DNA of 63,796 nucleotides, the filler included, from Kipferlia bialata (taxonomy: Eukaryota): assembly GCA_003568945.1 (NCBI GenBank). It is 4 parts of 4 records of this genome, joined end to end, with 100 filler letters (N's around TTAATTAATTAA, not from the genome) between each part and the next. Parts side by side here need not be neighbours in the genome. Positions count along the whole stretch, not along the records: positions 1 to 19,666 come from BDIP01000182.1; positions 19,767 to 34,236 come from BDIP01000183.1; positions 34,337 to 60,870 come from BDIP01000184.1; 1 more part is not named here. One strand, given 5' to 3'. Every line of letters begins with the position of its first letter. Position 1 is the stretch's first letter. A program made the translations under genes and the position numbers. Below are positions 1 through 63,796 of the stretch, one piece after another. The notes under the pieces were generated by a model, which was not told where the DNA came from, did no database searches, and saw nothing but the letters and a program-made list of their open reading frames with translations.

Positions 1-102
1 TTTATTCCCCGTTTTCCCATCCCCCCCCCCCCCCCCCCCCCCCCCCCTCCCTCCATAAGTATTAATCCATTATATGTTGTATTCTTTCTCCCTCACCCCC
101 AG

Positions 103-205
103 CCTCTCATCTGCCATGCAGCAGGACACCTCCGATGCCATGCACCTGTCTGGCCCAGAGGAGGTGGTCATGTGGCTCGACAACCAGCGCAACCAGATGC
201 TGTAG
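103..205 (+). CDS. Terminal exon of a gene running off the window (LSSAMQQDTSDAMHLSGPEEVVMWLDNQRNQML*)
   Basis: Acceptor ctcacccccag at 92-102, then a GC-rich open frame ending in TAG at 203-205. Product not recognisable. Confidence 0.6.
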
Positions 206-414
206 GTCTAGTTGGTGTCTTGTGGAGTAGTAATAGACGGTTTTGTGTTTGTCATCAGAATATATTGGCTTCTATTTCTATGGAGAATTGAACATTACTA
301 GGCCTAGTAAGCAAGAACTATATCCTAGACTTGAGGAGGGTATTCGAAAACAGCAACACCTCTGTGGCAGAGACACACAGTCTCCCAGGCATAGTACTCA
401 GTCCCTCTCTCATA

Positions 415-2971
415 TCAAAACATACTGTGTCTTGACAGTGGAGCCACCGCGAAAGGAGCCATCCTGAGTAGATCTTCCTCGAGTGTAGTTGGTGCAGCAC
501 CCTCTCTGACACCCTCAGACCTCACCACTGGCTTCTTGACCATGAGTCCCACCTCAGACGGTGTCTCAGTGCGGATCTGACCAATGGCAGCAACAATCTG
601 AAGGTGAGACTGATATGCAGAACAACACAAACGAGGCTAACAACATATATGATATAATACTGTCGTGGCATAGAGTGCCTAGGACTCCAACACAAACTGA
701 ACATGGGTATACCGCTTATGGAGGAGATTCACAACTATCACAGCATGTATACAATATAACTATCCATATACCTCGGGATCCTCAAGGCATCCAGCAATGC
801 CAGTAGGAGCGGGCCCACCGTAATAGCCTCCCCGTGATCTCGACCTGAGTGCACCCTCCTGGTGTATTCTCTGAATCTCCCTCAGCTCATTTTGCTGCAC
901 TCTGAGCTTCATCTGGGTATAAGCACGTTGGTATTAATAATGCTGCATTATGTATTTATAGTCTTGCCCAATAGTACCAGCCTGTATGTATGCATGAACA
1001 TCAGTGGAGGTCATTCACAATCACCCACCTGCAAGTCCCTCTGCTCCTGGGCCGAGAGGTTTCTCTTCCTCATCTTGAACATGATGGACTCCACCTCATA
1101 CTGCTGGTCTTCCTGGTGTCACTACTGGAGTAACAAGTACAAATACTGAGAAACGATATATTCTCATAATTGTATCACCTAGGTATAAACATCATACATT
1201 TACTCACCAGCTCCTCCTGAGTGACACACCGTGTCTTTGTTGTCCCAGTCTGAGGCTCTAGGCCGTTGCTTCGGGCAAGCTGTGGGGGTGAGCCTGCACG
1301 AGGTCCTGGTATATCCAATAGCAGAGATAACATAACTGTGGCAGTATATAGAGAACCAAGAATATCCTTGCATGTACAGAAATGAGAACACAGTATAGTT
1401 CTACTGGTATACCTTAAGTATGAGAGTCTCACAGGTGTCTCTCAGGTCTCTCCACTCTGCAACTAGTGCCTCCCGTGACTGGGGCACCAGCCACCTGCCC
1501 CTGCTAACCTCATCCTCCTGTCTCCACCTCTCTCTCCTGTTACTGTCACCGTTGGCATCCTGGGGTATAGCACCCAGCTCCCGCACTCGCTGACTGAGGG
1601 TGCTGTAGTCGGTCTTGCTGGGCTTGTGGGTGGCCACCTTTTCCTGTGGATACCCAGTTACAGTTTTAAGAGGGGGGAACGCCCCGGGATACTGGCGCTG
1701 AGTGGTCTGAGGCTCAGGCCAGGTCTGAGACTCTATGCGAGCACCTCCCTCCACCCGTCGGTTCTCAGCCTCAACAAGGGGGGACAGCAACATGTAGAGG
1801 GAGTCTATGGCGGTGTTGTACTCGGCAACACGAGGCTTAGCTGCACAGTACTTGCACCTAGGGTCAATCATAGAGAATAGAGGAGCTAAATACGGGAAAG
1901 ACAGACCAGACATAAAACTCATGCAGTGAATTCAAAGAAGCAGTGGTTAGAATCGTATATACCCAACGTGAATCCATGGCTAATGTATACATGTATACAT
2001 GTAAACAAGAAAAATACATTCAACATACTGATGTGTCAACACACACACACATACAGGTACATACCTGTCTGCAAGGGAGAGAGAGGCCATGTTCCCCCCA
2101 AGAGCAATGGGAACGTATCGCTCTGTGTCTCTGAGAACAGTCTCCAATCTCTTGACAGAAGTGAGAGCTGCCTGGACATGAAAATATGACAATGCACGTG
2201 TACAACGCAACACATAATGTGTTACACATGAGCAAGATAGTGATTGTATACATGCTATAAATCGAAGGCCATAACTGTGGGATGGACGTTGAAAACTGCC
2301 CTATTCACCAACATAAAGCATATGGGGAACACCAATATCTTGATACTATATTATGTATGATCTGAGATGCATGCATATATATATTAATTGTACCTGGGGG
2401 TCAAAGGAAGGGTCTATCTTGGCAAGCTCTGTGCAGAACTGCGCATGGGTTAGGACCAGAGACCTGAAGGATGCCTCAATCTCCCACTCTGACGGCTTTG
2501 TGCCCAACTGACTTATGTCCCCCTGATGTGAAAGTCATACAGTGATATATCCAAATTCATTACCACACTCTGAAGAATACGACACTGTATCCCAGCACTT
2601 AGTGTGGCAAACACCTGAAATGTTACACAACCTGAGATAGACAGAACGAGAGAGAACTGATATACAGGAAGAGAGGGTATACATATATATATACGTACCC
2701 GAAGAGCCCTCTGCTCGTCATAAGATGGCAGCTGGGTACGCACAGTCAGCAGATGGTGGTCGCACTTGAGCTTACTCACCATGTCTGGGATGTCCCGGGC
2801 TGCATCCAGGTAGGACACAAGACGCTGCCTCTTAGACTCCACGTCATCCTCAGCCACAGACTGCACAAGAGCAATGTGGGCTTGGAGCTTCTCCATGGAT
2901 TGCTTGGCGGACCCGTTCCGGGTCCCGGACCGGGAGGCCAGGGGATCTTGGAAATGCTCTGTCTGTGTCAT
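415..2971 (-). CDS. Multi-exon hypothetical protein
   Basis: GC-rich exons bounded by GT/AG. First exon MTQTEHFQDPL...SYDEQRALR, internal exon RCKYCAAKPRVAEYNTAIDSLY..., last exon IVAAIGQIRTETPSEV...RHSMF* ending at 415. No family recognised. Confidence 0.6.
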
Positions 2972-4079
2972 CTCCTCTTATAGTCTGGGTGTGAGTGACG
3001 CGATGAAAGGACAGGGAATGGGGGGGATGGTGGGAGGGGGGGGGGGGGGGTATGTTTATCCTATGGACATAAAGCTCAGTTGAACAAGAGTCATTCCCGA
3101 TGACAGGGAAGAGAGAGAGACTTGTGCGTTGAAAGACTCTCATATATTCACTATACAGTGCGGATTGTCTGGGATCGGGATTAAACTACTCCGCCTTGAT
3201 ATACTGACATCCAATACATAAATATCAAACCCTAAATACATATCTCTCACCTATACACCTCAACGTAAAGCAGAACATACAGAGTGTCACAAAGAAACGA
3301 AACTGGGACAACTTTGAGCCAATGGCTTCCACATCTGACCTCTCTTACAACCCAAGACAAACAAAAAACAACTTAACATAAAACTCACCAAATATAGGTC
3401 ACAGGAACACGTAACGGGTACGCAACTGCTCTTCAACCAGACTAAACAGCACTCGACGGAGGCTCAAGGAGAAGCAAACACGAAACTCAAAAGGGTGTAG
3501 GAATCCTACAGAAGGATGACCTTACTGAAGGCTTCAGCTAAGAAACACATCACAAAACCAGTCAGTAATTGTTCAGAATTGTATCCTTCGGGTTGGCAAA
3601 TGTTACCCTCCAGACAAGAGTACGGTGGTGTGAAGAGACAACTTGCCACCAACCAGCAATTACAATGGATACTGGGAGAAGGATAGGTCCACTGATTCTC
3701 CTGGTACCCTCTGGGTATTGCTGGGTACTACCCAGCACTTGTGACACGTGCGAGAATAGCAATAGACAGTGTTGTGTGTCACACACAACACTGTGTGTCG
3801 TTGGATAATTATACTATATTTGTAATAGTGTGTCTTCTGTTGAGTGAATTCAGACACTCTAACCCCTTCTGACCGTACTCCACTATGTCTATCACACATC
3901 CCACGATACTTGCGGAAAGTGTGTGAATAATAGACTGTTTTGTGTTTGTCGTTGTAAATGAATGGTGTGTGGCTTCTATTCAGTGAGAGTGATCTCCTTG
4001 TATATAGGTCAGACAGACCCCATAGAACTATCCCAGTGTCAGTAGTCCTGACTCAGGAGATATCACCTTGTAAGCCTCT

Positions 4080-7000
4080 TCACACACCCGACATGCTATG
4101 GGGCTGGATGCGTCGGAAGAGCACATCGCTAAAGGGCTCTGAGACACCGTCCTCGAATGCATCAGTCACCCAGATGGCATAGCAGCGGGAACCATCAGGG
4201 GTCATCCTGGGGTGAGGGACGATATATATATATATGTGTGTGTAAACATAGATGCAGACGATACAGCTAGTGGGAGTCTGATACCTGATCTGGGCCTCTC
4301 CGCTCATGCCCTCTCCCCTGGCCAGCCAGTACCACTGGGGCTTGTCGACCTTGTACTCGACTGGGTCAGCGTCGGATTCAGTGTCGACCACCCACCCGGC
4401 CTCATCATCGGTGTAGTAGAGCCTCTCCTCAAAGAGCTTGTCCCCATCTTCGGTATCAGTCGTGGCATCGGTGATGTCAGCACGGCCGTAGAACTGGTTC
4501 CCGTAGTTCCTGGAGTCAAACAACATGGAGAGGGGAATACTATAGCTATTGACAACACTATGACACTAATGTAAACACTCCACGTACTGTGAGTAGGAGT
4601 AGAAGATGTCTAGGGGTACTGGGGTTGCGATCTCCCCTGTCTCCTTATCCTTCTTGGGGTTGTTGTCTGTGCCATAGGCCACGTAGAAGGCACTGGTGTT
4701 GGGGACGTCCTCCAATGGATTGTAGTCAGTAAGGTCGAAGTCCAGCTGGGTGTTGTCGACAGTGTACACGATGTTTGTGGATCCGTGTCCCCCACTCTCT
4801 TGCTCCACCTCACCAGGGACAGATGCCAGTAGGTACTTGACAGCTCCGAACTCAACATCGTCAACGGTCTCAGCCTCTCTTGCAGAGCCTAGCAGCTCAT
4901 TCCACCTATCCTCAGACACCTCGATCTGAGCAGGCAGGACAGCGACACGTGGCTCAATCACAGAGTACTTGGTGTTGAGCATGTTGGAGAGATTGCGGGC
5001 TGGTTCCCAGTCGCCAGGTGCGTAGACACTCTTGACCAGGTTGGGTATCTCGGGCACTGTCTCGTAGGCCTCAGAGAGGACAGTGTCGGCGTCAGCTATC
5101 TCTCCCTCCCAGCTCTTGTAGTAGTCGTAGTGCACAGTGTTGACAGTCCCATTGGGGTCAGTCGTGAAGGTCTCGCCACCGTCGAAGGAGCGTCTGATCT
5201 GGGGTTAGAGAACGGTCCTCAGCAATAACACATTGGATTGTAGTATAAATACTGATTAAAGAGTCACCTATATCCACATATGTACAAACCTTGAAGTCAT
5301 AGACATCATTGCCGTGGGTCTGGGCTGCGTGGTTGGGAGCATAGGTGAATGCAATGATGAGCCTGTCCCCTATCAGAGACCCTCTGCTGGCCCTAGCCAC
5401 GTCCAGGTTGTTCACAGTGCTCGAGTTGTAGAGGTTGGCCTTGGTCTGGTGCCACAGGTACACCTGCACCTCACCGGCCCCCTCCTTCTCATCGTCCTTG
5501 GACACCTCAGATGGATCGTCTGCCTTCTGGGCCGCAGCGGCAGTGACTACGGCAGTGTGGCCACTGGTGTTCATGAGGGAGAGCTGGTGGGGCTCCAGTG
5601 CACTCTGCTGCTCCTCTGTCTCCACCACTGGGGTGATGCACACCTCAGAGTCCCATCCCTCGGGGGTCACCCGGAAGGCACACACGCAGTTCTGGCGTCA
5701 GTGTCGACCAGCCAGTGAGCGAGATACACGATTGCTCGGCATATATACATACACATAATCACCACTGGGTACCTCAAATGCATATGGGTTCTCAGATGGA
5801 TCAATCTGTCCCACTGGACCGTCTAACTCGTCCTCGAAGCGCTTAGTTGCGACAAAGCGCCTCATAAACTGATCGCTTGGACCTCCATCTCCCTCAGGAC
5901 CTGGGAATGAGTGAAAGAGTATTAGGATATGGATACCAGATCTTCACACTATCAGACTCAGAATGTATTATAGAATTCAAGCATAATGTGTACTGAATAT
6001 TATACACATGACCCTACCCTGCTTCCACAGTATGACCATCGCCAGCCCCTTGTCACCAATGTCGGCAGGATCTTGGGCAACAAACCGAGGACGGCGGGCG
6101 TTCTTGAGTGAGAGAGCAGTTAATGATAAAAACATGCATATAGTGACTCCTAATCCGTTGGTACCTCAGTTGCCAGCATCTTGCGGCCCCAGCAGTCCAG
6201 CTTGTAGTCGGTGACAATGGTCATGTTTTCATCTGCATCAGTTGTTGGCACGCACACGTCGGTCATGTCATCGAACACCTCGGTGCCAGTGGTCATCTCC
6301 ACCAGCTGCTCCCTGAGGTACACTAGGGCTGGCTGCAGGGCCGCAGTGCCCTCAGCTGTTAGCACCGGTGCCGTCTTGAGAATGGAGACACCCTGCACCA
6401 GGCCGTTGTTGACACAGTAACCGTCTGTCTCAGGGTCACACTCAGGGTCTAGGAAGTCGAAGTCGGGGTCCACCTTGGGGGTGCTGACAGACTGGACAAT
6501 GTCTGTGGTCTCTCCTGCTATGACGTAGTACACAACCTCATCGTCAATGGGCAGGGGCTGTGTGACGAAGGTTGTGACAGTCTCTCCATCAACAGTCTCT
6601 GTGACCTCGAACAGCCTCGGCTTGTTCCACTCATCCAGCACAACAGTAGTCATCTCGGGCATGTTGATGATGAACCCATCTGACACCACATCTGGATCGT
6701 CCATCCTAAAGGTCTGGTAGATGACATTCTTGCCAAGGTCTGGCTTGTAGGCCGGGTCGCCTGGGGTTAGACACAGTGATCCTGTCAGCAATTTACGCTA
6801 GTAGGCAGGTAATCTCAATGTACAATAGGCAATACCCCACCTGTGTCTCCATAGGGACTGTCAGCGTCAGGGTCAGACTCATCGCTTCCCAGGGGCTCAC
6901 CCCCTCCGACTCCCTTGGTCTGGGGTAAGGATATGCTCTCCGTGCCCGACTGATATCTTCATGTTTACATTTACATTTTCATAAATAGATTGATAGATAG

Positions 7001-9765
7001 ATAGACAGGTACCTCGTCGAATGCCACCATGGCATAGGCAGACATCTTGCCCTGGGTCGTGTCGAAGAATGGCTCGAGGTGGAGATTGGGTCTGGCGGCA
7101 GCGGTGTTGCCGTCAAGGGCGATACCGTCCTCGGTGACACAGATGAGCTTCTCCTCTCCCTAGGATGTCAGTATCTACTAGACACGAGAGGATAACACAC
7201 GATAACTCTTACCTGATGGTTACGCTTGTACAGCCACCTGCCCCCATGGTTGTACACAACTCCGCAGTCCTCGGTGGTGTGGAAGTAGTATGTGTTCCTG
7301 TCGATCAGGGTTGTCAAGTGACCACTGGGTCCAATACTTACATCAACTGCTTATCATACCTGACATCCTCGTCAACATTGGAGCCTCCACCGTGTGTGTC
7401 GTGGGGTGCCCGCAGGCACTTCTCGGGCCAATTAGCGAGAGCGTCTGCATTGGTCTCTGCCTCGCCATAGGTCTCAGCACAGAGTCCCACATATGGAGTG
7501 ACGTTGGTGACGATGTGGCCCCAAGTAGGATGGTTCTCAAGGATTGGATCATCATACGACACCTTAGACGTGGTCTTAGTGTCGCAGAGACCCTCGACCT
7601 TGTACCCGTAGGCGTGGCTGCCGCACCCAGTATCGGCCTCTGCCTCTCCATCCACTGCGTCGTGGCTGCCCTTGTCGATGTTGGGGTCATGGATGAAGGA
7701 CATGGCACCAGACGTATCCCACACTGAGCACTCAAAGATGCCCTCATCAGTAGGGTCATTCAGATCCTGTACAAACTCCCAGGTCAGACACTCTGGTCCA
7801 ATTTCCGGCAGACCGAACTTGTCGTCCAGCATAACCTGGGTGAATATTGACCCCTAGGGAGAGGGCCTCCACTTGAGATCACAAACTATACACAATGCCG
7901 AGTTGACACAAATGACTACACATACCTGCATGTTCTTGACATTCACAATGTCATTGTTCGAGAGCCTGGAGTGAGATGGCCCCACGGCACAATACATACA
8001 ACAACACCTCATTGGAGTGTATACTATATGCAGAATATATGGGTACCTGACAGGCAGAGACATCGGATGGGCAGCTCTGGGGCTGTATCCACTACTGGTC
8101 TGGGTCCCGTCGCCCTCCCCATCTGAAGTACCATCCCCAGTGGGATCATCTGGCTGGCCGTCGTGCTGCTCGTCGTCCTCGTCATAGGGTATGGTCTCTG
8201 CGAAGTTCTCCCAGCTGATGTAGCTGTACCAGATGTCTGGGGTCAGTATGGTCTATACATGTTAGATAGGTAATCTCTTGCATATGTGTACACTAGATAA
8301 GTATACCTGTCTTCTTGTTAGTGTTGGCGCCACTCCAGCCCTCTCCTGGGCCTCTGCCATCACCGGGTCTCAGGCCCTCGGGGTCCTCCTGCCACACTAT
8401 GCCAAACCCTCCCTCCTCGGCGCCACTCAGTGCGGCCTCCATGGCATCCCTTCTCCCACTGGTGAGTCTCTCGGGCTTGTACCTGGAGATGAGATCCGCA
8501 ATATGATCAGTGCCAATCGTCACAGGTATATATGCTGCATAGTAACCAGGACTATATGACTTGTGGTATCGGTATGTTAGGCCGTACCACAGAATGTCTC
8601 CGGCGAATGTGTACAGTGTCTCGATAACAGTGCCATTTTCATCAGTGATCTCCTCAACACTATCCTCGGTGGCAATCACGCCTCTACAGGTCCAAATGAC
8701 ACCATAGGGGACCTCTCCAACCTGGATATCAGATACCAATCATATCCAAGATCGGGAAGATACAGGATAATGGTTCAATGGTCAGATAACACAGTGGATA
8801 TCACCCACCTCCGGGTAGTCCTGGTAGGTATAGTCCACTGAGCGCTGGGGGCCGCTGACTCCCCTGATGTAAGAGTATATAGAGAAGTGAATGTATATAT
8901 TGTGGGGGGATAGCGGGTGAGCGGATATACTGCACCGTCATAGGATAGCAGCTGCTACTTCTAGTGTACACTCACCAGATATCCTTGGACTCATCATCCA
9001 GCAGGGTGTAATGAGGCTTGCCTCCCAGGGCATACTTACTGGGATGAGTCTTGCACAGTATGTTATGAACAAATGCACACTATTGAGTATACTTAGGTAG
9101 AACTATTCCACCCACCTGACCCACGACACCATGATGTAGTTATCGAGTACCACATTCTGGGGCTTCTCACAGGTACCAAAGTACTCGTCCCCGTTCTTGC
9201 GAGTGAAGGAGGACCGATCAGCACTCTTGGAGAGGTTCTTTCTCTTCCAGGTGTTACCATCGTCACGTGACACAGCCACCCAGATGTCGGATGAGTTGTA
9301 GTCGGTGTGGACGTCCTCGTGCTCGTCCGTGTAGACAGCGACAATTGGCTTGGCCATACGGGAGGCCCTAGTATCAGATATAGACAGAGAGGGAGGGACT
9401 CACACTATTCAGACACAAATACTATGAAAGAACTCACCGGAATACATTCCCCTCATCGTCAAAGTATGGCACCCCTCTGTACGTGTAGTCCCTGTCGACC
9501 TCCTGGACAGGTGCATCTGGGTCATTCACCACAACATAGTCAGAGTGGATGTAGTCGTCGAGTAGGTCAGTGGGCAGTCCGTTGGCCTGACGGGCAGGCA
9601 CCCAGACGTCCATGATCTCCTAGAGGTTAGCGAGACAAACCCGAGGATGTAGGTCTCATACTCTTTACAGAGATTATATGAAAAATGTATTATAGTATGT
9701 TCACATACCATTGTGGCCTTGGTTGAGAGCTGCTCAAAGGTCTTTGAGATGTTCTTCTTGAACAT
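4080..9765 (-). other. Choice-of-anchor O-like domain region (prokaryotic family) within the giant gene
   Basis: Ordered motifs recalled from prokaryotic choice-of-anchor O proteins: FKKNISKT; DIWVAVSRDDGNTWKRKNLSKSADRSSF; PERLTSGRRDA; IVWQEDPEGLRPGDGRGPGEGWSGA; RRSFDGGETFTTDP; EPARNLS; GEAQIR/MTPDGSR; SDVLFRRI. Family name is from memory; no HMM was run. Confidence 0.75.
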
Positions 9766-12700
9766 GTCAGGGGCATCCTTGCTGATGCTGCTCTCGAGGT
9801 TGTTCTTGGCATCACTTTGGGAGACCTGCATGTTGGGGGGAGGGGGTGAAGTGACCATAAGGAATGTGCTCTGCCATGCAGGGGGAAAACAGACAACTTG
9901 ATCCTGGACATGTATCCATACCTTTGTGAGAGTGATTCCATCGACACTGGCACTGGCTATTGTTGTGTTGATAACAGCCTCGACGTGTTCCGTGTCTCTC
10001 CAGTCCGTGATGACTCCATGGGTATCTAGAGCAGAGTTAAGATGCTTAATCACATCGTGGGTGATCTCAATGATGTTGTGGGTGACACCATCACTGTCCA
10101 GGCTCTGAAGGAGCATGGCCATGTTGGCTACACGGACATCGTCTGGGAGTGAGACAGTATCTATCTATATGTATATACCAGAGCATGTATGTGATATGTA
10201 TACAACGCACCCATGTCAGAGAGGGGCAGTACATCCATGGGGTATATGCGTCTGTCGAGGGTGGTGGTGCCCAGGAGCTGGTTGCCAACATAGAAGCTGG
10301 CCCTGTCGCCATCTGTGTAGAAGGCCCCTCCATTCTCATCTAGCGTCTGCAGGCCCCCACTCTCCATCACAACAGTGAGGTTGCTGACGGGCTTGTCTAT
10401 GAACTGAACCCTGTTCCGCCCAAAGTAGTTGACTCTGCACTCGCCAGTGACAAAGTGCATACTCTCGTACCCCATGCCGGTCTCTACCATCAGAACCATG
10501 TTGATGGAGTTGCCAGTGGAGACAAAGGAGATGATGTCCTCGGCTGGAGAGTCTCCCATGTAGTTGGATATACAGGGATACTCGAGGGTGAGCCCGTACC
10601 CGTAGTCCCTGTTGATACTAGCTAGGTACTCTGCGTCAGTGCTGGTGGGGTCAATGGCACCATACGATGTGCACTCGGTGTTGGTGGTGAGGGAGAGGTA
10701 GTCCTCGGGTGAGGCAATAGTCACGTGTCTCAGGCTGCACTGACGGTCACTGTTGTTGTCAAGGGCCAGCTTGACCTGGACTGTCTGGGTGCCATCAGTG
10801 TTGGCCTTGAGGCAGTAGAGCTCAGCGGTATACCCACAGAGAGGGGTGTGGTTGCACTGGTGCAGCAGGGGGATGGGGTCTAGGTGGCAGTCGCACTCCT
10901 CCTCAGCGAGTGTGGGAGAGAGTACCATGTGCATGCCAGCAGTAGTGGTACAGTCACTGGGGGTGGCAGTGCTAGTCCCAGTGACATTGCCAGTCTTGGC
11001 ATAGGTGACTGTGTACTCATAGGGCATGGGGACACCAGATGGGACAGACCAGAGTGCATACTCACCCAGTGCATCTGTGGTAGCTGTCGCAGGGTAGGCA
11101 TCCAGTGACACTATGACACCCTCAATAGGGGCACCATCAGTGTCAGATACCATGCCAGATATGACGTTGGGGCATGTACCGACAGTGTGGGTGTTGACCC
11201 CACAGTGCAGAGGGGGGAGATCCTCAACATAGGCCTGGTGGTGAGATAGTGCATGTACATCACACGCCTCCAACAATAGTAGTAATGTAAAGAAGTGTGG
11301 TACCTGTCCGTGGTTGTCGAAGAATGCCACCAGCACCTCACTGACAGGGGTGTCAGTGACAGTGGGGACAATGTCTAGGCAGGAGGTGAGTGAGGGGGCT
11401 GCACTGCCATCAGTCACTGAGTGGCCGAGGTATGCCTTGGTGCCAGGCACAGACACGTCGTAGTAGTACACGTAGATCCCATCAGCGTAGGTACCATCCA
11501 TGTTGGTGACTGACACACACACAGACTCCTCGAGACAGGGCACTGCGATGTCCAGGGTACTAGACCCACACCCAGGGAAGGCGGGGGTGAGTGCGGCGTC
11601 TCCGTCTGCAGTGGTGGGTATGGTAGTGACAGTGACAGGCCAAGCACCATCAGGCACACCCACAATGGAGTATCTACCCAGGTCGTCAGTGGTGCCACTG
11701 CGTATGGGGTTGGTGCCCACTACCACCTCAGCATCAGGCACTGGGTACCCGTCAAAGGCATTGGTGATCTGGCCAGTGACGGCTGTGGCGCACTGGGTGT
11801 GGAGGGTCTCCTGGGTCAGCCCGTACCCCAGCTGCACCACGGCCTTGTTCTCTGTGTCCTCATACACCCACTCCACCGTCACCTCCTCCATGTCCCAGGA
11901 GGGCAGGGGTAGGACGGAGGCAGGGGAGAGGGCACGGGTGGAGTGGCCTGAGGCACAGGAGGCAGTACCAAGCAGGTGACGGGGGGAGGTGGTCTCGTCG
12001 AAGAAGGACAGGGTGATGCCTGGGGTGAGTATTGGACTTCTCGCACTCGCAAAGATATAGCGACGCATCTCTCTACACACTCACCTTCTACCATTGCCGG
12101 GTTCCGTGCATAAGGATCCTCACACAGTCCAACTGACACACTCTGTTGTACACATGGCACAGTCTGTTTGACAGTGGCCGCACGACACCAGGGGAACGTG
12201 TAGGTCACACCATCCTGCATGGTCTGGCCCGGGAGACCGGGGACAGTACTGACAGCCATCGTGTAGGTGCGTCCGGCGAGTCCCTCAGGGAGGGCGTCGA
12301 AGAGAGCAGTACCGTTGGCGTTTGTCTTGGCGGAGGCGTGGTAGACACCGTCTGTGGAGGAGAGAGAGACCGTGGCGCCCTCTGGCTTGACGGAGTGTGG
12401 CAGGGCAGTGGCTACGTTGACTGTGAGAGAGGGTCTAGTGCGACAGAGGGGGGAGAGAGAGGCGTCTACAGTGACAGTGCCACAGCGAGAGAAGTTGGCC
12501 ATCTCGGTATGGGAACAGACGTGGGGACCGGAGAACTCTACGCGGAAGAGAGAGTGGCTGTGGGAGGCAGTGGTGAGATCGAGAGAGTAGCTGCCTGACG
12601 CGTCTGTGTCACAGGAGGCCAGGGGGAGTAGAGAGTCAGGGGCGTATGCTGTGACATGTACATCTGCCATGCCCTGTACAACACTGGCTGCACTCACCAC

Positions 12701-13499
12701 CTGTCCCTGCACCCTGGCCACCCTGCAGTTGGGCCCAGGGGAGTAGTGGCGCAGGTTGGCACAGTCGTTGAGCATCTTCTTGTCAAAGCACTCATCGTCA
12801 CACCTGGGTCAGTATCGGTGCAAGGGTACAGCTGTGTCATAGGTAGTGTTAGTACTATATAGTCCATATATCCCACCTCCTCAGGGACTTGTGGCAATTG
12901 TCAGACCCGATGAGGTAAGGGTTGCAGTTGACCTAGGGTGAGGGGGGGTGAGGGGTAGGCAGATATGGAGCACGAATGAGAGTGTATACTAGTAAAGGGG
13001 TACCTCCACTCTACGCAGTGTCCCGCCAGTCAACCCCTGTGGCACCTCTCCCTCTAAGTGGGCACAGCTGGCAGTGAGTGTCAACATGGGTGTGTCCTTG
13101 GCTGCCCCTAGACAGGAGGGGAGGGCGGCATGCATGGAGCTGTTGCTGACATCGAGGGTCTGGAGGTAGGGCATGGTGCAGACACCTGGGGTCAGGGTAT
13201 ACATATATATACATATACATATACTCCATATCAATGAGGAGATGTCTTTGGGGGGGGGGGTCTGACACGTACATGAAGGCAGGGCACCAGAGAGGGTGGC
13301 GTTGGACAGGTTGATGTGGGCAAGGCGGGCGGCCTGAGGTCATTGAATGTGGACAGAGAGGGGAAATGAGGGTGAATACTGGGTTGGGGAGGGGGGGTAC
13401 ACACAATACTCACCTGACAGAGTCCGACGGGGAAGGAGGTCACGAGGTTGTTGTTGGTGGCTGACAGCGAGTGCAGGTTGGGGAGACAGCCCAGTGAGC
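4080..13499 (-). CDS. Giant multi-exon extracellular-type protein: LRRs + carboxypeptidase-regulatory-like beta-sandwich repeats + bacterial adhesin-like domain + choice-of-anchor O-like module. 5' end lies in the gap.
   Basis: LRR exons (LGCLPNLHSLSATNNNLVTSFPVGLCQ; LAHINLSNATLSGALPS; LPYLQTLDVSNSSMHAALPSCL). Repeats such as ISGMVSDTDGAPIEGVIVSL...ATTDALGEYAL. In-frame splice joins checked at 12085/12021 and 10211/10142. Stop at 4080 after SDVLFRRIQPHSMSGV. Confidence 0.75.
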
Positions 13500-13635
13500 C
13501 TGGCGGTGAGGGTGAAGGGAGGGGAGGGGGGGGGGGGCAGAGAGGATTGGACTTTGGGGGTCAGATAGGATTGGATTATTAGACTGTCATGGGGGGGGGG
13601 GGGGGGGGGGGAAAACAAAATAAACCGGGGGGGCC

Positions 13636-14436
13636 NNNNNNNNNNNNNNNNNNNNNNNNNNNNNNNNNNNNNNNNNNNNNNNNNNNNNNNNNNNNNNNNN
13701 NNNNNNNNNNNNNNNNNNNNNNNNNNNNNNNNNNNNNNNNNNNNNNNNNNNNNNNNNNNNNNNNNNNNNNNNNNNNNNNNNNNNNNNNNNNNNNNNNNNN
13801 NNNNNNNNNNNNNNNNNNNNNNNNNNNNNNNNNNNNNNNNNNNNNNNNNNNNNNNNNNNNNNNNNNNNNNNNNNNNNNNNNNNNNNNNNNNNNNNNNNNN
13901 NNNNNNNNNNNNNNNNNNNNNNNNNNNNNNNNNNNNNNNNNNNNNNNNNNNNNNNNNNNNNNNNNNNNNNNNNNNNNNNNNNNNNNNNNNNNNNNNNNNN
14001 NNNNNNNNNNNNNNNNNNNNNNNNNNNNNNNNNNNNNNNNNNNNNNNNNNNNNNNNNNNNNNNNNNNNNNNNNNNNNNNNNNNNNNNNNNNNNNNNNNNN
14101 NNNNNNNNNNNNNNNNNNNNNNNNNNNNNNNNNNNNNNNNNNNNNNNNNNNNNNNNNNNNNNNNNNNNNNNNNNNNNNNNNNNNNNNNNNNNNNNNNNNN
14201 NNNNNNNNNNNNNNNNNNNNNNNNNNNNNNNNNNNNNNNNNNNNNNNNNNNNNNNNNNNNNNNNNNNNNNNNNNNNNNNNNNNNNNNNNNNNNNNNNNNN
14301 NNNNNNNNNNNNNNNNNNNNNNNNNNNNNNNNNNNNNNNNNNNNNNNNNNNNNNNNNNNNNNNNNNNNNNNNNNNNNNNNNNNNNNNNNNNNNNNNNNNN
14401 NNNNNNNNNNNNNNNNNNNNNNNNNNNNNNNNNNNN
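13636..14436. other. Assembly gap (~800 N, no linker)
   Basis: Continuous run of N, preceded by a poly-G tract. Confidence 0.99.
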
Positions 14437-14555
14437 TACCAGTCTGGTGGCGGCCTCTCTCCTGCTATAGCATCATTCCCCCCCCCCCCTCTCCCACCCT
14501 CACATCCTCCACCTATCTGCCATCCCTACCCCCATATATATACACTTACACACAG

Positions 14556-17500
14556 GATGCTCAGGACACCCTGAACAAGGCCCGTAAGGCCCTTCCCACA
14601 AGCAGTGAGGTATGGGGTCTATTCTTATGGCATTCACGACATGTGTCACGAAACATGTACCCTTCCCCCCTCTATCTATCAACCATATTTGATATTTGCA
14701 CTATCTCTTGCATATTCTAGTGAGTAACCCCACCCCAGGTGTGGATTGCCGCCGCTGCCCTGGAGGAGACCAGAGGCTCTGGGTCACCAGAGATCATATC
14801 CCGCATCCTCAAGAAGGTGGGGGCCGATGTCGCTCTTTTTAGCATACTTCTATTATGGTGTCTCCTTCCGCATTTGTTTTAGTCCTTCTCTCATCGTCGA
14901 TGTGTGTCTATCTCCGCTGTCTATCCACGCTGTCCTGACCCCCAGGCTCTGAAGGCCCTGGCCAAGAGAGGGGCAGAGCACTCCAGGGAGCACTGGATCC
15001 AGGTGGGTGGAGATGTGTTCTGTACAGCTGCAGGTGTCAGGTGTCAGGGGATGTCCCTGACACCTTGCCCATGGATTGTATTATCATACACATATCCCCA
15101 TCGTGTGTCCTCCCCCTTGCCTCACTGTCAGGAGGCATACTCTGCCGAGGGGGATGGGTGTGACATCACAGCCAGGGCCATTGTGCAGGTGGGTATGGGG
15201 TGGATGGGCGCTGTCATTATCTTGGCAACCTCTCATGTCACAGAGGACAGTTTGTCAATTCATTTCTTTCCTCTCTATCTCTCTCTTCTGACTCCCAGGC
15301 TGTGTTGACTATGGGTCTCCAGCCAGACCAGTACAAGAGGTCCCTGATCTACGGTACGTCCATTGTGCGTGTGTAGTATGTAGCCTCATTGCCATTGAGT
15401 ATCTGATCCCCCTCACCCCAGCTGGCAAGCAGGCCTGCCTCGAGCACGACAGGCCTGTGTGTGGGGTGGCCATGGTGGAGGGACTGCTGCAGATGGACGC
15501 AGGGTTTGAGAAGGTATGTAGTTGCACTGTATATATTCATAGATAGACTCTGTGTCTGTATATGTATAATGTGTGTCCCCTGTCCTCACCTTCAGAGCAC
15601 CGACGTGTGGGTGGAGCTTATCCCCCTGATCCAGCACACCATCAGGCGCTACATGACCCAGATGAACCAGAGGGTGAGGCTGACGTGTATGCACATACAT
15701 AACGTTTATATACTCGCACCCAGCATTGCCTACATTCGTATACTTGCTGACTGACGATACCTCCATTGGCTGACAGATACTGCTTATATCGGCTGACTCT
15801 CAGGTGTCGGTGAAGACTGAGGGAGAGAGGGAGCAGGAGAGAGACGCAGAGGCCCAGGCAGAGGCAGAGGCCGAGAGAGAGAGAGAGAAGCAGGGAGAGG
15901 CCGGTGCTGAGGGGGACGTGCAGATGGGAGAGGGAGAGGGAGAGAAGGAGAGGGAGGGGGTCCTCGACCGAGACGCCGAGGCCCTCAAGAGGTGGAGGGC
16001 AAAGCTCAAGGCGGTGCTCGACCAGGTGGGGGCACACTTTCTCTCTCTCTTTGCCTGTGTATCACAATGCCATTCCCTCAATCCCCCTCCTCACCCCCTA
16101 GGCCATTACGGCCATCCCCACCTTCGGCCCCTTCTACCTCCATGCCGCCAACAGTGCCCTCGGTACGTGTATATACATTTGAATGTACTCTTATGGAGAT
16201 ACAGTATTATGATCTTCGTTCCTCCCCCTCTAACCCCAGAGGATCCCTCCAGAGGCCCCTCCGAGGCCAGGCCTATGCTCAAGAGAGCCCACTCCCTGTG
16301 CCCTGGGGACTACCAGGTGCAGGGTCATATTGTGTTGTGATAATGATACTGATACTGATACTGATACCTGGGGACTACCAGGTGCAGTGGGGGAATGCGG
16401 GTCATAGTATTTACCAGTGACAAGAAGTGTTGCACATGAGTGTTCTCATATTCACAGCATCCCCTCCCTCTCTCTCACTCTAGGTCTGGAGGGCTGCATA
16501 CCGTCTGGAGCTCGATGAGGGTGATGAGCAGGTATCCGTTTGTGCTTGTAGATGAGTATATAATTGAATCCAGTGTTATGCTGTCTTATAGTGTGCATAT
16601 ATACAATACCTGCATGTATGCCACTGCCTATGCCTATCTCTCTAGTCTCCATATCCATACCCATCCTGCCCCACTCCATATAGTATGCATGTGTACAGTA
16701 TGTCCCACCCCAGGGTGCCAGGGAGGTGCTGAGGCAGGCCAGGCTCAGATGCCCCAACGTGGCCAGGGTGTTTGTGGACAGGTATCATATATAGTTGATA
16801 TATAGATACTGATACTGATACAGGGTGTTTGTGGACAGGTACCACCTCTCTTCGTGTCTAACTGCCTACCCCTCACCCCAGCGCTGCCCTTGAGCGTGAC
16901 ATTGGCACCCCCCTGGATGAGCTGGTGATCCTCAAGCAGGGCGTGGCCGTGCACCCCACCGACATTGACATGTGGATGTCTTCCATAAACGCAGCAGCAC
17001 GCTACCAGGTATCCCCCATGTCTCTATATGGGTACATTCATCCCCCTCTGCCCTCTAATTGATGTAGACATCTGATACCAGGCCGAGCAGACGAGACTCA
17101 AGACCGAGGTCAAGATGGAGCCCGTCAAGATGGAGGTGGGTGTGGGTGTACGCTGCCTCAGAATACTATTCATTGAGTACTATGTGGTTCATGCAATGCG
17201 TACCCCAACCTCTCCTCTCTGACCCAGGGCGATGCCGAGGTTGCCAGGCTCAAGGCCCTGGCCGACAAGGCAGCCAAGGAGACGGAGGTGGGGACGGATG
17301 GATATGTAGATATATATATATATATACATATATTGACATGGCAGCCAAGGAGACAGAGTAGAGAAGGGAGGATGTCAGCACTGTTACTGTACTCTCTCCC
17401 CATCCCTCACCCCAGATTGAGACCTTCTGCGACCCCCTTGCCATTGCCTCCAAGGCACTTGGCATCAACCCAGCATCCTCAGCCCTATACATCGCTGTGT

Positions 17501-18788
17501 CAGGTACGGTCCTCACCCACATGTGTTGACTGGCATGTCTTCTCTCTCTCTCTCTCCACACCTCAACCCTGGGACATGTTACACCATACCCTGTATGTCC
17601 CTGCCTCAGTCTGTCTCCCTGTATGCATAGGTGCCTCACCCCCCAGACCAGCACCTGGTCAAGGGCCAGCGGAGCAGGGGCAGGGCAGTCCTTGAGAGGG
17701 GCATCCAGAAGTGCCCAACCAGGTACGCACTCTCTGTATGTGGCAGTATCCGTGATTGTATGTCTGATGCATATAGCCTTCTACACCTATACTTACTGTC
17801 AGTGAGGACATGTGGCTGTCCCTGGCCAGACTCGAGCTGGGAGACGCCAAGAAGGGTGAGCGTGATGTGACCAAGGCACTGTCCGTGCTGTCCAGGGCAC
17901 TCAGGGTGCTCCCTAGGTATATGGGCATGTATATACAGTAGAGGACACCAATGTGTATGAGTGACTCATTGTACAACATCAATCGTCAGCCCCACACCCA
18001 GGTCCCCCCGTATCCGAGGTGCTGAGACCCTTCTAGTGGACACCAAGTATCAGAAGAAGAGGCTCATCGACGCTGTCAAGGTGTGTATGCATGTGTATTC
18101 AGGCTAGGTCGCATACCCTCCTCCCACCCCAGACATGTGGAGACCAGGACACAGTCATCCTGGCCACAGCGTCCAAGGTGTTCCACAACCAGGGTGAGGA
18201 TGGCGTGTATGCTACTGCACAACGCACAGTCCATACAACTCAAATATATTGTTTCATTGTATCATTGGCCAACCCCAGGCAAGCAGCGCAAGGCGTCCGA
18301 GTGGCTTGTCAAGGCTCTGAACACAGAGACTGGCGCCACAAACGGAGACCTCTACGCCCTCGCACTTAAGGTATTGACAGTAACTCTATATATATATATA
18401 TGTGTGTTCTACAAGTCCCCCACCCCCCCTTACCCCAGTACCTGCGCATGGGGGCCAAGGACCCTGACCCTGAGAAGCAGAGGGAGAGGCTGGCGCAGGA
18501 GGCCGAGATTGTGCGCAAGGTGTCTGTGACCGATATTGACAGTGGGGTCATCTGGATGAAGGTGAGAGACGTGGAAGTGTGATGTATTCATATGTTTGTA
18601 TTGTATCTTGATTCCCACCCTGAGTGCCTTGACCATACTGATACTTACACTGACACTGATACTGACACTGATACTGATACTGACTCTGATGCCAGGTCAT
18701 GGAGGACCCAGCCTCCAGGGGCAAGAGTGTGCGAGAGGTGCTGGACCTGGTGGTGGGGAGGGTCCGGACTGACTCCCTCGACCTCTAG
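14556..18788 (+). CDS. PRP6: Pre-mRNA processing factor 6 (U5-102K, HAT/TPR repeats), multi-exon, 5'-partial
   Basis: Spliced peptide DAQDTLNKARKALPTSSE|VWIAAAALEE...RILKK|ALKAL...SREHWIQ|EAYSAEGDGCDITARAIVQ matches the Prp6 signature. Also RAVLERGIQKCP|SEDMWLSLARLE and KASEWLVKAL...GDLYA. TAG at 18786-18788. Confidence 0.9.
18636..18695 (+). repeat. (ACTGAY)n hexamer array at the 3' end of the last PRP6 intron
   Basis: atactgatacttacactgacactgatactgacactgatactgatactgactctgatgccag. Confidence 0.85.
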
Positions 18789-19666
18789 GCTATGGGCTGG
18801 AGTATGGATGTGGAGAGATAGTGTATTGGACACTAAAGGGATAGTCTACAAGAGACAGAGTACGTGCATAAATGATGTGTGATACCTGTAGTGTCGGGGG
18901 TCTCGCAATAGAGAAAGACAACAGTCGTATCACAACTGGCACACAGGACTTTACAACGGTGTTTACTGCCTTTTCTCCATGGGTCCTAAAAGCGAGTTAT
19001 GAAGAGTATTCAGCTATCATTCTGTCAGCATAGGACAGTCAAAGATACTGGCAAGGGGCTCAAGTAACATTCTCAATAGTTATCCAACTCCGTGGTCATA
19101 ACTTATGGCTCACAAGTTGCTTAAAGCAATAGGTCTCTTCAGGTCTCAGAACTCATATTGCATTCCGTCGGTGTTACGTTGTAGTACCACATAAGTTTTA
19201 CAGTACAACTAGTACTGACTGATACTCTTGATCAGTGAGGAGACTTGATTTGAAATCTGTGGTTAGTGACACTAATTATACGTGGTCAACCTTGTTGACT
19301 CAACCTGACATGATGTTGACACTGTGTTGTCAGTGACAACTTGTCACAACATGATACTATGTTGTGTCAGCATACTTGATACGGGTATCGCTATGTACCC
19401 ATTTCAAATGAGTCATTTGGGTAACACGGCCAGTGTCACATTATACCATGATGGTGAACTTCAATTTCTGTACGTGAACTGCGCACTCTAACTGTGACTG
19501 CTGTTGCTACATCATGTAGCCTGCATGACTTGTAGACAGTAACTTACTGAGTAAGTAATTGTACAGTTGCACCACAGGCATTGACCAGTGGTGGGCTATC
19601 TGCACTCTTGACCAGGGCTGCCACTTTTCAAAATACCGCGTCCAGATCCAGTGGATCAGTGGTGGA

Positions 19667-19766
19667 NNNNNNNNNNNNNNNNNNNNNNNNNNNNNNNNNN
19701 NNNNNNNNNNTTAATTAATTAANNNNNNNNNNNNNNNNNNNNNNNNNNNNNNNNNNNNNNNNNNNN
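19667..19766. other. Artificial contig linker N44-TTAATTAATTAA-N44
   Basis: All-frame stop / PacI-containing 12-mer at 19711-19722, centred in exactly 100 nt. Confidence 0.95.
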
Positions 19767-19773
19767 CCCTCAG

Positions 19774-19819
19774 GTCATACTTCGAGGAGGTGTGGATGGA
19801 CATGTGTGACAGGGAGTAG
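19774..19819 (+). CDS. Terminal exon fragment (SYFEEVWMDMCDRE*)
   Basis: cctcag acceptor at the contig start, then a short GC-rich frame ending in TAG. Confidence 0.45.
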
Positions 19820-20097
19820 AGGGGATGCATTTCTCAGAGGACATACAATTGTCATTGGCACTGACCGAGTCCTTACATAGACCAGACCCCTAGCTCATTA
19901 CTCTTCCTTCGTTTAGTCAGCTTCCTCTTATCCCTTCCGCTACCACTATGGTAGGCGTCAAATATATATTTGAGATGAGTGAGTCATGGTTTCTATTAGA
20001 CACTGTCTATGGCATGAACACATCGTCCATACATTCAGTCATCCAACAAACTTCCCATCACTCTATTCCATTCACTCTCAAAACATAGACAGTCTGT

Positions 20098-23000
20098 CTA
20101 TGGCTTGAACACATCGTCCATGCAGTCAAAGTTCTGACTCTGCTTGTCTATAAGGATGCTTCTGATGTCACTCATCAGCCTGGCCTCCACTGCGGCATCG
20201 TCCTGAGGCATCAGTGTATGGAATGAGTATCTATAGAAGTATGCATGTAGTCATAGATACAGTGCAGTATGTCTTGAAAGATGACACCATCCTGTAGGCT
20301 GGCCGCAACCGCTGCATCGTCCTGAGGCATGATCAAGAAGAGACTCACTCGGTATTCTAGATACTAATTATAGGATATAATTTATAGCGTCAGAACATTC
20401 AGAGCTGCGGCAGTCTGGGCCAAGGATAAGACCATATAGTTTTGTCTATCACGCACCTTACAGTCCAGGTCCCCCGATGTGATGTCCTCTGCTATGCTGT
20501 CTGCTGCACCCTGCAGTGCTAGACCCAGGGCAGTGACCTGGGCCACGACAGTCATCTGGAATGTTAGACTACAAAGTATAGGTTCATAGCCAGGAGTATA
20601 GGCGAAGGTGGGTGAGTTGTACAATTGCTTGACTATACAGAAGAGTAGAGGGGAAAGAGCCTCCACAGTCATCTGGGACATTCGATTACAAATAGTAGTA
20701 TAGGTATATAGGTGTACTTTCTATCGTGTTACTATATATCTAAATTGCATTGTGCCCCTACCTCATTCAAAGACAGGCCAAAGTCGAACTGAATGTCGAA
20801 CATGAGTTCGTCCCCGCACTCACACCACCCGACTAGGTATGTCACATAGACACTGCTCAGCTTACAGGTGGCATAACCATTGCCTGAGGCACCGACCTGC
20901 ATGTTAACGGATGTCAGATGATTTACTGGGGAAACACATATGCCAAGTGTAATCACTAGCAAATACAGAATAGTACAGTAATGTATTCATACATATACAC
21001 ATTATCGCTTCTTTACAATTGGATTGGTACCTTGATCGTTGCTGATGTGGCGACACTGGATGTCAGGCTGTCTGGCAGGGTATCCACCAGAGACACTGCC
21101 TCACAGACTGTGCCACCGCCAATGATGGCCTGGGGTCAGGGTGTGAATACGATACATATACACCCAGAGAATTACTACTGACAGTGATATCTGTATATAT
21201 CCCACCTCATCCTCCAGGCCCTCTCTCTTGTACACGACGTTAGAGCGGGACTTGGCAGTACCAGTCTCCCCACCCACAGTCACAATCTCTTGCCCCTATT
21301 GGTGAGAGGGAAAACGTACTTCTAGAGTACAACATCACAAGCAACATCCCCCAACGTATTGACTTTACAGAATACTTGTTAGAAATACATCGTCTCTATA
21401 GTAGAAATTATGACATCCGCCCCTAACTTAAAGCAGTAGCAAGGATAGTGTAGATTACGGCCTCGTAAGTATGGACGAGTATTCTCACATCCTTATCTAC
21501 GTGTGGGTTTACTCATAATACACCTCCACGACACGATACTGAATATAGCCACGTGCTCTGCACAGTGCTATGCAGACGATGTACATACCTCTACATCTGC
21601 GTATGTGTCTGAGGATGGGTCAGTGATCTCATCGACAACCGCATCAATGGCCTGGGGTGAGGCATCATATGACACAGTGAGGAAATGCCATGTAGAAAGG
21701 ATTGATATCATAGTGCTCATTGGCAATGGTCCATGGCTGCACGGTGCAGCCTGCACCCATACCTGGTCGAGGCCTGGTGGGATGGGAGCAAACTCAAGGG
21801 CTATGTCCTGAAGGGTGGGAGGGAGCAGAGAGGGAGCATCTTGAACAGTCTCTCTTACTCAAGATTACATATATACCCAATGATAGAATAGAATACCATT
21901 CTGTCGACGAATATACACCTTTGTCCCAAATGAACTCTAACATTCATATATATAATCATATGCACCAGTATCAACATACCTTGATGACATCGAGTGCCTG
22001 GACGAATATGACCGTGTCCTCAATAGGATCAAATGCACTGGACTCAGTCTGCACCACTGCAGCTGCGGCACCTGGTTGTCACAGGAGAGTGAGAAAGACA
22101 ATGAGTATAGTTACATGATAGCCAGCCATATACACAAGTGCTACCAGTGTACCGTACCTGTGACAGCTGCTGTGCACTCTGGTGTAACTACTCCAGCAGT
22201 ATCTAGTTTATTATCTAGTATATATATGTACATATATTACTAAGACACCCTACCTGTGACAGCTGCTGTGCACTCTGGTGGGTGTGTCCATGTCATGGTG
22301 TGGATGCCACTGCCGGATACAGACTCCTGAAGGTGAGCAAATTGCAGACCGTATCACTCACAGATAACAATAGTGCAGTAACGCATGACATTGTACTGCT
22401 ATTCCAGGGTAGGGATGAGTATATATTTAGCCCTCCCACCTGCAGTGCCTCTGTCGACCACACCCACTCTGTGCCCTGGTCCTGGGGTTAGGGATTGATG
22501 TGTGTATATATATATATGCGTGGGTGTAGATAGATACATAGTGAATGGATACACCCACTCTGTGCCCTGGTCATGGGGTTAGGCAGAGAAAGAGAAATAT
22601 ATTTAGAATGAGAAGGGTATATCTAAAGTGGAGATATGGAGATGTGTATGAGAAGTGTATATCATGTTGGAGAATGAATGACATATCGCTTCAGAAACGG
22701 TGTGAATGTGATGACTGAAGGAATGCCGACTATACCTTGAGGAACACTGTCTTTGCATAGGCAGAGGCCTTGCCCCCAATGAAGTCATCGCCTGGGTCAG
22801 AGTGGGGTATCACATGACCACTGTAGTATATACCATGTAAACATGTTCATACCTCTATGGAGAATGCTACAGTAGGTAATTAGTATCTGTTGTGTACTTG
22901 TATACAATGAGTATACATATGTCTACCTGTAAACAGTATGATGGATGCCGGGGGTGCACCGGTCAAGAAGCCACTGCCATCACCAACGGCCTCCTCAATG

Positions 23001-26000
23001 CCCTCTATGATCTCATTTCTGAGAGTAAGACATGTGTGTATAGGCTTCAATTGCACTTACACAATGATCTCAACACTTGGAATATGTAATATATGGTATC
23101 TGCATTCATATCACAAGTATGAGACAATATAGACACCTGTCTTCCTCGTTACCCCAGCTCTCAGAGATGGACACGTCTAGCTCAGGGTCGGAGTGCTGGG
23201 GGTTGGTGTGTAAGCAGGTGGATCTCTACTTAGTAGTCTCGGCTCAGGAATCACTCATTACATGTTTATCACTACACACCGTGTGTAGTCTACACACGTA
23301 CCTGTCTGATCACACTCTCTGCACACCCCTCAGTCTCCTCACACTCACACAGATCCTCATTGACAACATGGGGGTGAGAATGCATTTACATACCGACATC
23401 ACATGTATGAATGTTTTACTCACAGACATACATATGACTCTCTTGTCTACATGGATATACTCAATACCTTCCGTCCACCACACTCGCACAGTACATGTGT
23501 GTATAGTGATTACATGGGTATATGGGCATGTGTGATGATGATACCTGCCCCTCCACTACACTGGTACCCTCCACATCTGAGGCCTCCCAAGTCCTGGAGT
23601 GAGGATGTAAGAAGTGTACGTACACAGATGAACATGTCGATGTATGTGTATCCTATACCTCACTGATACCCTTGGCACTGCTGTCCCCTGCTGTGCACAT
23701 GGTGATGAGTCAGGGTATGTGGCCTCTATCACACTGGGCTCAACTAGGTACTCACCCTCACACTCGTCAAACACTATCACCTAGATATGAGAATAGGGTG
23801 GGTATACATGACAGAGAGTACATGCTTGTCCATTGGTCACATATATATACCTCAGGGAATGGCACTATCTCGTTGCATGCTGTAACGACAGAAGGTGTCA
23901 CTGGCGACATGATGAGGTCTAGAGCCTGGGGGTAGAATGGGTCAACGAAAAGCACTGTAGGCACAATGGAATACTGCCAATGCTAACAAACACATGTACA
24001 ATTATGTGTATACGCAAAACACACCAGTTCTATACCTGCGCTCCCACTGTCTCATCAATAGTATTGATTCAACACATAAATGTATACGTATCCACTCCTA
24101 CCTGTACTACCACTGTCTGGTGCACAGCCTATGAATACACATCATATGTCCTATATTTGCATTTATCATACCTGTGTCTCCACTGTCTGGTGCACTGCCC
24201 CCACCCTTCCATACACATCAGTGCAGGTGTATGTCCTGACAAGCAGGTTGAAGGGGTAGAGGGTCTCACTCTCCACCACATCCAGCACATTACCCTCCCC
24301 ATCTGTGCATGTCACATCGGCTGGGGGTATGTCACTAGGGATGGAGCATGGGAAGACAAGTGTGGGTAGTGTGTCAGGTGTGATGGAGGGTGGGGGGAAT
24401 GGCAGGGTGAGGTCTAGGTTGGTGTCAGCACACTGGGGCATCAGCCACCGGAACTCCTTCTCTACACCCTCAGGGTGCTCGGCCAGTATCGTGTAGATAC
24501 CGGTGTCAAGGGATGGGAACGAGTAGTACCCGAAGGCATTGGATGTCGTTGTCTGACCTGTCTCGAGTATGGTCAGACACACGCAGGACAGGGCGAGGAG
24601 GCCACACTCAGCGGTGACATAGCCCTGAGATTAGGATAAGGGTGGAGGAGTTTGTGATAATTGTACATGAAGACACATTAGAATGCTATACCACATATAT
24701 ACATGTGTAGTAATTACCCCTCCTCCACCCACCTCTATGGTCTTGCCAGCACAGGGCAGCACCACATCCAGAGTGTTGACCTCACACTCTGCGATTGTGA
24801 CCTCTAATGTGACAGGCTCCACGACTGTAAGGTCTTCGGGGTAGAACGTGACCAGCTGCATGCCAGGTGGTAAATCATGGGCCACGTAGTTGCCAAACTC
24901 GTCAGTGACCGCGACCTCGTCGAGACCGACAACAACGACCACGCCAGGTACACCCACCCCGCCCTCGTCTGTCACTGTCCCCACTAGTATGGTGTCACAG
25001 CATACACCCCCACAGAGTACACATGTGAGGGGCACAGCGATGTCATTGACACCACCATAGAGGGGGGTGCAGTAGCCACCGCCTGGGGGTCAGGGTAGAT
25101 AGTCCAGACTAGCACGAGAGTGGTATTGTACTCGAGTATATATGTAACACACACTACTCTTATCACGGGGTACTTATACATATAACAAGTCGTCGGTATA
25201 TGATATACCCACCGTAGTAGCAGACGTCTCCGTCCCTGCCCTCCTCCCAGCCAATGCACACCTGGGGTGGGTATGGTGCTTATATTCACGATACCTTAAG
25301 AGGAGCTTTTGGGGTACTGATTCAGTACTACTAAGAGTAACATATGAATACTACATTTCCAACACAAAACAGTATATACTCCGTATACCTCGACTGGGTC
25401 TGCTGACACATATAGTCTATACAATTGTAAATACATACTACACAGATATATACCCTGCATACCTCTACTGGGTCTGCCGAGCAGTTTGGGGTTGTCGTGT
25501 AGGAGGTGTCGAAGGGCACATCCACAGACACACCTGGGTTAGATGTTTGTAGAAGTATATAAATATACTTGCATGTCTATATACATGTATATTGGGCACA
25601 TCCACAGACACACCTGGGGTTGCATATATATGGTATATGATACATATAATGTATATGATATATATGATACTTATGATATATATCACACCTTGGTCACACC
25701 CGCACTGGAAGGCCACACACAGGGAGACATACTGGGGGTGAGTGGGAATAGAAGCACTCTATTAGTAGGAGAGAGGGAGGAGGGGAGGGCGAGAAATAGA
25801 CAGGGCGAGAGAGAGACATATACAGAGAGAGAGTGGGGGGAAGAAGTCTAGAGCCACTCTAACCTGGGGGGGAAACCATACACTGAGGAAGAGTCAGAGC
25901 TGTTGTGATTATACTAACTTAGTATAATACTAAGCCAAGTAATAACACAACACACCATTCCCATACCTCGTCCGGTGTTGTGCCAGGTGGTTGCATCGGG

Positions 26001-26089
26001 TACTTGGTACAGGGGTTCTCGCCACACCCTGACCCACAGAGTGCATACCCCAGCACAGCCAATAGCAGCATCATCATGTTGTACTGCAT
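20098..26089 (-). CDS. Secreted Cys-rich protein with carboxypeptidase-regulatory-like (Cna-B/transthyretin-fold) domains, many small exons
   Basis: First exon MQYNMMMLLLAVLGYALCGSGCGENPC... has a signal peptide (missed by the ORF track). Domains LVGTVTDEGGVGVPGVVVVVGLDEVAVTDEFGNYVAHDLPPG and TTTSNAFGYYSFPSLDTGIYTILAEHP. Last exon DDAAVEARL...DDVFKP*. Confidence 0.7.
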
Positions 26090-26753
26090 CTCTCAGTCTG
26101 GACGGTATAGCCTCGACCGACACTGAAGTCAAGGAGAGGGCCAGTGCGTGGGGAGGGAGGGGTGGAGCTCAACAGTGTGTTACAGTGTGTCAAACACTGT
26201 TCAAACGTGTGAGGCCCTCAGTGAGGGAACTGTTTAAACGGGCTGCGACTGTCCCTACTCTGTAGAGTCTACAGTATAACACAGTGACTACCATACAGCG
26301 CGTGTCAGTACAGTGTCCACGCCGTGAGTGGTCAGCCCCTTGTGAGAGACGATATATATTTATGTATATATATATATATGTTTGAGAGACCAAGTCTTTT
26401 GCTGTTAGTCCTTTTCGTGTATATATACCCTTCTTGCCTAGAACCCTTGTCAATATCACGTTTCTATGATGACCACATGCCTGCGGGTCTTTGATAACAT
26501 GATCACCGCACGAATTGGTAATATCGTATTACTATCTCTCAATCAATCATCCCTCATGTAGTTGGTTTGCACTTATGCAGCAGAGGTTTCTCTCTCTCAC
26601 ACGCACAAATACACTAAAGTCTAAAAATATTCGCAGGTACATAGTATGTACTACATACATTGGCACTGGCATTAATCGACTACTGAGGCCTAGTAGTGGA
26701 ATACTGGATATTACATAGGCCCTTTCTCTCTTGACATTGTGGGGAGACATTTA

Positions 26754-29700
26754 TCACTTCCTGTCCCCCTCCCCCCCCTCCGGCATCATGTGTGAGACTG
26801 GGGGGGGTATGGTACTCGGGTGCACCTGTATGACACACATCGAGGAGCAGGGGCGCTTCTTGATAGAGGCCCTGGGGGTGGGTGGAGGATGTGATATATA
26901 TATTTGCATATCAAATGTATCTTTGGGTAAGAGGAGAACTTGTGCTTGCAACTCTAAAATGAAACTGCAATGTTCTACAATCTATACATGCACTGTAGGC
27001 TGTTGATATATATGATCACAGTCATGTATTAGAATATAGACTCATCCATGTACCCATACTCCAACATGCCACCATCCCGGCACCTCTGTGTGACACATAT
27101 ATATACACAATGTACATACCCACATGACTACCATACATCTGTGTGTGTGTATACAATGCTATTATCTATCTATATAGTCAATATGCCACTGTCATATCCC
27201 CTACCTCTGTGTGTGCGATGTGGACACCGTGACTGTGGCACATACCACATCTGCCACTCCTGTGCAGTCTGGGAGGGTGAGGACCAACTGTACTATACTA
27301 ACTACACATTGAATGATACACAAATGGCTCTCCGAAAGTACATACAGTAATGCCCGTACCTCCACACTGGGGGAGTAATGCACCGTCCCTGGGCAGGTCT
27401 GGAGCTATGGTTAGATACTGATGGGCAAGGACAGAATGCATCCATCAATACATTCTAGTCTCTCAAAGTGGAGTATAAATGCATTGCGGTAGTGTATGTA
27501 TGCATTGGAGTGTGGGTAGGATCTGAACACATACAAACACATACCCTCCAGGATCTGCCACGTGTCCGTGACAGTGTCATAGGCCGCAAAAGGGGCCTGG
27601 TATTAGTATAGAGGGGGCAGCCTAGGAGACATGACCTTGTCCACGTGGTATATGCAGATATATATCGGTGTATGTATCAGACTCACATATGTATATGCAG
27701 TATAGTGTATCAGTATATAGGTATCACAAACCTTGTCCCAGGGGGCTGTGTCTGGTGTACCGTGTCAATATACAGAGACACACACACACACACATACATG
27801 TACGTATATATATATATATATACAAGTATACACCCACAATATATATACCCACCTTGTCCCTAGATGGTGTGTCTGGTGTACAGATAGACACACACATTTA
27901 CATACATACACTATCGATGCATACATTCTCCGTCGATACCCACCTTGTCCCTTGGTGGCATGTCTGGTATGGTGTGTTTCAGAAGAGACATCCGGTCCGG
28001 GTAGTTATAGTCCCCTATGCCACCGGCAGACCGCCTGACGTTACATGTTTATCATTATATATTGTTATGTAGTTAACTATATAGTTATCATGAATATATA
28101 TCGACAGTGACTCCTGGCTAAGTACTAGGCAGTGTCAGTATCAGTATCAGCCTGACGTGACATGTATATGGCTACATATACGTCAACGTGGCATACAATT
28201 ACACCAACACTCAAAGTAGTATCCATGACTCCAGGGATGCCTACCAGTTAACGAACCCACCTTGTGACTATATGTCTCCCTGTTGACACTGCTGTATGTG
28301 TGCCGGCGGTGCTCCTATAGAGTCTGGCAACGATGTCCTGTATCAGTACTAGTTTCATATGCATTGTAGTGAGGGATCGAGGGCACCTATATATGAAGTA
28401 GGTATGGGTTACCCAGTCTAGGTAACATACCATAATATACGATCATCAAATTGGATACAAAATGTACACATGCATATATGTAAAAACTATGTAGATCAAC
28501 TTGAACCATGAGATCATAACTTGTAGCACGGTCCACCTATTTGCGGGGGTTTCACACACGTACATTGGTGTGTAGTAATTGACATACATATACCGTTGTA
28601 CCCATATGAACAATGCCCAAATCCATGAAACTATCATCTTTGTTCCTCTATCTATGTACCTACATATTTGCACCTATATCTATATACCTCGATAACTACC
28701 CCTGGGTCTACATGTGTTCATATATACACATACATATGCACACACACATAGGTAAGAGAATACCCGCACAACTATATCCACTGCCTCATACTATACCTGT
28801 AGCACTATCCCTGGGGGTGGGTATGACATGGGCCTGCCTCCCAGCGCAGCAAATGGGTCGTGGTGTACAAGCCTGGTGTAGGGTAAGACATAGCAGGGTA
28901 TACCATAGTATGCCCTATATATATATATAGGGCACCACTCATGCTGCTTCCCTCTAACCGAATACACCACGCTGCTACTAAGGTAGGAGAGTACATCAAT
29001 ATATACCCCAATACAGCTGTGATATTGGGATATCATTCATGGGCATGCGTATATGAATAGGTGTGTTTTCTCATGACACAACTGTACCTCTCCCTCCCTT
29101 GCTGCTGTGCGTACTTGGTCCACCCACCCCCAGGGGAGACAGACCCATGGCATGGGGTGAGAGGGTACATGATCGAGTATACACACACACACACACACAC
29201 ATACACACACACACACAAATATATACATATATATATATACATTCCATAGCGTCCATAGCGGTGGGGAAAGAGTATGCATCAGTATACCCACAGTGTGAGA
29301 CGACAATTCATAGTGGCACATTTACATGCCATACTTACTGTATACTCAGCATACAGTATATAAACCGACTGCAGCCAATATAATATACATAAATATATAT
29401 ATATAGGCTGTGTATATATTCACGCACACACATTCATCCATTGTCTTCAAATATACCCGGTCTATGTACATCTCTATCTCAATATATATACATATACATA
29501 CCCAGCACATGGAGTGTGTCTCCAGCCAGAAATTCAATCGGCAGTATATATACATATACGTCTGTATTCTTATCTCTCTCTCTCTATATATATATATATT
29601 CATATTCATGTACATATACACACACATATATATATGTATATGTACATACCCAGCACATGGAGTGTGTTCCCAACCACAGCAACGGGCATACGGCTAGTGC

Positions 29701-32700
29701 GTGTGGAGTAGTACGGAGCTAGGTTAGTAAGGGAGGGGGGAAGGGGATACAGGTGTGTGATCATGAATAGTCAGTAGACCTAAATAAATATATATACACA
29801 CACATAGCGCCACAGAGCGTGCCTCCACACAAACACACACACACACATATGTATATATATATATATATATACATGTCCTAACCTGGTGGCAAAGCATCTC
29901 TGACGCCACCACACTCTCCCTCTCTATTTGGCTTCTGTTCCTCGATCTGTGTCACCTAGGATTGGATGGAGAGAGAGAGAGACGGAAAGACGGGAGAGAA
30001 ATATTCAGCGAACTGAACTCACAATACGTGTATACCTGTGTCAGACATAGGCTATGTCTATAGAGTAATATATACATGCACCCCCACCTCCCAGCACTCT
30101 CCGGACTCAGTCAGCTCGGGCACATATCTGGATATGAAATATGGGTGATGCTACAGAGATGCCGCATAATCGTGCACCCCGATTCAGAAGCAGTGCCAGC
30201 GTATGCCATGTAGTGGCTCATGGATACCACACTGCCACGTGTATATGCATATGCCATGTACACAAGCACGCCCACACTCACACACATATACTACGCCCCC
30301 TCATACCTGGCGATGCAAGTAGGTGCCAGCAGATGGAGATATCCCCCCAATACACCATACTGAGTGTGAGGGCTGCTATACTGTGGCTGTCACATTGGTA
30401 TGTGTAGTGTACTTGTAAGACAAAGAGCCTTGCACAGTGAGAGTACGGAGTAGGTAGAATGATCTCTGCCAAAGCAAACTGAAATCCATGGATACATGCA
30501 TATATACCTATAATACACCTTGACTGTGTATATGCGCTGTGTGTTATGAGTATAGGTATGTACTGTACATTATCAAGTATACTCATATATATACATTATT
30601 ACAGGTGTGCATATAGTATAAATATACACACTTATACATAATTGCGTCCAGTACCATGCAATATTCCGATATGTATCTGTATACTGGGTATACAATATTT
30701 TAGTTATATTTGTATATACTATATACAATACATGTGTGTACATATATATACTATACATGGACACTGAATCTTTGTGTATACAGCACCCATTGCATCCAGT
30801 GTAAGTACTATCTCTATTTGTATATACTATGAATATACATATACTATGCATGTATACTGAGATGACACCTGCCCCCATTGCGTCCAGTTCGTTGCATGTA
30901 TATACTTGTGTTTATATATATATGTGCATATACGTGTAGTAATAGTATATAGAGTACCTGTGCCCCCATTGCGGAAACTGCGTCCAGTGTCTATGCTATA
31001 TATGTATATACTCTATACAATACATGTATGTACATATATAGTATATATACTATACACAGTACCTGTGCCCCCATGGCGTCCAGTGTCTTGGGCCCCCTCC
31101 TCCATGTCTGGTCTAATCTGTCGTATACAGAGGTCTCAGTGCCATCTGGGGGTGGGGGTATATATGGAGAGGGATATGGATGTGTATCCATTTGCTATCA
31201 GTGTGTACATACTAACTGTAAATACATGTGTTTACCTAGCGGCAGGTCTGCCAACTCCATCAGAGAGAGCGTGTCTAGCCTTAGACCATACCTGGGTCAG
31301 GGAGGAGGAAGGGAGAGACACCAACATGGGGGGGCAACCATACACCGATACACACATCCACCTACACATATGATACCTCAGACAGAGACGCAGAGAATAT
31401 TGTTGAGAGAGCCATGGGTTGCAGACGCACGAGATATGATATACATATATGAGTATACACTCACAGTGTGCACACGGGATCCCCCCCTATGCAGTGGTTG
31501 TTGGCTAAGGTCGTCTCGGTGGGCTTAGGGTAAGCAAATGACCGATGATCATTATTACATTCACACAAGTAGTATATATGTATATTCATATATGTATAGT
31601 ATTTATGTATTCATATACATTCACACATAAAGCATATATATTCATACCTACACACCTACATGTGAAGGTCCAGCAGGGTAGCAGAGATACAAGTACTTAT
31701 ATGATACCCTTGTATTGGTATGTATATACACACATACACATATGTACATATACATCATGATACGCATGCCTCCTTGTGCAGCGCCAGCAGTAGAGTGGAT
31801 CCCACCCTGCCCAGACAGCTGAGGGTCAGGGGGAGAGGTATAGTGGAAGAGGGGAGGAGAGTGAAGGCGAATAAGCGAGTATATACTCGGAACCAACGTA
31901 TAATGGGTAGTCACAATCAAAAATAACAAGATATACACATATACACAATGATGAGTAGTGGTGTGCACATCCACCATTACCTCCCATAGTACATGCCCTC
32001 TGGCAGTGGGATGGGACCTGACACCTGGGGTCATATCTGTGTAGAGAACAGTATATACTACATAGGTTATGGTCAGGTACGGGGAGTGTTGATAAATGAA
32101 TACTGTAAGACAGAATATGGTAAGGTAACAGTGTAATAGCCATACATATATACACAAATACATGGCTCAATATGAAAGCATGCCCACACCTCTGTGACTG
32201 TCTGGGTGGACAGGGAGTGGGTGACAACGCCAACTGGGGTGAGGGTTGGGTATATATACAATATCACATTAGGACACAGTCTCACTGTTTATCCAAATAT
32301 GTGTCACTATAACTGGGATTGAGGATACGTGTGGAATATGAATAGAAATGTATGCATGTGAATAGATATATACTCAGTATTAGACTCAGAAGGGTTGGTG
32401 AACAAACACTGCGCCGTAGCGGTACCTGAAGCTAGAGTGTTCTCTAGCTTGTCTCCCTCCTGGTTATAGGCCTGAGGTGGGTGGGGGGGGAAATAGTTCT
32501 CATACGCAGTATATCGTGAATATCTGTAACTCTTTTATACATATATATAGAGAGAGAGTATATACACTATGTGTACATATGGTATGCATCACTATCTATA
32601 ATATAGATATATCAGTATATACATGTATGTGTCCCGTACCCACAGTGTCATGTTGGGTCCTATGGATGCAACTGGCCTGGGGGTCAGAGGCAGAAACAAG

Positions 32701-34107
32701 AACAATAGAGAGAGAGTGTATCAGAGAGACATATTTAGAAAGAGATACCTACCTGCCCAGCCGCAGTGCCTGGGGTGATACACCGTGTGTATATACATAT
32801 GTACATACATTTATGCATACCCATCTTATACGTGTATCGTGATGTACCTGCCCAGCCGCAGTGCCTCGTGTGATACATCAATGGGTGTGACAGTGGTGGC
32901 ATTGGGGGGGAGGGACCGGAGGGCATCGGGGACACTGGGGGTGAGGTATATTTATGAATGGTACGTGTATATCATATTGGACATCGGATTTGAAATGTAG
33001 AGTGCCATATATACACACTCCCACACCTCATGTGTATGGAATATAGAGTCAGGAGTATGAGTGAATATCCATATACACCATACACACAGAGAATCCAATA
33101 CATCCACATACCTATGGTGCATGGCACAGTCCGTGACACGTGTGGCATCTCTCTGTCTCTCTCTCTCTCTTTCTGCCTCACTGCTTCTCTCTCTATATGT
33201 ATACTCTCTCTCTATGTATTCTCATGTAATCAATACAATATAATATCAGTCAATACATCCATCCAAGTGGGTGTGTGTAGAGGTACCTCTTGTGTATAAC
33301 ACAGTCCTTGGTATGGGTGGCGTGGGTGTGGGAGACGCCCTTGGACGTAGACTGTTATTGTGAGGGTGAAGAGAGAGAGAAAGGGAGATGTGGATCAGGT
33401 GTATAGTTGCAAATCAATCGACAATACCGACTGTGCAACTAATGAATAGATAGATTCCTGATGCACACCTTCTTGAATGACAGCAGCTTGTATGGCTTGT
33501 GTTCATAGCACATCTCCCACCTCTTGCCCTTGGCCTTGTCAGAGTATCTGATGATGAGGTGGGGGTGTACAGGAATACATATTTGTATATAATTATACCT
33601 ATACTATATATGTATATATATGCATTTATATAATATATTATTATAGAATTTAATATATATATGACAGTAATATACTATATATATATAGAGAGAGATATGG
33701 GGATGGAGATTTGTCACCCTGGCCTGGTCAGAGTATCTTAGGCGAGGCTATATGAATACATATGCTTATCTATATGTACATCTAGAGAGAGAGAGGTCTG
33801 TCACCCTTGTTAGAGTACAGGGGTAGAGAGATAGATGTAGACGGTAAGTAGAGAGCTGAGGATTGGACTATCATCTAATGTATGCAAGTATATATATATA
33901 GGTGTATGTGTGTGAGTGGTGTGGCAACTGTGCAAATAGGAGGCCAGTCAATATCTATGTATATATATATATTTTGTAGATCCATAGTCAGTCATCGCGT
34001 GAATGATGTATGAATATATATCAGAGAGTGAGTGAGTCATATACACTTAGTAGATACTTACTTCACTATGCACTCCCCACACTCACAGGCAATCAGGTTG
34101 GCCCTCC
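26754..34107 (-). CDS. Kelch-like beta-propeller protein, many micro-exons, 5'-partial
   Basis: Exon peptides MPVAVVGNTLHVLG, PLFAAYDTVTDTWQIL and TSVYDRLDQTWRRGP are Kelch-type. Last exon ASIKKRP...GDRK*. The full exon chain was not resolved, and the span could hold more than one gene. Confidence 0.55.
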
Positions 34108-34236
34108 CTGGGTCAGATGTATAGGAATACATTTATACATATATATATACTTATATATAAGAGACACTATGTATATATTTGATGTGTATCAGACTGGGAG
34201 GGGGGGGGGGGGGGGGGGGGCTCAACCTGGGCAGTG

Positions 34237-34336
34237 NNNNNNNNNNNNNNNNNNNNNNNNNNNNNNNNNNNNNNNNNNNNTTAATTAATTAANNNNNNNN
34301 NNNNNNNNNNNNNNNNNNNNNNNNNNNNNNNNNNNN
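34237..34336. other. Artificial contig linker N44-TTAATTAATTAA-N44
   Basis: 12-mer at 34281-34292. Confidence 0.95.
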
Positions 34337-34671
34337 CAAAAGGGGGTGTTCAGGGGTGTTTCCCCCCCCCCCCCCCCTATTTCCCTCTACATATGCCCAA
34401 GCAGATACCTACCCCGTAGTGTATAGTCTATAACGCTTCCTCCATATAAGGATGGGTCTATTCTTATGATGATGGAACGGGGATCATACATTACCCGTCT
34501 CTCTCTCTCCCCTCCCCTCCCCAAACTCCTTCTCTCTCCCTCTCCTTTCTCTCTCCTTTCTCTCCTTCTCTCCTTCTCTCTCTCTCTCTCCCCCTCTCTC
34601 TGTCTTACTCTAGGATCTTGTGCACTATTTAAATATTCATAATCTCACTGCTGCCTCTGTTGCCACATGTA

Positions 34672-34703
<32 letters not shown>

Positions 34704-34820
34704 TACTCTGGGATCTTGTGCACTCTTATAATAGGCATTATCTCACTGCTGCCTCTGGTGCCACCTGTACTCTATCTCTCTCTCTCCCTCCCCCTCTCCC
34801 TCTCTCGTTCTTATCCTTAG

Positions 34821-37800
34821 GACCTTGTTCACTACTACAACCGACACAATCTGACTGCTGCCTCTGGTGCCACATGTACTCTGGAGTGGGATGGTATCAT
34901 CAATGTATTGGAGGGGCTAAACAGGTACTGGTTAATATATTTATATATATAAATCCATACAATTGTAAATACAATTATTACTATTCATATATATATTTTC
35001 TATGTATGGTGCATGTACTTTCGAGTGAGACGGCATCAAATACGTGCTAGATGGGCTGAATAGGTGTGAACGCTGGTTGCTAATCCGAATGCCAAGCCCA
35101 AATACCATCACCTCATTTGTTATATCCCATATCCCACTGATACGTTGATACTATATATATTCAGTTAGAATGTGGTATATTTTTTACTCCAGCGCCAAGC
35201 CCAAGGTGGCTGCCACGCTTGATGGCCACCAGTCAATATTCATTACTCAGCAGTAAGATTCTTTACACTGCTGTTATTCTTGCTAATTCTAGTGCCAAGC
35301 CCAAGGTTGCTGCCACCCTGGATGGCCACCTGCCCCAGATACTACAGCCAGTGGTGTCATGTCCCACCAGACTCAGCCAGAAGAAGAGGTATGCATATAT
35401 ATATGTATATATATATAGTAGTACATATATATGTGTATATACTACAGCCCGTGGTGGCATGTCCCACCAGACTCAGCCAGAAGAAGAGGTATGCATATAC
35501 ATATGTATATATAGTAGTATATATTAGTACATATGTATATACTACAGCCTGTGGTGTCATGTCCCACCAGACTCAGCCAGAAGAAGAGGAATACGTATGT
35601 TTATATATATATAGTATCACTCTTGGTTGGAGGACATGTATATGTGGTGATAACATGCAATATATTGCAGTGTAAAAAGGGGATCCATTCAGTGGTGTCA
35701 TATGTCCAACAAGACTCAGCCAGAAGAAGAGGTAAATTTACAGAGAGAGAGATTGCGGAATATCTGGATAGTATATACTCCTGAGGAAAGACATATATAT
35801 TGACATATATTGCATATGATTGGATCTCACTTGATGTACTGACTTCAGACTGGAACTGGTAGAATGCCTGCTCCAGGAGCTGCCTGTCGACAGAGGCACT
35901 CAAGGTATCTGTATTGTATACATATATATATATATAGAGAGTCAGTATCTCAGTATCTTGATACATACTGACCCAGGTGTGAGTGGTGTGTACACTGTAC
36001 TAATCCGCTATATATTCACACTGTATCAGTATACTCTATATATAGAATATTCCAGTGCCTTTGTTTCATCTTGATACTGACCCAGGTGTGAGTGGTGTGT
36101 ACACTGTGTTGAGCCGGTATCTGCCCCACCCTGCCGTGGCATGTCACCCCCAGCTAGAGGCAGGGGAGATAGTACATGCTATACAGAGGTATATAGAGAG
36201 GAATACAATGTATTATTATAGAATAATTTCAATACTCACCCCCAGCCACATTGGGAGGGTTGACAGACCGAGTATGTATGATGCAGCATGTCACACCCTG
36301 GCCCGAATGGTGCTGCACATGGACCCAGGCGTGTTTGAGGTACAATCTCTTAGTTAATGTATTACGCGATAGGTTTCTTACACGATATGACCGCAGGAGC
36401 ACTGCATGCCTATTTTTGACTTCTGTGACAACCCAGAGGCGCCCCCATTCCATCTGATGAACGCACTATACGTGAGGTATTTGCATTTGGATTGGATTGG
36501 ATATTATTAGATTATATACAGGTATTGTATATGGTGTCATTTCACCTCATGAATGCCGCATTCGTAAGCCGAGTGAGTATACAGTAGATGGTATTTGATT
36601 ATGTATATGTGTGGTTGGTGTTTTACTCACGCACAGGGCCCGTGCGACTGGCAACCTCCCCCTCCTCACCTTACTGTCCACTACCAACATGCTCACAGAG
36701 GCAGTGGGGGTGGTGTCCAACGCAGTCGATGACGAGGCAGTGTCACAGGTACATATATCGTGTAGTTTTGTGTCAGGTACTCTGGAAAATCTGGATAATC
36801 GTGTAGTTTACCGTCGATGATGAGGCAGTGTCACAGGTACATATATATAGTGCAGTTTAGTAGTATTCAACGTGGTGGGTTTCTGAATTTGAGTAGATTC
36901 AACTTCTTGTCGTACAATCGTGTAGTTTGACTCCAGGCCACTACCTTCCTCTCCCTCGTTGCCCTTGGTGAGGTTGGCTCTGAGGAGGAGGGGGCAGAGA
37001 TCTCAGTGCACCCCCCGCCCATAGAGATGTGTCACCTGTTGGCCAGGTATTTGAGATTAATCCCTCTCAATATATATATGATATATATATGATATGGCAT
37101 TGCTCATATCTCCTTGTATCATGTATGTAATATACTGTGCACCCTCCGCCCATAGAGATGTGCCACCTGTTAGCCAGGTGAGGACAACTCACGCTGCAAG
37201 GATTAGTTCAATTTATGTATAGTATCGTAGTATACTGATATACTCACTCTTACCCCAGGAAGAGTGCCAGAGGCAGGGAGAGGGTTGGGGTTGTACATGG
37301 GACGACATGCGCTGTGTCACTGGCAAGGTGGGACATATATCATTGCCTCTCCATTTTATATTCTCTCAATGGTATTCCATTACTGAGAATTCCCTCCCTG
37401 TATAATTAGTATATAATCGTGATGTCTGGTTCTCTGAAGCCGGGACATGTTTCTATTTTCCTGTTTTAACTCCAGGTTGATCTCCAAGGTTGACCACACT
37501 GCCAGTGTCACTTCTACACTATGTGAGGTGTTCCCAGACATAAGGGGTGGGCAGACATCTTCTCTAGGTTAGTATCGTGTAGATTATATCCTGATAATTG
37601 AGCTTCTGTTATTCTTACGCCCAGCGCTGGAGTGCCTGATTCAACTGCTCTACACGCTGACACCCACACCGCGTAGTATTGCTACCGGCACATCAGAGGC
37701 TGTTACACTGGCCCTTGAGACCGTACCTCTAGTGCTTGAGAGACACACTGTACAGGTACACACTCGTATACTACGCGATATATCCTATCTTGATACGTCT

Positions 37801-40800
37801 GTACCTAATTTCAGGCATGCAGGCTCCTCTCTGCTTCTGCTAGGGCTATGGTATCCATGGTATCTACCAAGACAGAGAGGGACGATGCTGGAGAGAGAGA
37901 TACTCTACTCTCTCCGTTGCACAAGGCACTATCTGCTGTACTAGGAGTCATTGTAGTAGCTGCTAGTGAGGAGAGAGGGAAGGGCCACAACGGCATGGAC
38001 ACGGTACCAAGTGCCGCCCTATATGCATGTGGTGGCAGTGTGGCCTATGTCCTTGGGTCTCTCTCCCTCCTGGGGTGCAGGGATAGTGATGTGTGGGAGG
38101 TGCTGAGGGGTGTGGGTGGTATGGTATTCCCTCTCCCAGACTGCAGTGCCAAGAAGGAGGACGGTGAGGAGGAGAGAGATAGGGATAGGGAGAGAGGCAG
38201 TGCCACAGATGAGTGTGCTGTCTCAACACCTGTGGCCAAGGTACACCATCTCATATATGTAATGTATATCCTATATATTTATCCTCTATGTGCTCATTAT
38301 CAGGTCTTGGCCATAGTTGCCGTGTCCCACCACCTGGCCCTGTCCCTGATAGCACCCAGGGCTGCAGCTGACATACCATCTTACAAGGTATGAGTATATA
38401 CTGATATATCATCAGGTATATACTTGGTTAGTATATGTACACTCTAGCCCTGTCTCTGATAGCACCCAGGGCAGCAGCTGACTTACCATGTTACAAGGCA
38501 AGTGTATGGGTATACATATATGGTATATGAACAACCCACATCGATCCACTGTTTATGTATCAAAATACAAGTCCATGTACATACATATATGTATTCTATT
38601 GATTTTTGTATGCAAGTATAGTATATACATATACATACACAATATATATCTACTATACCCTCTGACGTCCAGGGTCTGGATGCTGCTACAGTCAAGTTCG
38701 CTTCTGAGGCACCTGAACTGCCAGGTATGTATGAAATATATATATGTTTGTATGAAGAGAGGGGTGATGATCTATCAATAGTCTGTCAGTTATACATTCC
38801 CTATCCACTCATATCCACTCTCTCTTCTGTCTAATCTCTCTTACTCAACTGTCGATATGAACCTTCTTTGATACCAAAAGGCCATAGATATGCCCTGCTC
38901 TACTCTGCTGTTGATCAATATCCATCTCTTCTACCTCATATATACCATGTAATCTCTGTAATAATCCGCTTTCTTCTGACTTTAGGCGGGCTTAGATATG
39001 CCCTTCTGTGCTCTGCCTCTGGCATGAGATTGAGAGACACTCACACCTTCAAGGAGGCACTCTCTCCTGTACTGTCTGTACTTGGGGTACTATCAGGCCT
39101 GGTACACACGACACTATCAAGCCAGGTATTGTATCTGGCAGACAGTTTTACCACATGGACTAGTCCGTATAGTTGATACATGTATATACCTGTATAAGCA
39201 TCTTTTTTCCTGACTCCAGCCCATCGGCAACGTCAATGTGTGCAAGAGTGCCCAGACTGTCAGAAGGTATCACAATCATAATCGATTATTGTAGAATATA
39301 TCTTCAGGTTTCATTGTTAGTATCAGTATTGGTATCAGTATTGGTATCAGTAGAGTCTGATACTTAGGTCCTTCGGAGCCGGTCACACCACATGTGACGC
39401 CCTCAACACTGTCCTCTTGGGAGGCGGTGCAGACATGTCGCCATGGACAGGTAGTGTAGTGTATACATATACATAATATAGAGAGAAAGATGGTGAGCTT
39501 TGTATTGTCTACCTTTACATATTTGGAAGAGAAGTATATACATGTCTCCATGGACTAGTAAATGAGTATGTATATATTTATGTTTAGACATGGATATATA
39601 TTGAACGTCTTACGAGTAGGTTACTTCCCTGTGGCTGCCCTGTCCGTCCTCTCCACCCACTCCACTGTGACAGACAGGGTGGAGGACAGACAGAGTGCAT
39701 GGGGGGAGACAGCTGTGATGGAGGTGAGTACATATACATATCTATTTACCCTATATACACTATTATATTGCATATAATGTTGTGTTATATAGGGTGGAGG
39801 ACAGACAGAGTGCATGGGGGGAGACCGCTGTTATGGAAGTGAGTACATATAAGTACATCTATATATACATCTCTCTACTCTATAGATATATACAATGTGT
39901 ATAGTGTGGTGACAGACAGGGTGGAGGACAGACAGAGTGTGTGGGGGAAGACGGCTGTTTTGGAGGTAATCCTATACATATATACTACTCTTCAGTTAGT
40001 CTCTCTAGTTACATTCAAGTATCTCTCTATATACCCATATATGTGAATAGGAGTGTGTATGTCTATGTGTGTCTCTATCCTCTCATCCCCAGTACCACCT
40101 GAGGAGCATCGCCCCCACTGTGACTGCACCCCTATCCCTTAATCTACACGATATGCATCGCGTAGAGTCACTCTGCGATGACCCTTTATGTCCTGTACCA
40201 TGTCCGGTGGAGTTCTACAATGCAGCACCCTCTAATGGCACCCTACCTGTTGGTGTCACTGCCCTCACTGCATCTCAGTCCATATCGCTATTGGATGTAC
40301 TCGACACTATCAAGGAGTCTTATAACAAGGTATATATAGTATGCAACAAGTATACTGTGTGTGTTTATTGTATGTTCGTCCATATCGCTGTTGGATGTGC
40401 TGGATACAGTCAAGGAGTCTTACAGTCAGGTAACGATATCACTTGTCCAATACATGTATCCATACTGAAGATATAGATAGACTTGTCATAATACCAACCA
40501 TCAGACGACTGACGCTGCCATTAGGATATCACTGGCCCTAGTCCTCTCCCATGCCTCTGCTGTCTATGCACCTCTGAAAGATAGTGCAGTGGCAGAGATG
40601 ACATCCATCTTAGTAGCCCCATCTATGGTAGGGCATTTGTGTAAGCATATACATATAGACTGACTATGTAATCTATATATGCACCCTTGAAGGATAGTGC
40701 AGTGGCAGAGATGGTCTCTATCTTGGTGGCACCCTCAATATATTATTAGTATAGAGTAACATACAGTAGTTTACTGCCATTGATCCCTCCAGGACCAGAG

Positions 40801-43800
40801 AATGCAAGACGTCGAGTATATGCTACTATGATGTATATATGTTTATACATACATGGTATGTATGGTATACAAATAATACTAACCCCTTCAGGACCAGAGG
40901 ATGCAGGACGCCAAGTATGAGAGAGAGAGAGTATCATCAACCAGACGTAGCAGAAGGGGTCACGATGAGGACGAGAACATGTTCCTCACCGCTGCTGACA
41001 TGTCCTGTCCTGCCCTGGTTGGGCTGATGCCTGCACTCTGCCGCTTGTCACACAAGGTATGGCACTCTTTTCAGCATGCTGAACTGTTTTATAGGTAGGT
41101 ACTCTTTCTGTATTGTCTCAATTGGAGAGCTCATATTTCTGGTCACACATATGGTGATCTATATTATGAATACACTGCCACTAACCCCAGGCATCCCTCT
41201 CTGCCCCTCCCCCTGACGATGGCTACGAGGGTGATCAGCCTCTGACATGGAGCCACCTGGCACTGATGGCACTACTCGAAGCAAGGTATATGCTATTCTA
41301 CGCGATGATGTGTATTCCATGTAGGCTAACCTTCAGGGATGACTGGCAAAAGGACCGACGTGACCTCAGACAGTCCCAGACACTTTCGGTCAACACTCTG
41401 CCATATGTGCCAGAGAGTCGCGTAGCCAGACTTGCAAAGTATGACTGAACACATATCATAAGTCTCTCATAATTATTACGCGATTACTGACATTAGGGTG
41501 TGCTCCAAGCAGCAGAGGATAGCCCTATTTCCCACTGACATGGCGCTACTTACCTGCCCTGTCTGGCTGAGGTATGTAGTTCATGAAGAGTTACTCATTA
41601 GAATTATTTTACTATGCATAATATCCTATGGAACACTATCTTTGGGTTGGGTCCTACCACCAGGTACTCCCTGCCTGACCCTGTTGAGAACTCTGACACT
41701 CCCTATGTGACTGTACCTGTTGTACTGGGACATATAGTGGAGCCAGTGCAGACCAAGGTACTCAAGGATGACCAAAGGCTGACAGGGCCTGTGCTGCAAG
41801 GTATGAAGGGAAAACATATATCCTGTCTTCGAGGGCGACAGGGCCCTGGTTGCCCTGATATACTCTACTGTATATAGTATGTACATACTCACACCAGGTT
41901 GTGTTACCCGTATCATGACCCATGCCCTCCAAGACACCCTGGCTGCATGTGTGGCACATGCGAAGCAGAAGGTACTATGTGGTATTTGTTGTTACTTTTG
42001 GAAGATACATGTCTATATATATAGGTAGTTGTGGTGTTCCATGTCCTGTAAGACACCCTTGCTGTATGTGTGGCACATGCTTAGCAGAAGGTATTGAATA
42101 TATGCAGATCATACATATTATTGATGAACATTCATACTTTCAAAGTATGTATGTAGGCCGTCTATCTCTAACACTAGGCAACCAATGGGGCTACTCCCAC
42201 TGAGGATCCTGACACCCCTGCTCGCAAGTCCCAGTCTCGGAGGGTGAGGAGCAGACACAACAGTCCAGGTGACGACATATTAGAAATGTATTTGCACATA
42301 GATCATCTGCCGTCAGACTCTCTCCCCCTCTCTATATAGATATTTATATATATATTGTTTAAACATATGTTTGAATACACCTAACCACAGGCACGAACCT
42401 CCTAGACGTCGAGGACGAGAGAGAGAGAGAGCAGCGCAGGAGGGATGCCATACCCACTGTGGAGCACTGGACACACCAGAAGTGCAGAGATTTAACGCAC
42501 AACATGCTATTCGTGGTGTTCCCTGAGGTATGTTCCATAGTATACTGTATATGTATGCCCATCAGAAATGCAGGACTATAACGCTATACCAGTTTGTTGT
42601 CTTCCCGGAGGTATATACTGAAAATGTTTTATCCATATTGGGTTCTTTACCTACAGACTGCACAGAAGTATTGTATGACTTTTCTTACGCGATTACTGAC
42701 CCCTTTAGGAGGAGGAGCAGACCATGAATGACATGCTGGACGGAGAGGAGTCTCGGTCGTCAGATGAGTCTCCACTGGTCAAGCGCAGGATCAAGAGAGG
42801 TCGTCAGGACAAGAACCACATCACGTGCTGCGGAACTATGCGATACCAGGTATATTGGGGTTAACTGGGAAGATTAGTGACATTCTGTCTATTTCCTGTC
42901 TTCCCTGATATATGTACTTGCCATTCTGCTTAATTATAGTTTCTATTCCTATTAATGATTTCAATATAGTTTCATTCCTATTAGTGATTCTTTACTCCCA
43001 GGTTGCCAGGTCCATTCTATTCCTCTTGGGTGACATTGAGAACGCATTCTTAAAGAGGTGAAATGCATTGTATTCTCAAATTTTATCTCTTTACTTTGTA
43101 CACTACTATATATTCAGTTGCAAACATTGCTGTTGCCTCACTCCAGGCCCAGGGATGGTCCTGGGACTTTGACTCTTCCAGTACATAAACAACTATCTTA
43201 ATATCGTTCTATAATAAATAGTAGACTACTGATAGTAGTGTATATGGTTTCTCACAACAGATCCAGGGATGGCCTGGGTCTTGGCCTGCTGACATCATCA
43301 TTGGACCCAGCTGTGAGGATGGGAGGTATATCTATAAGTATGAAATAATATATATTATTAGTATAGTGATGACAGTGAGTGTTGGACTCAGTCTTCACGG
43401 CGGTAGATATTTGTCTCAATATCGGTTTCTTTCCTATGTGTCTCATCACTTGTCATATTTGCTCTTCGAAAAAGGCTAAATCACGGTCGTCAACGTATAT
43501 CTCCCTAGATCTCACCCTTTAGGCGTCTGCGCTCTTCTGGAGTATGCCTCAAAGAGACCCACTGATGAGTTTGTACAGGAGTGCATCGGCAAGATGTGCT
43601 CTGTGGCCACGTCAGTACTCCTACCTAAGGTTTGTATATATTATATATTAATATATATGTCTGCATGCACAATCTGTCCTCCTTCCTAAGGTTTGTATAC
43701 TCCACGTTCTCTATAGATTTACAGTGAACATAATATTTTGTGAAAGTGACTAGTGTTCCCATACTTATCCCAGGTCTTCAAGGTGGATAGGAGGGATGGC

Positions 43801-46800
43801 ACAAAGACTGAGGTCCCCGAGGAGTTGGATGCCGTGACTGTGTCTGTGGTGTGGCTCTTGAGGATGAGTCTACCGGTGTTGACAGGTATTTTATCTATCT
43901 CAACCTTCCATGGTGACATTCTAGTCTTCGGCGGTATTCACTGAATAGTATTCACTGAATCTGACAGTGTTATACTAACCCCATCAGGTGGTGTGGCTTC
44001 CATTGTCCGGTCTGCTGTTCTCAAGGCCACCACATCCAGAGACAGGGACAGAGTGCTAAAGTAAGTACTATAATGGTATTCAGCATTTGCTGAGAATGTG
44101 CTGAACCCTGTCACTTGGTAACTCTGCTATTGGCCTTCAGTTAAAGATTGCAAATTGCATATCTGACCCCAAGATATGACTCTGTCAGAGCCATGTTAGC
44201 TGCTAGTGAGAATGACAATGAAGGAGAGAGAGATACAGGCCTAGCCAGACTGGTACTACCAGCAGCCACAGCCATGGTGGAGAGTGGGCATAGCCTATAT
44301 AGGTGTGTAGTATGGTATACATATTATATATATATGTATATATAGTGTATGGAGTGTTACAGCCATAGCCATGGTGGAGAGTGGGCATTCATTGTATCGG
44401 TGAGTAATATGATATGTTAAGAGAATTTGTATTTATATCTTTATGGAGCTTCTCCCCGCGTGTCACTGCCATGGTTGAGAGTATACACAGTCTGTATAGG
44501 TTAGCCATAGTACTATGTTCACACACTGTCTATATATATTAGAGGTGTTGTATGACTTTCTTAACCCCCAGGGTCCACTCCGACTCCCAAGGCCTCCCCC
44601 CTGACCAGGATGTGTGGGGCATGGTAGACACAGATACACACGTAGGACAGGTGAGGGATGAATTTACACTGTAGATTTATACTGAATGGTGAAGCAATAC
44701 CTTATCTCCCCCCTGACCAGGATGTGTGGGGTATGGTGGATGGCAACACACACGTGGGACAGGTGGGAGATGTAATATGACTATAGACTTATACTATAGT
44801 ATAGTGTAGTTGTATCGTATCTCCCCCCTGGCCAGGATGTTTTGGGCATGGTAGACACAGACACACACGTGGGACAGGTCATATGCCGTCTATATGTAGT
44901 ACTTTACAGCACGCACTCTTCATGTAATATCCAACGTGCAGGTCTTCCGCATCGCTGTGTCCTGTCTCTCCAGACAGCAGCAGCCCATGCCGGCCATACA
45001 GGCATACAGGTATGATACCAGTCTATATATTTTAGCTATATTCATCAATATATACACCTACAATGGTTATTGTTCTGCTTCCTGCTATTTAACCATCAGG
45101 AAGAGTGTGTTGCGCAAGGCCAGAGACGCTGCCAGAGCATCAAGGTATGGTCAATAAGCGATGCTTTATACAATCTGTGACGGTCAATTCATTTTCCTTC
45201 TGTTTCATTTCTTATCAAATAGGAAGGCCACCGCTGCCCCTGAGACTGGTGTCAAGAGACCCTCTAGGGGCAGACCTACGAGAAGGGCATCAACTAGAGG
45301 AAGTAGGGCCAAGAGGCGACCCACCCAGTCTGACCCATACATTGACACACTGAGCAAGGGACTGGGCCTGGCATTTGAGGTGTGTATGAGTATTCTGAGT
45401 ACATGTATTTGATGGTTGTGGTGATATTTAAGTTCTTAGTCACACCCAGGCTCAGTCCCAGGATGTTGATGAAGATGACAGTCACGAGGAGTCAGAGGCA
45501 GAGTCAGAGGGAGAGGGGGAGGGAGAGAGTGGTGTTGCAGGATGCACAGCTGGCAGTGTGTGCGTGGGTGTCCTGCTTGCTGCATGTGCAGTCTCCATGC
45601 TAGGTGTGTCTGATATATCATCCATAAACCATGAATCATTCACTTTCTCTCTCTTTGGTAGAGATACTATTTGGTCGACTGACGTGAAATGGGTTATTGA
45701 AATGGGTATTTTAATGGTTGATTCTTCCTTCTGTCTCTTACCCTAGGCATCCCAGACTATGTGCTGCAGTACTTCCCAGCAGAGAAGGACGCCCCTGAGG
45801 TACGTGGACCTGTAACATCTAAGTACTCACAGTTTGATACACTCACACTATGCTTTCCTCTAAGCTTGACACTGTATCCTTGCCCGAGACTCTAGAGTTT
45901 TCATGTACTCAATTACGATACTACGCATTACGTACTCACTCTAGGTTGACACTGTCACCTTGCCCAAGACTATAGAGGGCATGGATAGCATCTGCCAACA
46001 GATGCAGCCATCGGAGTTATATGCATTCACCAACCAGCTTAAGGTTTGTGTGTCCACTGTAGTGCTACTTGGTACATTCTACCTTTTCATATATACTGGA
46101 TACAAATACTATGTCATTCTGACTCGAGATCCTGCTCCATGAGGCAGAGTCCTCCCCAGATTCACCTCTTGCACAGCTGTGTGCTATAGGTAGCGCCATC
46201 CACTCACTAGGACTGTCAAGGTAGGCATGGTGGTATCTCTGTCCATATGAGAGTATTACCCACAAGTACAGGTGTTTGCCCATATACATGAATATCTTCC
46301 CTCCATCCCAATGATTGGTGGATGTTTCTCACTTCCAGGTGGCTGTATCCCAATGGCACATGGTCCGTTGTGGAGGCAGTGTCCACCCTGGTACAGTCAC
46401 AGTATATGGAGGGCGCCACCATATCCACACATACCAACACCCCACTAGACACAATGTCGGAAAGTGTTCTAACCATTGATGGTGTCTATCAGTACGACCT
46501 GGATGAGCAAGAGGGAGAAGAGAGAGAGAACGCCAGTGCCAAGCCTCCGTCGAGGTCACTTACGGCAGTCATTTGTAGTCTATTGACTGACGTTCATACA
46601 GCTATAGTGGATCACGAGTCACAGGCAGAGAGAGAGAGACTGGCCAAGGCCGCAGAGGAGGCAGACGTGGTAGAGATCATTCCATCTAGTGGTGCCTCGC
46701 CTGAGGATGATAACACTCCTGGCATCCCATCCTTCACAGCTGCCAACAGTGTTGCATGCCTACTAGATGCATTGAGCGTGTACAGGGATAGGGTGGGTAC

Positions 46801-49800
46801 ACCTTGTCAGCTTCTGATGCAGGGTGCTGCTAGGATACTCCAGACACCCACTGGTATGAGAGTGGGTGCATGTGTAGGAGAGGTATCAGCTGCATTCACT
46901 GGCGTCACCTTGGATGAGAGCACTGTAGACCCTGAGACAGCTATGGCCAAGTATGAGGCCTGTCTATCTACTCACAGAGACTCGTGTGTGATATTCCACC
47001 ACCTATCAGCACAGTACGGCATAGCTAGGGGAGAGGGGGTGCTACGCTGCCTATCAGCGAGGATCACTAGAGGGGACTTTTTCAAGGACTTAGACGCTGA
47101 GACGTGTGTGCCCTTACTCGCTGGCCTATCACACGTTCTCAATGGTGTATCCAGGGGAAGTGTGATAGAGAGAGAGTTGGTAGGGAGTATGACTGATGCT
47201 CTCTCCCTCATTGACGCACATGGTGGCCACCATACAGATGCGCTGTCTCTCTCTCTTCCTCACCCCTTGAGCGGTGTGCAGAGAGTGACCTTCAACACAT
47301 CAGAGTACCCGGAGAGTAGTGACACTCTGAAGAGGTACGAGATTTGTAGTATACTATTATTGTCAATATACATATTGCTCATGTTGGTATAGTCTTCTAG
47401 TACTAACCACCAGATACATGCGGTACTCGGATGCCGCTGATGACGCCGCAGTGGTCTGCAACGAGCTCATAGAGGTACCACAATACAAAATTTTAATGTT
47501 TAAGTGTTTCTTTCGCTACATGATTCACTAATTCCAGGCTAACAGGCTCTGCGGTGATGATGGGGAGGCAGATGCCCACCTTGCATTGACCGATACTCTC
47601 CTGGCAGAGGTGTGTATACTTAGACAAATACCATGTAATTCCTGTGAAATGGTTTATGATTCAGTACACCTCTCACTGTTGTCACATTGAACACCTTACT
47701 CTTCTAACTCAGAACTCCGTCCTTAGCCGTCTCACACCCGCCACTAGCAGCATATGCTCTCTCTCCACCTTGGTAGAGAGTATGTGCCGCCAATCTGGCT
47801 CTGAGGGTGTAGAGGCTGCTAAGGCCGTGATCCGTGTCATCGTTCCTGCCTCTGAGCTCACCGGATACATCGGTGTACCTACCACACCGGCTACCACCCC
47901 TCCTGCTTCTATTGAGAGTGATGGTGTTAGTGATGCTGTCTCGGTTTATAACACCTGGCTAAGTGGTGTGTGTGCTATTCTTAGAGAGAGAGCCGGTCTT
48001 GGTTGGCTGGCCTCCCTGGCCCCTTTCTCCCCCTATGCTGCTGAGTGGCTAGTCAAGTATGGCATATTCAGACTGACGTACCCCCTGTCATGCTGTGTGT
48101 TGAAGGTATAGTCATAGTGCTATTATTGATACTATTGATAAGAGTAACTGCATAGGATTGAATTCTCATCGTGACAACATCGGCAACAATATAATAATGA
48201 ACATTATATTGACATCTATATGATATATTGACTTACCCCTAGGGCACAGACAGGACCGAGGTCCTTGGCCAGATATTCAGTGTTGTGACTGGTGACTCAG
48301 CTGGTGACAACTCCCTTGTGGTACCTGTCCTGGCTGATGCCTTGGTGTATGTGGGACATATGATGTTAACGGCTAAGGTATGAATATAGAGTGCTATACT
48401 ATATATATACACTCTCTACACAATTGGTATTGTACATCTCCTGGCCGATGCCCTAGTCTATGTGGGACATATGATGCTCACGGCCAAGGCTTGTGTATAT
48501 GTTGTGTATATGCAGTATAGAGTAATAGTGTTTATATACATAGCATATAGTACTTATCTTGGTATACATGCTGCTCACTGCCTATATCAAAGTTGTATTT
48601 CTGTTATTGATGTCTATTAGAGCGATCATTGCTCACCGCAGACCTTTATCCACCGAGGCCTCAACGCATACATGAACGGGCAGCCAAACGATCCATCCAA
48701 GGTATGACACTTACTCTAATAGCGATAGTACCTGCATTATGACTCTAATGGATATTAGAGTTGCAATTGTCAGTACTTGTCTCTTACCCTCAGGACATTG
48801 GCCGCATCATCACCAACTACTCTCTCAACCTGTACCTCCCCTTCGGTGTCCCCTTGTCCATCTCCACCGCTGTGGCATCAGCCGCAATAGAGTCTGGATA
48901 CAACCACGTAGCAGGATGGATCACAGAGAGCCTCGGGTACCACATTGAGAGGGTTAGTACTATCGCGTTGTATTCGGTATCTAAATAGTTTATCGTGTAG
49001 AATAAGGCCCTTCCTGATACCAGATTGAGTGGCAGAGACAGGCTGTCTCTGGGTCGCCTACCATTAAGGGCGCACTTGTAGATGATGTGTTGGTCGACGC
49101 CCTTCAGGTGAGTATGTGTATGGTCTTACACTATGCTAGAGTACCAGGTCTTACTCGATGGGACTTCTGGATCTCTTCTAATGCACCAGGCTATCAACCG
49201 TCAGCACCAACTGGGAGCACGGGTGGTTAGGCAGCTAGTCAAGGTATCTGGTGTAGTGTATGCATGCGGGTATTTCCGTAGTATTCTCTCTCTGATCTAT
49301 ATGTATTAGTATGTGTCTGTGTTAATGTATGTAAACAAACCACCAGGTCATGCACCAGATGCCCGCTGCCTCCGACCCCTCGTTAGTCAGTGCAGACAAC
49401 CCCACTGCAGCTGATATTGCTGCTCTTACCTCCAGGGCACTGCTGCACACATCGCCAGAGGTATTCTATATCTATATATATATCACCCTTCTCGCCTCCT
49501 GTATGTGTTTGGTCAAGAACTGCAATGTCCTATGTATATAATCGTGTGTCTCACATTCAGGATTGTGTTTCAGATTCACCGTCACGGACACAATCCGCCA
49601 CTGGTGGATATCTCGCTAGATTCGACACTGATGACGGAGTCGAGCCAGTGCAGGAGCGGCTGAGAGCGCTTACCTACCAGGTGTATCATACACATCTCTT
49701 TGTTTTGAGGAATAGTGAACATCTATTGTTCCGACATGTAGAGAGACTCGCAATTGTATTACCAACCTTCTATATGAAAGTCCAGTCACATATTCTCTCG

Positions 49801-52800
49801 CTGACTCCCAGTCCGAGCTCTCCATGGCGCTTGGCAAGCACGCTGATGCCCTAGAGACATGGGATCAGGCTCTCACTCTCTCTCTCTCCCACGGTGGAGA
49901 GACAAGCTCCCAGCCACTCTCTCTTCCCTCTCTCACACCCACCATATCCATGAGTACTGACAGAGGAGAGAGTGTGAGGGAGAGAGATACCTCAGCAGAG
50001 GCCGGTCTCAGGCAGTGTCTGCTCTACAGTGGAAACAGCTACCTCCACCAGAGGCTAGGCCGTGACATGCAAGCGAGTAGAGACGCCGTGTACGTCCCAG
50101 ACTGGCGTTTCACCCATGACCCTCAGACAACGCCTCCATTCCCCACAACTGCCAATACAGCCTTCACAGCTATAGTGGGTGCTACAGTGTCTAGAGATGC
50201 CAATCGGGCACTAGCCGCGCTGCATAGCGGTAGGTCGGCTGTACTAGAGGCCATTACTCACACTAAGGGAGGTAGTGATGTGGGTATGGCTGGTGTCTCC
50301 TCTACCTCCTGGGCGGGTGTGTTTAGGGAATGTACAGCAGAAGCTGGGTCTAAGAGTGCCGATCTGCAGGGTATGGGGCTAAGGTCAGCACCCACACAGG
50401 AGCTGAGGCTCAGTACTGGGTGTGTGCTTTCAGTATTAGAGGGAGAGGGAGAGAGTGATACCGATACTGGTGCTGTCAGTGCCCTGAGGTCTATTGGTCA
50501 GAGGGCCAAGGAGACATACGGGAAGCTAGGTATGGGATTCATACAACGACAAATACTATCTTTGTAGTGTACATAAATGTGTGTGAGAGAGTAACTATTG
50601 CTATAATGCTCTCACCCCAGGCATGTCACAGCTGGGCACTAGGGTACTCAGCCAGTGTGGGTTACTGTACCACTTACTCAACGGTGGGTCCGTGGGAACT
50701 GGTGATAAGGGGAGGAGTGGTGAGAGGGAGGCTCTGAGTGCCTCTCTGTCACTTACAGAGACCCCTAGGCAGGCACTGTCCTTAGAGGCAGCTAAAGGTG
50801 GATATAAGTATGGCTCTATTTCACAACAATTTATTTTGTATTCATGTGTTGATTCTTCCTGCAGAGTTACTATTCTGGCAAGAATATATGTTAATCACTA
50901 ACTCTAGCTTCGTACTCTGGCTACCTAGAGATATCCGACAAGCTGCGGAACCAGGACTATATCAAGCAGGCTGAGGATCTAGGTAAGGAGTCTACGTGAG
51001 TAGGTTGGTTCCACACAGCGTTAGAGTGTTGATTCGTATTCCTAGGTATTATAGTGTATTTGACCCTCAGGCAACCTCGACAACAGACCCTCTGCTGCGA
51101 GAGAGAGAGACTTTGGAAAGAAGAGACAGGTCTCGGAAGTGGAGGTAAGAAGCATTACTCTCTCTCTGATTTCTTACTCCTCTGGTCCTGTATATATCGT
51201 ACAAAGATATGTATTACATTCTTGAAGGTGACAGTTATCTATACAAACGAGACAGAAGCCTTCTTCGTCTTCTTGCTATCCAGTGTACTTCTTCTATATG
51301 TCCTCTAAATACTACTAACCCTAGCGCTTCCTGAACCAGACCGAGGCCCTGATCGAGAAGCGCAACTCTTTCCTCATAGATTCCCTCACTGCCTATCTGC
51401 AGCACTTTGCAAAGGGAGATATTTCAGGTATGATCTATTCACTTGGATCTTTCAACGATAGTACCTGGTATTTACGTTCTCCTTGTCTAGAAAACACCTT
51501 GGTATACTGTCATTGAAATAGTATATCTCTCTAACAGTGAGGCTCCGACTCTCTGTCTGTGTTCCGTATCATCAGACCCCTACTTGATGTCTGTGGGTCT
51601 GGCAAGACAGACAAGAGTGCTAGCACTGCAACATCACCTGGCAAGGTACAGACATATCAATACAATTTCTCTAGTTCTCTCATGAACCCTGTGTTTATGA
51701 TATTTCTACACGATGGCACTCACGTGTTGATTTGCTATTTCTACACGATATGGACTCACGCGTAGTATGGCAGTGTCCAGAAGGACAAGGAGGTACTCAT
51801 CCTGCACAAGATGAGAAGGGTCACTAGGGACATGCTGATACACGGCATAGACCCACCAACAGCCAGGTTTGTCATATTGTCTGAGAACATCTCAATTACT
51901 CAAAGTGTCTTCTATATGAATATCATGCATATGTATTATTAGTATGAGTACGTTGCACTCTAACACCCAGCCAGGTAATCAAGCTACTGTCCGAGCACCT
52001 ACTCTCCAGAGATGGATCCCCACCACTGGTATCTAGTCACCACCTGCTACCCGCTGCAGTCATCCTGGTCACTAGGTATATATCGTGTAGTAAAGTAAAT
52101 TGTAGTGGCTTTTGTCATCCTAGCCACTGGGTATATCGTGTAGTATATCTGCATTATATGATAATGTTCACATCGTGTAGTTGGATGACTTTGTTTCTTA
52201 TGCTAGGCTGGCCTCGCAGATCCCAGCAAGTGCTCCACCTACACCGGCACCACCGGCTAGGTATGGAACAGAATGATTTGTTGTATCACTATGTACTGAA
52301 TACAGTTGGACATACATACTATATCACATACTCTCCCTATATATTTGCTGCTACTATACTTAGATTCCACTATATATATATTTATATATATATGTGCATA
52401 TTGTTACTACCAGGATGAGCTAGATGACATAGGCTGGGAGTCAATCACTACGATGGCACCATATCTCCATAATGATTGAGTGCTGCTACACATATATACT
52501 ATAATACATATATATTTATATATGTATTGATAGCAGGGATGAACTAGACGACATGGGCTGGGAGTCTATCACCACCATGGCACCAGTCTCATACAGAGGC
52601 AGGGAGAGGGAGAGAGAGAGGGAGAGAGAGAGGAAGAGGTCAAGGGAGAGAGTGCCATCCAGAAGTCCTAGGGAGTCATCTCTAGCAGCTGCCAGAGAAC
52701 TACTCAGGTACATATCCTGTACATATACTATATATACCTGTATAGAAATACTAAGGTACATGGGTACAAATTTTGTAGATACATGGAAATGAACTTTATA

Positions 52801-55800
52801 TATGCAGCTAATGTCCAGGAACGTTGTGCTTAGGATGGCCGTCGACCACCCCTTCCACGTAGTCCCACACCTGATAGCAATCGGAGGCTGTGAGGTACAT
52901 TCTGTGTGCAACCAATACCTATTAATAATCAACGTGTTCAAGATGTTAGCAAAATGTATATCATCATATCTATATATACGACATGACTCCTCTATCGCGT
53001 AACATGCAGGATGTACTGACTGATCTGTTGGGACCAGTTGGCCAAGAGATGACAGTGGATCACTCAGTGCTGGTGGCAGCCGTTCAGGGTTCGTCTCAAT
53101 TGGGTCCATTATCTAGGACTAATTATCTACTTTCTGTATCAATATCTAACTATCAGGTTGCCAGGCAGCCGTAGAGTTCTATCCTGAGGTCTTTAGACTA
53201 GGTAAGAGGAAGATATTTTTACCATAGCCGCTTCTACCAAGAATAGCGGGATCTTTTCCGTTATTGCAGAATATATATATTCATTTACAATTGTTAGTGA
53301 ATAGCGACACATAGCGAATGTATTGTTACTTACCCCAGCCACCCCCTCCAATTGTGTAATTCTATACTCTATTATACTCTCCTCAAATATGTCGCATAAC
53401 ACAAAATTAGTATTGTTACTTACCCCAGCCACCCCCTCCAAGAATGACAGTCACGTGTTCATTACATACATGTATATACACATGGTAGACTACAAGTATA
53501 TGTCGCGTCATTCTATGTATAGATAGATTACTAACCACAGCCACGCCCTCCAAGAATGACAGGCACCTATCTACACTCTTATCATACAACCCTACATAGT
53601 ATGACAACATCTCTAAGACCCAATTGTTTAGTATAGTGTGTTACTCCGTTCTAACCCAGCCACCCCCTCCAAGAATGACAGGCACCTGTCTACACGGGCC
53701 AAGAACAAGCTCAAGACACACGTCAAGACATTCAACATGGCTGTGAGGTATATATGTCTCTCTCTCTCACACACACACTCTCTAGGGGTTTCGTTACTGG
53801 ATCTCACTCCTTAGGGGCACCCGGTCTAGGACCACTGGCAGACGCAGTGGCCATCTGATAGCAGTCCCATCCTACACGGTGAGTATATGTCTAAACATAT
53901 ATTGTATACCCAAATGCTATGTGAATACTCTTACCCTCAGGTCCCTGCGAGACATGCAATCTACAAGGGCGGGAAGGTTCAGACACTTATGCAGTACAGG
54001 GTACGTACACCGCGTGAGTTATTGATATTATGTAGTAGATACTGGCATCGCGTTGTATTTCGGTAACCCCAGGATACCCCCCTTATCCGCGGAATCTCAG
54101 AGAATATTGCTGCTCTGGGTGGTGTGAATGGTAGTAAGAAGGTACAAGGTTATTGTAAAGTATAATGAATATGTGTTTAAACAGCATAAATATAGTCAGA
54201 TATTATTACATGTATAAATGTATATGCATGTATTTACTGTGATACTTCCTTACCCCTAGGTCTCTGTGCATGACACCCACGGCATGGTGCACGAGGAGTG
54301 TCTCAAGATGGGTGGGTATTGATGTATATATATATATATGTATGCGTATGCGTGTGTGTGTGTGTACCACATTATTGTAGTACATGAGTTGTATGTGTGT
54401 ATCAATTTCTGCCCACGAGGAGTGCCTCAAGATTGGTGGGCATGGGAATATGGATAGTTATACACTTCATCAATATTGATAGAGAACTAAGGCGATGATT
54501 AGATTGAAATGAACGGATTGTACCATCAATATACACATGCATCATTCTGTCATGATATACTGACCATCAGGCAAAGACGACATGCTCCAGACCAACCTCG
54601 TCATGTCCTTCTTCGACTGTGCCAATGTCATTCTCCAGAACCAGAGGGGGTTCAGTGGCACACCAGTCAGAACATACAAGGTAATACTCGATTAGTGACA
54701 AGTTACTCGTTGCCATACTCTATTAGTGGATATAGAACCAGACGGGGTTAAGTGGAACACCAGTAAGGACATACAAGGTATTACTCGATTAATGACAAGC
54801 CACTCCATACTCTTCTTTTCTCGCTTCGTGACATGCAGGTTCACCCGTTCTCCCAGAGCTCTGCCTCTTCGTGTGGAGTGCTGCAGATGGTGCCTACGTG
54901 CATATCATACCACCAGTGGCTGGAGTCAGGTGTGTTGGAGTATATACCATGAAAATAGCAATATATGGGTATATAGAATGCATTTCACAGAGTATATGTA
55001 TATATATAGTACGAATATTTATAAGTGAATGTATTGAAATAGTATAGTGCCAACGTGCTTATCGTAAAACCAGTGGCTGGAGTCAGGTATCTGGTGTGAC
55101 GCACAAAGTCACAAGTGAATCATATAACCGTCACATATATGTATATTGTAGTAAGTACATATATGCAGTAATGGGTATATTGAATATATCAGAGAAGGGA
55201 ATTATTGCATTGAAGTGTTTGTCCGCTTACCCCCAGGTGACCCCTGGAATGACGGTGTCCCTGCCTGTTCCAGATACATGCTGCCAGGTATTTTTTGTAT
55301 ATAAATGTATATATATACATAGAAGGTGGATACGTACATTGGACAAGGGTTTTATCGATACATGGAGTTCTCTGTGCCTATAGGCCTTCCTTTTCTCCCT
55401 CCTTATCTCTCCTTCTTGCGCTTTGCTGTATAGAGTCATCTGCTGACTCTTTGCCCATGCCCTCTGGGGTCTTTCTCTCCCTCTGACACCCTCTCTCTCT
55501 CCATATGGTATATGTACTTACATACTTATACAAGGCTGTATAGAGTCCTCTGCCGACTTTGCCCATGCCCTGAAGGGTCTGCAGATGCAGGGACACCAGG
55601 ACAGGGTAAGTGTATTGCTATAGACNNNNNNNNNNNNNNNNNNNNNNNNNNNNNNNNNNNNNNNNNNNNNNNNNNNNNNNNNNNNNNNNNNNNNNNNNNN
55701 NNNNNNNNNNNNNNNNNNNNNNNNNAAATATATGTATATTCATAGAATAGTATATATACACATATATACATGTATGGCAACATCCTGATCGACCAGACAA

Positions 55801-57005
55801 GTGGGCAGGTATATTCATTCATATATACATTCATAGTATAATATATATCCATTTTGATATATTACTATGAATAGGATATATATGATAACTTTCTGATCGA
55901 CCAGACAAGTGGACAGGTAATATGAACACCTGATGTATACCCAAACTCCCTCAAAATTTCAAATATTACTCGTTCCATATATTTCTCCACGATACTCACC
56001 CTAGGTTGTGCACATTGACCTAGAGTATGTGTTCAATGACTCTAACTCCCTCACAATATCATATAATTACGCGGTCCTCCTATTTTTACACGATACTGAC
56101 CTCAGGTTGTCCACATTGACCTTGAGTATGTGTTCAATGACTCTGACTCCTTGACCATCCCTGAGAAGTGCCCGGTCAGACTGACCCAGAACGTGGTGGA
56201 TGGGTTAGGGCCGGCAGGTACGGGTATAGAGTGGCAGACTCTCTGGGTGGACTTTAATGTATTACTTTGAGCAACTGAATACGTATCATGATAGGTTTCT
56301 TTCGTGTTTGTTGTAATGTGCCTCTACTCATTACAGGACTCAATGGTCTGTTTAGATCGACTGCCAACAGTGCACTGGCAACACTAAGGTACGATAGTTA
56401 CTGTTTGGATTCTATGTACTAAGGGCCTGTGGGTCTCTATACATACACTTTTATGTATATGTGTGTATATACTATTATATACTATTATTCTAATGTATAT
56501 ATGGGATATGACTCATTGTGTTCTTACCCCCAGGGAGCAGCGTGACATGTTCCTTGTTCCTGTCTCTGTGGTGGCAGAGTCACCTTCATTCAGGTACAGG
56601 ATACTCTATATTAGTATATGATTACATATAGGTATCGGTATAATCCGATAGCTATTTGTAGATTGATGGAAAGAATAGTATGGGATATAGATGTAATATG
56701 TATATAATATATTCGTGTGCATACACTAACCCCAGATGGGGTGAGAAGGCTGACACCTCTACCCTCGGAGCTAGGGCAGTCCAGGGAGTAGCCCACAAGC
56801 TAGGTACCTTTAACGCGTAGATTGTCACTCTATCGATTAGAACCACAAGTATGTGTATGCCATCGTGTAGAATCCTAACCCTCCAGCTGGTATTGTGGAT
56901 GGTAGGCACCGCTCTGTGGATGAGCAGATGCAGCACGTGGTGCAGGAGAGTACTGACCTGGACAACCTGGGCAGCATGTACAGTGGCTGGAGGGCGTGGC
57001 TGTAG
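34821..57005 (+). CDS. ATM: ATM/Tel1-like PIKK serine/threonine kinase (helical N-terminus, FAT, PI3K-like kinase, FATC), dozens of exons, 5'-partial
   Basis: VLRMAVDHPFHVVPHLIAI; GGVNGSKK; CLKMGKDDMLQTNLVM; VRTYKVHPFSQSS..GVL; VVHIDLEYVF...IPEKCPVRLTQNVVDGLGPAGLNGLFR; FATC SVDEQMQHVVQESTDLDNLGSMYSGWRAWL* (TAG 57003-57005). These motifs are closer to ATM than ATR. That the exons at 34.8-50 kb belong to the same gene is inferred from strand, splice phase and expected size. Confidence 0.8.
35191..35731 (+). repeat. Cluster of partial exon duplications around the exon at 35293-35388
   Basis: The exon 5' part is copied at 35191. The 3' part (gtggtgtcatgtcccaccagactcagccagaagaagagg) recurs near 35440, 35540 and 35690. 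Confidence 0.9.
53320..53695 (+). repeat. Four tandem copies of an acceptor plus exon start (cagccaccccctcca...)
   Basis: Copies near 53325, 53416, 53530 and 53652. Only the last continues as an open exon. Confidence 0.9.
55626..55725. other. Assembly gap (100 N) inside the kinase domain
   Basis: Run of N. The expected catalytic-loop exon(s) are absent from the sequenced flanks. Confidence 0.97.
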
Positions 57006-57514
57006 AATAATTATATTCAATGACCTGTTAGGGGGGGTATTTCGCAAGTTGAATAGATAGATCCTAGGCAGCATGTACAGTGGCTGGAGGGCGTGGCTCT
57101 AGATTATAGTTATAGTATCGTGCCAACACTTGCATTTAGGGAGTGATTGCTATGTTGAATAGATGGCTATACTAAACAGTTTACAAGGTAAAGTGATAGA
57201 CCATAGTGTGGATGAAACAATAGCACTCTATTGGAGTACCCTTACAATGAAAGTTTCATTGAAACATCTGTCTAGGCTCAAGAGTCTTGATTCAGTATTG
57301 GTTTAGTATCGATTTAGTATAGATTACTACCTCTGATCATCAGCGTTGACCTGAGAGGGTTCGGTATGTCATAAGTACTCTACATTGAGTCAAAAGCAGC
57401 TAATTCGAACCCTACGAGCACAAGTGATGCCGCCACAATATGTAAGGCAGAACATATCCCAGTCAACATCATCTATTTGACAGTGTAATAGGTAAGTACT
57501 ATGATATATCCCCT

Positions 57515-60078
57515 CTAAACTAGCTTGTGCCACACTATCAGCACCACCATGCACCCAAGTGTCAGTATGCGGTGGATCCATATCAAGAAGGAGTGGTATC
57601 TCTTGGGGGTGAGGCCTGGCAGTGAGGATAGAGTAGTAGGTTCGGAACTCTTTCTAGCTAGTCACTTCAGTGACATTCCTGGTGTCTGTCCTAACCCTCC
57701 CCCCCTAGTGCCAATATCACATGGAGAATAGTATGTAAAATTAGTATTTCAATATATATTGTACAGAGGTATACTACAGATACCTAATAGTGGCTTCTTC
57801 CCCGCCTTCCTCCTAGTGCTGTTGAATCTGGCATAGGGCCTCATGGTCCAGAAGAGACAGCCGCTCAGGCACAGTACTGGAGTCAAACATATATTCGATG
57901 ACATATATATATCTATAGACCAGAACTATGGAACAGACAGCCACTAAGACGGCGTACTTGTGTAAGAGGTCGACTCCCTATATCATTTACGGAAATATTA
58001 TCCGGTCCTATATGTAGTATTGGGTACTATTCTTTGAAGTAAGGAGACTAAGAATCTTAGTCTAAGATGTGTATTGTGTATCATGATTGGGAACTCATAC
58101 AAATAGTGTGGTATGGTCAATAGTAGCTTGGATTGTTTCCACTCACCTCCCATGCTGATGATGCCCCACCACCCAGCGTCCTTGAAGTCCAACTCGAACT
58201 CGACGTGGATGTCGCATCCTAGAAGCCTGATGTCATGTAACAGTAGTAGAGGCTAAGGCATGTAACCACTAGTATATTTGTTATGTGGCATATTTCCTAA
58301 ACTCTAACTCCAATTCAACGTGCAGGTTGCCAACTATATGTTCATTGAACGTGCAAACTACTATCAAACTGATCTCTGTCAACAGTAGGCGGGAGTACAC
58401 ATCATATTCTTGATATGTAATACAAAATGTATACTACATTCAACTATTCTACACTCCAATGCTTAAGGAGATCTGACGTACAGGTGCTTGATGATGTCAT
58501 ATCAGTAATATCATATAACATATTTGTATACTACATGTATATACTCAGCACTGGGATAGATAAGGATGACTGATGTGCGACAATATCATATATATGGACT
58601 ATATCATGTGCAATACACGGATATAGTAGGATGACTGACGTACAGCAGGTGCAGGACACCAAAGAGGAGAGCGAGCAGGGCCACAATCACATGAGCAGCT
58701 GAAGTGAGATTGATGAACATCATATAGTCACTATATACTCTCTCACAAGCAAACAACGATACAATACTGATGCAACAATAAATTGTTAAATTGTAATGAT
58801 AATTGCAACTCAGAGAGTGTGAAGTTACAATGACAATTCTTTGGCTGTAACAGAGCATACTATACTGTCTGCAGTGTCTGGCTGTGTTACTAAAGGTAAC
58901 TAACTATACCTGTCAGGAGTTGTCCAAGTAGTTTGAAGAGTCGGTGGGCAAGTGGCTTCCTTGTGGTGAGACGAGAGGCAATGAGTATTGAATGGCCCTT
59001 GTTCAATTACTACTCTCCGGGCCCAATCTTTAGAAGGATGACTCAGTATTGGAGTAAGGTTGTGCTATGAAGTATTATGTGAACACTCACTTCTTGGTCT
59101 TTGGTAGTGTCCTGTCCCCCATCTGGTCTCTTGTCTCAGACAGTACCTGGGGGTAAGTGAAGACTGGGAGCAAAGTTTCTTCAAGGCATATATATATATG
59201 TATATTGTAATGGTGACCGTTCAATAGTCCATAATGTATACGTCAGTAGAAGGTTGGCACAGTTGATGGTTGGATATTGGGACAAACCTCTGCAGTGCGT
59301 AAGGGAGACGTCTCTTCCACTGGCTTTCTGGCGACAATCTGATGAAATTACTAATGACAAGCAGTAGCCAGGAGTAATCTCAATGGTTATATACTCCACA
59401 CAACACTAAGTTAGTGTCACTAACACATTGAATGATGATAGTACGACAAGACCCGTACCCTTTTCTGAGGCAATACTCGCCAAGTAATATTCGGTGTCGA
59501 CCTACCTTGTTGTATGCCTTCCGTAGCAGAGCGGCAGGCTTGAAGTGGAGGGCCACACCTGTTATTGAGATTACTCAAATTTACTATACCACTAGTGTAA
59601 CATAGGTGCAAGGTAATTGGAGTGGGGGGCCACACCTGGGCGACGGCAAGGAGGAGAGCTTCATAACACACACACTATGTACTCTGTATTTCACCACTGC
59701 TAAAGGCGGTTATACAGTGAATACTGCCATATATATACACACATCACACATGATACAAATAGTATCTAATAGATACTATCTATACCTGTAGCGAGTGCCG
59801 CTATCAACAGTGCCCCACTCAAGGTGCCAAAGGCACCTCCAGGGCCATCGTGGTCGTCATCGTCATCGTCCTAGTGTTACCATTATATATAGCATGTAAG
59901 CGTCCTCACTTCAGTCAATGCTGGCAGACAGGTATCAGTTACATATAGTACAGACAAATCGAGCATATGTGCTAATTATATGATGAAGAGAGGCCACCGT
60001 TCTTCTCTTTCATACCTTTGTCACGATACCTGTCAGCACCAGGGCATACTGAAGGCCCAGAACAAAGTCAGAGAGCAT
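57515..60078 (-). CDS. Small multi-pass membrane protein with His-bearing helices (possibly cytochrome b561 / ferric-reductase-like TM domain)
   Basis: Exon peptides MLSDFVLGLQYALVLT; GAFGTLSGALLIAALAT; AHVIVALLALLFGVLHLL; GWWGIISMG|VLCLSGCLFWTMRP; YHSFLIWIHRILTLGCMVVLIVWHK. The 3' end and the family are uncertain. Confidence 0.45.
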
Positions 60079-60870
60079 AATGGAGCTTAAGGTAAGTCTA
60101 TTGATAGCGTGTGCACTAAACACATCTTAGATTGACGTTTGGGACACTACTGCTCATACAAAACGCAGCATATGGGAGCTGGCTGCGCAAGAGAACACAG
60201 CTTGATCCTGTATCATTCGAAGTGTCCATACATGTAGAGTAAACCTACCTCGGTGTACCACGTCTAGAGAGAGAATTGAGCGAAGGTGATAACGTTGTCT
60301 ACAGTTCAATACCTTCAGAGTGCTTGCCAGTGTTCAGTGTACAGTGTCCACTGTACAGTGTCCACTGTAAAATACACTGTGACGTAACAGTGTCCAATGA
60401 GTATCGAAACCCTCAATTTCCCAGTATGACTCAGAAGTTAAGACTATGTCACAACCATGACATGGTGGATGTGAACACATCAGCTGACGTATGGCTTCCA
60501 CCATAAAGAGGTTGCTCGCCTAACAATACTCTTCTCTTCTCTTAGATTTCCGTTCCTAAAGTGGACCCTTCCAGTACAACTGCAATGGACCATGTCCTTT
60601 AGAGTGGCAACACGCAACGTGGTTCTTGTGTCGACTCGCTACTTGCCATGAAGGGACGACTCCATTACCTCTCCACAACACTATGACTATACCGAAGTAC
60701 CCTCGGTAACACCTGGGAACATTCAATGAAAAGAGGTCTCATGTGTGGTACCCGTACACATGTATGGGCACCACACATGGGACAGGGTATGTATATCAAT
60801 ATTAATAGGTAAATTGGGCTCGCGAGATCAAACGGTCGAAACGCTTCATACTTTCATCCATCCATGACTC

Positions 60871-60970
60871 NNNNNNNNNNNNNNNNNNNNNNNNNNNNNN
60901 NNNNNNNNNNNNNNTTAATTAATTAANNNNNNNNNNNNNNNNNNNNNNNNNNNNNNNNNNNNNNNNNNNN
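60871..60970. other. Artificial contig linker N44-TTAATTAATTAA-N44
   Basis: 12-mer at 60915-60926. Confidence 0.95.
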
Positions 60971-61026
60971 GCCCTTTGATCCCTGTAACCCCCCCCCCCC
61001 CCCCATCTTTGGGTGTCTGACCCCAG

Positions 61027-62040
61027 GGTGGGTATGAGGCCTTTGAAGCAGGTCTCGATCTTGCCACATTCGGGAACTCCCATGCTCTCTGGTGAGTCTC
61101 TGAGTGGTACTAGTAGGCCTAGTAGGCCTAGTATTAATGATGGATTGACAGTGGATTAGCAATGGTTGGATGCTGTTGGAGCCAGACTAAGGAGGGAGAC
61201 TGTACCGAGTTGAATATATTTTTCTCCCACTGGCATATTGTATTCTCTATGATTCTACTGTCCTGCTCTTCTAACTCAGGTACAGAATGCTCTCGGTCCT
61301 CGCGGCATTTCAACTGTACGTGCAATGTGCTTCTCCCCCCTCGAACCCCATTCACATGATCAACATACATGTGTTGTATGCTGTGTGTATACTTGGTCTG
61401 ATACCCATTCGCACACCATCATACACTATTGCAAGGGACCCTAGTAGCAAGCGTCTGATTCTAGGTTGTTGATTGTGGTTTCTCTGAAGCTGATAATGTG
61501 GCGCAATGATAGGCATCGGAATAGGGTGAGGGTGGGCATTGGGCTGTCCCCCACCCGGCTGGACAGTGCATCCAGTGCATCCGGTGTGTCAGGGGATGAG
61601 GCAGAGGAGACAAACGGGCACAATACCGAGAGGAAGCACAGGTATCCCCTAGTATTATTTGATTGTCTACTGTGTATTATTATGTGTTATTCATTACATA
61701 CATACATATTATACATCATTCATTTCATACATACATATTATTATACATATATACATATATATATAAGTATTTGCTGTCTATGCCACTCACCATCTCTGAC
61801 CACAGAACAATCACGAAGCTCGACGTGATTCCATGGGTGTATACGTTGTACTGTGCCTGCTATCTGGCCTTGGTCGTGTTCATATCAGCATTCGAGAGCG
61901 GCAATTGGGCCGAGAAGACCTACTATATCATTGTGGCGCCCACAAATCTGGTGGAAGGACTCTGTTTGGCTGTTATAGTATACCCATTTGCGGCCAGGGC
62001 CTCGCAGTCTACCACTCCGAGATGGGATATGTCGGTGTAG
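61027..62040 (+). CDS. 3' part of a multi-pass membrane protein
   Basis: Exons after ctgaccccag-type acceptors. Hydrophobic helices LLIVVSLKLIMW, VIPWVYTLYCACYLALVVFISAF and YYIIVAPTNLVEGLCLAVIVYPF. TAG at 62038-62040. Confidence 0.6.
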
Positions 62041-63338
62041 TGTCCTGCCGGGTTAGTTATCAATACCACGGCTTGTATGTCTCTCTTCTTACTTTGTAGT
62101 ATGACGCTTTCATTATTTGAGTTTCGATCCGTGATCAGCTGTCAGTTCCTACTGCTAAATTTGTTATTGTTATTGTTGCCGCAGTTTGTGTGTTGCCTAA
62201 ATCAACCTTTCATGGGCCAATACTTAGCAGTATCAGTCAGCATCAATACTTAGCAGTATCAGTTACTGGCTACTCCTATTCATAGCATCATGGGTCATGT
62301 GCAAGAGAGAATGGTATCACAACTAGCGTTGAAACGTTGAAACGTAATACAAGGATACTTGCACTATTAAGTTAATAGTATTAACCGCTACCAATGGAAC
62401 AGAGGCGAGTAGTCGCTCAGACTGCGACAGAAACTAGAGTTGCGACAATTCATTTGTCACAACTACTTGTAACCTAAGCTTGGTGACAGCTTTGTCTCTT
62501 TGTATTATCTTCGTTAGACGTGCTCTTTGGCAGGGACGAGTTCGTGGAGTGTGAGACATAACGCCCAGTGATTATCAAAGCCGCATCTATTGGAGGTAGG
62601 AACCACCATTCGACTCAGAGGGGACTATATTCACCCATACACAAGTAGATATATATTTATAATGGGATGGACGACAGGACGTGGTCGGAGTAATACCGGA
62701 GAAGAATAGTACACCCTCCCGAGGGGTAGCTCCACTGCACTGAAATCTGCAGTGGTTGAGTCGACACTACATGATATCAATAGTTGTCACTATTTGCAGA
62801 GAATGATTCAGTACAGATGATACTATTAGCCTAATAGATTTCTTACTGATCTGGTGGTACCTTAGGGAGAAGAACAAGAATGCCGTTGACTCCATAACCC
62901 GCTTTCTCATACTGTCCATGGGTGAGGACTTCTTTCAATTACTCTTACTAGGCCTAGAACCATTATTATTCCTTCTCCAAAATGTACTCATACAGAGCAC
63001 TCAACCGGCTGACACTTACTGTTAAAAGAAACTCCCTGGCGCACGTAAGGCATTCCAACACAAGTCTACCGATTTCTGGTTCCAACACAAAAGCACTTTC
63101 TCAACCGTCACCAACATCTGGCAGTGTGAGAAGCGTGATGATATCTTGATGATGGTTGGGTTGCGCTTTTAAATGTCACTTTGACCTTAAATATGGCACC
63201 CAACCATCCACCCGCCGACAAAGGTCTGTTTTTGAACGCCCGGAGTGTCTAGAGGTGCGTAAAATTGCGGCTAGCGTGCCTGTGCAAGTCGGGTAAACCC
63301 GTTTTTCAGCCCATTGTGCGGCCCCTCCTGTTTCCGAG

Positions 63339-63697
63339 ATGGCAAGAGGAAATAAAGGCCCTATGAGCTCCATCAGGGACTTTAGGGCCTCTGCTATCCC
63401 CACACCTCAGGTTGGAGGAGGGATGCTGCCCACTTTTCGGCCAGTTGGGCGACAGGAGATCGGTTCGCCAGAGCAGTCAGTCTCTGAGCCCTCAGTCCCC
63501 ATTGAAGAGGTTGCTGCCCTGTCCCCTCGCACCCTGGCTATTGCCAGAGACCCCACAGAGCCAGTTCATAAGTTCAAACCTCGCCCACCTCCCACCTCGA
63601 TGGAATTTGATCATGTGCTACTCGCCCGGCACATGACAATGCAATTTGTACCTGAGAGCGGGTTCTTCAAAGCCCAGAAGCTGCAGCAGCTACCAAG
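63339..63697 (+). CDS. First exon of a hypothetical protein (MARGNKGPMSSIRDF...), 3'-partial
   Basis: ATG-initiated GC-rich ORF with a likely donor AAG|gtatg at 63697/63698. Confidence 0.55.
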
Positions 63698-63796
63698 GTA
63701 TGCAACTCCAGTCACCTCCTGTAACAGTGGATCATGATCAATTTGTTGTTGTGTAGTCCCCCCCCCCCCCCCCCCCCCCCACCCCTCTCCCCTCTT

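Follow-up and report, generated by a model that had tools for sequence, protein, structure and literature searches.

How a protein region resembling a prokaryotic surface-protein family came to be split by spliceosomal introns in Kipferlia bialata, and what it may do there, is the question raised by positions 4080..10420 of our window (the whole 63,796-nt stretch of DNA that was analysed, filler included). Kipferlia is a free-living, oxygen-shunning, single-celled eukaryote. The initial annotation of this segment had proposed a choice-of-anchor O module, acquired by an old horizontal transfer.

The locus carries a transcribed and spliced gene

Modelling of the locus revealed a minus-strand gene with a 2,410-aa open frame and 27 introns, of which 4080..10420 is only the 3' part. 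Its limits are as follows.

4080..13499, minus strand: modelled coding region in 28 exons, with the stop codon at 4082-4080
13500..14436, minus strand: additional intron (acceptor at 13500) and unassembled 5' end, including an N gap at 13636-14436
3973..4079, minus strand: 3' untranslated part, reached by a spliced contig provided that the last two modelled introns are correct

The modelled protein is identical to residues 21-2430 of K. bialata KIPB_001314 (GIQ80506.1). The feature had originally been ended at 10420, which proved too short, as the gene continues in frame to at least 13499 and then into the N gap, where its 5' end has been lost in the assembly. Judging from the spliced contig, which carries 484 nt more 5' of the modelled exons, and from the paralogue KIPB_000941, which has about 90 aa ahead of the aligned point and a hydrophobic start, the missing end is likely to comprise a signal peptide, an LRR cap and the first LRR. 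The motifs quoted in the initial annotation (SRDDGNTW, WQEDPEGLRPGDGRGPGEGWSGA, FIDKPVSNL, YTDGDRASFYVGNQLLG and VANMAMLLQSLDSDG) were all recovered, on the minus strand.

All 27 modelled introns are GT-AG introns of 53-117 nt, and 21 of them lie inside 4080-10420, in agreement with the earlier estimate of more than ten with host-type acceptors. The branch point is fused to the acceptor in 21 of the 27. Since this fused motif was also in excess outside the gene (147 occurrences in 52.9 kb of the window, against 112 +/- 6 expected from 20 Markov simulations), we consider the acceptor to be host-type. A spliced contig of 7,826 nt from run X2 agreed with the gene model at all 15 checkpoints and brackets 21 of the 27 introns, with 3 junctions seen directly and 18 through exact summed exon length; the other six (the four 5'-most and the two 3'-most) are supported by the open frame and by the matching GenBank model. 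Run X2, which shares its sample with the DNA run and which we took to be RNA by guess, has no coverage at 3164-3939. A single DNA contig covers 3032-13414, and GC3 is 0.66-0.76 across all five parts of the gene. With X2 taken as RNA, KIPB_001314 is a transcribed, spliced Kipferlia gene, with the host-type spliceosomal introns and the spliced contig of a domesticated gene.

An LRR-Ig front end is joined to a probably bacterial block

KIPB_001314 is a chimera that runs from plant-type leucine-rich repeats (LRRs) through an Ig-like stalk to a bacterial block, the latter composed of an AcfD-like module and the family core. The 880-residue front end had been missed in the initial annotation, as had the paralogue. 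The parts of the protein are listed below.

12797..13499, minus strand: plant-type extracellular LRRs (model aa 1-130, with 4 introns within)
10902..12724, minus strand: stalk of Cys-bounded CarboxypepD_reg/prealbumin-like Ig repeats (aa 155-717, with just 2 introns)
10428..10892, minus strand: Cys-containing domain (aa 721-875), with no family match
9766..10415, minus strand: FIDKPV (AcfD/SslE-N-like) module (aa 880-1041), where the bacterial block starts
4107..9765, minus strand: choice-of-anchor O core (aa 1042-2402), a predicted eight-bladed Asp-box propeller with long acidic loop insertions

LRR receptor kinases were the top PDB sequence matches of the LRR part (E 3e-29), and weak NCBIfam matches to XopAC/XopAE, far under cut-off, are LRR matches as well. 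These repeats are of the extracellular type, as in plant LRR receptor ectodomains and PGIP, but unlike the plant receptors KIPB_001314 has few of them and lacks a transmembrane or kinase part. We take the LRRs of metamonad BspA proteins to belong to a different class. The stalk, in which about six Ig repeats were counted by eye, matched PF13620 at 75.1 bits against a cut-off of 32.3. The Cys-containing domain is probably all-beta; its single-sequence fold was not usable (pLDDT 42.7) and its Atlas match was weak (0.91, low recognition). Its identification with the N-terminal domain of the bacterial proteins was rejected, as a 116-sequence profile scored below the top shuffles and hhalign gave a probability of 0.2. 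The front halves of both Kipferlia proteins had no match at E <= 0.01 among 299 other stored proteins and 680 locus ORFs.

The rear two-thirds of KIPB_001314 are likely derived from bacteria. The fusion point falls at the FIDKPV module, at an identical position in KIPB_000941. FIDKPVSNL, YTDGDRASFYVGNQLLG and VANMAMLLQSLDSDG lie within model residues 885-965, and the same module in the homologue P0003 gave a weak match to NF037974 (E 2.3e-7). In 121 of 129 proteins (one being the gene's own record) the alignment begins in this module and continues into the core. Thus the domain that had been set apart upstream of the core is indeed bacterial, but belongs to the same bacterial protein. The spliced protein scored 450.4 bits against the choice-of-anchor O profile NF040591 (E 1.3e-134; curated cut-off 125), which bears out the proposed membership, and KIPB_000941 scored 450.6 bits. 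Matches to the profile came from 7 of 16 exon frames, with gene order kept and positions 2-583 of 670 covered; identity of the block to bacterial relatives is about 50% at best. The core is acidic, as described earlier (D+E 18.5%).

Carriers of NF040591 include anaerobic Desulfobacterota, Anaerolineae, Clostridia, some Gammaproteobacteria and Acidobacteriota. The family had been introduced as bacterial and archaeal; the former held for 74 of 74 genome loci, drawn from the best 80 of 132 matches, whereas none of these loci bore an archaeal title. No C-terminal transmembrane segment (maximum 19-residue hydropathy 0.29 over the last 80 aa) and no LPxTG or PEP motif was found in KIPB_001314. The sorting signal is therefore absent, as first noted, but this does not represent a eukaryotic loss, because 37 of 56 bacterial homologues also stop no more than 24 residues after the last strand. 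One tested bacterial member has PEP-CTERM, so that the signal is variable in the family and not obligatory. Tails among bacterial members are SLH, Big, cadherin-like, Flg_new_2 or PEP-CTERM, and the family profile, searched against PDB sequences, matched SLH tails only and found nothing for the core. In the openly searchable literature, "choice-of-anchor O", NF040591 and KIPB_001314 are unmentioned, and the gene ids were not found in three supplements of the genome paper.

The core is predicted to fold as an eight-bladed propeller

The fold was predicted on the bacterial homologue P0043 and transferred to KIPB_001314 via alignment. The P0043 model (pLDDT 83.7, pTM 0.82) consists of eight four-stranded blades, with the N-terminal strand closing the ring. 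In KIPB_001314 all 32 strands of the eight blades were aligned, and an eight-bladed Asp-box propeller is accordingly the predicted fold of its core. The model matched ODA16 (Z 16.0, rmsd 2.9, 326 aligned) and Ika8 (Z 15.5, rmsd 3.1, 316/318 aligned), both of which we take to be eight-bladed. The top Foldseek rows were sialidases and ulvan lyases (E ~2e-6 to 2e-5, TM 0.1-0.4, 7-12% identity); these matches are weak, and a shared fold shows no function.

With the bacterial members KIPB_001314 has in common the predicted eight blades, 136 of 155 near-invariant family residues, the FIDxPV module ahead of the core and the usual short C-terminal tail. It differs from them in being eukaryotic, in the 21 introns of the block, in loop insertions that add about 300 residues, and in having LRRs, Ig-like repeats and the Cys domain in place of the bacterial N-terminal domain. 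Its stalk is N-terminal, whereas the SLH, Big and PEP-CTERM tails of bacteria are C-terminal. Two clear Asp-boxes and one degenerate one were found, in blades 1, 6 and 7. The main sites are given below, with "top face" and "opposite" assigned by blade order rather than by distances.

9247..9270, minus strand: Asp-box of blade 1 (SRDDGNTW)
5166..5189, minus strand: Asp-box of blade 6
8326..8394, minus strand: WQEDPEGLRPGDGRGPGEGWSGA, the best-conserved family motif, in the Gly-rich loop between strands b and c of blade 3, on the top face by propeller geometry
8446..8448, minus strand: Asp1301, at the inner-strand start of blade 3 (46 of the 48 bacterial rows have Asp here), a candidate catalytic or ligand residue
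4953..4955, minus strand: Glu2172, with a putative role, at the inner-strand start of blade 7, which lies opposite blade 3; all 48 bacterial rows have an acidic residue at this site

R1300, E1321, D1322, R1634, R1888, R1889, R2059, N2076 and R2174 are invariant in all 48 bacterial rows and retained in both Kipferlia copies. KIPB_001314 is substituted at several conserved sites (H2058S, W2077H, H1702Q, E1659D, K1059T). Since several conserved polar or aromatic residues altered here are kept in KIPB_000941, sequence comparison suggests that the specificity of KIPB_001314 has likely shifted. 

Like GH33 sialidases, GH74, Vps10/sortilin and the PL24/PL25 ulvan lyases, the core has Asp-boxes in c-d loops and Arg-rich inner-strand starts; unlike these it has eight predicted blades and only 7-12% identity to them. 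Eight is absent from the blade numbers (5, 6, 7 and 10) in the accessible text of a 2009 Asp-box survey (PMC2716378). GH33 sialidases are six-bladed, against eight blades in the P0043 model, and their F/Y-R-I-P motif was found neither in the two Kipferlia copies nor in P0043. GH33 sialidases also have an Arg triad with a Tyr/Glu nucleophile pair in a set geometry; in the core, invariant Arg and Glu are present (48 bacterial rows). The choice-of-anchor O family thereby gains a testable predicted structure with named candidate pocket residues, together with a natural paralogue pair that differs at conserved sites.

Proposed function

The best overall explanation, to which we assign a probability of about 0.5, is that this LRR-Ig-propeller chimera is an extracellular protein that likely binds anionic ligands and may also cleave them. 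A signal peptide encoded in the assembly gap is highly likely to direct its export: KIPB_000941 has an N-terminal hydropathy of 2.48, and the KIPB_001314 model contains 21 N-glycosylation sequons and 55 Cys. We propose, more tentatively, that the LRRs would bind a partner or act as a tether, that the stalk would project the propeller outward, and that a top-face ring of Lys/Arg with opposed Asp/Glu would grip an acidic glycan or similar polyanion. The polyanion might derive from prey bacteria or from sediment, and be met at the cell surface or in food vacuoles. Known Asp-box propellers work through their top face and are mostly glycosidases, according to the accessible part of the survey (PMC2716378). 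No sugar transporter or glycosidase recurred beside the 74 bacterial loci, where the main recurrent neighbours were two-component genes (35 of 74) and unknown secreted proteins. We know of no activity for any choice-of-anchor O member. Many bacterial carriers are presumably sulfate reducers, and to our knowledge these have not been noted as polysaccharide degraders. Two or more CxxCH motifs were counted in 12 of the 92 bacterial ORFs, a feature suggestive of redox chemistry that speaks against the glycan reading.

On that evidence the propeller could instead be a redox enzyme that depends on a cofactor or metal, or could hydrolyse small inorganic anions, and would then act extracellularly in sulfidic sediment; we regard this as rather unlikely. 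It would be comparable to the eight-bladed PQQ dehydrogenases, cytochrome cd1 and tetrathionate hydrolase, given the eight blades predicted in the homologue model. In P0001 and P0099 the CxxCH motifs lie in the blade 3-4 loop, carriers are mainly anaerobes, and the ~50-78% identity between members from different phyla would suit a small ligand. The fold matches include NirF (Z 12.0) and tetrathionate hydrolase (Z 11.8); both, however, score under WD40 scaffolds. Moreover, CxxCH and the PQQ-repeat motif are absent from both Kipferlia copies, Pfam gave no match for PQQ or cytochrome D1, and three family-common His are missing from KIPB_001314.

An unlikely reading is that of a non-catalytic adhesin or surface coat, in which LRRs, stalk and propeller would serve particle attachment or prey recognition. 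It has a precedent in the adhesive Trailins of diatoms, where, in the accessible preprint text, bacterial choice-of-anchor A surface domains are reused in a secreted protist protein, as in KIPB_001314 (10.1101/2023.03.06.531300). Choice-of-anchor A is, however, an unrelated family with an ice-binding-protein-like fold (same text), in contrast to the propeller of choice-of-anchor O. The surface-type tails of bacterial members and the changes at conserved sites in KIPB_001314 also favour an adhesin. Nevertheless, neither copy has a membrane anchor past the N-terminus, and the invariant charged ring, which exceeds what adhesins usually need, is retained. Acanthamoeba choice-of-anchor A proteins, which we take to be the Jonah lectins, are likewise described, in a source available in part, as a bacterial surface domain reused by a protist.

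Modular prey sensing, in which an LRR and Ig stalk would have twice captured a bacterial propeller of an undescribed enzyme class and the pocket of KIPB_001314 would have been remodelled from catalyst to binder, seems improbable; if true, a bacterivore would recognise bacteria using their own surface module. Kipferlia has retained this strongly conserved bacterial family, fused it to other domains, duplicated it and expresses it, so that it is probably of use in anoxic sediment.

Origin of the bacterial block

Homologue searches returned 605 and 805 matches. The broad eukaryotic homologues named originally as evidence against a transfer were not seen among the matches listed (120 of 605 and 150 of 805), although one search for relatives did not recover the known paralogue KIPB_000941; of 30 proteins checked by name, only the two from Kipferlia are marked as eukaryotic. 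Kipferlia is thus the only eukaryotic lineage with choice-of-anchor O among the matches listed. It has at least two copies, KIPB_000941 being intact, of the same layout and with a signal-peptide-like start. Three trees of 50, 27 and 16 rows, hand-picked to span clades and with distant paralogue rows left out of the last two, nested both copies among bacteria, with no supported sister group. The block was very probably transferred from a bacterium into the Kipferlia lineage. Bacterial origin was thus upheld, with no date or donor fixed; "old" rests on the 21 gained introns, the long branches and the duplication, and long residence in the host is supported.

A single transfer event is probable. 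An AcfD-like and choice-of-anchor O gene would have been acquired once, from an anaerobic sediment bacterium, and fused behind the LRR-Ig scaffold, with intron gain and duplication following. Two separate transfers onto one scaffold, or replacement of one copy's propeller by the other's, are unlikely. The copies stand apart in the three trees, including one from FastTree, which is prone to joining long branches, and one branch between them has support of 98/95. However, their monophyly was not rejected (p-AU 0.195 with 27 rows and 0.315 with 16 rows under a mixture model), and both fusion point and scaffold are common to them. In addition, the two have 13 rare residues in common; the median with bacterial rows is 3, two distant paralogue rows reaching 14 and 12. 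Descent of the C-terminal half from a divergent "B" paralogue clade was rejected, since the A-type residue is found at 15 of 22 diagnostic sites and the B-type at 4.

That the locus is a contaminant, a misassembled chimera or a pseudogene in decay has virtually no probability. One might cite for it the food bacteria that Kipferlia culture requires (accessible part of the genome paper, PMC5874029) and the gap truncating the 5' end, but the spliced contig and intact frame rule it out unless the X2 contig is artefactual; the introns indeed argue against contamination, as first claimed, together with the DNA contig, the GC3 values, the second intact copy and the best bacterial identity of about 50%.

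Genes are known to pass from bacteria to metamonads, and lateral gain of surface proteins has been noted for Kipferlia BspA (PMC5874029, section 13, seen within its accessible text). Introner-type repeated introns were considered and rejected, inter-intron matches being just 12-17 nt. Provided that the block is of bacterial origin, all 21 of its introns must postdate the transfer. They amount to 4.6 per kb of coding sequence, where the genome-wide density is ~7.2 per kb (Table 1, PMC5874029); the accessible text of that paper favours an ancestral origin of Kipferlia intron richness. Transferred genes such as KIPB_001314 make lineage-specific intron gain directly measurable.

Gene model and domain architecture

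KIPB_001314 (GIQ80506.1), on the minus strand, was modelled from splice signals and homology as 28 exons running from 13499 to a stop at 4080, a single open frame of 2,410 aa (numbering below follows this model). The motifs quoted in the initial annotation are on the minus strand as described, and its choice-of-anchor O assignment was borne out, since 7 of 16 exon reading frames match the family's NCBIfam entry, NF040591, in gene order. It had reported well over ten introns; the modelled gene has 27, all GT-AG and 53-117 nt long.

Introns of the modelled gene (donor-acceptor, minus strand)
5'-most nine: 13413-13334, 13272-13186, 13003-12933, 12876-12804, 12084-12020, 11303-11235, 10210-10143, 9921-9826, 9708-9620
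Middle nine: 9437-9368, 9115-9039, 8975-8864, 8808-8722, 8587-8483, 8306-8237, 8046-7966, 7925-7836, 7359-7298
3'-most nine: 7212-7160, 7012-6920, 6840-6761, 6164-6103, 6017-5901, 5772-5692, 5289-5199, 4587-4510, 4284-4207

At the end of 21 of these introns the branch point is fused to the acceptor. The acceptors had been called host-type, and elsewhere in the window the fused motif is indeed commoner than simulated (147 occurrences, 112 +/- 6 expected); it resembles fused sites described for diplomonads (PMC6679479). The bacterial block carries 21 introns (4.6 per kb), the genome-wide density being about 7.2 per kb in Table 1 of PMC5874029, whose gene models are partly fragmented. GC3 is alike in all parts of the gene (0.66-0.76).

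Domains of the protein (model aa, all minus strand)
1-130: plant-type extracellular LRRs; best PDB matches are receptor kinases, E 3e-29
155-717: Ig-like CarboxypepD_reg repeats, about six, counted by eye; 75 bits vs 32.3
721-875: Cys region, between the Ig-like repeats and the FIDKPV module
880-1041: FIDKPV module
1042-2402: choice-of-anchor O core; 450.4 bits vs the NF040591 cut-off of 125

Bacterial proteins combine the FIDKPV module with the core (in 121 of 129 proteins, a count that includes the studied gene's own record), and the module's suggested likeness to bacterial surface proteins agrees with a weak SslE/AcfD match in the bacterial homologue P0003 (E 2.3e-7). No transmembrane segment was found in the protein and, as first noted, no C-terminal sorting signal. 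Such an absence is usual in the bacterial relatives, since 37 of 56 bacterial rows end no more than 24 residues past the last strand (46 of 56 no more than 52); the studied protein ends 9 past it. The Ig and Cys region (10428-12803, minus strand) has only 2 introns in 2.2 kb, while the flanking LRR and propeller parts are intron-rich (binomial p 0.008, in a test devised after the data were seen); this stalk may be younger or separately acquired. Kipferlia has more stalk-type proteins with CarboxypepD_reg Ig-like repeats: a second intron-containing gene matches at 24166-25089, minus strand (E 7.8e-8, 4.3e-5; gene probably about 20400-25100), and tblastn detected no similarity between it and the studied protein.

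Transcript and missing 5' end

Run X2, guessed to be RNA and from the same sample as DNA run X1, yielded a single contig of 7,826 nt, and none of its eight listed pieces shows a mismatch. Its coordinates equal those of the gene model at 15 of 15 checkpoints, which bracket 21 introns, 3 by direct junctions and 18 through exact summed exon length. X2 gave no cover at 3164-3939, and one X1 contig runs through 3032-13414. The gene is spliced and belongs to Kipferlia.

Our model matches the public KIPB_001314 exactly over residues 21-2430 of the latter. The first 20 residues of the public record are largely intron-derived (13500-13560), because the X2 contig departs from the window at 13503, with a splice at 13500 to an exon absent from the assembly, and its loose end translates as one more LRR. 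On the 5' side 484 nt are left, which would lie in the N gap at 13636-14436. They suffice for the approximately 90 aa missing from our model, as judged from the paralogue KIPB_000941, in which residue 91 is the counterpart of residue 2 of the model. On the plus strand, an intron-rich gene (14437-16600) starts within this gap or at its edge, which probably makes the pair a head-to-head arrangement with less than 1 kb between the genes.

Origin and duplication

A search of 1.84 billion representatives, with the studied protein as query, returned 805 matches, with KIPB_000941 (Kipferlia, 2,775 aa) among the 150 listed. This paralogue opens with a hydrophobic stretch (hydropathy 2.48), carries a capped LRR region and Ig repeats, and joins these to a complete core at the fusion point found in the studied protein. 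Among 299 further proteins and 680 ORFs from the bacterial loci, none matches the front half of either copy at E <= 0.01, so the fusion was seen only in Kipferlia. Another search gave 605 matches and, among the 120 listed, those with names are bacterial; the searches were not exhaustive, one having missed KIPB_000941. Only two of 30 proteins checked by name are marked eukaryotic, both from Kipferlia. The best 80 of 132 matches gave 74 genome loci with homologues, all bacterial by title and none archaeal, spanning Desulfobacterota, Anaerolineae, Clostridia, Gammaproteobacteria, Acidobacteriota and others.

The best bacterial identity is 48-51% on trimmed columns, and in trees the studied protein sits on a long branch (0.86-1.4) inside the main clade of bacterial sequences, where no sister group to it has support. 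The two Kipferlia copies stand apart in every tree, as two separate transfers may have left them; however, their monophyly was not rejected (p-AU 0.195 and 0.315), and one transfer with later duplication would be the simplest account. The studied gene is a real lateral acquisition; the family it brought in is uncharacterised, and the gene is expressed (X2 being guessed RNA), has been duplicated and is fused to other domains. Diatoms offer a precedent with another choice-of-anchor domain (10.1101/2023.03.06.531300). Literature searches, including a term search of three PMC5874029 supplements, found neither gene nor family described.

Predicted fold and candidate pocket

AlphaFold2 was run on P0043, a bacterial homologue, with 60 sequences, and the 1,360-aa Kipferlia core was mapped onto the model by alignment. 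The model (pLDDT 83.7, pTM 0.82) has eight four-stranded blades, an N-terminal strand closing the last; blades 1, 6 and 7 contain Asp-boxes, and all 32 strands are present in the aligned Kipferlia core.

Top VIA-align matches, covering P0043 model 145-1045
CylK: Z 16.1, rmsd 4.7, 342 aligned
ODA16: Z 16.0, rmsd 2.9, 326 aligned
Fbw7 and Cdc4: Z 15.6
Ika8: Z 15.5, rmsd 3.1, 316 of 318 aligned

Most of these we take to be eight-bladed, and CylK seven-bladed. In Foldseek the top matches, all weak, were to sialidases and to ulvan lyases (E 2e-6, TM 0.2-0.4). By score the protein is a member of NF040591; it is not a GH33 sialidase. As far as the accessible text goes, a 2009 survey lists Asp-box propellers of 5, 6, 7 and 10 blades, mostly glycosidases acting at the top face (PMC2716378), and PMC9218822 names no eight-bladed Asp-box case.

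Of 155 sites with an invariance of 95% or more across 52 bacteria, the studied protein retains 136; in a second set of 171 sites it retains 150 and the paralogue 154, against a median of 168 for the bacteria. With register set by eye, the eight inner strands begin, in turn, with K1057, K1189, D1301, R1634, R1889, R2059, E2172 and E2365, D1301 and E2172 falling in opposite blades by alignment to the predicted model. Enzymes and binders of anionic sugars show this pattern, a basic ring together with carboxylates on opposite sides. The mechanism of the Kipferlia propeller protein is one that we infer. Against both family and paralogue, the studied copy carries H2058S, W2077H, H1702Q, H1345K, E1659D and K1059T, and KIPB_000941 has its own changes at other sites; these different substitutions suggest that the copies have diverged in specificity.

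Bacterial neighbourhoods

A redox or small-anion role for the propeller remains a serious rival, because the bacterial context is unlike that of a simple glycosidase and some members carry CxxCH motifs. No sugar-use cluster recurs around the 74 loci; two-component genes lie nearby in 35 of them, and the other neighbours are sigma factors, tandem paralogues and secreted proteins without known role. At least two CxxCH motifs occur in 12 of 92 bacterial family ORFs (loci L022, L024, L028, L031, L042, L054-L058, L062 and L069), and in the homologues P0001 and P0099 they lie within an insertion that separates blade 3 from blade 4. Neither Kipferlia copy has a CxxCH motif.

The bacterial genes often stand in tandem, an A-type that has the FIDxPV module adjoining a divergent B-type without it (L004, L011, where both are A-type, L022, L023 and L042; also L001, L012 and L054). 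Directly after the choice-of-anchor O gene, 13 of 74 loci encode a secreted protein that is conserved, about 470-520 aa long and without a Pfam match (e.g. L043:9069-10487), and that is a candidate partner. Within the window, the filler at 19667-19766, 34237-34336 and 60871-60970 appears as three pairs of 44-N runs with 12 bases between, a scaffolding pattern.

Follow-up and report, generated by a model that had tools for sequence, protein, structure and literature searches.

Genes of the window and the copies of their exon edges

The window analysed here, 63,796 nucleotides of the free-living protist Kipferlia bialata (GCA_003568945.1) in four joined parts with filler between them, holds five genes in which the edges of exons recur within the neighboring introns. 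The first, on the forward strand at 14556..18788, is a TPR-type splicing-factor-like gene with 23 modelled, stop-free exons and its 5' part missing; its only match was a weak one to TPR_14 (E 0.074), so that the name PRP6 is kept as a label from an initial annotation of this DNA. On the reverse strand lie KIPB_001317 (20007..26089, 23 exons), a secreted protein with CarboxypepD_reg-like domains whose model agrees with deposited protein P0001 except for one 18-aa exon, and a putative Kelch gene (27205..34107, 24 modelled, stop-free exons), another inherited label, for which the sole exon queried, of 21 aa, gave no Pfam match to a Kelch domain. The name ATM, in contrast, was confirmed: the PIKK kinase gene at 34821..57005 (forward strand, 81 modelled exons, N gap at 55626-55725) has PI3_PI4_kinase and FATC domains, and 80 of its 81 exon peptides occur verbatim in deposited protein P0002. 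A membrane-protein gene with nine modelled exons occupies 57515..59870 on the reverse strand. As a control we used a large CarboxypepD_reg-like gene (4090..13185, reverse strand), and none of its 25 short introns (mean 80 nt) contains an echo.

When the whole window was scanned for local direct repeats without reference to gene models (non-low-complexity, distance 25-600), 50 of the 51 repeats found fell between 16302 and 57103. With hand-curated, stop-free exon models, a local alignment score of at least 26 was attained for 30 of 186 exon ends compared with the intron downstream and for 17 of 186 exon starts compared with the intron upstream, versus a background of 0.29% among 31,453 non-cognate exon-intron pairs. 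Inverted copies appeared once in 372 comparisons at a score of at least 24. Of 58 alignments listed, one, in PRP6 (16069-16099), was rejected as a chance match to the pyrimidine-rich acceptor, leaving 57 direct echoes spread over 46 exon sides in the five genes. Many echoes had been taken for micro-exons in first-pass exon modelling. The initial annotation had described such copies in more than 25 introns, typically 60-130 nt away, and both statements hold: echoes of 13-72 nt occupy 40 of 154 modelled introns (about a quarter), and the distance from exon to nearest echo is 57-189 nt, with a median of about 100. Others lie in two partial upstream introns and in two stretches after stop codons. 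Median intron length is 250 nt with an echo versus 104 nt otherwise.

The geometry of the echoes is strict. There are 38 downstream and 19 upstream copies, and either boundary can be copied; the exon end is reached by 36 of the 38 downstream echoes and the exon start by all 19 upstream ones, while 55 of 57, with the right polarity, come within 11 nt of the exon-intron boundary. No echo (0/57) spans a whole exon or has both splice sites of its exon. The splice dinucleotide (GT or AG) is retained in 40 of 53, and echo splice sites fall inside the range of real sites for 22 of 36 donors and 13 of 19 acceptors. Spacers measure at least 39 nt in 43 of 46 cases, the shortest intron being 51 nt. Whole tandem units with homologous spacers exist at five loci (98, 100, 101, 112, and 115 nt), and spacer homology is detectable at 11 of 46. 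Six echoes are identical to the exon, yet their spacers are unalignable.

ATM holds 38 of the 57 echoes, all on the forward strand. Two copies of the acceptor and first 62 nt of exon 34821 lie at 34614..34773 in a 98-nt tandem unit, with 12 mismatches each that are mostly silent and include an Arg codon swap, and the end of exon 34821-34924 recurs at 35007..35063 with 15 mismatches per 57 nt, most of them silent. Exon starts are echoed at 35194-35230 and 35977-36011, and exon ends with their donor at 35439-35488, 35539-35588, and 35690-35731, in a 100-nt tandem unit. Further echoes lie at 36538-36568, 36813-36836, and 37148-37177, followed by eight that a spliced contig skips (38444-38497, 38880-38908, 39523-39555, 39781-39837, 39909-39965, 40369-40422, 40673-40739, and 40793-40819). 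Beyond these are 42039-42090, 42560-42610, 43149-43174, and 44464-44499; a copy at 44360-44399 that ends in a recoded Ser-Leu-Tyr-Arg; 44714-44762, 44829-44878, 45866-45897, and 48432-48488; 52413-52461, 54414-54433, 55044-55086, 55425-55472, and 56005-56076; a series at 53339-53351, 53429-53458, and 53541-53576; and a copy at 54734-54777 whose homology extends 22 nt into the intron. Finally, the last exon, stop codon included, is echoed in the 3' flank (57063..57102) with two silent differences.

In the remaining genes, alignment places copies of PRP6 exon ends at 16367-16381, 16821-16838, and 17335-17358 on the forward strand. On the reverse strand, introns of KIPB_001317 carry echoes at 25594-25613, 25389-25406, 24110-24152, 22551-22572, 22158-22184, and 20280-20321, with another beyond the stop codon (20007-20037). 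The putative Kelch gene has single echoes at 33717-33736, 32753-32782, and 29502-29528 and series at 30958-30992, 30870-30888, and 30783-30802 and at 27853-27877 and 27732-27765, again on the reverse strand. The echoes announced for the membrane-protein gene were borne out in part: a single one exceeds the threshold (58300-58330), which lies outside the annotated range of 16300..57980, and a weaker, sub-threshold copy is visible at about 57930-57956.

Presence in DNA and behavior in splicing

Along 3.6, 12.6, and 1.7 kb, read-derived DNA contigs (depth 436-464) agree with the window without a single difference, and they bridge at least 23 of the 32 echoes within the covered stretch; the 12.6-kb contig alone bridges those of ATM between 42039 and 48488. 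Exon and echo therefore share the same DNA, which disfavors haplotype mis-assembly, the outcome that would have undone the initial annotation. One spliced contig (depth 8.9) skips all eight ATM echoes listed above and retains the full exon alone. It comes from run X2, presumed to be RNA, and its GT..AG joints show splicing; five further spacings agree with the model lengths. Because DNA contigs bridge the echoes and all eight along the spliced contig are missing from it, the echoes are neither stacked haplotypes nor parts of the main mRNA. Normal splicing is undisturbed by the echoes in the main transcript, as read from this one contig, a kind of record in which minor isoforms are invisible.

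An in-register alternative path in which both sites exceed the 5th percentile of real sites exists for 1 of 55 echoes. That count, together with the 0 of 57 echoes that have both splice sites, speaks against an earlier suggestion that exon and copy repeatedly exchange the functional role. Recursive splicing through echo AG/GT was considered as a cause of the 100-nt spacing and dropped, since upstream echoes share the spacing, mostly without a GT start.

Divergence at silent sites

Pooled mismatches fall 56, 46, and 166 on codon positions 1, 2, and 3, which rejects an even spread (chi-square p 2e-22) and upholds the third-position excess first noticed by eye. Yet the accompanying premise, that a neutral duplicate should differ mostly at non-synonymous sites, was mistaken. 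In simulations that set a neutrally evolving copy next to an exon under selection, with the same detection as for real echoes, 41-45% of differences were at third positions and d0/d4 was 0.54-0.68 (about 0.55), so that a predominance of synonymous differences proves nothing by itself.

Measured against this null, the claim that echoes have passed through protein-level selection stands for ATM and is not borne out for the other four genes. In ATM, 55 of 842 non-degenerate sites differ versus 82 of 211 fourfold sites, giving a d0/d4 of 0.125 (locus bootstrap 0.093-0.164), and 137 of 201 differences are at third positions (p 3e-11 vs 0.45). The other four genes, pooled, have a d0/d4 of 0.39 (CI 0.17-1.07) and a third-position share of 25/50 (p 0.28 vs 0.45), within the neutral null. 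The silent excess over the null thus comes from a single gene. Mantel-Haenszel odds ratios of 6.1-7.4 indicate that sequence context fails to explain it. Furthermore, all eight synonymous codons with two- or three-base differences are in ATM, including one Ser family switch. On the intron side, ungapped identity is about 0.5 at +4 to +12 versus a background of 0.3, a divergence as between alleles. Echo-echo differences are also rich in fourfold sites (13/40 vs 19/171, p 0.004).

The amino-acid changes in echoes look like unselected decay on top. A test for conservative substitution in the echoes gave no clear signal (mean BLOSUM -0.44 vs -0.41 at random; -0.08 for single-base changes), 7 of 98 changes are nonsense where 4.1 were expected, and five gaps shift the frame. 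Mismatches are slightly patchy along the echoes (p 0.07).

Origin of the echoes and known systems

In form, the echoes are "mirages": tandem duplications of an exon-intron boundary, about 100 nt in size, that splicing removes. Those of ATM had probably already diverged under coding selection when they arose. Given this geometry, the presence in DNA contigs, the skipping in the main transcript, and a low d0 beside high silent and intronic divergence, all directly observed, we lean toward descent of the ATM copies from two functional alleles that had diverged long before and that inter-homolog repair or recombination would have brought together. Of the three models offered in the initial annotation, the one that invokes capture from a diverged allele fits best. 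An ordinary mirage arising within one allele suffices for the other four genes.

Under such a scenario, a break would be repaired from the homolog, synthesis would continue past the edge of the exon and copy part of the donor's intron, and the new end would be rejoined out of register via microhomology. Alternatively, a same-allele mirage might later have recombined with another allele inside the spacer, a route that would be indistinguishable here. Only duplications crossing one splice site would survive, because they place the extra copy inside an intron or past the stop codon, and after capture the echo would decay neutrally. Silent divergence at capture would have been about 0.4 in ATM (d4 of 0.55 minus twice the d0 of 0.068). 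Such a value exceeds the silent-site diversity of most species. Six exon-identical echoes with unalignable spacers also count against an origin from two alleles. In favor of such an origin, neither Ku70 nor ligase 4 is present in K. bialata, but PolQ, Msh2, and five Rad52 entries are (PMC8516963 Supplementary Data 2), and yeast repair synthesis can jump to a template of 72% identity, producing tandem duplications that are bounded by microhomology and average 23 bp (PMC12891019). That average, too, counts against the two-allele reading, echo units being about 100 nt.

Searches for the donor found no candidate within their reach. Over 20 kb at 90% likeness, DNA run X1, one sample whose contigs drop variants, offered no other letters; each of the two protein clusters consists of a single member; long ATM exons drew no relatives from the metagenomes scanned; and an ATM profile search, which a homeologue at 50-90% identity could escape, returned the gene's own protein only.

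Among the alternatives, the one that fares best, though we think it improbable, is that same-allele mirages record the past of the exon, whose silent sites would outpace those of the echo at least 4- to 5-fold, for instance if mutagenic repair or allele-to-allele conversion acted in exons alone. In triples, 10 of the 12 changes confined to the exon are silent, with 7 from one locus, and tandem units with homologous spacers do exist. Changes found solely in the nearest echo show no significant enrichment for silent sites (4/40 vs 7/171, p 0.14), which leaves only a slight case against a faster-evolving exon. However, fourfold changes number 4 private to the nearest echo versus 5 in the exon only (p 0.048 vs a five-fold asymmetry), the Ser codons at 44292, 44389, and 44489 would require two family switches, and the bases on the intron side are not slow. 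Plain debris everywhere, in which a neutral same-allele copy sits beside a selected exon and the silent bias is the expected doubling, would suit the stops and frameshifts of the echoes and the third-position share of the four non-ATM genes, but as a general account it has a low probability, with ATM rejecting it at a bootstrap upper limit of 0.16.

Slightly less probable still is hidden use, with echoes now or recently in minor isoforms as alternative halves, cassettes, or recursive steps, and both copies selected in cis. The retained dinucleotides and plausible site strengths would accord with such use, as would spacers near the size of the shortest intron and an in-frame 42-nt cassette that 44721-44762 could provide. 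Against it, and against the alternative use proposed initially, stand the single usable in-register path, the 8 of 8 echoes skipped, two echoes after stop codons, and partial duplications that fall within the kinase domain. Short direct repeats recombine, and this, with the slight patchiness of mismatches, lends something to the idea that echo and exon interact in cis, by conversion or deletion, in a way that purges non-synonymous changes from the echo; such processes nevertheless cannot yield the ATM ratio, because forward simulations of conversion running one way, the other, or both, or of deletion, gave a d0/d4 of 0.43-0.54 in 7 of 7 settings, and we consider the idea very unlikely. Two haplotypes stacked in tandem, with the 100-nt spacing reflecting read length, are the least credible source: although the assembly is a short-read draft of a diploid (PMC5874029), the divergence is allele-like, and run X1 may itself be the source of the window, the DNA contigs match without difference, series contain up to three different echoes, and decayed, stop-containing copies cannot be live alleles.

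The mirage architecture is already known, and what our analysis adds is the codon-level signature in ATM, which makes the mechanism testable. If divergence between the copies is there from the outset, mirages form between homologs and not by slippage on one chromatid, an origin that, if true, would also fit their presence in animals of very high heterozygosity. Kipferlia, with 124,912 introns, is the only intron-rich fornicate in the paper on its genome (PMC5874029); for it, such an origin would supply a mechanism by which introns lengthen and would allow past allele diversity or hybridization to be estimated without population samples. It is a more doubtful proposition, which we hold as possible but unlikely, that in this NHEJ-less protist repair involving strongly diverged homologs leaves splice-junction duplicates of about 100 nt as a matter of routine, that thousands of introns across the genome archive extinct alleles, with a silent divergence near 0.4, and that this is the main route of intron growth; if that were true, past hybridization or hyperdiversity could be read from a single genome. 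Echoes also mislead gene finders.

Mutually exclusive tandem exon duplicates are adjacent homologous copies with low dN/dS that comprise whole exons with both splice sites; echoes resemble them in adjacency and homology, but 0 of 57 is a whole exon. Yeast template switching likewise captures diverged homologous sequence in a microhomology-bounded tandem duplication, although that system is experimental and intronless, with in-register switches and shorter duplications (PMC12891019). In intron gain, as in potato RdRp (PMC4974935) and the AGGT model of Rogers, the duplication also runs across a splice site and carries the signals along, but it creates a new intron and exon piece from an in-register donor and acceptor, found here for 1 of 55 echoes, whereas the Kipferlia copy is skipped and the intron merely lengthens. 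The closest counterpart corrects the initial impression of an undescribed pattern. Mirages, in which an intron-exon boundary, whether 5' or 3', is duplicated in tandem, were described in amphioxus BflGb6, BflGb9, and Adh3, with concerted evolution within globin clusters and a mechanism called unclear (PMC3087553), and they occur in lancelet PGBD5 (PMC3902484). Their units (150-160 bp, 10-72 bp, and 60 and 108 bp; PMC3087553, PMC3902484) are similar in size to echoes, splice signals are often kept, normal splicing is unaffected, and the host is described as highly heterozygous. Unlike those arrays, echoes consist mostly of one extra copy with mostly unalignable spacers, and they occur in a metamonad protist, in about a third of ATM introns. 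Moreover, whereas the main text of PMC3087553 contains no synonymous-site analysis, the ATM echoes of Kipferlia come with a measured excess of silent-site divergence.

Exon-edge copies and the gene models behind them

The presence of exon-edge copies in introns, as claimed in the initial annotation, is real: at a score of at least 26, the downstream intron was matched by 30 of 186 exon ends and the upstream intron by 17 of 186 exon starts, compared with 0.29% of non-cognate exon-intron pairs. Inverted copies were absent when exon edges were compared with introns (1/372 at score 24). After one chance match was dropped from 58 alignments, 57 echoes (spliced-out intronic or flank copies of the adjacent exon edge) remained in five genes: PRP6 (14556..18788, +), the secreted KIPB_001317 (20007..26089, -), Kelch (27205..34107, -), ATM (34821..57005, +), and a membrane-protein gene (57515..59870, -), with PRP6 and Kelch named as in that annotation. 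Echoes are 13-72 nt long, the one closest to the exon edge lies 57-189 nt from it, and the step within a series is ~90-140 nt. Among the 57, polarity is strict, none spans a whole exon, and two are located behind stop codons. Median intron length was 250 nt with an echo (n = 38) versus 104 nt without (n = 141), two echo introns adjoining last exons being counted in the latter bin. Echoes occupy 25 of 79 ATM introns and none of the 25 in the gene at 4090-13185 (-), which has short introns and encodes a protein of >2360 aa with CarboxypepD_reg-like domains. GC3 is 0.58 in ATM, and genes with higher GC3 tend toward fewer echoes. Short duplications also occur in introns alone, with an acceptor region doubled at 51700-51765 and a donor-side motif present in three copies at 52076-52190, so exon sequence is not the only target of the process. 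A branch-point-like hexamer (TGATAC / ACTGAC) is repeated in arrays at 16338-16367, 16805-16820, 18635-18690, and 39320-39352; two of these arrays directly precede identical PRP6 echoes.

Gene models came from a small self-trained parser followed by hand curation, with 186 exons in seven stop-free models across the window. KIPB_001317 of Kipferlia bialata matches one exon at 100%. The long ATM exon matches the deposited K. bialata ATM protein (3251 aa; PI3_PI4_kinase and FATC domains), in which 80 of 81 ATM exon peptides occur verbatim. One spliced contig from X2, a run guessed to be RNA, reproduces all eight modelled GT..AG joints in 38290-40915 with no differences, and five contig spacings equal model lengths. 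Because deposited protein, spliced joints, and spacings agree with the models, the assignment of exon versus copy is independent of the analyst's choice. The deposited ATM departs from the model only at 41337-41438 (a modelled exon that it lacks), at 37547-37570 (seven residues added to the exon preceding 37625), and at the N gap. Just past that gap, at 55776-55919, a kinase-domain exon end stands in two copies; the gap may contain the parent exon itself, and the deposited protein apparently includes part of one copy. A TTAATTAATTAA linker lies within the N runs at 19668-19766, 34237-34336, and 60871-60970, which join separate scaffolds, so genes across them are not necessarily linked.

An assembly artefact is ruled out at the contig level. 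Contigs from the DNA run X1 (depth 436-464), possibly the source of the window itself and with rare variants hidden, match it with zero differences at 36078-39696, 39910-52501, 52647-53349, and 53412-55090, and among the eight pieces listed they bridge exon and echo for at least 23 of the 32 echoes in that stretch.

Divergence between exon and echo

Raw mismatches over all echoes fell 56/46/166 on codon positions 1/2/3, and differences affect 94 of 1335 non-degenerate sites and 103 of 350 fourfold ones. The proper null is a neutral echo next to an exon still gaining silent changes; simulated with identical detection, it gave d0/d4 (difference rate at non-degenerate versus fourfold sites) of 0.54-0.68 and 41-45% third positions. 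In refined alignments, extended up to the splice site with 8 nt cut off at the junction end, d0/d4 was 0.16 for all echoes (CI 0.12-0.23). The proposal that echoes had passed through protein-level selection was partly supported: it holds for ATM (38 echoes at 30 loci; d0 0.068, d4 0.55, ratio 0.125, 0.093-0.164), whereas the other four genes (19 echoes; 0.39, 0.17-1.07) depart from an even spread over codon positions (p 0.011) without beating the proper null (p 0.28). After stratification by sequence context the odds ratio was still 6-7. Synonymous codons with two or three changed bases number eight, all in ATM: six Leu, one Arg, and one Ser family switch. Amino-acid changes in echoes appear unselected. 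The ATM echoes read as a first divergence under coding selection followed by neutral decay.

Five loci retain whole tandem units of 98-115 nt, and spacer homology is detectable in 11 of 46. Intron-side identity drops to ~0.5 inside a dozen bases, and identity at non-degenerate exon sites stays at 0.93, a profile that marks two functional, diverged copies of a gene rather than one recent duplication. This reading does not account for two features: spacers are at least 39 nt in 43 of 46, close to the shortest intron (51 nt), and six echoes equal their exon exactly beside unrelated spacers.

Rival processes and splicing use

An exon evolving faster than its echo is weakly disfavoured by fourfold changes (nearest-echo 4 versus exon-only 5, p 0.048), although the silent excess on the nearest echo is not significant (p 0.14). 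Alternative use of the copies, also raised initially, is not supported, since in-register sites occur in just 1 of 55 and echoes are skipped in the single spliced contig examined. Neither conversion nor deletion in cis can bring d0/d4 below about 0.45 in the seven simulated settings.

Echoes at 44721-44762 and 44836-44878 start at an exon-internal acceptor-like motif, and the former has a good donor and may serve as a 42-nt cassette exon that keeps the frame. At 32753-32782 (-), both echo differences together form a consensus acceptor, making a 17-nt micro-exon with a strong donor possible. The Kelch frame is kept at 29151 (-) only if the acceptor ends CCCCAT, not CCCCAG; a second CCCCAT at 23367 (-) precedes exon 23355-23302, which is skipped in P0001, the deposited secreted protein. 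Both are possible GT..AT introns on sequence grounds. At 31770 (-), the Kelch open frame requires a GC donor.

Possible origin and known systems

We infer that echoes could arise when a break is mended using a diverged homolog as template: repair synthesis would continue past the splice site and end in a microhomology join out of register, leaving exon edge and intron start present twice, one per allele. Alternatively, a same-allele mirage (the amphioxus term for tandem duplication of an intron-exon boundary) could recombine within its spacer with another allele before fixation, with equal outcome. For repair from a homolog, neither Ku70 nor ligase 4 is found in K. bialata, in which PolQ, Msh2, and five Rad52 entries are present (PMC8516963), and yeast repair switches template to a 72% identical donor and also yields short tandem duplications, although much shorter than Kipferlia echoes (PMC12891019). 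No donor allele was found in X1 contigs, metagenome scans, or a protein profile search with clusters.

The K. bialata genome paper describes a short-read draft in which the k-mer pattern is diploid and introns number 124,912, and the parts of it covered here make no mention of intronic exon copies (PMC5874029); the passages covered of PMC6679479 concern the spliceosome only. Literature searches, mostly at the level of listings, turned up neither mirages from a protist nor an excess of synonymous-site differences within mirages. The architecture of echoes is that of amphioxus mirages (PMC3087553; PMC3902484), and in potato a boundary duplication of this kind becomes a new intron (PMC4974935).

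Follow-up and report, generated by a model that had tools for sequence, protein, structure and literature searches.

Short head-to-tail repeats that span exon-intron borders have been described in amphioxus, where such "mirage" repeats occur in Adh3, troponin C, the globins BflGb6 and BflGb9 and PGBD5 (PMC3087553, PMC3902484). As these papers describe them, the repeats lie at either exon-intron border in units of 10–160 nt, many cryptic GT and AG dinucleotides are kept, and splicing is normal. They form minisatellite-like arrays of up to 6–7 units that evolve in concert at 81–100% identity, differ in copy number from one haplotype to another and are somatically unstable, and the PGBD5 copies are imperfect, with units of 60 and 108 bp. 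The available text of neither paper reports a codon-level analysis. Moreover, we found no report of silent-site bias in mirage-type copies in the main text of the open-access literature; alignments of mirages in the supplementary files of the two amphioxus papers may be relevant here.

Here we describe repeats of this kind in the window, that is, the whole 63,796-nt stretch of DNA that was analysed. A first-pass annotation had noted two consecutive exons of a kinase gene, each followed in the intron by a recoded copy of its own end, which we term an echo. Like amphioxus mirages, the echoes are head-to-tail duplications over a 5′ or 3′ exon-intron boundary (37 copies), and splicing is normal despite the cryptic sites (five echo sets). 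Unlike them, they form sets of 2–4 units spread over about one-sixth of the exon ends and over several genes of an intron-rich, non-animal-looking genome, and the copies are mostly 70–97% alike, are not homogenised and carry a strong silent-site bias. Intron gain by tandem duplication is likewise a short local duplication of exon sequence with splice signals. Here, in contrast, the intron was already present and has become longer (median 260 nt in the 24 introns with an echo vs 101 nt in the 55 without), and the observed joints run from the old intron's first GT to its last AG, so that no new intron position arises. As far as could be tested, the echoes are a real variant of mirage repeats that is not gene-specific, and the silent-site divergence is the new part.

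The host gene and its border-spanning copies

The gene was modelled by hand as 81 exons (Table 1), with a reading frame that is open for 3145 codons, meets a 100-N gap and continues for 137 codons. Exon 77 matches Pfam PI3_PI4_kinase (E 9.2e-6), and comparison of the exons with PDB gave matches to ATR, Tel1, ATM and SMG1. The layout, a PI3/PI4-kinase domain followed by a C-terminal FATC in a very long protein, is that by which PIKKs are recognised. By its sequence the gene is thus a PIKK, and ATM, ATR and SMG1 are indistinguishable from single exons. The label "ATM" of the first-pass annotation therefore stands as to family and is not established as to member: the FATC exon (exon 81) scores best with SMG1 (30 bits; ATM 15–18), and the activation-loop exon (exon 77) with ATR (24.6; Tel1 23.3, ATM 22.2, SMG1 22). 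The DHPxH and HIDL motifs have what we take to be an ATM-like appearance. Exons 65, 73, 74 and 76 gave no PIKK match, and Pfam found no domain in the untrimmed frames of exons 73 and 81.

Some features of the model deserve mention. Four exons (at 44174, 46129, 51542 and 55535) would require AAG or GAG acceptors for the model to stay open. The 100-N gap within 55626–55917 of the window likely conceals the catalytic-loop exon, and two copies of the end of that exon follow the gap (about 55780–55809 and 55892–55917, period 108). N-flanked six-frame stop linkers at 19667–19766, 34237–34336 and 60871–60970 join the window's separate contigs, and one of them truncates the 5′ end of the kinase gene.

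A scan of the gene by DNA alignment only, with shuffled controls, found 37 tandem copies of ~100 nt at 29 of 162 exon ends (~1 in 6), 22 borders having one extra copy and 7 having two or three. Weaker echoes at exons 6 and 32 failed a stricter cut and are left out of the 37; that of exon 17, though weak, is counted. Donor-type copies (23), consisting of exon end, GT and intron start, always lie downstream of the working exon, and acceptor-type copies (14) always upstream. No opposite-polarity copies were found in the 57 exons tested, and no repeats above 20/30 inside 11 long exons. The echoed unit comprises roughly 50 nt of exon end and roughly 60 nt of intron, and the tandem copies measure about 80–160 nt; periods range from 80 to 157 nt with a median of 109, and 11 of 37 fall at 97–101 nt. 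The duplicated intron part stands above background to about 20 nt from the junction. One near-identical array lies at 35339–35588, most copies being diverged; the rarity of such young copies was not used as evidence, since the assembly may collapse them.

The echoes are not the two-exon oddity that they had seemed. Beyond the 37 copies in this gene, self-comparison of the window shows dozens of repeats spaced 57–150 nt, and at least four further gene regions have the same pattern. The genes at 19790–26089 (−) and 26750–34200 (−) carry echoes, including three-copy sets at about 27730–27968 and 30810–31078, and several have identical exon parts with about 40% diverged intron parts. At 56966–57102 (+) and 20007–20121 (−), the stop-codon region of the last exon is echoed into the 3′ flank; therefore the process is tied to harmless positions and not to splice sites. 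The many-exon gene at 14536–18790 (+), which we take to resemble the splicing factor PRP6, has short near-identical donor echoes with periods of 57–71 and intronic (GATACT)n runs. In a large intron-containing gene at about 4000–13600 (−), none of 25 junction-like sites had an echo. One exon of this gene (4566–5201; gene ~4080–13500) has a 27–34% match over nearly its full length to bacterial "choice-of-anchor O" proteins of Desulfobulbaceae/Desulfosarcina, and the gene is a likely candidate for lateral transfer from anaerobic bacteria.

Splicing was followed in contigs of run X1, which we take as RNA given their GT..AG joints, and which is possibly from the same sample as the window and so not independent of it. 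A 3132-nt contig, whose joints (Table 1) cross five echoes in four sets, is identical to the working-position copy, with 0 differences across the four echo sets. A second contig passes three spare acceptors at exon 68 to use the last of four (among the joints listed, 15 of 76). Thus in five echo sets, in one run, splicing takes place at the exon-contiguous copy despite cryptic GT and AG. At 92% similarity no contig of X1 matched the echoes themselves, one of the 174,042 records having aligned in that comparison, and since contigs drop variants a second allele is not thereby absent. The same limit applies to the lack of variant letters over 19.9 kb among the matches listed (8 of 463 pieces).

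Table 1. Position of the kinase gene and of selected working exons and echoes in the window.
Feature	Position	Strand	Support or remark
PIKK-family kinase gene, 37 echoes	34821..57005	+	hand-built 81-exon model
Two acceptor-type echoes of first modelled exon	34614..34773	+	branch comparison
Exon 2 end echoes, donor-type, three copies at offsets 100, 200, 341; one GT lost, one frameshifted	35439..35731	+	
Exon 18 end echoes, donor-type, two copies at offsets 115, 242	39781..39965	+	both skipped by joint 39721>40091
Exon 19, working copy; last 51–61 nt echoed	40093..40329	+	spliced contig 40091–40327, 0 other letters; GT..AG joints 39721>40091, 40327>40503
Exon 19 end echo, donor-type, period 100, GT kept, no acceptor	40379..40429	+	contig joins across
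Exon 20, working copy	40505..40627	+	contig 40503–40626, 0 other letters
Exon 20 end echo, donor-type, period 113, donor lost (TA), no acceptor	40678..40740	+	skipped by joint 40626>40891
Exon 21 start echo, acceptor-type (AG and exon start), period 99, same intron as exon 20 echo	40793..40819	+	skipped by joint 40626>40891
Exon 21, working copy	40892..41056	+	contig 40891–41057, 0 other letters
Exon 26 end echo, two in-frame stops	42039..42090	+	
Three acceptor-type echoes of exon 68 start	53339..53576	+	contig joint 53199>53658 uses last acceptor

Silent-site divergence and decay of the copies

The two pairs first noted lie at the ends of exons 19 and 20. At exon 19, 40279–40329 SISLLDVLDTIKESYNK differs from its echo at 40379–40429 SISLLDVLDTVKESYSQ in 6 synonymous and 3 replacement codons of 17 (10/51 nt); at exon 20, 40565–40627 YAPLKDSAVAEMTSILVAPSM differs from 40678–40740 YAPLKDSAVAEMVSILVAPSI in 9 synonymous and 2 replacement codons of 21 (13/63 nt). 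These codon counts, as first given, were exact on recount; at the replaced codons the echoes read V/S/Q at exon 19 and V/I at exon 20. Each pair outscores 200 shuffles of its own intron (p=0.005). Codon alignment of the pooled pairs (NG86) gives pS 17/27.3 and pN 6/86.7, with 6 of 23 differences non-synonymous vs 61% expected for a copy dead from birth (P=6.5e-4). Exons 19 and 20 are 237 and 123 nt long, and only their 3′ 51–68 nt is copied. No AG precedes either echo (TTCG, TATA) and the spliced contig joins across both, so that they are indeed intronic and acceptor-less, as had been proposed; the exon 20 echo has lost its donor as well, being followed by TA and not GT.

Across all 37 copies, differences amount to 70/1042 (6.7%) at 0-fold, 60/303 at 2-fold and 87/274 (31.8%) at 4-fold sites, a 0-fold/4-fold ratio of 0.22; 4-fold differences are about five times denser. 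In fixed, splice-anchored windows of 24, 30 and 36 nt with one copy per border (n=27, 24 and 20 of 29), the JC-corrected ratio was 0.148, 0.145 and 0.104, respectively. The low 0-fold rate nearest the splice site (7/341) is partly due to end trimming and was not used. Dead-from-birth copies were simulated in 240 runs, some of which included transition and AT bias, and were passed through the aligner used for the scan; median ratios were 0.54–0.65 and the minimum was 0.35, vs an observed raw value of 0.218 over the 29 borders. Moreover, the duplicated intron part was recognisable in 13 of 36 copies vs 120 of 120 simulated at the divergence of 0.14–0.2 that a dead-from-birth copy implies. The divergence of the echoes is unlike that of a dead duplicate, and the purifying-type pattern first suspected in two exons extends, as a silent-site excess beyond these simulations, from both pairs to the 37 copies. 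A second-gene replicate (0-fold 10/120, 4-fold 8/32, ratio 0.33), with hand-set limits and 3 of 8 copies identical, points in the same direction and is non-discriminating alone.

Six multi-copy sets allow changes to be placed on branches. The working-copy branch has 0/189 changes at 0-fold vs 11/103 at 2- and 4-fold sites. Echo-specific branches have a two-fold excess only (0-fold 22/378 vs 4-fold 11/98, p=0.07), and because neutral decay together with shared history can give a two-fold excess, the silent excess is not assignable to the echo lineage. The clearest two-phase case is at 34614–34773, where the two echoes have in common 7 synonymous changes and no non-synonymous change relative to the working copy, and most of the differences between the echoes themselves are at 0-fold sites. 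Synonymous divergence among echoes (chi2 49.6, df 28) is, by rough reckoning, less variable than under a free coalescent.

The copies are now dead. A stop, a frameshift or a lost GT or AG breaks 12 of the 37, and two more have GC donors. The splice dinucleotide is lost in 8 of 36 (2 to GC), being kept as GT in 18 of 22 donor-type and as AG in 10 of 14 acceptor-type copies; there are 4 frameshifts and one in-frame 3-nt gap. Stops (5 in 517 codons) are at their neutral share, and the 65 replacements are not more conservative than random (20/65 vs 30.7%). From exon to echo, GC>AT and AT>GC changes stand at 37:12 at 0-fold and 31:29 at 4-fold sites (Fisher p=0.017), and, with an intron GC of 37%, the 0-fold drift from GC to AT matches expected intron decay. 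Silent-biased divergence combined with random replacements and broken copies therefore suggests that the sequences diverged first as working exons and then decayed as junk.

Candidate origins of the exon-like copies

One account takes the echoes for ordinary mirage repeats that arose as exact local duplicates and never functioned, beside working exons whose synonymous sites mutate about five times faster than the intron copy, with no other alleles involved; it seems to us unlikely. Their geometry is that of the amphioxus mirages (PMC3087553), some copies are identical in the exon part, and a working lineage that changes faster by a factor of about 5 would account for the branch counts. However, equal rates never give a ratio below 0.35, and divergence is highest, not lowest, in the intron parts (13/36 recognisable), which argues that introns are not mutation-cold. 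Furthermore, we know of no mutational process that reads codon degeneracy, which also argues against this account. Selection on the echoes in place, through rare alternative splicing or indirectly through swap-back into the working exon, is quite unlikely too. The frequent retention of GT and AG and the in-frame gap would fit it, but no echo has both splice sites, the rates of stops and of non-conservative changes are neutral, and splice sites are lost (8/36) no less often than neutrality predicts. Indirect selection would, moreover, need very large populations and so lead to allelic diversity again.

An assembly artefact, in which the assembler or a gap filler placed pieces of a second haplotype or strain in tandem, is decidedly improbable, although the periods cluster uncomfortably near a common read length of about 100 nt and a second haplotype would show just such allele-like divergence. 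The 12 broken copies, set against a working frame open for 3145 codons, and the existence of as many as four versions of a single exon end disfavour mis-incorporation of a live second haplotype, which the first-pass annotation had named as the refuting case. The exact match of spliced contigs to the working-position copy in five echo sets and the lack of copies inside long exons also speak against it, and similar imperfect repeats in amphioxus were confirmed by re-sequencing (PMC3902484). Mutually exclusive duplicated exons were considered and rejected, as these require an entire exon flanked by both an acceptor and a donor, and only part of an exon with one splice site is copied. Remnants of such exons, both once used and later trimmed, would explain purifying divergence without other alleles; we regard them as very improbable, the periods of 80–157 often being shorter than the exon (237, 171, 165, 140 nt) and the expected opposite-polarity remnants being absent in 57 exons.

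We favour, with somewhat better than even confidence, a reading of the echoes as border-spanning tandem copies whose exon-like part likely came from another, strongly diverged working allele via recombination. Such an allele is the economical source because half an exon with one splice site could not function in place, and alternative exons, once trimmed, would be expected as remnants of either polarity. Under this allelic reading, about 0.3–0.4 synonymous changes per site would have accumulated while both versions were working exons, followed by a short neutral decay of about 0.06 changes per site. The diverged versions would meet only by recombination between alleles, whether in a hypervariable population, in a hybrid or between long-diverged homologues. 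The duplication may have formed between homologues, by staggered breaks or by aborted homologous repair and end joining (route A). Alternatively, an exact local duplicate may have come first, with exon or echo later overwritten by another allele (route B), the overwriting being confined to exons because only these are still alike enough to pair. From one haplotype the two routes would be inseparable. An existing echo could also pair with the exon end of a further allele, by which echoes would be refreshed and arrays built, and copies within exons or spanning a whole intron would presumably be purged, leaving the border-spanning ones.

Parts of this scheme have parallels elsewhere. In mouse, staggered meiotic breaks cause both tandem duplications and joins between homologues (10.1101/2020.06.23.168138), and sequence of the other homologue could in this way enter a duplicated stretch; as described there, however, the events are at hotspots, mostly in Atm-null germ lines, kb-scale, of low divergence and not tied to exon borders. 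In the hypervariable fungus Schizophyllum commune, crossovers prefer exons (PMC4209137), which likewise makes exons the stretches alike enough for diverged alleles to recombine; in that cross, by contrast, parental divergence is 14% and crossovers are precise, and the available text mentions neither duplications nor insertions. The available text of PMC5874029 and PMC6679479 has no duplication wording, nor, in the former, the word "tandem". The implied allelic dS of about 0.3–0.4 exceeds the 14% of the fungal cross and counts against the allelic reading. So do the low spread of synonymous divergence among echoes, the merely two-fold excess on echo-specific branches, the weaker second-gene replicate and the periods near 100 nt. 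Metamonads are described as having no classical end joining (NHEJ) and as relying on homologous repair (PMC8516963), and by analogy these repair habits would fit recombination between alleles if the host is a metamonad. No relatives of the locus came from a homologue search with exon 44 (2000 aa limit), a metagenome locus scan or a 21-nt pattern scan.

Implications for introns and gene pools

Border-spanning repeats were known from amphioxus as an oddity whose origin was unclear. In the present genome they occur at high density, and their codon-level signature gives a pointer to where they came from. In practice, echoes can mislead gene prediction, and they resemble alternative exons or mis-assemblies. 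If the allelic reading holds, a single assembly would give evidence that a microbial eukaryote undergoes genetic exchange and is extremely diverse, the decay phase would provide a measurable neutral mutation spectrum, and the formation and persistence of mirages would have a testable explanation. More tentatively, and at somewhat less than even confidence, we propose that the introns are an archive of lost alleles, in which recombination of homologues that pair only in exons routinely goes astray by some hundred bases and leaves part of the partner's exon behind in the intron. Were this true, one genome would hold thousands of dated samples of its ancestral gene pool and would bear the direct marks of sex or hybridisation that joined lineages separated by about 30–40% at silent sites, and misfiring recombination would be a main driver of intron length.

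Follow-up and report, generated by a model that had tools for sequence, protein, structure and literature searches.

Echoes of exon ends in the introns of the Kipferlia bialata ATM gene, and their possible origin by displacement from a diverged allele

Introns of the ATM gene of the protist Kipferlia bialata carry echoes of the coding sequence beside them: 35 copies of exon ends or exon starts lie in 26 of its 80 introns, at donors and at acceptors, and exon and echo differ in the manner of two protein-coding sequences. We hold with good confidence that an echo descends from the working exon end of a diverged copy of the gene. How it came to lie in the intron is less firmly settled; we lean towards the view that the echo is the old working exon end, displaced by break repair from a strongly diverged allele.

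The window, that is, the whole stretch of DNA analysed, comprises 63,796 nucleotides in four joined pieces, with artificial linkers at 19667, 34237 and 60871. The gene occupies 34821..57005 on the plus strand, is 5'-partial and was modelled with 81 exons and 80 introns, all 80 with GT-AG borders. Translation of this model reproduces the annotated protein (GIQ80514.1, here P0001) letter for letter, with the exon-side copy taken at each echo; two steps at which the exon solver had hopped to an echo were put back to the exon-side copy. A query with a 331-aa exon returned one protein at 100% identity, named by NCBI as GIQ80514.1, ATM, Kipferlia bialata, in which PI3_PI4_kinase (Pfam E = 2.4e-15) and C-terminal FATC (1.2e-07) domains are present. 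Going by that name and these predicted domains, the gene is ATM.

The initial annotation had singled out one pair at 48.3 kb, in which the same 16 amino acids, LADALVYVGHMMLTAK, are encoded by 48330-48377 and again by 48441-48488. Direct codon comparison bears this out, and all seven nucleotide differences within the 48-nt core, spread over five codons, are synonymous, as claimed. The locus consists of the following parts:

48243..48377 (+): exon with copy 1 (its last 57 nt are 48321-48377), ending AAG before GT; X2 contig 10
48335, 48342, 48344, 48347, 48366, 48368 and 48374 (+): core differences, given as copy-1 positions
48378..48431 (+): spacer of 54 nt, with the working GT donor and AT-rich intron-like DNA
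48432..48488 (+): echo (copy 2) of 57 nt, period 111 nt, with the 16-aa core at 48441-48488, then GC
48489..48641 (+): residual intron of 153 nt, GC...AG, about full intron size
48642..48701 (+): next exon of 60 nt, the same length as the 60 letters between two listed pieces of X2 contig 10

GT after the first copy and GC after the second were confirmed, as was the lack of an obvious acceptor for the echo: no AG occurs within 49 nt upstream of the 48-nt copy, the only AGs of the spacer being at 48388 and 48390. Read-through from copy 1 into the spacer meets TGA at the second codon. The spacer is unrelated to the DNA behind the echo (intron-side score -4, the background level), and the residual intron would be that of the old allele. 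The match itself extends 9 nt further inward than the core (48321-48377 against 48432-48488, 48 of 57 nt identical), and within this extension two amino acids change (Pro/His and Val/Leu), so that the wholly silent count hinges on the edge chosen. Taken alone, the 57-nt match gave P = 0.045-0.13 against a neutral-echo model, where changes in the exon are tolerated only if silent and those in the echo are unconstrained; the silent bias of the focal echo by itself is weak and borderline. A protein-level signature, as the initial annotation implied for this one intronic copy, is supported by the ATM echo set as a whole and not by the focal echo alone.

One contig of DNA run X1 spans 44000-52501 with no other letters, no gaps and a depth of 458, although X1 is possibly the window's own source, and thus a re-assembly rather than an independent sample, and contigs mask heterozygosity. 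The longest identical run between the two focal copies is 18 nt, shorter than the 31-letter index words, which makes a collapsed or jumped assembly path unlikely. Both results speak against the concern that the copies are alleles of one site joined in assembly. In the putative RNA run X2, contig 10 runs through 48241-48375 in agreement with the first copy at every letter, and the depth in the focal bin is 3.2, where 3.21 is expected for the exon only and 4.70 with the echo covered. This transcript contig skips the echo and uses the exon-side GT site; the exon-side copy is also the one found in the annotated ATM protein. The codon variants of the echo, which the initial annotation had suggested seeking in mRNA, are absent from this single contig, which is the extent of the RNA support and covers the focal site only, rare forms being lost from contigs. 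The accompanying hint at another haplotype came near our conclusion, though as history: the echo most likely stems from another allele's working exon end.

Nor is the focal echo a single case. A diagonal scan of the whole window found 66 near-tandem pairs, some of them several pairs of one array and a few of low complexity, against 0 in each of 2 shuffles, and the threshold of the ATM census was set on 1896 mismatched exon-intron pairs. The repeated unit spans the exon-intron boundary (30 anchored echoes at 23 boundaries), with a common layout of exon end, GT and short spacer, then echo and full-size intron, and its mirror image at acceptors. At the ATM boundaries, echoes of at least 9 nt with a period of 6-44 nt numbered 0. 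Intron length in the gene is described by 105.5 nt plus 111.5 nt per echo (r = 0.90), and an echo is held by 25 of the 29 introns of at least 158 nt versus 1 of the 51 of at most 152 nt. The intron beyond the outermost echo is of normal length (median 99 versus 102 nt, P = 0.85), and the spacer is shorter (62). Besides the focal echo, the window holds:

34614..34773 (+): two exon-start echoes upstream of the first ATM exon in the window, with a common inner end
35194..35230 (+): exon-start echo, AG present; 4 silent and no replacement differences
35439..35731 (+): three exon-end echoes in an array; the intron side of the outermost is unrelated
37137..37177 (+): exon-end echo; 3 silent, 0 replacement; GT kept, intron side unrelated
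38440..38497 (+): exon-end echo, then GC
39781..39965 (+): two exon-end echoes
40369..40429 (+): exon-end echo; 7 silent, 3 replacement
40673..40819 (+): one intron with both an exon-end echo (10 silent, 3 replacement) and an exon-start echo
42039..42090 (+): exon-end echo, decayed and carrying two stop codons
44360..44499 (+): two exon-end echoes
44706..44877 (+): two exon-end echoes that share their inner edge, at exon position 44594
52413..52461 (+): exon-start echo; 5 silent, 1 replacement; AG lost
53339..53576 (+): array of three exon-start echoes, an AG acceptor on each
54734..54777 (+): exon-end echo, intron side alignable
55044..55086 (+): exon-end echo with a stop codon
56005..56057 (+): exon-start echo in the kinase domain, intron side alignable
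57063..57102 (+): echo of the last ATM codons and stop codon, no splice site
20003..20037 (-): echo covering the final codons and stop codon of a gene predicted ab initio on another contig

Two of these echoes cover stop codons where there is no splice site, indicating that splicing is not required. The notion that the outermost copy of an array is the oldest fits the arrays at 35.1, 35.4, 39.8, 44.4 and 53.5 kb, fails at 44.7 and 34.6 kb, and was set aside as too weak.

The differences between exon and echo carry most of the argument. Comparison of the 30 anchored ATM echoes with their exons yields 86 silent and 46 replacement differences (codon positions 25:16:91; the echoes that cover a gene's stop codon and gapped-only echoes excluded), giving pS of 0.316 and pN of 0.051, or 0.41 and 0.052 after correction. 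Neutral-echo simulations led us to expect 74-91 replacements, and none of the 6 x 400 runs fell below 58. When each of the 23 boundaries was represented by a single echo and detection was simulated as well, the observed silent share of 0.644 compares with simulated means of 0.35-0.41 and a maximum of 0.55 (5 x 120 runs); it was reached only by about sixfold faster mutation of the exon or by two coding copies with an omega of 0.1-0.2. The replacements are conservative, with BLOSUM62 > 0 in 20 of 36 versus about 31% expected (P = 0.002). Third-position divergence is uniform across the 23 echoes (chi2 = 22.6, df = 22) and uncorrelated with divergence at positions 1-2 (rho = 0.06). Three models with a spread of ages gave P <= 0.027, whereas a model with both copies coding at one distance fits; several of the tests draw on one set of 30 echoes, and the choice of an exponential age model was the analyst's own. 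Selection on one side only thus fails as an explanation for the ATM echoes. Together, the uniform dS of about 0.4, the conservative replacements and the unrelated intron sides make it most likely that the two copies acquired their differences as working alleles and were joined only afterwards.

Traces of later decay overlie this pattern. Replacement differences with GC in the exon and AT in the echo outnumber the reverse (26 versus 11, P = 0.02), and silent ones show no direction, which places the decay after the event. Between outer and inner parts the replacements show no gradient (outer 36 silent and 20 replacement, inner 43 and 21; P = 0.85, low power). We rejected an RNA-template polarity in which the downstream copy is always GC-richer at silent sites (37 versus 28, P = 0.32). 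Error-prone copying with selection and concerted evolution between tandem copies were both discarded by argument only, as neither brings pN/pS far below 0.5.

Splice sites in the echoes are partly preserved. Of 18 echo donors, 14 retain GT even though positions +3 to +8 differ at 47% (expected share 0.50, P = 0.015), and CTNAY is present at 6 of 12 echo acceptors versus 7.5% of random intron windows. Echo donors nevertheless score lower than working donors (P = 0.02), and the echoes bear decay marks in 3 stop codons and 8 of 30 non-canonical dinucleotides, 2 of these GC. Seven of 43 echoes show deep similarity on the intron side, as does one of the 8 that are nearly identical to their exon; a repeat of the whole unit, including the intron part at high identity, fails for most echoes and holds in a few arrays. 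In most cases the spacer bears no relation to the intron next to the echo, which is not the outcome of a plain tandem duplication. Among 35 spacers examined as possible copies of nearby unique DNA, we found only simple-repeat matches or expected neighbours, and dropped the idea. The layout by itself is no evidence: random 110-nt duplications would produce it once selection had acted, since 63.5% of them would cross exactly one boundary and only 3.6% would lie inside an intron.

Other genes in the window also have echoes. In five ab initio genes, anchored echoes occur in 3/22, 6/22, 3/27, 0/23 and 1/4 introns, after removal by hand of 1, 4, 3, 0 and 1 echo-like micro-exons, respectively. Several echoes had become false micro-exons in the ab initio gene model; echoes trap gene finders. 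Fourteen echoes outside ATM have 11.5 silent and 14.5 replacement differences, in ab initio frames and with few differences in all, which is compatible with the neutral model (P = 0.16-0.81), and selection on one side fits these genes.

A displacement could have run as follows. Hybridisation or outcrossing would have brought together in one cell two ATM haplotypes whose exons matched but whose introns did not, separated by about 0.4 silent changes per site. After a break in an exon, one end would invade the other haplotype and copy the rest of the exon with some 30-110 nt of intron; as it found no homology for return, alternative end-joining would link it to the other side of the break. From then on the incoming exon end and its splice site would be the working ones, leaving the resident end and its whole intron about 110 nt further out. 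Without a function of its own in this account, the echo would afterwards decay slowly through lost GT or AG, stops and GC-to-AT changes, and unequal exchange would lead some units to expand. What is published on the repair kit is in keeping with such a mechanism: metamonads are described as lacking Ku70/80 and DNA-PKcs, and Fornicata as having lost Rad51A and kept two Dmc1 paralogs (PMC8516963); Dmc1 is described as stabilising mismatched joints (PMC6719624), yeast break repair as switching template to a 72%-identical donor (PMC12891019), and K. bialata as diploid, inferred from k-mers (PMC5874029). Against displacement, no donor allele turned up in the protein searches, in JGI metagenomes or among the pieces listed at 88% likeness, and the 14 echoes outside ATM have no significant excess of silent differences. 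The shared inner edges in arrays indicate that units expanded rather than that breaks occurred independently. Alleles 0.4 apart at silent sites are also very strongly diverged, to our knowledge beyond reported within-species values, which obliges one to suppose a hybrid or a cryptic species.

Several other histories have to be weighed, two of which, like displacement, derive the echo from a diverged copy. In one of these, an ordinary short tandem duplication comes first; through misaligned crossover or conversion, a diverged allele then supplies its working exon end and intron in place of the echo and the intron that follows it, in a mirage-type turnover within a very polymorphic population; the echo's allelic origin is then as in displacement, and the first step differs. 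This history does as well as displacement in explaining the silent bias, a residual intron of full size and intron sides that are unrelated, and it accounts for the common inner edges in arrays, whose inner spacers are alike, and for a layout that arises from random 110-nt duplications; amphioxus mirages, for their part, are described as changing length between haplotypes (PMC3087553). Yet the surplus of inner replacements it predicts was not seen, at low power, and its starting material, the fresh duplication of a whole period, is rare, a matching intron side being found in only one of the eight near-identical echoes. We judge it unlikely, though worth keeping in mind. The other would have the partner be a second ATM copy, a homeolog or paralog still in the genome and used repeatedly as a repair template. 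Uniform divergence suggests a single partner, and the genome is reported to be diploid, but with P0001 and two single-ORF queries no second ATM was found among proteins of 30-1787 aa or 581-2000 aa, and at 88% likeness, a cut close to the expected exon identity of about 89%, the listing for 44000-55600 contained neither diverged pieces nor other letters. A search of representative proteins matched P0001 only, its clustering at 50% being able to conceal a relative, and JGI metagenomes gave 13 pattern matches with no relative and no donor allele among them. We consider a resident second copy very improbable.

The remaining explanations make do without a diverged partner. The exon end and a few intron bases may have been duplicated on the same molecule with AT-rich filler between, leaving the echo to decay neutrally and the bias to arise from selection on the exon alone. 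This would suit the near-identical echoes, which have 5-13 intron bases in common and nothing beyond, the spacers, which match only simple repeats in the window, and the 14 echoes outside ATM, and it reads the stops, lost splice sites and AT drift as decay; in ATM, however, the silent share exceeds all 600 simulated values, the replacements are conservative and divergence varies too little among echoes to reflect a spread of ages, so that we find it a rather poor candidate. Protein-like constraint in both copies and the many intact echo splice sites could also mean that the echo was kept coding through occasional use, either by rare alternative splicing or by a DNA-level repeat collapse making the echo the exon end. 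At the focal site this meets an echo without an upstream acceptor, no copy-1 GT in frame with the AG at 48455-48456, no splice pair that puts the echo in frame, a far donor that would read into TGA, and an X2 depth (putative RNA) without room for an echo contig. There are, besides, the three stop codons in echoes, no DNA joint between copies among the 15 of 51 joints listed, and the consideration that frequent collapse would probably remove the echo before a dS of 0.4 accrued; its chances seem slim. Finally, an assembly artefact setting two alleles in tandem would be conceivable in an organism reported to be diploid and with copies that resemble alleles, but the single X1 contig running through both copies without a difference, the at most 18 identical bases in a row and the X2 contig (putative RNA) that skips the echo make it hardly credible.

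If displacement from a diverged allele is the true history, a single genome shows that a free-living relative of Giardia recombined with a strongly diverged lineage, which would be evidence of sex or hybridisation readable without population samples; it would also supply a testable origin for boundary-spanning repeats and explain intron length here. More tentatively, the introns of K. bialata may be a fossil record of hybridisation left, in a cell reported to be without NHEJ and to have Dmc1 instead of Rad51A, by repair between two lineages about 0.4 dS apart that routinely swaps exon ends and shifts the old ones into introns 110 nt at a time; this is a possibility we entertain without yet expecting it. 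Should it hold, the upper half of intron lengths would be set by exon-end swapping, intron interiors would be replaced wholesale with pieces of the lost haplotype preserved, and animal mirages in hyper-polymorphic species would gain their missing mechanism. About 125,000 introns are reported for K. bialata, making a genome-wide test feasible at once.

Among known processes, one-sided invasion, reportedly set out by Belmaaza and Chartrand in 1994, is gene conversion completed by end-joining. Like template switching in yeast as described in PMC12891019, it offers one homologous start, a non-homologous end, a short tract and tolerance of a diverged template; the difference is that it is known from engineered breaks. 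The layout and divergence of the ATM echoes fit it, though the layout also follows from random duplication, and we found no paper in the literature searched that reads it as a dense natural scar at exon boundaries. Mutually exclusive exons resemble the echoes as tandem exon-like copies with conserved coding, but the focal echo has no AG near its start, is followed by GC and is absent from the X2 transcript contig (putative RNA); with no acceptor and donor pair of its own and no coverage in X2, it was rejected as such an exon. The Rogers model of intron gain by AG/GT duplication, as cited in PMC3087553, was likewise rejected: there is no in-register AG/GT, and the sole 111-nt pair, the real donor and the echo's last AG, gives the same mRNA. 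The 37-bp VNTR in intron 7 of human F7 is similar in that its downstream donor copies are silent and the most upstream donor is used; it differs in being a single near-identical minisatellite which, in the account given in PMC1557585, bears no sign of a diverged-allele origin.

The closest parallel lies in the mirages of amphioxus (Adh3, troponin C, the globins BflGb6 and BflGb9, and PGBD5), described as tandem duplications over an exon-intron boundary (PMC3087553, PMC3902484) by a mechanism that PMC3087553 calls unclear. No title or abstract that we found reports echoes in K. bialata. Mirages, in the descriptions of PMC3087553 and PMC3902484, share with the echoes a unit over the 5' or 3' exon boundary, a period of 60-160 nt and retained cryptic AG/GT, and they leave normal splicing undisturbed, as the echo too is tolerated and skipped (RNA check at the focal site). 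They differ, as far as those descriptions go, in that a third of the introns of K. bialata ATM carry echoes, mostly as one extra copy; that the exon part repeats and the intron part usually does not; that exon and echo differ like two working alleles, with stop-codon echoes occurring as well; and that K. bialata is a protist reported to be without NHEJ and Rad51A. As the ATM echoes lack the repeat of the whole unit, we class them as a variant of mirages and not as a member of that group.

Echo density differs strongly from locus to locus. Anchored echoes, that is, near-tandem intronic copies of an adjoining exon's end or start that are tied to an exon boundary of a gene model, were found in 22 of the 80 introns of the ATM kinase gene (GIQ80514.1) and, by the same method, in none of the 23 introns of a large predicted gene on another contig (Fisher P = 0.003). 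A 639-amino-acid open reading frame of this gene had no relative in a protein search. The loci outside ATM, all known from our own ab initio models, were as follows:

4100-12800, minus strand: large predicted gene; its 23 introns are short, with a median length of 78 nt
14557-18790, plus strand: predicted gene in which two echo spacers end in a hexamer repeat
20100-26078, minus strand: predicted gene for a secreted, cysteine-rich protein, with 6 anchored echoes
30660-31085, minus strand: array in which one exon end recurs about five times, in decaying form, within a single long predicted intron

An identical 12-nt AT-only linker, flanked by two 44-N runs, occupies window positions 19667-19766, 34237-34336 and 60871-60970, which indicates that the window consists of four artificially joined contigs; the piece bearing ATM is 26,534 nt long.

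Three further features lie within ATM:

41337-41438: exon-like, frame-preserving stretch of 102 nt with a branch site, AG and GT (ab initio)
43149-43174: weak exon-start echo adjoining ATM exon 43261-43325
55770-55808 and 55878-55916: echo pair in the kinase region, adjoining a 100-N gap

The pair was left out of the echo counts because the gap interrupts the exon there. The exon-like stretch, which is predicted ab initio and is missing from the annotated ATM protein, is possibly a missed or alternative exon. At exon 43261-43325, the annotated protein and the ab initio model differ in reading frame, and the annotation may be wrong around this exon.

Two ATM echoes are directly followed by GC. 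At 38498 the GC lies in a strong donor context and may once have been a working GC donor; at 48489, after the echo at 48432-48488, it is one base off a donor start found in three ATM introns.

In the cysteine-rich protein gene, several echoes have an identical exon part and are unrelated beyond 5-11 intron bases. The hexamer that terminates two spacers of gene 14557-18790 is of the GATACT type and is present in other introns too; these spacer ends are possibly filler from repeat synthesis. We take the peptide of this gene to resemble the splicing factor PRP6.
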